A stretch of DNA of 39,050 nucleotides from a bacterium (GTDB taxonomy: Bacteria; Bacteroidota; Ignavibacteria; UBA10030): assembly GCA_043803945.1 (NCBI GenBank), contig JAZDJN010000007.1:1-39050 (forward strand), written 5' to 3'. The number at the start of each line of letters is the position of its first letter. The first letter of the stretch is position 1. Shown piece by piece: positions 1 through 39,050 of the stretch. The position numbers and the translations under genes are program-made. The notes below the pieces were generated by a model that ran no database searches, was not told the DNA's origin, and saw only the letters and a list, made by a program, of their open reading frames with translations.

Positions 1-1
1 G

Positions 2-628
2 TATCGACTTGAGAAATCTGCCACAGGCTCAAGCGCAATATTGCTTGTCGGGGGAGGAGGCCTGAAGGATGGAGAAGAAATAGGAGTGTGGACACAGGAG
101 AAGAGATTGGTGGGGAGTGGAATTGTGAGAGCAGGGAAAGCAGTGGTAGCAATCTGGGGAGATGATGAGATGACAGAGGAGGTGAAGGAGGGAGCGGTTG
201 AGGGGGAGGCGTTAACACTCACACTTTGGTCAGGCAAAGAGCGAACGTTGATAATTAGCACTCTCCAAAATGGATTGACAAGGGAGACTGAGAAGAAATC
301 ACTAGCCTATAAGAAAGATGGTGTCTGGATTGCAAACAATGAAGAGGTAGTTGGAGCAATACCGACGGAGTTTGCGCTGGAGCAAAACTATCCCAATCCA
401 TTCAATCCATCTACGGTGATCAGCTTCAGTCTTCCACAACCATCGAGAGCCCTATTAGAAGTGTTTGATGTTCTCGGTCGAAAGGTTATGACACTTATCA
501 ATAAGGAACAGCTACCTGGTGTCTATAAAGTGGAGTTTGTAACGGGAGAGTTATCAAGTGGCGTTTACTACTATCGTTTGGTGTGTCCAGCGTTTGCGCA
601 AACAAAAAAAATGCTAATTGTACGATAG
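2..628 (+). CDS. Secreted protein with T9SS/Por-type C-terminal sorting domain (5'-truncated by window edge)
   Basis: Frame is open from position 2. C-terminal FALEQNYPNPFNPST...G.YYYRL...KKMLIVR is the typical FCB-group secretion tail. Confidence 0.85.
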   Translation, partial: YRLEKSATGSSAILLVGGGGLKDGEEIGVWTQEKRLVGSGIVRAGKAVVAIWGDDEMTEEVKEGAVEGEALTLTLWSGKERTLIISTLQNGLTRETEKKSLAYKKDGVWIANNEEVVGAIPTEFALEQNYPNPFNPSTVISFSLPQPSRALLEVFDVLGRKVMTLINKEQLPGVYKVEFVTGELSSGVYYYRLVCPAFAQTKKMLIVR

Positions 629-708
629 TACTTCAGGAAAGACATAAATCAATTGTTGAGGAAGAAACGATGAGAGAACTTGGTACAATAGTACCAAACA
701 ACAAGTTA

Positions 709-2070
709 CTAACCTTTTGTGCTTTTTAAAGCCTCCAGTTCAGCAATTCGTTTTTCGTACTTCTCACGCTCGGCGGGTTTGGAATTACAAAGAGTCCTAT
801 ATGCTTTTATCGCATCATCATACCACCCCTGTTTAGCGTAAATTTCTGCCAACGTTGGAGTTACAAATCCCGTATCAGATCCGGTATCTGCCTCACTCAC
901 GGTCGGGGTTGACTTCTGCGAAAAGTCGATTACTGGTGTAAGCCTGGTGGGTGTCTTCAGTTTCGCGGCAAGATCTTCAATTTGGTTTGATGGGGGAGCA
1001 GATTGTTGCGGTACAGTAATATATTGGTCAAGCGGAATTGTATTTTCCGTCCCGAACATGTCGAGCCGAATGCGTGCCGCAAAATCCTCAAATGTTTCCT
1101 CGGCGGGCCGCTCCTGTACTAAAGCTGGTTCCGTCTCAAGCCCGAATGCAGCAAATGGATTATCATCATCGGCTGGCTGCTCGACGACTGCTTCCTGCTG
1201 CGTTTCCGATCCGAATTGCTGCAACTGACTGAAGGCATCCATAAAATCCGATGATTCAGGAGTTGCCGGGGATTCTTCAGCGAGAGCGGGCTCGGTTGAT
1301 GATGGATAAGATGGCTCTTCCGCCGCTCCACCACGGAGAGCCGCTAAGGGGTCAGTCTCATCATACAGTGGTGTGGTGGATTGAGGTGCTTCAAAGGCAT
1401 CGTACGATTGAGCGACCGGTTGTTCAGGTTCAGGCTCCAGCGTGACTTCGGATTGATACGTTGGTTCGGGTTCAATTGATGCTTCCGGTTGATACCCTGG
1501 CTCTGGTTCCAGTGTGACTTCCGCCTGATAGGCAGGTTCAGATTCAATTGTCACCTCAGCTTGATACTCGGGCTCCGGTTCATACAAAGGAATCTCGGCT
1601 GCTGGAAGTTCAACCGTGGGAATGATCTCAGGCTCTGGGCTTGGCTCTTGATACTGAGGCTCTTCGACAATGGTCGGTTGGGTATAGAATGGTGCATCGA
1701 CGGCAATCTCGGTCTCTTCGCTGGGAGCTTCGGCGATTTCCGCACTGGTGAATGAGGTTTCGAGAGAAGCTTCAAGCTCCCTGATGTACTTTCGTGCACT
1801 CTGGCTTGCAGGCAGAAGATCAAAGACGACTTCGAATTCTCTTCTTGCCTCAGCCTTCATATTCAAACTGAGGAGCACTTTCCCTTTGATGAGATGTGCT
1901 GTTGAATAGAAGGGGTGATGGGATATTCCGTCGTCGCAAAGACGTAGTGCGTCATCATAACGCCCGGCCTGGAGATAGTAGTCGGCGAGACGGGCAAAGA
2001 GTGGTGATTTCGGTTCCTCAGTGAGTCGCTTCTCTAACTTCCTGATGTGATCCTGCAGGAGATCAGCCAT
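709..2070 (-). CDS. Tetratricopeptide-repeat protein with long acidic Pro/Glu linker
   Basis: N-terminal TPRs (FARLADYYLQAG...), C-terminal VTPTLAEIYAKQG..AIKAY motif of the TPR gene found near lptE in FCB bacteria. Confidence 0.8.
   Translation of the reverse strand: MADLLQDHIRKLEKRLTEEPKSPLFARLADYYLQAGRYDDALRLCDDGISHHPFYSTAHLIKGKVLLSLNMKAEARREFEVVFDLLPASQSARKYIRELEASLETSFTSAEIAEAPSEETEIAVDAPFYTQPTIVEEPQYQEPSPEPEIIPTVELPAAEIPLYEPEPEYQAEVTIESEPAYQAEVTLEPEPGYQPEASIEPEPTYQSEVTLEPEPEQPVAQSYDAFEAPQSTTPLYDETDPLAALRGGAAEEPSYPSSTEPALAEESPATPESSDFMDAFSQLQQFGSETQQEAVVEQPADDDNPFAAFGLETEPALVQERPAEETFEDFAARIRLDMFGTENTIPLDQYITVPQQSAPPSNQIEDLAAKLKTPTRLTPVIDFSQKSTPTVSEADTGSDTGFVTPTLAEIYAKQGWYDDAIKAYRTLCNSKPAEREKYEKRIAELEALKSTKG
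1420..1581 (-). repeat. Intragenic ~36-nt (12-aa) tandem repeat, ~4.5 copies
   Basis: EPEPEYQAEVTI / ESEPAYQAEVTL / EPEPGYQPEASI / EPEPTYQSEVTL / EPEPEQ; boundaries approximate. Confidence 0.75.
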
Positions 2071-2081
2071 TCCTTAACTCA

Positions 2082-3599
2082 TTATTGTTGTTGGAGTCTG
2101 CGTGCATGAAAGGCATGCTTGACAGAAAGCGCAGAGACGAACGTAAATCCTAAAAAGTATAACAGGTGAAAAGGCAACGCCGCAATTTCCAGGTAATATA
2201 ATGAAGAAATTACGCCGAAGAAGCAATAAAAAGCAAGAAGAATTTCAACGCCGACTACCCAATTCAGTTTTAAAGGCATATATTTTTTCATTTTCCAGGA
2301 ATCGTTCTTTCCTTCAATCCGATATTTCGGTGTCCGGACAAATTCGCTTTTTTTCTTGAGAAGTCCTTCAAGAACAGCCTTGGAATTATTCACTGCGAAT
2401 CCCATGCTCCCCGCCATAAACAATGGGAAAAGCAACAGCTTTCGCCGCCAGTCAGGGTAAACAGCTTTTTGGGAGAAGAGATAAAAGAGAAACGATCCGA
2501 TGAATGCTATGACGAAGATCGACATCATCGCGAAATATGCCTCATGGCCTCCTGCCTGTTTGATATAAATGAGGGGGACATTCAGAATGCCCGCTAAGAG
2601 AATAAAGGGAAATACAATATTGTTCGTTAGATGGAATGTTGAGTGTATCTTGATGCGGAGAGGAATATCTGATCGCCATACCGCTGGAAGCATTTTACGG
2701 GCAGTCTCGATCGCTCCTTTGGTCCATCGGAATTGCTGAGACTTTAAAGCATTGACCTCTGCGGGTAACTCTGCGGGGGAGGTAAAATCGCAAAGGTACT
2801 TGAATTTCCACCCGCGAAGCTGTGCCCGGTAACTCAAATCGAGATCTTCCGTGAGTGTATCGGATTGCCAGTTGCCCGCATCGAGGATCGTTTCTTTGCG
2901 CCAGATTCCTCCCGTTCCATTGAAGTTGATAAAGAATCCAGCTTTGTTGCGCACATCCTGCTCAATGACGAAGTGTCCATCGAGGGCCATTGCCTGTGTG
3001 CGGGTCAGAAGAGAGTAATCACTGTTCAAATGCTCCCATCGTGTCTGAACCAAGCCAATCTTGCTGTCCTGAAAGAAGTACGGCAGTGTCTTCATCAGAA
3101 AATCCGGACGGGGGACAAAGTCGGCATCAAAAATTGCGATGAACTCTCCACGCGCCGTCTCAAGACCGTTCTTCAATGCCCCTGCTTTGAATCCAGACCG
3201 ATTGGTCCTGTGAATGTGCTTAATGTCGATACCGAGTTGCCGGTATTTTTCGACTGCCGCTGCCGCCACTCCTACAGATTCATCGGTCGAATCATCGAGT
3301 ACCTGAATTTCCAACTTCTCTTTCGGATACTGGATGGCGCAGACAGATTCAATCAGACGATCAATGACATAGAATTCATTGAACATCGGCAATTGAATCG
3401 TGACGACCGGTTCCTCTGTCATGGGTGGAGTGCCGGGGGTGCTCTCTTTCTGCTTCAAGTAGTGATACACCATGACAAATCCATGTGCACCGAATGAGAA
3501 AAGGATAAGGAGGGAAAAGAAATAGAGATAGAGAACAGCGTCAGTAACCTGAGCGTTCTGAAAGATCTCTTGACGGAAAAGCATTGCTGCAAGTGTCAT
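2082..3599 (-). CDS. Cellulose synthase-like GT2 glycosyltransferase
   Basis: DDSTD, FKAGAL, FDADF, TEDLD and QQFRW (QxxRW) motifs with flanking TM helices; start placed at ATG 3599 to avoid overlap with lptE. Confidence 0.9.
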   Translation of the reverse strand: MTLAAMLFRQEIFQNAQVTDAVLYLYFFSLLILFSFGAHGFVMVYHYLKQKESTPGTPPMTEEPVVTIQLPMFNEFYVIDRLIESVCAIQYPKEKLEIQVLDDSTDESVGVAAAAVEKYRQLGIDIKHIHRTNRSGFKAGALKNGLETARGEFIAIFDADFVPRPDFLMKTLPYFFQDSKIGLVQTRWEHLNSDYSLLTRTQAMALDGHFVIEQDVRNKAGFFINFNGTGGIWRKETILDAGNWQSDTLTEDLDLSYRAQLRGWKFKYLCDFTSPAELPAEVNALKSQQFRWTKGAIETARKMLPAVWRSDIPLRIKIHSTFHLTNNIVFPFILLAGILNVPLIYIKQAGGHEAYFAMMSIFVIAFIGSFLFYLFSQKAVYPDWRRKLLLFPLFMAGSMGFAVNNSKAVLEGLLKKKSEFVRTPKYRIEGKNDSWKMKKYMPLKLNWVVGVEILLAFYCFFGVISSLYYLEIAALPFHLLYFLGFTFVSALSVKHAFHARRLQQQ

Positions 3600-3607
3600 G
3601 ATGTTGT

Positions 3608-4171
3608 TTACCATCCTGCTACTGTTTCGTTAAGAATATCCTCTGATAATTTTTTTATCGCTTCGTTCAAACCTCCATTGCGCTGGGTTAAACCGCCACC
3701 GGACGTGTAGTCTCCCCATTGGGAAAAATCTTTTTCCCACATTTTTTTTCGGAGTTTTACATCCTGCATCGTCATATGGACCGTTATTGAAATCCGTCGT
3801 TTTCGGACCTGCTGACTGCCTTCGATAACAAGTGGCGCATCATTTACCGCGGTAATGACACCCTCCAGCACGGCGTCTGCCGAATTGCGTTCCGCTGGCT
3901 GCAATGTGTTGTCGCTGATGAATCGTTGAGCAAGCTGCCGTGAAAAAAGCTCACGCAGCGTCGGGTCGCCAAATCCACTTCGATCCTCCAGTTGCGGGAT
4001 GGCTATCGATTTCAAATGTGGAGGAACGGATGCACCGGTGAACGAATAAGCACACCCGCTCAGGCCAACCCAGCAAACCAAGGAGACGAACCCGCACAAT
4101 AAAAGAAACACCCAACGCTCTCTCTGGAGGGTGAGCACTGCTCGTTGTGTTGTGAGGCCTTGCAGGTTCAT
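3608..4171 (-). CDS. lptE: LptE-family LPS assembly lipoprotein
   Basis: Lipobox LSGC followed by YSFTGAS.P.HLKSIAI, C-terminal ..W; position downstream of the sigma54 regulator. Confidence 0.8.
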   Translation of the reverse strand: MNLQGLTTQRAVLTLQRERWVFLLLCGFVSLVCWVGLSGCAYSFTGASVPPHLKSIAIPQLEDRSGFGDPTLRELFSRQLAQRFISDNTLQPAERNSADAVLEGVITAVNDAPLVIEGSQQVRKRRISITVHMTMQDVKLRKKMWEKDFSQWGDYTSGGGLTQRNGGLNEAIKKLSEDILNETVAGW

Positions 4172-5290
4172 TCAATCCAATCCGTACTCTTTTATTTTTC
4201 GATACAACGTGCGTTCGCTGATATTTAACTCCCGTGCTGCAAGCCGGCGGTTTCCCTTGTTCCGGTCGAGTGAAGTCGTGATCAGCCGGCGTTCCATCTC
4301 GGCAAGTGTGTGCGATCCGTTCCCTTTGATCTGGTCAAAGTCATGAATATTGAAATGCTCCGGGAGAATTACCTTTTGACTCAGAGCTTGCCTGAGTTCG
4401 AGGATTTCGCTCTTCAGGTCGATGAGCGCACGATAGATCAGCTCACGCTCGGCCTGTTCAACGCTTTTATTGACTACCATAGGAAGGTTGCGATCGTTCG
4501 CGGGAGCGTATCGATCTTTCAGTTGTCTTCGGATATCCTCTCCATTGACCCGTTTGCCATTGTGAAGCACAAGCATGCTCTCCACCACATTGCGTAATTC
4601 ACGCACGTTGCCCGGCCAATGGTACGACATCAGGATTTCGGTCGCATCATCGGTGAAACCTTCGAATTGAACTGCATTCTTAGCACTGTACTCGTGAACG
4701 ATATGGTCGATGAGCAGCGGAATGTCTTCTTTCCGATTTCGCAACGGTGGAATAACAATGTTTACAGTGCGCAGCCGGAAAAACAAATCGGGGCGAAAAC
4801 GTTTCTGTTGAGTCTCGTACTGTAAATCTTTATTGGTTGCGGCGATAACCCGGACATCGGCGGTTCGTGTTGTAGAAGAACCGACTCGCTTATACTCACC
4901 ATTTTCGAGTACCCGTAATAATTTTACCTGCGTGGCGAGAGGCATCTCACCAATTTCATCAAGGAAGATGGTTCCGCCAGCGGCAATTTCAAAATACCCT
5001 TTTCGGGTCTCTGAAGCGCTGGTAAACGATCCCCGTTCATGGCCGAATAATTCGCTTTCTATCAAGCCTTCGGGAATTGCACCGCAGTTGACAGAGACGA
5101 GTTGATTCTTCGCACGTTTACTGGCCGCATGCAATGCCTGGGCAAAGACTTCTTTACCGACGCCGCTCTCTCCACTAATCAGCACGGTAATATTTGTCGG
5201 CGCAACCTGCTGTACGATAGCAATAATCTCCTGGATTTCAGGTGATTGCCCGATAATGGTATGTTCGTGCTGGAATTGTTTGCGGTCCAT
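4172..5290 (-). CDS. Sigma54-interacting Fis-family transcriptional regulator
   Basis: Walker A GESGVGKE, ESELFGHE, FLDEIGEM, WPGNVREL, C-terminal HTH ELNISERTLYRK. Confidence 0.93.
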   Translation of the reverse strand: MDRKQFQHEHTIIGQSPEIQEIIAIVQQVAPTNITVLISGESGVGKEVFAQALHAASKRAKNQLVSVNCGAIPEGLIESELFGHERGSFTSASETRKGYFEIAAGGTIFLDEIGEMPLATQVKLLRVLENGEYKRVGSSTTRTADVRVIAATNKDLQYETQQKRFRPDLFFRLRTVNIVIPPLRNRKEDIPLLIDHIVHEYSAKNAVQFEGFTDDATEILMSYHWPGNVRELRNVVESMLVLHNGKRVNGEDIRRQLKDRYAPANDRNLPMVVNKSVEQAERELIYRALIDLKSEILELRQALSQKVILPEHFNIHDFDQIKGNGSHTLAEMERRLITTSLDRNKGNRRLAARELNISERTLYRKIKEYGLD

Positions 5291-5304
5291 CGTTCAGTAC
5301 TCTG

Positions 5305-6141
5305 CTAGCGGGAAACAACAATTGCATTAATCTTGAATTTCTTTTTGAACTGTTCGCTGAATTTCTTCGCTTCATCCTGTGTCCGGAATTCACCTACCCA
5401 GACTTTATAAAACTTCCGGCCATTGTTCATCAACGTGAAAATGGTCGTTGAATATTTTTCTTTTTCGAACCGTGCCTTGAGTTCCTCGGCATTTTGAAAA
5501 ACTGAAAACGTTCCTGCCTGCACTGTAAATGAGGTTGAAAAGCTCTCCGTCTTGGCAGGTTTCTGTGTCTCTTTTGCTGTTTTAGATGATGGTGTCAGCG
5601 GCTTTTTTCCTTTGGCATTCTTGGCTGCTGGCTGTACGGCAGGTTTCTTCGTTTCCCTGGCAGGTTCTTCAACTTTTTTTGGCTCTTTGGCGTTTTGTTT
5701 TGGTGTTTCTTTAGGCTCTTCTGCTACCTGCTGGTCGGAGGCATATGAGGAATACGGAAAGTTACGTCGGAGCTGCTCCAGCTTCTGATCGGCAGTTTTA
5801 TACAGGCCAATCGAGTAGTAGTATTGATAGAGTTTGAATAAAGCATCATCGGTCCACTCGCTCCCAGGAAAATTATCCACAATGCTCTGATATATTTTGA
5901 CAGCTTCAACACCATCGGTTGTTAGCAGCGCTTGCAGATACATGATCCCGGGATGGTTCTGAAAATTTGTGAGCAGTGTTGGAAGTTCAGCTTTTACAGC
6001 TTCACCCTGGCCTTTTTCAATCAACTCCAATCTCTTTTGAATGTCCGGTTGACCGGCACTTGTTGTTTGCGCCGGAGCGGCAAAGAAACATGCTGTCAGA
6101 AGGAAGCACTGAAGAAGAACGAGAGATCGAAATGTTTTCAT
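5305..6141 (-). CDS. SPOR-domain protein with signal peptide and TPR-like region
   Basis: Signal peptide, helical region, K/P-rich linker, C-terminal FTVQAGTFS...NAEEL...YKVWVGEF (SPOR). Confidence 0.85.
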   Translation of the reverse strand: MKTFRSLVLLQCFLLTACFFAAPAQTTSAGQPDIQKRLELIEKGQGEAVKAELPTLLTNFQNHPGIMYLQALLTTDGVEAVKIYQSIVDNFPGSEWTDDALFKLYQYYYSIGLYKTADQKLEQLRRNFPYSSYASDQQVAEEPKETPKQNAKEPKKVEEPARETKKPAVQPAAKNAKGKKPLTPSSKTAKETQKPAKTESFSTSFTVQAGTFSVFQNAEELKARFEKEKYSTTIFTLMNNGRKFYKVWVGEFRTQDEAKKFSEQFKKKFKINAIVVSR

Positions 6142-6176
6142 AGGTAGATGACCTGTGTGAAATCGGATAAAAGTGA

Positions 6177-7517
6177 TTAACCGTTTGCGACGAGCTTCTG
6201 TTCGTCCTGTTGCGCGTGAGAGACGATTGTTCCAAACAGCGTCGCAGAGTTGGCTCGGGAAATCTGAATATTGACATACTCTCCCGGTGTTGTTTGTTCC
6301 TTGGCGAAGACAACCATTCTGTCGGTATCGGTACGGCCGCTGAATTCTTCGCTCGACTTTTTACTCTCACCTTCGACAAGTACTTCAACGATCTGGCCGA
6401 TGAGTTCCTGATTCTTGATTAATGAAATCTCCCGCTGAAGTTCGATAATTTCATTTAGTCGCTGGTTTTTTATTTCCTCAGGGATGTCATTCTCCATGTG
6501 CCATGCCTTGGTATTTTCACGAGGAGAATATTTGAACGTGTATGCACCGTCGAATTGGACTTCTCGCATGACATCGAGAGTCCACTGATGATCCTCTGCA
6601 GATTCAGTCGGGAATCCTGCAATGATATCGGTTGAGAGGCTCACTCCCGGAATCAGAGTTTTGATGTTCCGGACAAGCGTGAGATAATGCTGTCGATCAT
6701 AATTCCGGTTCATCAAGTGCAGAATGCGATCGGAGCCAGATTGCATGGGGAGGTGGATGTAGTTGCAGATGTTGCTGTTCTCCGCGATGGTCTTGATGAG
6801 TTTTTCCGACATATCCTGCGGGTGCGATGTAGTGAATCGGATTCGCATTGAATGATCGACAGCGGCAACAATGCGCAACAGGTCGGCAAAATCGTGCTGG
6901 CCATCGTGATACGAGTTCACATTCTGCCCAAGGAGTGAAACTTCTTTAAATCCCCGTGCTGACAATTGTTCAACTTCTTTGAGGATGCTCGAATAACTTC
7001 GGCTTCGTTCCCTTCCGCGAGTAAATGGGACAACACAAAATGAACAAAACTTATCGCACCCGCGCATCACAGAGATCCAGGCTGCAATCCCATCGGTGCG
7101 CAGGGGAAGGATATCGTCATAATTCTCAACACGAGAGAGGCGGACGGCAATGCCTTTTTCACCTGTCATGGCATTTTCGATAAGTTCAGGGAGCCTTCGG
7201 TATTCGTCGGGGCCCACAACAAGATCGACATGGCTCTCGGATTGCATAAGGTCTTTCCGAAGGCGTTCCGCCATACAGCCGAGGACGCCAATCACCATTC
7301 CGGGATTCTGGTGTTTGTAATATTTAAAATCTCCCAAACGCCCATACACCCGCACTTCGGCATTCTCACGTACTGCACAAGTATTAACCAAGACAACATC
7401 CGCTCGTGCGAGATTATCAGTTTTGCCAAATCCTGCCTGGCTGAGAATGCTCAACACAACCTCACTATCTGCAAGATTCATCTGACAGCCATAGGTCTCT
7501 AGATAGACATTTAGCAC
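6177..7517 (-). CDS. miaB: tRNA-2-methylthio-N6-isopentenyladenosine synthase MiaB
   Basis: TYGCQMN, NTCAVRE, radical-SAM CDKFCSFC, LLGQNVNSY, C-terminal TRAM domain. Confidence 0.96.
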   Translation of the reverse strand: MLNVYLETYGCQMNLADSEVVLSILSQAGFGKTDNLARADVVLVNTCAVRENAEVRVYGRLGDFKYYKHQNPGMVIGVLGCMAERLRKDLMQSESHVDLVVGPDEYRRLPELIENAMTGEKGIAVRLSRVENYDDILPLRTDGIAAWISVMRGCDKFCSFCVVPFTRGRERSRSYSSILKEVEQLSARGFKEVSLLGQNVNSYHDGQHDFADLLRIVAAVDHSMRIRFTTSHPQDMSEKLIKTIAENSNICNYIHLPMQSGSDRILHLMNRNYDRQHYLTLVRNIKTLIPGVSLSTDIIAGFPTESAEDHQWTLDVMREVQFDGAYTFKYSPRENTKAWHMENDIPEEIKNQRLNEIIELQREISLIKNQELIGQIVEVLVEGESKKSSEEFSGRTDTDRMVVFAKEQTTPGEYVNIQISRANSATLFGTIVSHAQQDEQKLVANG

Positions 7518-7835
7518 TGTTTTGCCTGCATCCTCATTTTTTTGTGACCGAATATAGTGAAATTATGACAGGCTGTCAACGAAAGGAGTGGCCATTAAAA
7601 CCTTTTAATACTTGGTATTTTGTTGGGATTTTCTCCTTATCCGCTGGTTCGTTTGTCAAATAGTCAGTATACTCAATTCGAAAAAATAATTGACTGGGCG
7701 TTGAACGCTTGGTATATTTGAATTGGCTTGGAATACTCTCCATCGGGTCTGGAAAATATTGTGAGGGTGAATGTGAGTTATACTCCGCCAAGACCGATAC
7801 CTTTATACTTTTGACCAATCAAGGGGAACATACCT

Positions 7836-8816
7836 ATGGCAACAATAATCGATTCAATTAAAGAAAAGAGCCGGCGGTTGAAGAAGCACATTGTTCTACC
7901 GGATGCTATGGATGAACGGGCAATCGCTGCGGCAAGAATTTGCACAGATGAACAATTGGCGGTCATTTCACTGATCGGCAATGAGCAGGAGATTCGGGCA
8001 AAAGCACAGCAGCTCGGTGTCAACCTTAATAACGTAAACGTTGTCGATCCCTCCCAATCGCCGATGCTGGATGATTTCATCAATACCTACTATGAGCTTA
8101 GAAAATCGAAAGGCATGAAACCGGAAGAGGCCGATCAGATCATGCGGAAACCGATGTTCTTCGGAGCCATGATGGTTCGCAAAGGCCTGGCCGATGGCAG
8201 TGTTGCTGGTTCAATTTCTACCACTGCGGATGTACTGCGGGCTGGAATTCAAGTAATTGGGGTTGCCGAGGGGATCAGTATCGTTTCCAGTTTTTTCCTC
8301 ATGGTCTTTCCCTCCAAGGTATATACATTTGCAGATTGTGCGGTCGTGCCTGATCCGACCGATGTCCAACTGGCAGATATTGCTATTGCATCAGCAGAGA
8401 ATCATCGGAAGTTAATTGGTGAAGAACCAAGGGTTGCTATGCTATCCTTCTCGACAAAGGGAAGTGCTGAGCATCCTTTGGTTGAAAAGGTACAGAGAGC
8501 GACAGCGATCATCAAACAGAAAAGGCCAACACTCTCCGTCGACGGCGAGATGCAGCTCGATGCAGCGATTGTCCCGTCAATTGGTGAACGGAAATCTCCT
8601 GGAAGCCCGGTTGCCGGCAAAGCAAACGTACTGGTGTTTCCTGACTTGAATGCCGGCAATATCGGTTATAAACTTGCACAAAGGATGGGTGGAGCTGAAG
8701 CGATCGGTCCTGTGGTTCAGGGATTAAAAAAACCATCCTTCGATCTTTCCCGGGGATGCAGTGTTGAGGATATTGTCAGTGTCGTGGCCATAAACGCGGT
8801 TGTGGGCGCTGTGTGA
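7836..8816 (+). CDS. pta: Phosphate acetyltransferase
   Basis: [47 protein letters not shown] motifs. Confidence 0.96.
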
Positions 8817-9979
8817 CCAAGCCGCAACGATACAGATTCCTCGATCTCTATCGAGGCCTTATCGTTCTCCTGATGCTTGAAGGACATGTGCTGCGCGCCC
8901 TCCTCACACTGGACGCGCAGCGGGGTCCGCTGTTTACTCTCCACGAACTTCTCCATGGTCTTATAGGACCTGGATTCCTGTTTGGGGCCGGTTTTTCTTT
9001 TGCGATTGGCACACAACGACGACTCGAAGCTCTCACTTCTGTTACACCCATGTTTTTCCGGCGTCTGTGGCGTGCTTTGTTTATTTTCTTCCTCGGATAC
9101 GCTATTCATATTCCTTACCTCTCGCTCGCAAAAACCATCTTGCATGGTACTCCTCAACAATTCGACGTACTCTTCGCTTTTGATATCCTGCAATGTATTG
9201 GTATCACCTTGCTTGGGCTTCGAATAATCCTTCTCTTTTTAAAAAAAGAAACTTGGTTCATACACAGCCTTTTTATGCTGCTCCTACTTATCGTTTATGC
9301 AACACCGCTGGTCTGGACGAAAGAAATTGAGTTACTGCTGCCGCGTTTTTTGGTCGGAGCGGTGAGCGGGCACCAGGGGGCGTTTTTTCCTCTCTTCCCC
9401 AGCGCGGCATTTTTGCTGGCAGGAGTTATTGTTGCCTGGCTGTTCCTGAGAAAAGCCCAAGAAGGTACTGAGCACCGGTTTCTCCAGCAATTGTTGATTG
9501 TTGGTATTATTCTCATTGGCGGCGGTTACCTTGTCGATGCTCTGCCGGTGAACAGTTACCCCGCCTATAACTTTTGGTACACCAGCCCTAATTATTTCTG
9601 GATGCGATTGGGGGGACTCTTCCTGTTGTTGACGAGTCTGTGGTTCTTTGAAAGTTATGTTACACACAGAGATCGCCATGACATCTGGATGCCGATGTGG
9701 TTAATTCTTCTCGGTGTCGAATCGTTCGTTGTCTATATTGCTCACCTGGTCATACTCTATGGTTGGGTGATCAACGGTCAATGTTCTATGTCGTTTTGGT
9801 GGGGTTGGAAGCTGAATATCTGGGAGTCGATCCTCGCCTGGGTTGCCCTCACTTTGCTCATGGCGTTTCTAGCGACCGGATGGCAGTACCTGAAAAAGAA
9901 TCACCCTGTGGTAATGCAGGGTATCTATTGGTATCTCAATATTCTCTTTCTCTATTATTTTCTGACCAGTATGTATTAG
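8813..9979 (+). CDS. DUF1624 / heparan-alpha-glucosaminide N-acetyltransferase-like membrane protein
   Basis: [38 protein letters not shown]; multi-TM; GTG start overlaps the pta stop. Confidence 0.75.
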
Positions 9980-10043
9980 GTGCAATTGAGCTAGTGACGC
10001 TCCCCAAAAGAAATCCTGTGTATTGAAAACGACCTTCAAACTG

Positions 10044-10131
10044 GGAGCGAGCACTAGTGCTCGTTTCCACAATGGGTTTCACGAGTAAGCACAAGATCAT
10101 TTAGTGGAAACGGCACTAGAGTTGCAACTCC
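10044..10131. repeat. Intergenic REP-like inverted doublet
   Basis: GGAGCGAGCACTAGTGCTCGTTTCCAC ... GTGGAAACGGCACTAGAGTTGCAACTCC; the first unit is internally palindromic and the two units are imperfect inverted copies. Confidence 0.6.
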
Positions 10132-10191
10132 TTCATCTTTTCAGTATCATCGCTCAACAATGACAACAATTCCTTCAACCGTCGATACGCT

Positions 10192-12660
10192 ATGAAAAAG
10201 AAAAAATCATCAGCCTCCGGGATTTCACTAAAACCTGCAGCCAACCATAAATCCTTACCGATCGAAAAACTTCGCTGGAACTGCACTGCTTCCTCTTTGA
10301 AGATCAAATCGAGTGAAGAGGTTGAAGCAAGCCGTGATATTATCGGGCAGGAGCGTGCGTTACGTGCACTCCAAGTCGGACTCGCGATGAAACACTTCGG
10401 ATACAATATCTTTGTTACCGGGATATCCGGAACCGGAAGAACGACGACAATTAAACGATTGCTTCATGAGTTCGAGCAAGGGCATGCCGAGCTCAAGGAT
10501 CATTGCTATGTATATAATTTCGAGCATCCCGATCAACCGATGTCCATTTCGCTTCCCGCTGGACAGGGAAAAGCGTTGAAAGATGACATGGCGAACTTTG
10601 TCCGAGATCTCTTAAAAGATATCCCTGCAATCTATGAAGGACAGCGATTCCAGAGTGCGCGGAAAGCGATACTCGCTCATTTTCAGGATCGTCAAAAAAG
10701 TGTACTGCAGGAGTTTGAAAAACGTGTGAAGGAGCGTGGGTTTGAACTTGTTCAGGTCCAGGTGGGAAACTTAACTCGCCCCGATATCATGCCGGTGGTT
10801 GGTGAAAAAACTTCGACATTCGATGAACTGGAAGCATTGGTGCAAAAAGGAGAGTTAACCAAAGATCAGTTCGATACTTTCAAGGAATCTCAAGCTGTTC
10901 TCGAAAAACAAATGTCGAGTGTCTTTCGCGAATTGAAAAATATCGAACGTAAGGTTCAGGACTCTCTCCAGGAGCTGGACGAACGATTTGTCATGCCTGT
11001 TGTCAACGATGCCATACAAGTTCTGAAGACAACCTACGATGATAAAAAAGTCCATTGCTATCTGAATGATGTCTCTGCCCATGTGCGGGAGAACCTCGAC
11101 CGCTTTCGGAAACCGCAGCAGCACACCCATCAGCAAAATGAACAGGAGGAACCGGAGGAGGATGATTTCTTTGAATTCCAGGTGAACCTGCTTGTGGATA
11201 ACTCCAGGACGGAACACATCCCGATTGTGCTGGAGACAAATCCAAAATACAAAAATATTTTCGGGACGGTTGAGCGAGTGCTCGAAAAGGGCGGTGTGTG
11301 GAAGACAGACTACATGCAGATCAAAGCCGGCGGGCTGCTCCAGGCCGATGGAGGCTATCTTGTGCTGAATGCACTGGATACGCTTCTTGAACCCGGTGTC
11401 TGGCAGGATTTGAAGCGAACCCTGAGGACGAGTAAAGTCGAAATCCATACACTCGAACCGATGTTCGGATTTTCACCAACAGGAATGAAACCCGAAGCCA
11501 TCGAGTTGAATGTCAAAGTGATCATGATCGGTGATGGCGAGATTTATTCGTTACTCTATTCCCGTGACGAAGACTTTAAGAAAATATTTAAAATCCGGGC
11601 CGACTTTGATTATGAAATGCCGCGGGACAACGAGGCTGTTCAGCACTATCTCCGTTTTATTAAAATGGTGGTGGAAGATGAGATACTCCGTCATTTCGAT
11701 CCACAGGCCATGTCGGCACTCATTGAATTTGGCGTACGGCTTTCCGGGCGTCAGAAAAAAATATCGACACGCTTCAACATGATCGCTGATGTTATTCGGG
11801 AAGCAAATTACTGGGCGCAAAAGGATAAAGCAAAAATTGTCTCGAAGCGCCATGTCAGGAAAGCTATCGAAGAACGCATCTATCGTGTGCGGCTTGTGGA
11901 AGATAAAATTCAGGAAATGATACACGATGGAATTATTTTTATCGATACACAAGGATCAGTCGTCGGCCAGGTGAATGGACTTGCCGTGTACGACATGCCG
12001 GAGCATTCATTCGGCCGGCCGTCGCGCATTACGGCAAAGACCTCGCTCGGCCGAGCAGGCGTTATCAACATTGAACGAGAGGCGGAGATAAGCGGCCCGA
12101 TCCACAACAAGGGTGTGGCAATTCTCAGCGGTTACCTCCGCAGTAAATTTGCACAAACCAAACCGCTCATCATGAGCGCGAGTATCACATTTGAGCAATC
12201 GTACAGTGGCATTGATGGCGATAGTGCTTCATCCACTGAGATGTACGCCATCCTCTCCAGTCTGAGCGAATGTCCGCTTCGTCAGGATATTGCAGTAACA
12301 GGATCGGTTAATCAAAACGGTGAGATTCAGCCGATAGGTGGAGTTAACGAAAAGGTCGAGGGATTTTTTGATGTCTGCCGCATCCGCTCATTGACCGGTA
12401 CACAGGGGGTGATGATTCCGGCTCAAAATGTTGGCGATCTTATGCTGAGGGATGATGTCGTTGAAGCGGTTAAAAAGAAAAAATTCCACATTTATGCCGT
12501 CACAACTGTTGAGGAAGGGATTGAAATTCTCACGGGAGTGAAAGCGGGAAAACAAAGAGCGGATGGGACCTTCGAGTCTGGAACACTCTATGAGCTTGCC
12601 GATAAAAAGCTTTCGCGATTTGCTGAGGAGTGGAGAAAGTTCGAATCCGGAAAAGAGTAA
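10192..12660 (+). CDS. Lon-like protease, LonC type (degenerate AAA+ domain)
   Basis: IIGQERA, degenerate Walker A GISGTGRT and Walker B YLVLNA, Ser-Lys dyad DGDSAS / GGVNEKVEGF. Confidence 0.9.
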   Translation: MKKKKSSASGISLKPAANHKSLPIEKLRWNCTASSLKIKSSEEVEASRDIIGQERALRALQVGLAMKHFGYNIFVTGISGTGRTTTIKRLLHEFEQGHAELKDHCYVYNFEHPDQPMSISLPAGQGKALKDDMANFVRDLLKDIPAIYEGQRFQSARKAILAHFQDRQKSVLQEFEKRVKERGFELVQVQVGNLTRPDIMPVVGEKTSTFDELEALVQKGELTKDQFDTFKESQAVLEKQMSSVFRELKNIERKVQDSLQELDERFVMPVVNDAIQVLKTTYDDKKVHCYLNDVSAHVRENLDRFRKPQQHTHQQNEQEEPEEDDFFEFQVNLLVDNSRTEHIPIVLETNPKYKNIFGTVERVLEKGGVWKTDYMQIKAGGLLQADGGYLVLNALDTLLEPGVWQDLKRTLRTSKVEIHTLEPMFGFSPTGMKPEAIELNVKVIMIGDGEIYSLLYSRDEDFKKIFKIRADFDYEMPRDNEAVQHYLRFIKMVVEDEILRHFDPQAMSALIEFGVRLSGRQKKISTRFNMIADVIREANYWAQKDKAKIVSKRHVRKAIEERIYRVRLVEDKIQEMIHDGIIFIDTQGSVVGQVNGLAVYDMPEHSFGRPSRITAKTSLGRAGVINIEREAEISGPIHNKGVAILSGYLRSKFAQTKPLIMSASITFEQSYSGIDGDSASSTEMYAILSSLSECPLRQDIAVTGSVNQNGEIQPIGGVNEKVEGFFDVCRIRSLTGTQGVMIPAQNVGDLMLRDDVVEAVKKKKFHIYAVTTVEEGIEILTGVKAGKQRADGTFESGTLYELADKKLSRFAEEWRKFESGKE

Positions 12661-12677
12661 TTGGAGGAGAACATGCA

Positions 12678-12820
12678 GATTGCAGATAGCAGGATGCAGA
12701 TAAACCTTGAAGCTGGGAGGTCGATAGACTCGCCTCTGGCGAGGAGTTCCGCTCCCGACCTGAAACGTGAGACGAGAAAACGGAATACTGATTGCCGATG
12801 GCAGGATGCAAATAAACCTT
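12678..12820. repeat. 31-nt imperfect direct repeat (28/31 identical) flanking a palindromic core
   Basis: GATTGCAGATAGCAGGATGCAGATAAACCTT (12678-12708) vs GATTGCCGATGGCAGGATGCAAATAAACCTT (12790-12820); GGTCG...CTCGCCTCTGGCGAG...CGACC lies between them. Confidence 0.6.
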
Positions 12821-12998
12821 CCTGCAGCATGGATTCGTTGTATGTTATTAGTGTCAGTTAAATCGTTGCTGAATATGTTGTAATTGGCCCTTGTTCCAGA
12901 GGCAATCAATGAAAATTTGCTATTCGTATACCGGCTTGCTATACTTCAGGTGAATAGTACCATTGATCACCTCTTACGACATAGGAAGAGAGACTACC

Positions 12999-13691
12999 AT
13001 GCGAATCTTTTTACTCTTTCTTGTGACGCTCATGGTCTCCACGTTATTGTTTGGACAGACCGAGAGCACTAATCTTGATCCCTTTCCGAAAGATCAATTC
13101 CAATCAGCACATTCTATGGGCAGATATTCTAAAAGTCTAATCCGGCCCGTCGTCGGCTATGGCAGCTTTTCCTTCGGCGATGAATCGCGATCGGGACCCA
13201 TGGTGACTATACAATATATACCGAACCGCCTAATGAATCCCAGCATCTACCTCTCTGGCGGTGTAATGCTTCGTTTCAGAAAAATTGAATCTGTACCAGA
13301 TTACGAATTCAATTCCAGCCGGAGTCTGTCTGGCTCGACGAGGTTTCCTAATCTCGATGCCATCGACAATGGTTATGACAGCCGGTTGCAGGTGCAAACA
13401 GCACTTGGATTTGTGGGATCGGGTTTGATTTATTATTTTGCTGAAGGAGATATTGCACCGTATGCCGGACTTGGTATGGTCCTTCCTCTCTGGACATATT
13501 CCAGTCGAATCAACATGGCACTTGCCCCTGAAGCAAAACTAGGATTGGATGTCCGTTTCAAGGATTCATTTTCTGGATTTATCGAGGTGCGGCACATGGT
13601 TGGCGTACCGACACTTCTAGGTTCAGGTCCGAAATTTGATGGATTGACAAGCGTTTCAATTGGAGCTTCATTCGCGCCAAAGCTGAAATAG
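12999..13691 (+). CDS. Hypothetical secreted outer-membrane beta-barrel-like protein
   Basis: Signal peptide MRIFLLFLVTLM, amphipathic strands (PYAGLG, GFIEVRH, VSIGASF). Confidence 0.6.
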   Translation: MRIFLLFLVTLMVSTLLFGQTESTNLDPFPKDQFQSAHSMGRYSKSLIRPVVGYGSFSFGDESRSGPMVTIQYIPNRLMNPSIYLSGGVMLRFRKIESVPDYEFNSSRSLSGSTRFPNLDAIDNGYDSRLQVQTALGFVGSGLIYYFAEGDIAPYAGLGMVLPLWTYSSRINMALAPEAKLGLDVRFKDSFSGFIEVRHMVGVPTLLGSGPKFDGLTSVSIGASFAPKLK

Positions 13692-13790
13692 CTTTACGCT
13701 GAAGATACAAAGATCTGGATGTCATAAACACCAGCCTGCTGCTTGCCGCGGGAGGGCAAGCAGGGATTTCCAAACACGGTAGCGATAAAG

Positions 13791-13817
13791 AGTCCGGCAG
13801 ATGTGTCGGACTTTTTT
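13791..13817 (+). terminator. Rho-independent terminator
   Basis: AGTCCGGCA-GATG-TGTCGGACT stem followed by a T-run. Confidence 0.65.
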
Positions 13818-13880
13818 CTTTCTCCCCAATTTTATAAAGAGACGAGATTTTACTGTTTTCGAAGGTCTCCGGATTAACAT

Positions 13881-13909
13881 TTGAGGTTTGATGCTGCATA
13901 TTGTATATT
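13881..13909 (+). promoter_or_regulatory. Putative sigma70 promoter for the K+ transport operon
   Basis: TTGAGG-17 nt-TATATT upstream of ATG 13944. Confidence 0.45.
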
Positions 13910-13943
13910 GAACCCGTTTTTTAGACCAAGGAAAAGAGCTTCA

Positions 13944-14933
13944 ATGAAGACTCCAAAAAAACTTCTTCAGATTATGGGCCTCCTGGTGATGATCTTCCTG
14001 ACGGGATTGGTAGGGTATCGTCTCATCGAAGGGTGGCCATGGTTTGATGCTCTTTACATGACCGTCATCACGCTGGCAACCGTTGGTTATGGAGAAACAC
14101 ACCAGTTGAGCAACGCCGGCAGGGCATTTACCATTTTTCTCATTCTGGGAGGAATGGGAATTATTCTTTATGGCATTACCGAGGTAACATCCTTTATCGT
14201 TGAAGGTGAAATGAGTGGATTCCTCAGGAGGAGAAGAATGAATAAGCTAATCGGCAAACTCTCGGGTCATTACATTCTCTGCGGCTATGGTGGCGGTGGG
14301 CATTATGTGCTCGAGGAGATGATTCGAACAAAACGGAAATGTGTTGTCATCGAGAAGGATTCTCATAAAGTACACAAACTGCTCGAAGAAGATCATCTCG
14401 TTGTTGAAGGTGATGCCACCCAAGACCCGATTCTTTTGGCTGCCGGTGTTGATCGTGCTGCCGGATTAATTACGGCGATGCCGACCGATATGGATAATCT
14501 TTTTGTCGTCATCAGCGCACGCGGTTTAAATCCCAAGCTTCGGATTATTGCAAAGGTCCAGGATATTGCCTCCCGGGAAAAGTTCTTGCGCAGCGGGGCC
14601 GATGCAGCAGTCTCTGCAAGCTATATTGGCGGATTGAGGATGGTATCCGAACTGGTGCGGCCGGAGACGACGAGTTTTCTCGACACGATGCTTCGGGACG
14701 ACTCTGCGCTTCGCGTTGAAGATGTCAAGGTGGGGCAGCGATCTAAAGTGCTGGGAAAATCCATTGGCCAATGTGAACCATGGAGCCAACACGAAGTAAT
14801 TCTTGTTTCCTTGAAGAAACAGGAGATCTTCCATTTTAATCCTTCAAAAGATTTGATCCTCGAGGCAGGTGATACCCTTGTTGTCATCGGGAATCCCGAT
14901 CAATTGCACTCCTTGCGAGAAGCGTTAGGATAA
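13944..14933 (+). CDS. Potassium channel with TrkA-N/TrkA-C (RCK) domains
   Basis: Selectivity filter TVGYG, 2 TM helices, ILCGYG Rossmann motif, C-terminal GDTLVVIG. Confidence 0.93.
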   Translation: MKTPKKLLQIMGLLVMIFLTGLVGYRLIEGWPWFDALYMTVITLATVGYGETHQLSNAGRAFTIFLILGGMGIILYGITEVTSFIVEGEMSGFLRRRRMNKLIGKLSGHYILCGYGGGGHYVLEEMIRTKRKCVVIEKDSHKVHKLLEEDHLVVEGDATQDPILLAAGVDRAAGLITAMPTDMDNLFVVISARGLNPKLRIIAKVQDIASREKFLRSGADAAVSASYIGGLRMVSELVRPETTSFLDTMLRDDSALRVEDVKVGQRSKVLGKSIGQCEPWSQHEVILVSLKKQEIFHFNPSKDLILEAGDTLVVIGNPDQLHSLREALG

Positions 14934-14945
14934 TGCATAAACAAT

Positions 14946-16946
14946 TTGAAAGGAATGTTTTTGGAAACGGATTCTAATCTTAAAGGACGCGTAAAATCTG
15001 CATTGCTTGGGCGTGCCCGTAATCCCCTTGATCCGCATGTCTTTCACAAACTCTCGCTGATTGCATTCTTCGCCTGGGTTGGCTTAGGCGCTGATGGACT
15101 CTCCTCCTCGTCGTATGGACCCGAAGAGGCTTATAAAGTTCTGGTCGGCCATGAGAATCTCAGTATTTTTATCGCCATCGCATCTGCAATTACGATTTTT
15201 GTCATCAGCCGAAGCTATGTCGAAATTATTGAGCTCTTTCCTTCCGGAGGCGGTGGATACGTCGTCGCCAGTAAGTTGCTAAGCCCTTATGCAGGGATGG
15301 TTTCAGGAGCAGCCCTCATTATCGACTATGTTCTCACAATTACTGTCTCGGTAGCGTCCGGTGTCGATGCCCTGTTGAGTTTTCTTCCGGCAGGGTATCA
15401 GCAATATAAACTCATTGGCTCAGTGCTGGGAGTCTGCCTCCTGATTGTTCTAAATCTCCGGGGGGTCAAAGAATCTGTTTCCGTACTCGTTCCGATCTTT
15501 ATCTTGTTTGTAGCAACGCATGCGTTCGCGATTCTCTATGCCCTTGTTTCACACGCGCTTGATTTACCGGCTGTTACTCATCGAGTAACCACTGACCTGA
15601 CTCAATCGATGACGCAACTCGGCGGCTGGGGTGTCCTGTTTTTGATGTTACGGGCATATAGCATGGGAGCTGGTACGTATACGGGCATTGAGGCTGTCAG
15701 CAATGGGATGGCAATTCTACGAGAACCCCGGGTTGCCACCGGCAAACGGACCATGCTCTACATGGCGGCATCGTTGTCGGTGACTGTGGTCGGGCTCTTC
15801 CTTGCGTATCTGTTATATAAAGTCGCACCCGGCACAGAGAAAACACTTAATGCTGTGTTGTTTGAACGAATGTCAGAAAATTGGAATCCCTCGGTAGCTT
15901 CGACATTTGTAATTGTGATCCTCTTCTCTGAAGCCGCCCTCCTTTTCGTCGCGGCACAAACCGGCTTCCTGGATGGTCCCCGGGTGATGTCGAACATGGC
16001 TCTCGACCGCTGGCTGCCGCGAAAATTCTTTTTACTAAGCGATCGCCTTGTGACGAAGAACGGTATTCTCGTTATGGGCCTCAGCGCCATTGTGATGATG
16101 CTTGTCACAAATGCCTCCGTCACATTCCTCGTGGTGATGTACAGTATCAATGTGTTTCTCACCTTTATGCTCTCTCAATTGGGTATGGTACGTCACTGGT
16201 GGCTTGTGCGGCAAGAGCAACCCAACTGGGAAAAGAAATTGGTCGTGAATGGCTTTGGTTTATGCTTGACAGTGGTCATCTTTATTTCCGTGGTCATCCT
16301 TAAATTTAATGAGGGTGGTTGGATGACGGTTCTCTTCACGGGCTCGTTTATCGCCTTTGTCATCATGGTCCGCAGGAAATATTCCAAGACCCAGCAATTG
16401 CTGAGCCGGTTGAAAGATTTGGAAACGATGCTTCAGGAGGAACTTGATTCGAAATCATCAATCGCCATTCAACCGCCTCCCATGAACACAAAGGCAAAAA
16501 CAGCGGTATTGCTCGTGAATGGCTATAATGGGTATGGACTCCACACTCTCTTCACAAGTCTGCGGACATTTGGAAAGACATTTGAAAATTATGTCTTTGT
16601 TGAGGTGGGAGCCCTTGATGCAGGTACATTCAAAGGGACAAAGGAAATTGCCAACCTTGAGCATCAGGTGGAGGAGGATTTAAAAAAGTACACCCGCTAT
16701 ATGCGTCATCAGGGATATAACACCGATGCGTTCCATTCTCTTGGAGTTGATGTCATAGAGGAAATTTCCAAGCTTGCCGATCAGGTGCTGAGAAAATATC
16801 CCAATTCGGTCTTTTTCACCTCGCAATTAGTGTTCGCGGAGGAGACTTTCTTTACACGTCTTCTGCATAGCTTCACGGCATTTGCCATCCAGAGAAGTCT
16901 GTATCACAAAGGAGCGTCGGTCGTTGTCCTGCCGATCAGGGTGTGA
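14946..16946 (+). CDS. APC-family permease, KimA/YdaO-like K+ transporter
   Basis: GADGLSSSSYGPEEA, GGGGYVVA, YTGIEAVSNG, many TM helices and a cytoplasmic C-domain ending RLLHSFTAFAIQRSL...VVVLPIRV; start may be 14955. Confidence 0.88.
   Translation: MKGMFLETDSNLKGRVKSALLGRARNPLDPHVFHKLSLIAFFAWVGLGADGLSSSSYGPEEAYKVLVGHENLSIFIAIASAITIFVISRSYVEIIELFPSGGGGYVVASKLLSPYAGMVSGAALIIDYVLTITVSVASGVDALLSFLPAGYQQYKLIGSVLGVCLLIVLNLRGVKESVSVLVPIFILFVATHAFAILYALVSHALDLPAVTHRVTTDLTQSMTQLGGWGVLFLMLRAYSMGAGTYTGIEAVSNGMAILREPRVATGKRTMLYMAASLSVTVVGLFLAYLLYKVAPGTEKTLNAVLFERMSENWNPSVASTFVIVILFSEAALLFVAAQTGFLDGPRVMSNMALDRWLPRKFFLLSDRLVTKNGILVMGLSAIVMMLVTNASVTFLVVMYSINVFLTFMLSQLGMVRHWWLVRQEQPNWEKKLVVNGFGLCLTVVIFISVVILKFNEGGWMTVLFTGSFIAFVIMVRRKYSKTQQLLSRLKDLETMLQEELDSKSSIAIQPPPMNTKAKTAVLLVNGYNGYGLHTLFTSLRTFGKTFENYVFVEVGALDAGTFKGTKEIANLEHQVEEDLKKYTRYMRHQGYNTDAFHSLGVDVIEEISKLADQVLRKYPNSVFFTSQLVFAEETFFTRLLHSFTAFAIQRSLYHKGASVVVLPIRV
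16816..16946 (+). repeat. Left copy of duplicated permease 3' end (attL-like, in-frame in the intact gene)
   Basis: Colinear and ungapped with 31700-31830; 92/131 nt and 38/42 aa identical by manual codon alignment. Confidence 0.92.
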
Positions 16947-17009
16947 GAGAGAGTAAGGGTGTTGATTGATATTGACAATGGATGGTAGGACTTTGCGCAT
17001 CCTTGATAC

Positions 17010-17038
17010 TTGAATCTTGATTTCAAAGCATCTATATT
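17010..17038 (+). promoter_or_regulatory. Putative sigma70 promoter of the cas operon
   Basis: TTGAAT-17 nt-TATATT; RBS GGAGGT at 17081-17086 before the cas6 ATG. Confidence 0.55.
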
Positions 17039-17092
17039 GGCATTAGTAAGTTTTGTGTCATCGAGTCTCACCACCTTTCGGGAGGTGCACCG

Positions 17093-17890
17093 ATGCGCCT
17101 TTTACTTGCCTTAAAACCGTTACAAACCGCATGCACAATTCCGCTTAACTATGCCTATTACCTCTCGTCGGCGATCTACCGTTGGATAGAGATTTCATCA
17201 CCTTCGTATGAAAGATTCTTGCACGAAGAGGGTTACCTGTTGGAAGGCACGCTTCGTCGTTTTAAGCATTTCTGTTTCTCTCAACTCTTTATCGAGCATT
17301 CGCGAATTGCAGGGCAGGAAATTTTCATCAATGGTAGTGCGATGCATTGGTACATCAGCATGCCGGTGGAAAAATCGTTGCAGCATCTCGTGATAGGCAT
17401 GTTTGAGAGTCGGGAGTTTTATATCGGGAATAAAGTCAACCGATTTGCTATCCATTCTGTTGCTTCGGTTTCCGATCCGCAGTGGCAGCGGGGGATGAAA
17501 TTCAAGCTTCTTTCTCCGGTCACTGTTTCAACGATGAAGGAACATAACGGCAAGCTGCAGCCACACTATCTCCTGCCGGACGACGGAAGGCTCGGCGAAT
17601 TACTGCGCTCTAATATCATCAACAAATACATTTCACTCTACGGTGAGGAACCGGATGATACGGAATTCACGTGCACGCTGGACCAGAGATATATTGAACG
17701 GAAACAGGCGGCAGGCAAGCGTATCACGACACTGACGACTATTAAACAGGGACTTCCGGAAGAAACCCGCGTGCGGGGATTTATGTGTCCACTGACTATT
17801 GAAGGAAACCCTGGATTGATCCGATTAGCATACGAAAGCGGATTGGGGGAGAAGGGGAGTATGGGATTTGGGATGATGGAAGTGGTGTAG
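17093..17890 (+). CDS. cas6: CRISPR endoribonuclease Cas6
   Basis: FLHEEGY, FKHFCFSQL and C-terminal G-loop GLGEKGSMGFG. Confidence 0.95.
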   Translation: MRLLLALKPLQTACTIPLNYAYYLSSAIYRWIEISSPSYERFLHEEGYLLEGTLRRFKHFCFSQLFIEHSRIAGQEIFINGSAMHWYISMPVEKSLQHLVIGMFESREFYIGNKVNRFAIHSVASVSDPQWQRGMKFKLLSPVTVSTMKEHNGKLQPHYLLPDDGRLGELLRSNIINKYISLYGEEPDDTEFTCTLDQRYIERKQAAGKRITTLTTIKQGLPEETRVRGFMCPLTIEGNPGLIRLAYESGLGEKGSMGFGMMEVV

Positions 17891-17969
17891 GACGTATCAC
17901 CGATCCGTTGTATGTAGGGCGAATCGCTGATTCGTCCAGTTTAAAAAGCAAGATGAAAGGACTTTGTGT

Positions 17970-18122
17970 ATGGACACAAAAAAAGTGACGTTCAAGTGCG
18001 AAGTCATCACGCCGATGTTCCTTGGAGGTGCTGATCCAGATAAACCGGAGTTACGTCCTCCTTCCATACGCGGCGCTATGCGGTGGTGGTTTAGAACGAT
18101 GATCATGAAACACGAGATATGA
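17970..18122 (+). pseudogene. cmr1: Truncated Cmr1-like RAMP N-terminal fragment (50 aa)
   Basis: Not in the ORF track. RBS AAAGGA then MDTKKVTFKCEVITPMFLGGADPDKPELRPPSIRGAMRWWFRTMIMKHEI*, which carries the Cmr1 N-terminal signature TP.F.GG...ELR.PSIRG..RWWFR. Confidence 0.8.
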
Positions 18123-18138
18123 AAGGAATTATTTACAG

Positions 18139-20082
18139 ATGAAATACTTACTTACTCTAAGCATAGGTCCTGTTCAAGACTTTATTGCCAGTGCGCGAAG
18201 AACACGAGATCTATGGTTCGGCTCATGGCTTTTGAGCGAAATCTCAAAGGCCGCGGCGAAGAAAATACGAGATGACAAGGGTGTGCTTATCTTCCCTTCA
18301 CCCCCCCATCTTGAGAAAGATTTACAACCTGACAGTGATTTCAGTGTGGTTAACAAACTCCTCGCGCAGATCGAAACAAGTAACATCTCAAGGTTCTGCG
18401 ATGATATCTACAGCGTCATGTCGATGCGGTTGGGAGTGATCAAAGATGACGCCTTCAAAGAACTAAAGGGGTTAGTCATCCACCGGACAAACGCGAACGT
18501 ACAAATTTTTGACTTAATAGAGTTCTACTGGGCAGCACAACCTCTTGATGGAACCAGTTATGAACTCGTGCGAAAAAAGACAGAAGCCCTACTTGCCGCG
18601 CGCAAAGCCACACGCAATTTTAAGCAAGTTACTTGGGGGCTTAATGTTCCCAAATCTTCAATTGACGGTCTACGCGAATCGGTGATTGATGAATCCGTCT
18701 TTGACCGACTTGACGACAACCAGCTTACCGACGGCCACAAGTATGGCGTTCGAGGGAAAGAAAGATTGTGCGGTGTCGGCTTGCTTAAACGACACGGCAA
18801 GCCAATCAAGAATGCTCAAGGCGTAGACAGCTTTTTCAGCACCTCTCACGTTGCGGCATTGCCATTACTGAACCGGCTTAAAGACAAAGGTGTAGTCGAA
18901 GAATACTTGAATGAGCTCAAAAGAATCCTCGGCATCGGAGATTCAGAAATCAAGGCATATCTTGGTCATGTACCCCAGGGCGCCACGCTCAAGACGCACA
19001 GATTCTTTTGTAATAATGACGGTTCGTTGCTTTATGACGGACATTTGCTTTTCAAAGAAAGACTATGCGAGTTTTTCCTCGATGAGAATACACGAAAAGA
19101 AGCAGAAAAGGCTTTAAAGTCTTTTTTAACGAAGGCTTTCGGCGAGGAAAAATATCCGCATCCTTACTACGCCATCTTGCACGCTGATGGCGACCGCATG
19201 GGGGCAGCAATTGACGAGCAAGCAAAGAAGGGTTATCAAGAACATCAAAAACTCTCACAGGCTCTCAGCAAGTTTGCAGGCAAAGTCAAAGAGATTGTTG
19301 AGAGAGGACACGAAGGCTCTTGCATTTATTCGGGGGGTGATGATGTCCTGGCCTTGTTGCCTTTGCACACGGCTCTACAATGTGCGCGTGTTTTGGCCGA
19401 TGAATTTCAAGACGTATTGAGGGATTTCAAAGATGAAGATCGCAAGACACCAACACTCTCCGTTGGCATTGCTGTAGGTCATCACTTGGATCCTTTGCAG
19501 GAAACTCTTCGATTGGCGCGTGAGGCAGAAAAGGTTGCCAAGAAAGAAGTTCCAAACAAACAGGCACCGGAGAAGAATGCCCTTGCAATTATCTTGAGCA
19601 AGCGAGGCGGTGCAGACCGGACGGTAAAAGGCTCTTGGGATAAGGGCAAAAGCGAAGGAGCGCTGGATTATCGCTTGAATCGTTTTGTTTTCCTGTTTTT
19701 GAAAGATGAATTGCCGGATGGAGCAGCCTATGAGCTGCACGATTTGGCTTTGCGACTCAAACTCTCGAACGGTGCAACGAATGAGCAGAAAGATATTCTG
19801 CTGGATGCACAGCGCGCTGAGGCAAAACGCATCTTGAAACGCAAAAAGCCGAAGCATGGGGAGAAGAAAACCATCGCCGATGATGTGTATAAATATCTGC
19901 ATGGCCTGATAGACTCTCCCGCGCTATCGCTTGAAGAACTTTCAAACGAGATTATCGTAGCACGCGAGTTTAAGGAAGCCTTTGAGCAAGCGGGAATAGA
20001 CGCTGAGAAGTTCGCCGCGGACAATGGGATCATGACCAAGAAAGAAAGCATCGATGACCACTCGGAAGGAGCCAAGAAATGA
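18139..20082 (+). CDS. cas10: Type III-B Cas10/Cmr2, no HD domain, intact palm GGDD
   Basis: Starts directly at IGPVQDFIASARRTRDLWFGSWLLS; YYAILHADGDRMG; YSGGDDVLAL. Confidence 0.95.
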   Translation: MKYLLTLSIGPVQDFIASARRTRDLWFGSWLLSEISKAAAKKIRDDKGVLIFPSPPHLEKDLQPDSDFSVVNKLLAQIETSNISRFCDDIYSVMSMRLGVIKDDAFKELKGLVIHRTNANVQIFDLIEFYWAAQPLDGTSYELVRKKTEALLAARKATRNFKQVTWGLNVPKSSIDGLRESVIDESVFDRLDDNQLTDGHKYGVRGKERLCGVGLLKRHGKPIKNAQGVDSFFSTSHVAALPLLNRLKDKGVVEEYLNELKRILGIGDSEIKAYLGHVPQGATLKTHRFFCNNDGSLLYDGHLLFKERLCEFFLDENTRKEAEKALKSFLTKAFGEEKYPHPYYAILHADGDRMGAAIDEQAKKGYQEHQKLSQALSKFAGKVKEIVERGHEGSCIYSGGDDVLALLPLHTALQCARVLADEFQDVLRDFKDEDRKTPTLSVGIAVGHHLDPLQETLRLAREAEKVAKKEVPNKQAPEKNALAIILSKRGGADRTVKGSWDKGKSEGALDYRLNRFVFLFLKDELPDGAAYELHDLALRLKLSNGATNEQKDILLDAQRAEAKRILKRKKPKHGEKKTIADDVYKYLHGLIDSPALSLEELSNEIIVAREFKEAFEQAGIDAEKFAADNGIMTKKESIDDHSEGAKK

Positions 20083-21293
20083 CGACGAATAAAGTTTGGA
20101 TAATTGAACCACGCGACCCTCTCATAGCCCGAGACGGAAAACCGTTCGGCATGGGTGCGAGCGCGACGACGTTGCCTTTTCCCTTTCCTTCGACCACGAC
20201 GGGCGGCGTTCGCACACGTGCCGGACTTACAAACGGCAGCTTTATTGATAGCGTGGGAGACCCGAACGAAAAATTGATACAAGAGGTTAAAAAAATTGCT
20301 GTACGCGGTGCGTTGTTGGTTGATTTGAATAAACAGGGCGAAATTGAAAACTGGTTTATGCCAGCACCATCGGATGCGTTACTGTTGGAGGACACGAGCG
20401 ACAAGAGTAAAGCGGAGGTCAAAAGACTTGTGCCGCTTAATATTCACAATGGCGCGACAAATCTCAAGCAAGAGCCCCACGAAAACGACGAGCTCGTCCC
20501 ACTTGGTTTGGTTGACTTCGATCCAAACAAGCCTTTTGGTGATGCTCCGCGTTTTTGGCGTTGGGATCGCTTCAAAAAGTGGTTGCTTGAACCGGAGAAG
20601 CTGACGGTCACTATTGACGTAAAAGAATTAGGGCATAACGGCGCGGTCGAAGATACTCGCACGCACGTGGCAATTGATCCGAACAGTTGGACATCGCTTG
20701 AAGGTCAGCTTTTTCAAACTCGAGGGCTTGAATTCACGCATAGCACAGGGAAAGGCCTTAACCACGCTCAACGACTTGGATTAGCCATAAACGTTGAAGA
20801 CCATCAACTGGCGCGGCAGATCAGAAGCGGACTAGCACCACTTGGTGGCGAACGGCGGATAGTTGCCTGGCGGGAAAGCAAGAAACAATTACCAGACGAA
20901 TGCTTGGGGAAAATTCAAGAAAAAGTTGCAATCGACAAAACTTGTCGTGTTGTGCTGCTGACACCTGCTTGCTTCATGCAAGGTTCAAGACCAACTTGGC
21001 TGCTCACACCTCAACATAACGTGACAGTCACATTGCAGTCAATAGCGACGGGGCGTGCGCAAGTTGTCTCTGGATGGGACTTTGAAATAAGAAAACCTAA
21101 GCCGACTCGCCGACTCGCGCCTGCTGGATCGGTGTATTTTCTTAAACTACAAGGCAAGGAGACTGACATCAAGACTTGGGTTGAGAAGACCTGGATGCAG
21201 TGTGTCAGTGATGAAGACCAAGACCGATGCGATGGCTTTGGGCTGGCAGTCGTCGGCGTGTGGGACGGGATACTTCACGAAATGAAGTTTTAA
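20079..21293 (+). CDS. cmr3: Cmr3 (Cas5 group)
   Basis: IEPRDPLIARDGKPF, PFPSTTTG, LGGERR, VSGWD, PAGSVYF, GFG. Confidence 0.93.
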   Translation: MTTNKVWIIEPRDPLIARDGKPFGMGASATTLPFPFPSTTTGGVRTRAGLTNGSFIDSVGDPNEKLIQEVKKIAVRGALLVDLNKQGEIENWFMPAPSDALLLEDTSDKSKAEVKRLVPLNIHNGATNLKQEPHENDELVPLGLVDFDPNKPFGDAPRFWRWDRFKKWLLEPEKLTVTIDVKELGHNGAVEDTRTHVAIDPNSWTSLEGQLFQTRGLEFTHSTGKGLNHAQRLGLAINVEDHQLARQIRSGLAPLGGERRIVAWRESKKQLPDECLGKIQEKVAIDKTCRVVLLTPACFMQGSRPTWLLTPQHNVTVTLQSIATGRAQVVSGWDFEIRKPKPTRRLAPAGSVYFLKLQGKETDIKTWVEKTWMQCVSDEDQDRCDGFGLAVVGVWDGILHEMKF

Positions 21294-21317
21294 TGAAATA
21301 GAAAGAGGTGAGGGACA

Positions 21318-22667
21318 ATGCGAACACTTCCAAAAATAGATGGCGCAATCGTTGCGCCAAAAGGTGAATTTATGCTGGATCTTTCCAAAGATTCGGACGG
21401 CAATGTGATTATCAAGCAAGAACGGAAGTACGAACTCATCACACCTCTGTATGGCGGAGGCGTTGAAGCAGGAAAGAACGACGACATCACAGCCATCAAT
21501 GGTAAAACTATCCGTGGGCATTTACGCTTTTGGTGGCGCTCAACCCGCGGCGGACAATTTGGCGGTAACTTAGAGGAAATGAAAAAGAGAGAAGCGGTAC
21601 TGTGGGGTGGCGCTTCCGGGGAGGATAAGCCATCGCCATCGAAGGTTCAGGTAGGAATTAAAGTTACAGAAAAAGGTAGCCCTATTCACCCTTTTGAAAC
21701 CAATGGTGGCTGGAGAAACTCGAGTCTGCTTTATGCCGCTTTTCCTTTACAGGAAACAAATCAAGCTGTTTCAGCAGGCATTAAGTTTACATTAATGATT
21801 TCTTACCCAATTGAAGAAAATTCCGAAATTGAAGCGGCACTTTGGGCATGGGATACTTTTGGTGGAATCGGTGCGCGTACTCGAAGGGGATTCGGGGCAT
21901 TGAAGCAAGGTACACTGTCTGCAAAGATTGTCAAACTTCAAGAGAGGATTACAGAGGATCTGAAAAAACATGTTCCGTTGGAAAATTGGCATAGAGACGT
22001 CCCTCATTTAAGCAAGAATCTATCCTTTGTCATCGTATCCAGAAAGCAGAAAGAGAACCGCGTTCCTTTTGATTCAGTAGATGAGGCTTGGGAACACCTA
22101 ATAAAAGAACTAAAGGATTTTCGCCAGAGCAGGAGCGGGCGACGATTCGGTAGGAGCAAGTGGCCCGAGCCAGAACAAATTAGACGAATAACGGGACAGC
22201 GTAATCGCCCAGAGGATCCCATACTATTGAGTGTGGAGAAGTTCCCGCGAGCCGTATTCGGCCTGCCAATCATCTTTCACTTCAAAGATGGTAACGAAGA
22301 GCCACCCTACAGCCCTGTGCATGATCCTATTGAAACAACTCTAAAAGGCGGGAAGTACTTAGAAGGGACAACTCCAAAATACCGGGAACGTCTTGCAAGC
22401 CCCCTGATTCTTCGTCCTCTTGCATGTGGAAACAATAAAGCGGTTGGATTAGCTGTTCTTCTCCAATCACCGCGTGTTCCACCAGAGGGACTACGCCTAA
22501 CTGGAGATCGTATCGACCCATCCGTGCAATCAAACTTGATCAAGACAGAAGCGTTAAAGATCGAGCCATTGAAACAGTTGGCAGTAAAGCTTAAGAAAGA
22601 TGATGACGAACTTGATGTGCTAGAAGCATTCATGGATATGTTGAGAAAAAAGGAGAACGACTTATGA
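21318..22667 (+). CDS. cmr1: Cmr1 RAMP
   Basis: LITPLYGGG, IRGHLRFWWR, GGIGARTRRGFG, FGLPI.F, RLASPL. Confidence 0.92.
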   Translation: MRTLPKIDGAIVAPKGEFMLDLSKDSDGNVIIKQERKYELITPLYGGGVEAGKNDDITAINGKTIRGHLRFWWRSTRGGQFGGNLEEMKKREAVLWGGASGEDKPSPSKVQVGIKVTEKGSPIHPFETNGGWRNSSLLYAAFPLQETNQAVSAGIKFTLMISYPIEENSEIEAALWAWDTFGGIGARTRRGFGALKQGTLSAKIVKLQERITEDLKKHVPLENWHRDVPHLSKNLSFVIVSRKQKENRVPFDSVDEAWEHLIKELKDFRQSRSGRRFGRSKWPEPEQIRRITGQRNRPEDPILLSVEKFPRAVFGLPIIFHFKDGNEEPPYSPVHDPIETTLKGGKYLEGTTPKYRERLASPLILRPLACGNNKAVGLAVLLQSPRVPPEGLRLTGDRIDPSVQSNLIKTEALKIEPLKQLAVKLKKDDDELDVLEAFMDMLRKKENDL

Positions 22668-23560
22668 ACGCACGATTGCTTTTCACACACACTCTCTCGC
22701 CCTTGCACGCAGGAACTGGCCAGGGCATCGGTGTTATCGATCTGCCGATTGCACGCGAGAAGGCGACGGGAATTCCATACTTGCCTGGTTCTTCGCTCAA
22801 GGGAACGTTGCGAGATCTTTGCATAGATTCAAACAAAGAGAAGGTCTACGGCCCTGACACCAACAAGGCGGACGAGCATGCAGGCTCAGCACAGTTTACC
22901 GACCAGAGGCTTTTGCTGCTACCTATTCGGAGCCTCGCAGGAACTTTTGCCTGGGTAACTTCTCCTTACCTGCTCAGACGTTTCCTCCGCGATGCCAAAG
23001 ATGCAGGTGTTTCCAATATTCCCCCCAGCTTGAACGTACCGTCAGTTAATGAGCAGGATTGCTACGTAGTTCAATCGTACGCTTTGAACACCCAACAAGT
23101 TCTGTGTAAACTTGTATTGCAGGTTGACTCGGCGCAAAAAGTAGTGCTTGAAGACCTCGACCTGGTGCCATCAGAAAATCCACAAGCCAACATATGGGCT
23201 CAACTAATCGCCCTGTATGTTTTCACGGACATAGATTGGCAGCGAATGGTCGGAGAACGCTTCTGCATCGTATCCGATGACGTGTTGAGTTTCCTGCTTG
23301 ACACTGCCACCGAGATCACGGCACGGATAAAGCTACAAGACGATGTTAAAACAGTGCAGAAGGGTGGTTTGTGGTACGAAGAAGCTCTGCCAACGGAGAC
23401 AATTCTATATGGCTTAGTTGTCGCAACGCCAATCCCGAATTCGGGAATGACGCACGACAACGTATTCACCGTGGTACGAGGTTCAATACAACCTGTTGTT
23501 CAATTGGGCGGCAAAGCAACGGTCGGCCGAGGACTTTGCCGTCTCCAATTGCAGGCATGA
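22664..23560 (+). CDS. cmr4: Cmr4 backbone RNase
   Basis: SPLHAGTG, IDLPIARE (catalytic Asp), PGSSLKG, LWYEEALP, QLGGKATVGRG. Confidence 0.95.
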   Translation: MNARLLFTHTLSPLHAGTGQGIGVIDLPIAREKATGIPYLPGSSLKGTLRDLCIDSNKEKVYGPDTNKADEHAGSAQFTDQRLLLLPIRSLAGTFAWVTSPYLLRRFLRDAKDAGVSNIPPSLNVPSVNEQDCYVVQSYALNTQQVLCKLVLQVDSAQKVVLEDLDLVPSENPQANIWAQLIALYVFTDIDWQRMVGERFCIVSDDVLSFLLDTATEITARIKLQDDVKTVQKGGLWYEEALPTETILYGLVVATPIPNSGMTHDNVFTVVRGSIQPVVQLGGKATVGRGLCRLQLQA

Positions 23561-23589
23561 GTTCGTTCATCGCGAAAGGATAGACAATT

Positions 23590-23997
23590 ATGCAAACACG
23601 AGACCAAAAATATGCCGCTAATATATTTAAGCAAGTGAAAGTGATTGATACACAGTGGCCTGAGAAGTCGCCGGATGAAAGTAAACGCAAGCAGTATGGT
23701 TCCATGGCACACACATTGCCTGTTCTCATTCGGTCTGCAGGACTTGCCCAAGCGCTGGCTTTTGTTGAGGCACGCGGCAAACAGCCTCATAAAGATTTGC
23801 TTGATCACCTAGCCAAAGTAATTATGGGTGAAACCAGCGATGGAACTATACTCTGTTATCAAAGCCGCACAGCGGGACTAAGCGAGTACAGGTTTTTGAC
23901 AAGCAAAGCAATGTCTGCCCTTGTGTGGTACAAACGGTTCGCTCAATCCGTGTTGGATGTTGATGCAAGCGAAGCGACCAACGAACCGGAAGATTAA
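23590..23997 (+). CDS. cmr5: Cmr5 small subunit
   Basis: YGSMAHTLPVLIRSAGLAQALAF, WYKRFAQS. Confidence 0.92.
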   Translation: MQTRDQKYAANIFKQVKVIDTQWPEKSPDESKRKQYGSMAHTLPVLIRSAGLAQALAFVEARGKQPHKDLLDHLAKVIMGETSDGTILCYQSRTAGLSEYRFLTSKAMSALVWYKRFAQSVLDVDASEATNEPED

Positions 23998-24014
23998 CTT
24001 TGAGAGGCAAGACT

Positions 24015-24776
24015 ATGAGCACGCGTAGAGAGCAACTCGAGACTATTAAGGTAAACCAGTGCATTGAACCACATACTGGCCTCTGGCTTGACAAATTCAT
24101 TTCCAACCAAGAGAAAGGAAAAGTGCGTAATGATTTTATTGCAGAAGTTGCTACGATATCTATTCCAAACTTTTATGGGCTATTCTTCAACCGATGGCAA
24201 ACAATGCTCGCTGACTACAAATGCGCTGGCTACGCTGCCCAGTCTCGCGAAGCAACTGTTTCAGGACGGATAGTTATCGGAATAGGCAACGAAAGCATTT
24301 TAGAAACAGCCGTAACATTACACCGCACCTATGGTGTGCCATACATACCCGGCAGCGCGTTGAAAGGCTTAGCGGCCAATTTTGCGAGACATTATTGCGG
24401 CGCAGATTGGAAGCAAGAAAGTGAGAATTATAAGATAGTCTTTGGTACTACCACTCAGGAGGGCTGTGTTGTTTTCTTCGATGGGCTGTACAAACCTGAT
24501 TCGGGTTTTGCTGGACGGCCTCTGCACCCAGATGTAATGACCGTGCATCATCAAGACTACTATATGGAAGCAAACATACCACCCGCTGACTGGGACGATC
24601 CAAAACCTATCCCATTCCTTTCGGTAACGGGAACATACCTCCTCGCGCTCGCTGCGTCAAAAGGGGGTGAGCAATGGTTGGAGGCATCGTTTGATATCCT
24701 CAAACCGGCGCTGAAAGAACTTGGCATTGGCGCTAAAACTTCGAGCGGGTATGGGAGAATGGATCTGGTGCCGTAG
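24015..24776 (+). CDS. cmr6: Cmr6 RAMP
   Basis: YGVPYIPGSALKG, DVMTVHH..YY, P.DWDDPKPIPFL, GIGAKTSSGYG. Confidence 0.93.
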   Translation: MSTRREQLETIKVNQCIEPHTGLWLDKFISNQEKGKVRNDFIAEVATISIPNFYGLFFNRWQTMLADYKCAGYAAQSREATVSGRIVIGIGNESILETAVTLHRTYGVPYIPGSALKGLAANFARHYCGADWKQESENYKIVFGTTTQEGCVVFFDGLYKPDSGFAGRPLHPDVMTVHHQDYYMEANIPPADWDDPKPIPFLSVTGTYLLALAASKGGEQWLEASFDILKPALKELGIGAKTSSGYGRMDLVP

Positions 24777-24825
24777 TCGAATGCCCGACATCCTGATAGG
24801 AACATTCAAATACAAGGAGTTTCGC

Positions 24826-25359
24826 ATGGACTGGTGGCAGAATATTGGCAACATCGCAAATATCATTCAAATCATCTCCGCAATACCCTTCTTCGTAGGT
24901 GCATGGCTGCTCTTCACTCGCGCCCGGCGGTATAAAAAGAAACTGCAAGAAACTGAGAGGACACTCACTGCCAAACCAATGGCATTAGTCTTATCGTTGA
25001 GCGGAATGGATATTACAGAGCAAGCAAAACAATGGCTTGAAAACAATATTGGAAAGATGGAAATTGTATCGTATCACAAACCGAATGGGGTCACAAAGGA
25101 AAACATCTCACTTTTGATGACAGACATTTTAATGCTAAAGTCGAAAATGACCAATGAGGGTGTAACAGAAGTACACCTTTTTCTTATGGCTCCAATCGCT
25201 TTCGGTGCAGCCGTTGGCGCTATTCTGGATAATTGGGTTCAAGTCAAGGTATATCATCTGAATCGTGAAAAGAATGAGTACGAATACTGGACTTACCTCC
25301 ATAAAGGATTCATTCCCGGCCTCGATGATTCTCTGCTGAAGGACATCGTAAGAGAATAG
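24826..25359 (+). CDS. CRISPR accessory protein: N-terminal TM helix plus single SAVED/CARF-like lobe (putative cOA-gated membrane effector)
   Basis: RBS AAGGAG before ATG 24826; hydrophobic segment at aa ~10-30; EVHLFLMAPIAFGAAVGAILDNWVQVKVYH resembles the SAVED C-lobe motif. Confidence 0.7.
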   Translation: MDWWQNIGNIANIIQIISAIPFFVGAWLLFTRARRYKKKLQETERTLTAKPMALVLSLSGMDITEQAKQWLENNIGKMEIVSYHKPNGVTKENISLLMTDILMLKSKMTNEGVTEVHLFLMAPIAFGAAVGAILDNWVQVKVYHLNREKNEYEYWTYLHKGFIPGLDDSLLKDIVRE

Positions 25360-25452
25360 CCTCTGTGTTCCTCTGTCTCTCTAACCACTATTTCAGCAAA
25401 AAAAAGGTTCTAGTTGCAATAGTTAAGCGCCACATTACTCAAGGATCGCACC

Positions 25453-26058
25453 ATGAATACCACAGCAATTGTAATTGAGCATCTTGTCATCGGAATTCAA
25501 ACCGCTTTGTGGATTGTGTGCGTAATTTTTGCAATATACGGCTATCAATGGATTCCGGTTCTTACGCTTCCTTCGCAACTGTTTGTTGTAATGCTTTCTC
25601 TGCTTGTGGTGTATCCACTGGGAGTATTCATTGACGAGGTCTCGGATCGAATGTTCCGCAATTGGAGCTTAAAGATACGAAGGAAATATGTGCATGACGA
25701 TAAGCAGACGGCATTTAAACTTCTCGTTAAGTTGAAAGACAGTCCCACGACCCTATACTTTCAGTATTTGCGGAGCAGGATTCGGATTGCTCGCTCGTCA
25801 ACAGTGAACATCCCTTTGTTGACGGTGGCTGTTATATTTTTAACGGTGCGCCAGTTTTCCTCAATACTCAGAGAGATGACGGCAGGTGTTGTTATAATCG
25901 AGGCAACTATTGGAGCTATCGTAACACTCCTGGCATTATTCTCGTGGCAGCGTGTCAGCGATACGTTTGCCAAACGGATTCAATGGGGTTTCGAGGCTCT
26001 CAAAGAACAGGGTGGCAGGATGCACCGACATGCCCAATTCACAAAAAGAACAAACTGA
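25453..26058 (+). CDS. Uncharacterised ~4-TM membrane protein in cas operon
   Basis: About four hydrophobic segments; YPLGVFIDEVSD and YLRSRIRIARS motifs; family not recognised. Confidence 0.7.
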   Translation: MNTTAIVIEHLVIGIQTALWIVCVIFAIYGYQWIPVLTLPSQLFVVMLSLLVVYPLGVFIDEVSDRMFRNWSLKIRRKYVHDDKQTAFKLLVKLKDSPTTLYFQYLRSRIRIARSSTVNIPLLTVAVIFLTVRQFSSILREMTAGVVIIEATIGAIVTLLALFSWQRVSDTFAKRIQWGFEALKEQGGRMHRHAQFTKRTN

Positions 26059-26080
26059 TATTTGGAAAGGATAATTCCCC

Positions 26081-26455
26081 ATGCTTCTCAACCTCTCTAA
26101 CCATCCTCTTGATAAATGGTCTGCAGAACAGCGCGAAGCGGCGGAGCAGCAGTTCGGTGCAGTAGAAGACATGCCTTTTCCGCAATTAGATCCGGGCGCC
26201 TCGCTCGAAGCAATCAATGCGGTTGTGGATGACTACCTCACAAAATGCACGGAGCGACTCAAGACGGCGAAAACCGATGCAGCCAATGCCATACACTTGA
26301 TGGGAGAGTATACGTTCAGTTACCAATTTCTTAAAAAGATGGAAGCGCTTGGCATTCCTTGTGTAGCGTCCACCACAGAGCGGATAGTAACAAATAATCC
26401 CGATGGCTCGAAAACAACGGTCTTCAAGTTTGTACAGTTTCGCCCGTACTTCTAA
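26081..26455 (+). CDS. Csx20-like stand-alone CARF protein (putative ring nuclease)
   Basis: NLSNHP..W..EQ, PFPQLDP, HLMGEYTF, STTER...DG....F.FV.FR.Y, resembling Csx20/Crn1-type small CARF proteins. Confidence 0.75.
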   Translation: MLLNLSNHPLDKWSAEQREAAEQQFGAVEDMPFPQLDPGASLEAINAVVDDYLTKCTERLKTAKTDAANAIHLMGEYTFSYQFLKKMEALGIPCVASTTERIVTNNPDGSKTTVFKFVQFRPYF

Positions 26456-26456
26456 A

Positions 26457-26549
26457 GTAGGTCGGGTCGCCCGCCTATCGGACGGGCAAGCTGACCCGAC
26501 CCGAATGGATCATGATACTTTACCTGACGGGACTGGCGTCCCGTCCTAC
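26457..26549. repeat. REP doublet (REPIN-like) upstream of RAYT
   Basis: GTAG-GTCGGGTCG[CCCGCCTATCGGACGGGCAA]GCTGACCCGACC ... GACGGGACTGGCGTCCCGTC-CTAC. Confidence 0.75.
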
Positions 26550-26550
26550 A

Positions 26551-27228
26551 ATGATGAATGAACCAAAAACATATTACCGTCGCCACTTACCACATTACCA
26601 GCCGGAGCATGGAATATTCCATGTTGTGTTTCGCTTGACAGGATCGCTGCCGGTCGAAGTTATCGAAGAACTTCGGCAAGAGCGAGAACAATGGGAGCGA
26701 AAAGCAAAGGAGGTAAAGGATGCAGGTGAACAACAGAAGCAGCTTACCCAAGTCCGTTGGGCATACTTCGAACGATTCGATACGCTCTTGGATGGAACCT
26801 CAAGTGGGCCGATGTGGCTTAAACAAACCGAAGCTGCAATCGTTGTTACGGAAGCGATTTGTCACCGCGACGGGAAAGAGTACGATCTGCTGGCCTATTG
26901 TATTATGCCCAACCACGTGCATTTGGTCTTTGAGCTTGTAGGTCGACTCGCTGAGTCGACCAGTACTAAAGATGGTCGAGACGGCGTCTCGACCTACATA
27001 GTCACTCAAATTCTTGAATCTCTCAAGAAGTACACCGCCTTGCGGGTTAATCGTGTCCTTCATCGTAGTGGAGCTTTTTGGCAACACGAAAGCTATGACC
27101 ATGTTATTCGAGATGAAGAAGAGCTGGAGAAAACGATATGGTATGTCTTACTCAATCCGGTAAAAGCGGGATTGGTGAAAGAATGGGAACAATGGAAATG
27201 GACATATTGTAAACCGGGTCTATTATAA
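26551..27228 (+). CDS. REP-associated tyrosine (Y1/HUH) transposase, RAYT
   Basis: YRRHLPH, YCIMPNHVHLV (HUH), FWQHESYDHVIRD, YVLLNPVKAGL. Confidence 0.9.
   Translation: MMNEPKTYYRRHLPHYQPEHGIFHVVFRLTGSLPVEVIEELRQEREQWERKAKEVKDAGEQQKQLTQVRWAYFERFDTLLDGTSSGPMWLKQTEAAIVVTEAICHRDGKEYDLLAYCIMPNHVHLVFELVGRLAESTSTKDGRDGVSTYIVTQILESLKKYTALRVNRVLHRSGAFWQHESYDHVIRDEEELEKTIWYVLLNPVKAGLVKEWEQWKWTYCKPGLL
26938..26997. repeat. REP doublet inserted in-frame inside the RAYT gene
   Basis: GTAGGTCGACTCGCTGAGTCGACC...GGTCGAGACGGCGTCTCGACCTAC (60 nt). Confidence 0.85.
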
Positions 27229-27254
27229 GTCGAGTCGCCTAATCAAATGAACTT

Positions 27255-27341
27255 GTAGGTCGACTCGCTGAGTCGACCAGCACTGAAAATGGTCGAGACA
27301 CCCCGCCTGAACGATTCAGTCGGATAAGCGTCTCGATTTAC
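27255..27341. repeat. Second copy of the REP doublet, downstream of RAYT, with nested insert
   Basis: GTAGGTCGACTCGCTGAGTCGACC...GGTCGAGAC[ACCCCGCCTGAACGATTCAGTCGGATAA]GCGTCTCGATTTAC. Confidence 0.8.
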
Positions 27342-27354
27342 AGTGAAAACATCT

Positions 27355-29412
27355 ATGAATAAAACTACGACACACACGATCATGCTTTACTCCCGCATTG
27401 CCTCTCTCGACAATCTCACCGATGGTTGGCACAAGGTCGAGGATAACGATGGCGCTGCCGGCGTTGACGGCGTTTCTATTCTTGACTTCAGATCGAGCGT
27501 TCATGAACGATTGCAGGCATTGCACGATCTGTTGGAAGAAAAGAACTATGTGCCCCAACCACTGCTGACATTCTCCAAACCAAAACTAAGCGGCGGCGTG
27601 CGGATCCTCTCCATTCCAACGGTAACAGACCGTATTGTGCAGGCATCGGCGCTGCTTGTGCTCAATCCCCTCATTGATCCATTGTTTTCCGATGCAAGCT
27701 TTGCCTTTCGCAAAGGCATCTCGCGGCTTGATGCGGCAGACCAGATAGACGCACTACGCGAGGAAGGGTACCGTTATGTCGTTGATGCCGATATTGAGCA
27801 GTTCTTCGATACTGTCGATCATACCGTGCTGTTGAAGCGTTGTGCACAGGTGATCCCTGATCCCGACGTGGTGCATCTGATCAAACTATGGATAGAGTCG
27901 GATGCGCTGATTGAGGGTGTTCGCACTAAACGAATACAAGGTTTACCGCAGGGCGCGGTGATTTCTCCACTGCTCGCAAATCTGTACCTCGATCAGTTTG
28001 ACGACATGCTGGAAGCGAAAGGGAACAAGCTCATCCGGTTTGCCGACGACTTTGTCATTCTTTGCAAAACACAACCGCAGGCGGAACACGCTTTGGAGCT
28101 GACTGAGGACATTCTTGCGACATTGAAGCTGAAACTGCATGCCGAGAAAACGCGCATCACCTCATTCGATGAAGGCTTCAGATACTTAGGCTATCTCTTC
28201 GTTAAAAGTCTTGTTCTTCCCTCTAAAAAGCCTTCTACAGCCGATCAGGATACAATGTTAAAACTCGTACAATCGGCAAGGGAGATTATTGAAAAGGAAA
28301 TGCAAAAATCGGGTGTTGTGCCGGTTGAGCCCGCGACACCGGCGGAGGAGGGAGGCTCCACGGCACGGCAAACGCGTGAAGGTGCACAAGCGTACTCTCC
28401 TTTTCTCCGCACGCTCTATATACAGGAACAAGGCTCCACCTTGCGGCGCGAGAGCGAACGGCTGATCGTTCAGAGCGGGGAAAAGGAAGTGCTGGATGTG
28501 CAGGCAATTAAGGTGGAGCAAATCTTCATCTTTGGCGCTTGCATGATCACCCCTGCTGCCATGCGCTTCTGCTTAATACGGGAGATTCCCATTACGCTGC
28601 TTTCGAATATCGGAGAGTATTACGGTCGGATTGAAGCGACAACGGAGGACCATTCGTTATTACAGCGGATGCAAGCGCTGCGTGTGTTAGATAACGAGTT
28701 TGTTCTCGTAACGGCAAAAGCAATTGTGCGGGGTAAGATTGAAAACTCCATCGATCTTTTACAGCGTCAGCATCGAAAGTCGCATCGTATTGTGCTGACC
28801 GAAGCGATAAAGGCTCTTCGATCGCACCAGAGCAAGCTGCTCGATGCAACGAAACTCGATCAGGTGCTCGGCTATGAGGGAGCCGCTGCCGCACGGTACT
28901 TCGATTCATTCAGCAGCATGTTACTGAACTCCGATTTTCATTTTACAAAGCGCACGCGCCAGCCCCCGCAAGACAGGATGAACAGCCTGCTCAGCTTTTT
29001 CTATACACTCTTGTTTTATAATGTGTATTCACTTGTTCAAGCATATGGATTAAATCCATTTTGGGGGATTCTGCATCGCGATAAACACAATCATCCCGCG
29101 CTCGTGAGCGATCTTGTAGAGGAATATCGCTGTGTGGTAGAATCCGCAGCCATCTATATGGTGAACAATAAAATGCTCCGTGCTCACGATTTTTATGAAA
29201 GCAAAACCTCGAACGTGCCGTTTCTTCTCACAGACGAAGCGCGCCGCAAGGTGCTGCGCGTGTTCGAAGAGACCATGCAGCAAACCACGATGCATACCGA
29301 CTCCGGACGCTCCATGAGCATTCGCCGCTGTATCGAAGCGCAAGTGCGTTTGCTGGGGAAGGTTATTCTCAGCGAACGACCGGCGTATGTTCCTTTCCGC
29401 CGCGGTGGCTGA
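27355..29412 (+). CDS. cas1: Reverse transcriptase-Cas1 fusion
   Basis: Group II-like RT (GAAGVDG, IPTVTDRIVQ, DADIEQFFD, GLPQGAVISPLLANLYL, RFADD, FRYLGY), linker, then Cas1 (LYIQEQG, GYEGAAAARYF, NSLLSF.Y, GILH, ALVSDLVEEYR). Start uncertain (27343, 27355 or 27382). Confidence 0.95.
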   Translation: MNKTTTHTIMLYSRIASLDNLTDGWHKVEDNDGAAGVDGVSILDFRSSVHERLQALHDLLEEKNYVPQPLLTFSKPKLSGGVRILSIPTVTDRIVQASALLVLNPLIDPLFSDASFAFRKGISRLDAADQIDALREEGYRYVVDADIEQFFDTVDHTVLLKRCAQVIPDPDVVHLIKLWIESDALIEGVRTKRIQGLPQGAVISPLLANLYLDQFDDMLEAKGNKLIRFADDFVILCKTQPQAEHALELTEDILATLKLKLHAEKTRITSFDEGFRYLGYLFVKSLVLPSKKPSTADQDTMLKLVQSAREIIEKEMQKSGVVPVEPATPAEEGGSTARQTREGAQAYSPFLRTLYIQEQGSTLRRESERLIVQSGEKEVLDVQAIKVEQIFIFGACMITPAAMRFCLIREIPITLLSNIGEYYGRIEATTEDHSLLQRMQALRVLDNEFVLVTAKAIVRGKIENSIDLLQRQHRKSHRIVLTEAIKALRSHQSKLLDATKLDQVLGYEGAAAARYFDSFSSMLLNSDFHFTKRTRQPPQDRMNSLLSFFYTLLFYNVYSLVQAYGLNPFWGILHRDKHNHPALVSDLVEEYRCVVESAAIYMVNNKMLRAHDFYESKTSNVPFLLTDEARRKVLRVFEETMQQTTMHTDSGRSMSIRRCIEAQVRLLGKVILSERPAYVPFRRGG

Positions 29413-29491
29413 AGCAGAAGGGTTCCTTCAGCCAAGCGTGACACAGGCAGAAGGAACCCTTTTTCATCTTCAAGCAGGAGGGATAATATTT

Positions 29492-29764
29492 ATGTTCTAC
29501 GTTGTTGCCTATGACATCGTGAGCGACAGGCGCCGGACAAAAGTGGCTAAGATCCTTGAGGATTTTGGCACACGGGTGCAGTACAGCGTATTCGAATGCA
29601 ACCTGACTGATGCCGAGCGCAAGCGATTGCAGAAAAAGCTTGCACGGTATGTTGAGACAGGAGATAGCATACGGTACTATATGCTTTGCGCTTCGTGCAA
29701 AGAAAAGGTGGATATCGTGGGCGAGGGAATGCTCACTCGTGATAAAGAGTATTATCTTGCATAA
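29492..29764 (+). CDS. cas2: Cas2
   Basis: RBS AGGAGG; MFYVVAYDIV...RVQYSVFEC...DSIRYYMLC. Confidence 0.95.
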   Translation: MFYVVAYDIVSDRRRTKVAKILEDFGTRVQYSVFECNLTDAERKRLQKKLARYVETGDSIRYYMLCASCKEKVDIVGEGMLTRDKEYYLA

Positions 29765-30008
29765 GGGTGCAGGAATACCCAGGTTGATTATTGTAGAGGC
29801 CCTTGGAGAATCCTGACCATTTGAGGATTATCCGAGACACTTCAAGTACTCACCCCTTTAGAACTCTGCAATCTGTTGTGGCAGAGAGAGTTGTACTTGA
29901 CAAAACCGTGGAAAATGCTTACATAGCAATGGAAAATTTAAAGAACTATGCTACCCCTTAATTCGGCACTTGTAACTTGTTGAGCTGCAAAGGTTTTTTT
30001 GATGGTTG
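29765..30008 (+). promoter_or_regulatory. CRISPR leader with candidate promoter
   Basis: Non-coding region between cas2 and the first repeat; TTGACA at 29897-29902 followed 17 nt later by TACATA. Confidence 0.7.
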
Positions 30009-31699
30009 GTTCTATTTCAATCGGACTAAATTAGAATTGAAACTTTGCCTTTTGATGGAGCTGAATACATCTTCAGCTCCCGAGAGGGGTTCTATTTCAA
30101 TCGGACTAAATTAGAATTGAAACTCTCCTAATAAAAGGTGAGATGAATGGTGGATTTTTAGCGTTCTATTTCAATCGGACTAAATTAGAATTGAAACAAA
30201 AACAAGGAATGCAATTACATAGGCAGTTATAAGAATGTTCTATTTCAATCGGACTAAATTAGAATTGAAACAGTTGCATTAACTCATAGAGCAAGAACTC
30301 AAACAATGTCTGTTCTATTTCAATCGGACTAAATTAGAATTGAAACACATATGGCATATTCAGCAGTTGCATTGATTATCGCGCGTTCTATTTCAATCGG
30401 ACTAAATTAGAATTGAAACCTTTGAGGTCAGACCCTTCTCCTGAATGAGAATGAGATATTTTAGTTCTATTTCAATCGGACTAAATTAGAATTGAAACTA
30501 AATATAGCCTGTCCAGTCTGAGCATCGGCAGTAATCGCGTCGGTTCTATTTCAATCGGACTAAATTAGAATTGAAACTGAATTAAAGCAGAGAGGATAGA
30601 TCTTGATTGTAGAGTGGTTCTATTTCAATCGGACTAAATTAGAATTGAAACTTTGTTATTCTTTTGTCTCCACCCCTCGTTCATCGCGAGTTCTATTTCA
30701 ATCGGACTAAATTAGAATTGAAACTTTTTTTTATCGCCTTTTCTATTTCCTCGAGAAGCCGTTCGTTCTATTTCAATCGGACTAAATTAGAATTGAAACT
30801 CTTCACCATTCATCGAGACTGTGATGTTGATGTTGGGAGGTTCTATTTCAATCGGACTAAATTAGAATTGAAACTCGACGTACTCCCCATATCTTCCGTA
30901 GGGTCATAGAGGATAAGTTCTATTTCAATCGGACTAAATTAGAATTGAAACTTGACTTGCGGGTCCAGCTTCTCGGTAGAACCGTAGTAGCTCGTTCTAT
31001 TTCAATCGGACTAAATTAGAATTGAAACGCATTGCGGTGAGGTATCTGGAAAACTGGGTTGAAATACTGTTCTATTTCAATCGGACTAAATTAGAATTGA
31101 AACTTCTTTCCAGAATTAATACTGCCTTCCCTTGTCTTAAAAAGTTCTATTTCAATCGGACTAAATTAGAATTGAAACCTTTTTACTATTTCTTTCAGAA
31201 CTTCTCTACAAACTTTAGAGTTCTATTTCAATCGGACTAAATTAGAATTGAAACTCTGGAATTCGAGCTCGTGCATCGCCCTGATATATTCAGTTCTATT
31301 TCAATCGGACTAAATTAGAATTGAAACTACATCTTTGCCCAATACGTTTGGATCATGTATAGTTCCGTTCTATTTCAATCGGACTAAATTAGAATTGAAA
31401 CTTGGGAGCAAATGCGCTGGATGTGAATGCTGAGATGACCGTCGTTCTATTTCAATCGGACTAAATTAGAATTGAAACCTTTTTCCCAACTTTCAGATGG
31501 GTAAATACTCCCAGCGTTCTATTTCAATCGGACTAAATTAGAATTGAAACCTCTTTAAAACGTCGCTGGAGCTCATCCTTATCAGAAATGCGTTCTATTT
31601 CAATCGGACTAAATTAGAATTGAAACTTTAAACTAATTGCGTCTTTAAGAGCCGATTCCAAGAGGTTCTATTTCAATCGGACTAAATTAGAATTGAAAC
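30009..31699 (+). CRISPR. CRISPR array: 23 identical 35-nt repeats GTTCTATTTCAATCGGACTAAATTAGAATTGAAAC, 22 spacers of 37-45 nt
   Basis: Counted directly; the 3' ATTGAAAC handle and leader position indicate + strand transcription. Confidence 0.98.
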
Positions 31700-31830
31700 T
31701 CACTTCTCAAATGGTCTTTGCTGAAGAAACATTCTTTACCCGGTTGCTTCACAGCTTTACATCGTTTGCCATTCAGCGTAATCTATACCATAAGGGAGCT
31801 TCAGTAGTCATTCTACCAATCCGCGTTTGA
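31700..31830 (+). pseudogene. Orphan (displaced) 3' fragment of the APC permease gene
   Basis: Encodes TSQMVFAEETFFTRLLHSFTSFAIQRNLYHKGASVVILPIRV*, versus TSQLVFAEETFFTRLLHSFTAFAIQRSLYHKGASVVVLPIRV* at 16818-16946. Confidence 0.93.
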
Positions 31831-31891
31831 TCGGAGATGAGCAAACGAACGGTTACTCTCCTTTGGGAATGATGGAACGAAAAGAAGGAGC

Positions 31892-33721
31892 TCAGGATTT
31901 TAGAGACTTATATCGAGTGTACCATGGATTAGTTTTTTTCCAAAAACCCAGGTGCGTTGTCCATGGAAATATTTGGGTCCGGCGTATTTCGAAGAAGTCA
32001 TCATAGAATGTTATAGGCCCCGAATCCGCCGCCGCAGCAAACGCATATCCCGCCTCTTCCACACTCTGTTTGATTGATGTATTCACTGCTCCGTAGGGAT
32101 ACGCAAACGACAGTACTTCCGTTCCCAGTGTCTGTTCCAATTGATTTTTTGATTGGGTAATCTCTTCCTGGAGTGTCTTCCTATCAACGTATGTGAGATT
32201 GGAGTGTGAGACAGTATGAGAACCGATTTCGATGCCATTCGATGCCAGATCGCGGAGTTGTTCAGAAGAGAGGAGGGGGAGTTGGGGTTCTTCAGGGTCC
32301 CAGATGTTACGTCGTTGTGCAGCGCCGGTCACCACAAAAATAACCGCAGTCGAATTGAATTTTTTCAGCAGTGGCAGAGCGGTGGTATAGTTGTCAAGAA
32401 AGCCATCGTCAAATGTTATGATGAGAGGTTTTAGCGGCAATGAAAATTGCCCTTGGAGGAAAGCAGAATAATTCCGGAACGTGATGGTCGAATAATTTCG
32501 CTTTCGAAGATCATTCAACTGATGTTCGAATTGTTGTGCTGTTATCCAGGTGCCATGAGAAGGTCGTTCTTCGGTATCAGAAATAATCCGGTGGTACATG
32601 AGCACTGGAATGGATCGAGGTGAATGGATCCGAGCAAACTCATGGCGATAGCATACTTCAATGTTCGATGAGATGATTCGTATATCAAACCGTTGAAGAG
32701 CATGATCCCTTAATTTCTTGGCCTGTTCCATTGTCGGAGGTGTATCGAGCAATGATGCCAGATCACTAATCACGCGTTGAGGCTCGGTGGAACACTGCCG
32801 GCCGATGTCCCCGAAATTCGTCGAGGCAACTTCCTGAAAATTCTGCGGAGTGACTGGTCCCAAATAATTGGTTTCGCCGAATGCCACAACAGATTTGTAC
32901 AGCATTATCGATTCCGGTACCACACGGCCGGATCCGATTATGATGTCTGCTGAAGCGATGTACGATGGCAGATCTCGCTGGAATCCTTTGACGATAATCT
33001 TTTCCTGCAGACGATGTTTTGCAGTCTGAATTGAGTGAGCAATGTCATCCGGTATGATCATTCCGCCGATGATGCCGAACACCGCATCAGTTTGCTCCAA
33101 TAATGCCGGCATGACTTCGGAAAGGAGAAATCGGACGACTTCTCCCTTTGGACCTGTCAGTCTCCCAATGAAGAGGATGAGAGGTTTTTTCTCCTCGCAT
33201 CCGAAGAGTTGCACTCTCCTATCTGGGTAGTTGGCTTCTCCAAGAGTATGGAAGGCGATACCATTGGGTATCACCCGGATGATGTTCTCCGGAAATCCGA
33301 GATCGTTCACCAGATGGTCACGAACACTCTCGCACACGGCGATAATGGACTTTCCGTAAATGTTCAGCGTTTTGCTTGAGAGGTGGAGATGTTGCCGCCC
33401 GTGGATGGTCGAGATGAAGGGTGTCCGTGTCTTCTTGGAGGCATAGAAAGAAACCCAACTTGCGGCACGGGAATGCGCATGGATCAAATCAATCCTGTGT
33501 GTATGGATAAGGTGTCGAAGCGATCGGTAATTGTTCCATCGGGATCTGTATGCTCTCTTTCCGATTGGTAACTGTATATAGGTGGCCTGTGTCGGTAGCG
33601 TCAGGTTGTCGGAGGTGATGAAGACGGTATGCCCCCGCTGCAATTGCTGTTCGGCAAGCGTTGTGGCATATGTCTCCGCTCCGGTAACTTCGAACTGTGA
33701 AAGGACGTGCAGGATTCTCAT
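31892..33721 (-). CDS. GT4 glycosyltransferase fused to a NodB-type polysaccharide deacetylase
   Basis: MRILHVLS..TGAE, IHAHSR, VIPNGI, FIGRL; then PVLMYHRI, ITFDDG, EIGSHTVSH, FAYPYG. Confidence 0.88.
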   Translation of the reverse strand: MRILHVLSQFEVTGAETYATTLAEQQLQRGHTVFITSDNLTLPTQATYIQLPIGKRAYRSRWNNYRSLRHLIHTHRIDLIHAHSRAASWVSFYASKKTRTPFISTIHGRQHLHLSSKTLNIYGKSIIAVCESVRDHLVNDLGFPENIIRVIPNGIAFHTLGEANYPDRRVQLFGCEEKKPLILFIGRLTGPKGEVVRFLLSEVMPALLEQTDAVFGIIGGMIIPDDIAHSIQTAKHRLQEKIIVKGFQRDLPSYIASADIIIGSGRVVPESIMLYKSVVAFGETNYLGPVTPQNFQEVASTNFGDIGRQCSTEPQRVISDLASLLDTPPTMEQAKKLRDHALQRFDIRIISSNIEVCYRHEFARIHSPRSIPVLMYHRIISDTEERPSHGTWITAQQFEHQLNDLRKRNYSTITFRNYSAFLQGQFSLPLKPLIITFDDGFLDNYTTALPLLKKFNSTAVIFVVTGAAQRRNIWDPEEPQLPLLSSEQLRDLASNGIEIGSHTVSHSNLTYVDRKTLQEEITQSKNQLEQTLGTEVLSFAYPYGAVNTSIKQSVEEAGYAFAAAADSGPITFYDDFFEIRRTQIFPWTTHLGFWKKTNPWYTRYKSLKS

Positions 33722-33791
33722 AGTGTCTAATCGTTGGTGTAAGTATACAAACAACAGAGGGAAATATCAACGGAAGGTATGTATGGTTAAT

Positions 33792-33819
33792 AAAAAAGCG
33801 AGGGGTATGATCCTCGCTT
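33792..33819 (-). terminator. Rho-independent terminator
   Basis: Minus strand AAGCGAGG-ATCATACC-CCTCGCTT-TTTT downstream of the 122-aa gene. Confidence 0.7.
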
Positions 33820-33848
33820 CATGTGAATATTCGAAGTGAAAAAATGGC

Positions 33849-34217
33849 TTATTTTTCTTTTTTCTTTTCGGCTTTCTTTTCAGTTTTCTTTTCTGCTTTC
33901 ATTCCTTTCTTTCCATCTTTTGAGTTAGAAGCATCTGCAAGACATTTTTCGCACTTTTTACCATCTTTGCATTTCGTGCATTCGGCCTTTGTCGCTTCAG
34001 CTTTCTGATGCTTTTCACACTTTTTACCCTCTTTGCAATCGGGACAGCCGGCTTCTTTTTCTGTTACAGCACAACCCTTGCTGTCTGTGCAAGAAGCACA
34101 ACCAACGTCTTTCTTTTCAGTCGTCGCTGGTTTTTGTACAACTTTCTTCTGCGCAAAAGTTACCTGAGCGCCAACAACAATGCAGATCAGCAGTGCGATG
34201 ATGAAAAATTGTTTCAT
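33849..34217 (-). CDS. Small secreted Cys/Lys-rich protein
   Basis: RBS AAGGAG, signal peptide, three CxxC-x5-C units. Confidence 0.75.
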   Translation of the reverse strand: MKQFFIIALLICIVVGAQVTFAQKKVVQKPATTEKKDVGCASCTDSKGCAVTEKEAGCPDCKEGKKCEKHQKAEATKAECTKCKDGKKCEKCLADASNSKDGKKGMKAEKKTEKKAEKKKEK

Positions 34218-34390
34218 TTCCTTCTCCTTTGTGATAACGTATTTTTTGTGATGTGCTCACGGATTGCCACACATTGAGCCAAACAGTGTTTGTAGAACTT
34301 TGCAGTATTCAAGTGAGCGCTCTGATAACATATACGGTTCTGCATACTCAGAACCGTGTGTCGAAGGCAAACCATGCAAGAAAGCGCAGC

Positions 34391-34612
34391 TTATTTTTTC
34401 TTTAGCTCCTCCTTTTTCGCTTCCTTTTTTACTTCTTGAACTGCCTTTTTAGCTTCTTTCACTTCCTTTTTTTCCTTCGTTGCACCTTTTTTCTCTTTCG
34501 CTGTTTCCTTTACAGCTTCTTTCTTTATTTCTTTTTTCTCCTGAGCAATTGATGTGCTTTGAATCGCTCCGAATGTAAAGAGCGCTATGAGAACGACGAG
34601 AACCTTTTTCAT
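34391..34612 (-). CDS. Small secreted Lys/Glu-rich protein
   Basis: RBS AAGGAG, signal peptide MKKVLVVLIALF...SIA, KKE-rich mature part. Confidence 0.75.
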   Translation of the reverse strand: MKKVLVVLIALFTFGAIQSTSIAQEKKEIKKEAVKETAKEKKGATKEKKEVKEAKKAVQEVKKEAKKEELKKK

Positions 34613-34763
34613 ATGAATTTCTCCTTCTGTGAGTTGTGATTGATTGAATCGCTTAAAGGGAAAAATCCCATTTCGCTGTTATTGAATTTTATAAAGTACC
34701 AGAGTAGAAGACAATATGCGGAAAATTAATATTCATTAATTTCCCATTCAATAACCGTTCCCA

Positions 34764-35510
34764 TTATCGCGCAAAACCCAATGCCTGTGATCCAGCGACC
34801 CAAAGGAGCCAGAGAATACAGGAAGCTGCTACTCCAAATGTTATTGATTTGTTCGAAAGCTTCGCGAGTCCTATTCCAACAATCACCATCTGCCAGATTG
34901 AGAAAATATTTAATGTCGATAGGAGGCGATGGGTTAAATCAAGTGGATTGTAGTTTGCATACACGGCAAGTGCAGCACTGGGACTGGCATAGATGGTATT
35001 CAATCCGATCATCATGAGCACATTCACGATGATGCCAAGGACGCCGATCCATGTTGAGAGGCCGTAAAGTTCTAGGTACTTGCTGTACCCATCAGGTGCT
35101 TTTAATACAAATTTTCCCATCAGCCATAAGAAAAGAGCCGCACCAAAGAAGATTAACGATAAGGTAATCACGATGCCAACAAGGCCGATGGCGAGAAAGA
35201 TGCCGCCCATTTGTGCCATACCTTCCGCCTGCTGATCGGCTTGCGCTTGTGTCATACGGCCGGATTCCACTGATGCCTGGACTGCTTGTTTTTGTGCTTC
35301 CATAAATTGTTCTTTTAACGTCTCATTCGTCATCATCACACTGAATGAGACTCCCGCAAGGATGATAAGAAGAAGGAGTGGAATAAACCAAAGGCCAACG
35401 CGGGAAGCGGTGCCTTTGATTCCTTCGAAGGCATCCTGAGGAGAGGTGAGTACATTGATGACGATATCGCTAAAGGAAGCAGTGGGTTTTTCGGGGGGGA
35501 GCTGTTCCAT
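34764..35510 (-). CDS. YIP1-family membrane protein
   Basis: Start at MEQLPPE after AAGGA; NVLTSPQDAF, five TM helices, LNIFSIWQ..GIGL. Confidence 0.8.
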   Translation of the reverse strand: MEQLPPEKPTASFSDIVINVLTSPQDAFEGIKGTASRVGLWFIPLLLLIILAGVSFSVMMTNETLKEQFMEAQKQAVQASVESGRMTQAQADQQAEGMAQMGGIFLAIGLVGIVITLSLIFFGAALFLWLMGKFVLKAPDGYSKYLELYGLSTWIGVLGIIVNVLMMIGLNTIYASPSAALAVYANYNPLDLTHRLLSTLNIFSIWQMVIVGIGLAKLSNKSITFGVAASCILWLLWVAGSQALGFAR

Positions 35511-35742
35511 ATAGAATTCCTTTCTTAAAATGATGGGAGAATTAAAATTGTGTCGAAATGTATGGACAGATAAGGTAAATTCAAAGTAAAATTTGTTCAT
35601 TGGGGCAGGTTGACATTCGGATGAGAAAAAGATATATTTGCTCTGAAATACACAAAAAATTGAAGAGAGAACCACCCTCCCAAAAGATTCTCTTATCTTG
35701 ATATCGAGCTTTGGGAAAACCTCTGTACATTGCCAGACCATT

Positions 35743-36657
35743 ATGAGTGATATTGAAGAACAACGTCGTAGAGTTGAGGAATTAAAAAAGAAAATCCTCG
35801 AGAGCAAAAAGAAGCCAGAAGCTCCCGCAACGGACACGGCTGCCAAGGAAGAAGAACAACGGCTCCAGACTGAGCTTGATGCAAAACGGAAGGCAGAAGA
35901 CGAGGCACGCCGCATTGAGGAGGAGTTACAGAAAAAGGCAGAGGAAGTAGCCAAGCGAAGAACTCAGGAGGAAGCAAAGCGTCTCGCTGAAGAAGAGGCA
36001 CGGAGAAAAGCCGAAGAAGAGTCCATAAGAAAAGCGGAAGAAGAAGCCAAGAAAAAGGCCGAAGAAGCCATCCGATTAAAAGAGGAAAACGAGCGGAAGA
36101 AAGCTCTTGAAGAAGCACAACGGCAGGCTGAACTCCTGGCGAAGAAGAAAGCCATGGAAGAAGCTCGTCGAAAGGCTGAGGATCAGGAGCGAAAACGGAA
36201 GGAAGAAGAAGAACGGGCGAAAGCTGAAGAGGCAAAGAAAAAGGCGGAAGAGGCTCGGAAAAAAGCTGAAGAAGAACGAAGGAAAGCCGAAGCAGAACAA
36301 GGGAAAGCAGAACAGGCAAAACTTGTCGCTCAGCAGAAATCGAACCTTGCTTCTCAAGCCTATGTGAAGGTTCTTCGTCATGCATGGACAGATGGTGAGT
36401 TATCAAAAGAAGAGAACGCTCTCATCGCAGTGCTGCGCGAAGCCTTGAACATCAATAAAGATGAACACGAGAGTCTCCAACAGGAAGCTCAACTCGAAAT
36501 TTATCTGCAAGCGGTCATTGACGGATGGAAAGATGGTTCCGTTACACCAGAAGACTCCGAACAACTCGATCAATTGAGAGAAAAATTTAATATTTCAGCT
36601 GAGGAACATCTGCGATTGGAAAAACAAGTACGGAGAGAAATTCTCAGGCAGAAGTAG
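35743..36657 (+). CDS. Hypothetical protein with E/K/A/R-rich coiled coil and duplicated small helical C-terminal domain
   Basis: KKAEEEA-type repeats; two AY...L..AW.DG..S.EE...L..LR..LNI...EH-like units. Confidence 0.7.
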   Translation: MSDIEEQRRRVEELKKKILESKKKPEAPATDTAAKEEEQRLQTELDAKRKAEDEARRIEEELQKKAEEVAKRRTQEEAKRLAEEEARRKAEEESIRKAEEEAKKKAEEAIRLKEENERKKALEEAQRQAELLAKKKAMEEARRKAEDQERKRKEEEERAKAEEAKKKAEEARKKAEEERRKAEAEQGKAEQAKLVAQQKSNLASQAYVKVLRHAWTDGELSKEENALIAVLREALNINKDEHESLQQEAQLEIYLQAVIDGWKDGSVTPEDSEQLDQLREKFNISAEEHLRLEKQVRREILRQK

Positions 36658-37636
36658 ACGACCGTTCGTACTGATACGCCATTGCCTGGAGAGCAAGGAT
36701 TCGTTTTCCAGTGGGTGGATGTGTTCCAAAGAGTTCTGCAAAAAAACCCTCCTTGAGATTAATCTTTTTACCCAGAGGATCTGCAATGCAAAGATGAGCT
36801 GCACCACGTTTAATCGCCGCGGTTGGCTCCGCTGCATCTTCAATTTTTCTCAATGCCCGTGCAAGGCCGAGAGGATTCCGAGTTAATTCTGCACCGGAAG
36901 CATCAGCAAGGTATTCGCGTTTCCTTGAAATCGCCATTGCCATTAACTGGCTGATCAATGGCGCAAGAATAATTCCAATAATCCAGAATACGAGTAGAAT
37001 CAGCATCAGCGGACTGCCGCCTCCGGAACTTTTCCGGCGCCTTGATCCGCCGCCATACCACATTGCCCGGCGGGCCCAATCGGACAGCAGGAGAATAGCT
37101 CCCATTAATGCGGCGACAATTGTCATCAGACGGATGTCGTAATTTCTGATGTGGCTCATCTCATGGGCAACAACTCCCTGCAATTCTTCTCGATTGAGTT
37201 TTGTCAGCAAACCCTGGGTAACGGCAATAGAGCTGTGGTGCGGATCTTTACCAGTGGCAAAGGCGTTCGGATCCGGGTCGGGGATCACGAATACATTTGG
37301 CATCACCATTCCTGCGGCGATTGACATTTCTTCAACGGTATTGATGAGTTGACGATGATCGGGATTCGCCGGGTTGGCTGGCTGAGCACCACTGGAACTC
37401 AGCACAGCCGCGGCACCGGATTGAAGACCCCAGAAGGAGGATCCAAATCCAAAGGCAAGAGCGATAAAGGTCCCAATTGGAAAGAACATTTCTTCAGTGA
37501 GAGATTCGAGATAAAAGAAGTCAAATCCCAATCCGATGAAGGTCAGGAAGAAAATAAATCCTGCCATCACAACAAGCGTCATGCCTTTATTATGGCTCTG
37601 TTGTTCGTAAATGTTGCGGGGGAGTGTAGTCGCCAT
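36644..37636 (-). CDS. htpX: HtpX-like M48 zinc metalloprotease
   Basis: PNAFATG, VVAHEMSH (HExxH), SRKREYLAD, THPP..KRI; adjacent to lemA. Confidence 0.88.
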   Translation of the reverse strand: MATTLPRNIYEQQSHNKGMTLVVMAGFIFFLTFIGLGFDFFYLESLTEEMFFPIGTFIALAFGFGSSFWGLQSGAAAVLSSSGAQPANPANPDHRQLINTVEEMSIAAGMVMPNVFVIPDPDPNAFATGKDPHHSSIAVTQGLLTKLNREELQGVVAHEMSHIRNYDIRLMTIVAALMGAILLLSDWARRAMWYGGGSRRRKSSGGGSPLMLILLVFWIIGIILAPLISQLMAMAISRKREYLADASGAELTRNPLGLARALRKIEDAAEPTAAIKRGAAHLCIADPLGKKINLKEGFFAELFGTHPPTGKRILALQAMAYQYERSSTSA

Positions 37637-37640
37637 GGAA

Positions 37641-38213
37641 CTATTTTTTTCTTAACGAAAGATCGATCATGGGAGTCTCCCGTTCTGCAGCGGCGTGGAT
37701 CTCAAACAGTTCAGATCGTTTGAAATTAAACATCGATGCAATAGTATTCACGGGGAAGACTTCCTGTGCGATGTTGAATCTCATAGCGATATCGTTGTAA
37801 AATTGGCGGGCGAAGGTAATTTTATTTTCAGTGCTCGTTAACTCCTCCTGTAATTGGAGAACATTTTCGTTTGATCGTAGCGTGGGGTAGTTCTCGACCA
37901 GCGCGAAGAGTTTTGAGAGTGCACCCGTCAGGACATTTTCCTTTTCGGCGGAGTCGGCTACACCTTTAGCGGAGGCAGCTGCGTTTCTTGCCTGAATAAC
38001 TTTCTCAAGTGTATCCTGCTCGAATTCCATTTGACCTTTGACGATGTTCACCAGGTTTGGAATGAGGTCATGGCGTCGTTTGAGTTGAACATCTATTTGT
38101 TTCCAGCCATTTTCGACTTGATTTTTCAGAGTGATAAGCCCGTTATATTTTGCAATCGCCCAGATCACAAGTAACAGCACGAAGCCTATGAATACAAAGG
38201 GTAGGAAAGCCAT
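37641..38213 (-). CDS. lemA: LemA family protein
   Basis: WKQIDVQLKRRHDLIPNLV, ENYPTL, TENKITFARQFYN. Confidence 0.95.
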   Translation of the reverse strand: MAFLPFVFIGFVLLLVIWAIAKYNGLITLKNQVENGWKQIDVQLKRRHDLIPNLVNIVKGQMEFEQDTLEKVIQARNAAASAKGVADSAEKENVLTGALSKLFALVENYPTLRSNENVLQLQEELTSTENKITFARQFYNDIAMRFNIAQEVFPVNTIASMFNFKRSELFEIHAAAERETPMIDLSLRKK

Positions 38214-38370
38214 TGTCTTTTCCTTTCAGGAAGTTGATTACTCAAAGTAATCGAATTATTGTGAATGGTCAAATTGAATTCAATAGACATACCCTTTAGT
38301 GTTGGTTCTATTCGAAGCGATAGAGATGAGGCTGAATTTGATATGATAAGAAAAATATTTAAAAAACATG

Positions 38371-38399
38371 TTGACTTTTGAAATAACAGAATGTATATT
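38371..38399 (+). promoter_or_regulatory. rRNA operon promoter with AT-rich UP-like element
   Basis: TTGACT-17 nt-TATATT preceded by an A/T tract. Confidence 0.7.
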
Positions 38400-38517
38400 T
38401 ATAACCCCATAATGAAATGGGTGATTTAAAAAATTGAAATTATTTGATTTTAAGCAACCTGAATGCCCAGTAAAATGGGCATTTTTATCGATAAATCGAT
38501 TAGTTTTGGGGTTGCAT

Positions 38518-38530
38518 TGTTCTTTGGAAA
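38518..38530 (+). promoter_or_regulatory. boxA antitermination element
   Basis: TGTTCTTTGGAAA in the rrn leader. Confidence 0.6.
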
Positions 38531-38638
38531 GTGTGCATAGCCTCGAGTCAATTGAACAGGGTTTTGTACCTTGGCAATTGAATCGATTATAGCGATTCTT
38601 TAGTTGCCATTGGTCAAACTTGAAGTTGGGGAAAAAAT

Positions 38639-39050
<412 letters not shown>

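Follow-up and report, generated by a model that had tools for sequence, protein, structure and literature searches.

In the window analyzed here, the first 39,050 nucleotides of contig JAZDJN010000007.1 of an Ignavibacteria genome (GCA_043803945.1), the last repeat of a CRISPR array is joined directly to the orphaned 3′ end of a KimA-type transporter gene. The joint lies inside a lineage-specific block of ~17 kb (about 14934-31891) that separates a K+ channel gene from a GT4 glycosyltransferase gene. An intact KimA-type gene (copy A) comes first in this block, the orphaned end (B′, the remnant of copy B) comes last, and a complete type III-B CRISPR-Cas locus with an RT-Cas1/Cas2 adaptation module lies between them (Table 1). 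An earlier, sequence-only reading of this DNA had likewise placed the CRISPR-Cas segment between a complete gene and a displaced permease 3′ end, and that arrangement stands. The joint coincides with a repeat/spacer boundary, the sole place of Cas1-Cas2 chemistry, and may be either a footprint of the CRISPR machinery reshaping the chromosome or a coincidence. Our preference, a tentative one that falls short of even confidence, is that a spacer of host origin recombined with the gene it came from to give the junction.

Table 1. Features of the block and its flanking genes, with positions numbered from the first base of the window
Feature	Position	Strand	Basis or description
K+ channel gene (Kch; Ion_trans_2 + TrkA_N + TrkA_C), native left flank	13881-14933	+	Pfam
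KimA-type K+ transporter gene, copy A, intact (APC superfamily)	14955-16946	+	Pfam AA_permease_2; PDB KimA 6s3k
End of copy A homologous to B′	16816-16946	+	92/131 nt, 38/42 aa identical to 31700-31830
cas6	17093-17890	+	Pfam, NCBIfam
Type III-B effector genes, whole set	18139-24776	+	NCBIfam equivalogs, Pfam
cmr2/cas10	18139-20082	+	NCBIfam, Pfam
cmr3	20079-21293	+	Pfam E 1.6e-75; NCBIfam score below cut-off
cmr1	21318-22667	+	NCBIfam, Pfam
cmr4	22664-23560	+	NCBIfam, Pfam
cmr5	23590-23997	+	NCBIfam, Pfam
cmr6	24000-24776	+	NCBIfam, Pfam
Accessory genes, whole set	24721-26455	+	Domain searches; order as in G106
SAVED-domain ORF	24721-25359	+	
Conserved ORF of unknown function	25453-26058	+	
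csx20	26081-26455	+	
RAYT-like (REP-associated tyrosine/HUH Y1 transposase) ORF	26512-27228	+	NCBIfam 75.1 bits against a cut-off of 80
Adaptation genes, RT-Cas1 fusion + cas2	27343-29764	+	Domain searches
RT-Cas1 fusion	27343-29412	+	RVT_1 + Cas_Cas1 in a single 689-aa ORF
cas2	29387-29764	+	
Leader	29765-30008	+	cas2 side of array; blocks conserved with the G246 leader beside its first repeat
CRISPR array	30009-31699	+	23 repeats of 35 nt, 22 spacers of 37-45 nt
Orphaned 3′ end, copy B′	31700-31830	+	Last 42 codons + TGA of a second KimA-type gene; frame intact
GT4 glycosyltransferase-polysaccharide deacetylase fusion gene, native right flank	31892-33754	-	Pfam

The limits of the block are set by comparison with other genomes of the family. 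Homologues of the channel gene (63–69% identity) adjoin GT4 homologues in G157, G023, G143, and G131, and G157 is collinear with the locus over at least eight flanking genes. Across the family, the GT4 homologues have 45–53% identity and conserved neighbors; the gene is convergent with Kch or with orf242/Lon in 13 of the 29 family loci and has a permease beside it in none of them. The uninterrupted target gene that the sequence-only reading expected in relatives, a permease convergent with GT4, is accordingly missing from all 29. Because the channel and GT4 genes are direct convergent neighbors in other genera of the family, the transporter gene, the CRISPR locus, and the orphaned end constitute one block, and the lack of a permease in any of the family loci means that this variable block takes in the whole permease gene. 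The synteny of the flanks also argues against the contig being a chimera of unrelated regions.

Copy A, with a likely ATG at 14955, 21 nt past the stop of the channel gene, is a KimA-type K+ transporter gene with K+ transport as its predicted function. It aligns with KimA (6s3k) with an E value of 8.8e-58 over residues 25–485, the membrane domain, and its best homologues in any collection searched are 56–58% identical. The final 131 nt of copy A had been described as recurring ungapped after the array. The alignment is indeed ungapped, in a common frame, and with a TGA terminating both sequences, but "recurring" overstates a nucleotide identity of 70% (92/131) in which the longest identical run is 8 nt. 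Of the 42 encoded residues, 38 are identical; 32 of the 39 nucleotide differences are at third codon positions, with pS of ~1.0 and pN of 0.079. The match of B′ to copy A is far above chance (E of 5e-18 in a search of the organism's own genome), and the pair was recovered neither by repeat finding (seed 9) nor by blastn (word 9). The claim that homology starts at the base after repeat 23 holds: its onset is 31700, the first base 3′ of that repeat, where TCAC is identical at 4 of 4 positions, and outside the homologous region the upstream 60 nt match at 9/60 positions and the 100 nt past the stops at 23/100.

Judged from these alignments, the likeness of the two ends is at the level of protein, and they are old homologues, sister sequences long split. 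Each is the closest relative of the other, with 38/42 identical residues, whereas the 89 comparable sequences among 119 database homologues reach at most 30/42 and at most 28/42. The saturation of their synonymous sites shows that the two ends are neither a target duplication nor an att repeat, and no identical core longer than 8 nt is present. B′ contains no stop or frameshift, differs by conservative changes only, and has the family-typical C terminus ...LPIRV followed by a stop. This undecayed state means that B′ was truncated recently compared with its split from A. The missing 5′ part of copy B was found on no other contig of the genome. The left junction at 16816 is an assumption, and codon usage and GC3 give no signal of a breakpoint there. 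Intact gene A could be a gene in its own right, an older paralogue or xenologue of B, or else a chimera of B's own 5′ part and a foreign 3′ end from an incoming island (gene-end replacement).

The CRISPR-Cas locus encodes Cas10/Cmr2 together with Cmr1, Cmr3, Cmr4, Cmr5, and Cmr6, each recognized by NCBIfam and Pfam, as well as an RT-Cas1 fusion, Cas2, Cas6, and an array with a leader. The order of the accessory genes (SAVED-domain ORF, conserved ORF, csx20) recurs in G106 at 41–63% identity. The adaptation genes are 81% identical to those of G246, a genome of a different family, indicating that this module has moved between families. The RAYT-like ORF, which is accompanied by two 52-nt palindrome-bearing repeats (26931-26982 and 27248-27299), is missing from G246, where csx20 is directly 5′ of RT-Cas1; it is an insertion within the cas locus.

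The array repeat, GTTCTATTTCAATCGGACTAAATTAGAATTGAAAC, is present in 23 exact copies, the last one included. It has a weak stem (-2.7 kcal/mol) and ends at its 3′ side in ATTGAAAC, which we take to be the tag. The perfection of the terminal repeat had been offered as a clue to the origin of the junction; all 23 copies are identical as stated, but the end repeats of C87, the only other fully assembled array of the genome, are also perfect, so that the clue is weak evidence and calls for no special cause. With the leader next to cas2, the joint falls at the older end of the array, where a truncating deletion would act. The base that follows the repeat is T at the joint and in 14 of the 22 spacers, as compared with 32% T in the spacers overall, and many spacers open with T or TC. 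None of the 22 spacers matches the organism's own genome, and there is thus no direct sign of host-derived spacers. The repeat is absent from all other contigs of the genome. A scan of genome contigs for related arrays found only the related repeat of G246 and a different 30-nt repeat class, and a scan of metagenomes found none.

According to the preferred reading, the boundary between the repeat and TCAC would first have been created by ordinary Cas1-Cas2 spacer integration. RT-Cas1/Cas2 would have captured a ~40-nt spacer from the B gene or its mRNA, in the sense orientation, in which it would be harmless for a type III system. This spacer would then have recombined homologously with its source, downstream on the same chromosome, and the resulting deletion would have taken away the older part of the array, any further sequence up to B (perhaps including an integrase module), and ~1.87 kb from the start of B, so that repeat 23 would become fused in register to B at position -131. 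The observed joint is in register at the exact repeat/spacer boundary, as the product of spacer-target recombination requires. Cas6 cleavage occurs 8 nt inside the repeat, and RNA processing would therefore not explain the position of the joint. Spacers are described as able to recombine with their targets (PMC8616872 and 10.1101/2020.10.09.333658, each with reference to Varble et al. 2019). A type III-B system with RT-Cas1 is described as acquiring spacers from both RNA and DNA in either orientation (PMC5576922), which makes a harmless sense-strand host spacer plausible. Several observations go against spacer recombination: 38 nt is a short substrate for RecA, the proposed B spacer leaves no trace and none of the 22 spacers is from the own genome, and the arrangement is a single case in 277 genomes.

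The same boundary could have been produced by an illegitimate deletion or replacement with a chance or microhomology endpoint. The starting state would have been a pair of adjacent KimA-type genes, or a resident gene next to an incoming gene-plus-CRISPR segment, and the event would have taken out the distal array together with most of copy B. The array-side endpoint would have fallen at, or 1–3 nt from, a repeat/spacer boundary. We consider this a serious possibility, if a somewhat doubtful one. An exact register has a probability of ~1.3% with a 72–80-nt unit, and of at most ~4% when microhomology is allowed, and the weakness of the repeat stem means that hairpin-promoted breakage is not a strong alternative cause; on the other hand, a chance of ~1–4 in 100, conditional on an endpoint within the array, is too large to disregard when the case was chosen from many windows. 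The frequent T or TC at the start of spacers implies that a microhomology of 1–2 nt could mask the true endpoint. The lack of self-derived spacers, the perfect end repeats of C87, and the uniqueness of the case are all in keeping with a chance endpoint, as is the lack of mobile-element signatures. Neither a recombinase of the tyrosine or serine type nor a DDE transposase was found in ORFs on either strand between the copies (16947-31699), which agrees with the earlier reading, except that its account of the segment had passed over the RAYT-like HUH ORF. No identical att core longer than 8 nt is present at the two ends, the sole identity at the joint being TCAC; no target-site duplication was found, the 131-nt pair being only 70% identical and hence not a duplication; and in place of terminal inverted repeats the boundary regions have in common only chance 8-nt words. 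The search proposed earlier, for arrays that abut a duplicated gene end, gave no second case: among the 66 genomes with a KimA C terminus of the 277 in the order, G000 alone has a 3′ fragment beside an array. Tandem KimA copies were seen in none of those genomes, and the collections searched contained no relative whose array is longer or whose B is intact; both results count against spacer recombination.

These negative results also bear on a classical gene-end-replacing integrative island whose recombinase was lost or acted in trans (CIME-like). Such an island, 16816-31699, would have entered the one resident kimA by site-specific insertion 131 nt ahead of its stop codon, bringing in the foreign end 16816-16946 and displacing the native end 31700-31830, with the array end as its att-side end. 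This history is the most economical in number of genes; copy A begins 21 nt from the channel gene and B′ stops 61 nt from the convergent stop of GT4, as one split gene would, the homology begins at the joint and ceases at the stop codon, and the adaptation module has moved between families. It is nevertheless improbable, because there is no integrase, the identity at the joint is limited to TCAC, no room is left for attachment-site arms between array and joint, a duplicated kimA end occurs in no other genome of the order, G246 carries a related module and has no KimA C-terminus match, and the 16816 junction is unsupported by codon usage or GC3. We regard an assembly artefact, in which the true array is longer or contains a spacer identical to a kimA gene elsewhere and a wrong path was taken from repeat 23, as the least probable of the explanations. 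The genome is a 118-contig draft, and three further arrays (C48, C56, and C62) are at contig ends, showing that arrays do break its assembly. However, the flanks of the block are syntenic neighbors in relatives, so the contig joins the right regions, neither the array repeat nor the 5′ part of copy B is on any other contig, and the kimA ends have no common word longer than 8 nt.

Known systems resemble the locus in part. In the staphylococcal phage case (PMC8616872; 10.1101/2020.10.09.333658), a spacer is described as acting as a short homology, with target-adjacent DNA joined at the repeat/spacer boundary; there the spacer recombines with a phage genome and the CRISPR locus is transduced as a result, whereas here it would have recombined with a chromosomal transporter gene to leave a locus-fixing deletion, the spacer itself being unobserved. 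The integration of Streptococcus pyogenes phage AP1.1 into CRISPR repeats (10.1101/2020.10.09.333658) also joins foreign or rearranged DNA to a repeat, with the array truncated or remodeled. As described, that phage has an integrase, shares 8 bp of its attP exactly with the repeat, and crosses over inside the repeat, whereas the present joint is at the last base of the repeat, has no integrase, and leads into a gene end of host type. Casposons, Cas1-mobilized transposons (PMC9939771), similarly have a Cas1-family integrase as the only integrase-type enzyme of the segment, but their terminal inverted repeats, 14–15-bp target duplication, and polymerase B are missing here, and the Cas1 in question is the ordinary enzyme of CRISPR adaptation, in fusion with RT. 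The Marinomonas mediterranea type III-B system (PMC5576922, PMC11014452) is described with the same combination of III-B effector and RT-Cas1/Cas2; the likeness is at the family level of Pfam and NCBIfam domains, cas6 is a separate gene here, and host-derived spacers number 0 among 22. The pattern of the present locus, an intact gene ahead of the CRISPR segment and a displaced homologous 3′ end behind it, is also compatible with an integrative island. Some integrative islands target a gene 3′ end and supply a replacement end, their integrase-less derivatives being known as CIMEs. Unlike these, the block lacks both a recombinase and an identical att core (8 nt being the longest run), its ends are only 70% identical, no empty site with the gene was found in relatives, and one of its ends is a CRISPR repeat.

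A further proposal is that RT-Cas1/Cas2 itself made the chromosomal joint, which we consider unlikely. A host-mRNA spacer would have guided recombination as the integrase-less segment entered or became fixed in kimA, or a broken or reverse-transcribed kimA end would have been ligated directly to the repeat border. For direct joining by Cas1, to which we assign a very low probability, a chromosomal 3′-OH within kimA would have served as a prespacer end and been ligated to the spacer-side border of the repeat in a half-site integration, which repair or replication would have resolved to the present fusion. The polarity and position of the joint are those of the spacer-side integration step in Cas1-Cas2 chemistry, and the genes for an intact RT-Cas1 and for Cas2 lie 2 kb from it. 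Long chromosomal substrates have, to our knowledge, no precedent in vivo. The joint is at the 23rd repeat rather than the leader-proximal one, there is no repeat-length target duplication or terminal inverted repeat, and a second, unexplained event would be required to resolve the branched intermediate. RT-Cas1/Cas2 is described as integrating unusual substrates, such as 3′-dN-tailed RNA (PMC11014452). If RT-Cas1/Cas2 did make the joint, the adaptation machinery would be the mobilizing or anchoring enzyme of its own locus.

The gene upstream of the CRISPR-Cas genes encodes a K+ transporter of KimA type, from the APC superfamily (Pfam; PDB 6s3k, E 8.8e-58), and the label K+ permease given in the sequence-only reading was reasonable. 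Between the 3' end of this gene (A's end) and an orphan 3' end (B', with B as its putative gene of origin) lies a locus that, to judge from its gene content, is a standard type III-B system with an RT-Cas1 adaptation module and every defining part present. The leader is on the cas2 side and contains conserved blocks in common with the leader of a related locus in G246, a genome from another family; B' therefore lies at the trailer end, the old end of the array.

Features of the transporter and CRISPR-Cas region in map order
Feature	Position	Description
K+ channel gene (Kch)	13881-14933 (+)	
Variable block	~14934 to 31891	whole transporter gene, CRISPR-Cas locus and B'
Transporter gene A	14955-16946 (+)	intact, KimA-type
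A's end	16816-16946 (+)	last 131 nt of gene A
cas6		
cmr2/cas10, cmr3, cmr1, cmr4, cmr5, cmr6		
SAVED-domain ORF	24721-25359	212 aa
Conserved unknown ORF		
csx20		
RAYT-like HUH transposase ORF	within 26456-27342	with two 52-nt palindrome-bearing repeats
RT-Cas1 fusion		
cas2		
Leader		244 nt
CRISPR array	30009-31699	35-nt repeat present in 23 exact copies; 22 spacers (37-45 nt)
Spacers	30044-31664	
B'	31700-31830 (+)	42 codons and TGA
GT4-deacetylase fusion gene (GT4)	31892-33754 (-)	

The sequence-only reading had described the interval as free of tyrosine/serine recombinases and DDE transposases. On neither strand between A's end and B' was any enzyme of these kinds found, but an ORF for a RAYT-like (REP-associated) HUH tyrosine transposase is present, inserted between csx20 and RT-Cas1. 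This ORF is a local insertion; in the G246 locus csx20 directly precedes RT-Cas1, with no RAYT-like gene. Each of the 52-nt repeats around the ORF bears a 21-nt palindrome that occurs just twice in the 5.5-Mb genome, both times here. Weak DNA matches to the region were found on contigs C61 and C56, the latter of which also carries a second cas1 and an array. The SAVED-domain ORF is short, its match to SAVED models covers just their C-terminal part, and it shares 56 nt with the end of cmr6; a related locus of another genome (G106) has a homologue of 63% identity at the same place.

A's end and B' align without gaps and in identical frame, and both terminate in TGA. The homology starts at the first base after the last repeat, where TCAC is identical at 4/4 positions, and the array side of the joint is an exact repeat/spacer boundary without trailer DNA. 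Matches fall to 9/60 in the preceding 60 nt and to 23/100 in the 100 nt beyond both stop codons. The transporter protein, used as query against the whole genome, recovered the B' fragment at E 5e-18, so the match is real. The recurrence of the permease end that had been noticed from the sequence thus stands as an ungapped, in-frame 131-nt match but not as a duplication, since only 92/131 nt are identical and no identical run exceeds 8 nt; the pair was matched neither by a DNA repeat search nor by blastn at word size 9. Third codon positions account for 32 of the 39 differences, and 38/42 residues are identical. Nei-Gojobori counting gives pS ~1.0 and pN 0.079, and the same codon is kept in nine of the 38 identical residues, where random synonymous choice would, by a rough estimate, keep about a dozen. 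On these counts the two ends are diverged homologues that separated very long ago and evolved as working genes. B' has no stop or frameshift and its four changes are all conservative (L/M, A/S, S/N, and V/I); it has scarcely decayed and was therefore cut off recently relative to its divergence from A. A retro-copy of the mRNA of the resident gene was rejected as the source of B' because B' differs from the genome's only such gene at nearly all synonymous sites, and an adenine-specific pattern like that of a DGR was rejected because the differences are of mixed type and mostly at third positions, with transitions at 22 sites and transversions at 17. The 5' ends of the spacers are T-rich, with T as the first base in 14/22 and at 10-11/22 for each of positions 2-6, as compared with 32% T across the spacers; the 3' ends have no comparable T bias. 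This could reflect a preference of RT-Cas1/Cas2 or tailing during acquisition.

The lineage is without close relatives in the collections searched. The best match to the transporter, among 41 relatives and the 277 genomes of the order, is 58% identical; for its C-terminal half the ceiling among 5.8 billion proteins is 56%, and the GT4-deacetylase gene has no homologue above 53%; the 42-aa B' peptide, searched against the 5.8 billion proteins at the longer lengths, matched only the window's own protein. In a comparison of C termini that covered 89 of 119 database homologues, the 38/42 identity between A's end and B' exceeds that of any other homologue, which reaches 30/42 with A and 28/42 with B' at best, and the two ends have in common several states that the wider family lacks. 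By this comparison A's end and B' are sister sequences. Because the transporter subfamily is more often met in the order's other families than in the organism's own, where it is rare, it was probably gained by this lineage. The window copy groups with the copies of other families (54-58%), which suggests horizontal acquisition. A second full-length KimA-type gene (C25:19591-21552), 49% identical to the window copy, groups by its C-terminal 80 residues with own-family copies. Composition, codon usage, and GC3 marked no part of the block and neither 43-codon end as foreign; the GC profile is flat except for the AT-rich array, and the codon-usage score and GC3 of all genes and both ends fall within the genome's spread. 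No tRNA genes, looked for as a sign of foreign origin, were found. Short KimA C-terminal fragments elsewhere in the order (G090, G151, G104, and G145) proved to be contig edges or frameshifted genes with no arrays near.

Comparison with 29 family loci bearing GT4 located the variable region. Kch is directly convergent with GT4 in four (G143, G157, G023, and G131), with gaps of ~25 to ~890 nt; in nine, from a single genus, Lon and orf242 are directly convergent with GT4, and a Yip1 gene lies on the other side of GT4 in 12. G157 is collinear with the window through orf242, Kch, GT4, Yip1, and four more genes, and G023 has Lon-orf242-Kch convergent with GT4. The empty site as observed is Kch convergent with GT4. 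The site predicted from the sequence, with the transporter convergent with GT4, was not found; 0/29 loci have a transporter there. Linkage of GT4 or Kch to the transporter is likewise absent in G025, G029, G036, G032, and G027, and the 1.5-kb flanks of 11 transporter-homologue loci contain no window gene. From the family-level synteny of the flanks, the variable block takes in the entire transporter gene.

How the two ends came to lie in one block may be explained in more than one way. A segment carrying a foreign replacement end may have split a single resident kimA gene at -131, which would fit the closeness of A's start to the channel gene (21 nt) and of B' to GT4 (61 nt), as well as the end of the homology at the stop codon. 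Alternatively, there may have been tandem kimA genes of which the downstream one lost its first ~1.87 kb, which accounts without extra assumption for both ends being mutual closest relatives, although no tandem copies were seen in the other 65 genomes in which a KimA C terminus was found. Homology-facilitated replacement by a syntenic foreign segment is unlikely, because the saturated synonymous divergence leaves no homology or RecA anchor for a left crossover and the ranking of relatives is the same on either flank.

A relative of the adaptation module is present in G246 (L046, G246:C182), a genome from a different family of the same order, where Csx20, RT-Cas1, and Cas2 are 80-83% identical to those at window positions 26081-29764. 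Its leader is partly conserved and its 35-nt repeat is related; the array runs off a 4.3-kb contig, and Cas6 was not found in G246. The exchange of the adaptation module seems to have been recent and independent of the effector genes. The related locus in G106 (31-63%) has a different repeat, a degenerate last repeat, and no transporter near. In metagenome contigs an exact 26-nt repeat pattern had no matches and RT-Cas1 had two loci at 42-43%; plasmids gave at most 36% for RT-Cas1 and 43% for the transporter. Of eight stretches of genome contigs matched by a degenerate repeat pattern, six are of a different 30-nt repeat class, one belongs to G246, and the last (L061) stands alone without a surrounding array. 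In an Omnitrophota MAG (L063, ~3030-3434, minus strand) an unrelated array of the 30-nt GTTTTAATCGGACTAATGTAGAATTGAAAC class has one repeat isolated 166 nt from the next three by DNA of non-spacer length. The genome under study has at least four further arrays. Those on C48 (35 copies) and C62 (77 copies) have a repeat in common, that on C56 has 24 copies, and all three begin at contig ends; the array on C87 has 10 copies with perfect end repeats, and we take its repeat to be type I-E-like.

To our knowledge, Cas1-Cas2 integration is the sole process that acts at exactly the repeat/spacer bond. Cas6 cleaves 8 nt inside the repeat, so RNA-level processes do not fit the joint, and Cas6 or RNA-processing ends were ruled out as its cause; the repeat stem is weak (-2.7 kcal/mol). 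Two routes through the adaptation machinery were weighed. (i) An ordinary spacer would have been acquired from the B gene or its mRNA and would later have recombined with its own source, lying downstream in direct orientation, deleting the older array, anything past it, and most of B. Self-derived spacers are uncommon, giving this route a low prior, which the exact register of the joint roughly offsets; a T follows the repeat directly, as it does in 14/22 spacers, and tips the balance slightly in its favor. A sense spacer would presumably be harmless to a type III system, given how such systems recognize transcripts. Recombination between a spacer and a phage target has precedent in passages of PMC8616872 and 10.1101/2020.10.09.333658, both citing Varble et al. 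2019. (ii) The integrase would have ligated a chromosomal 3' end straight to the repeat border. Against both routes, none of the 22 spacers matches the organism's own genome, no sister array bearing the presumed spacer was found in that genome, the genome contigs, or the metagenome contigs, and the search for other arrays abutting a duplicated gene end gave no second gene-fragment/array case in 277 genomes of the order. We know of no in vivo precedent for such direct joining and consider route (ii) improbable. Spacer-guided recombination by route (i) is the reading that we tentatively favor.

A deletion endpoint that fell in the array by chance is a serious competitor, if a somewhat doubtful one: exact register has a probability of ~1.3%, or up to ~4% with 1-2 nt of microhomology, and many spacers begin with T or TC. 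A classical integrative element with no spacer involved has little likelihood. The layout is like that of elements that target gene ends, but this locus has no recombinase, no identical core, and no empty site containing the gene; at the boundaries of the block and of the island, a search for att-like or inverted repeats gave only 8-nt words, and no boundary intergenic segment has a further copy in the genome. Neither joint gave anything informative in promoter and terminator scans. An assembly artefact is the least probable explanation and very unlikely; the synteny makes a chimeric contig unlikely, as the regions on either side of the block belong with each other. Casposons differ from this locus, which lacks inverted ends and a target duplication. 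In prophage integration into CRISPR repeats, as described in 10.1101/2020.10.09.333658, the crossover falls within the repeat and an integrase takes part, neither of which applies here. Spacer-target recombination is the mechanistic precedent that comes nearest, here on a chromosomal gene.

The observation is real but needs correction, and the earlier interpretation is partly supported: the displaced 3' gene end and the absence of an integrase hold, and the mobility of the locus, its left boundary, and the role of the repeat are unproven. As a single case in a lineage without sampled close relatives, it is a lead for a systematic survey rather than a demonstration. How CRISPR-Cas loci move between genomes and settle is largely unexplained, and most have no recombinase of their own. 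A trailer end fused with base precision at the repeat border to a host-type gene fragment would be a natural trace of either spacer-guided recombination, so far shown between array and phage, or off-pathway action of Cas1-Cas2 on chromosomal DNA. Either process, if true, would mean that the adaptation machinery can rearrange the host chromosome and stabilize the locus.
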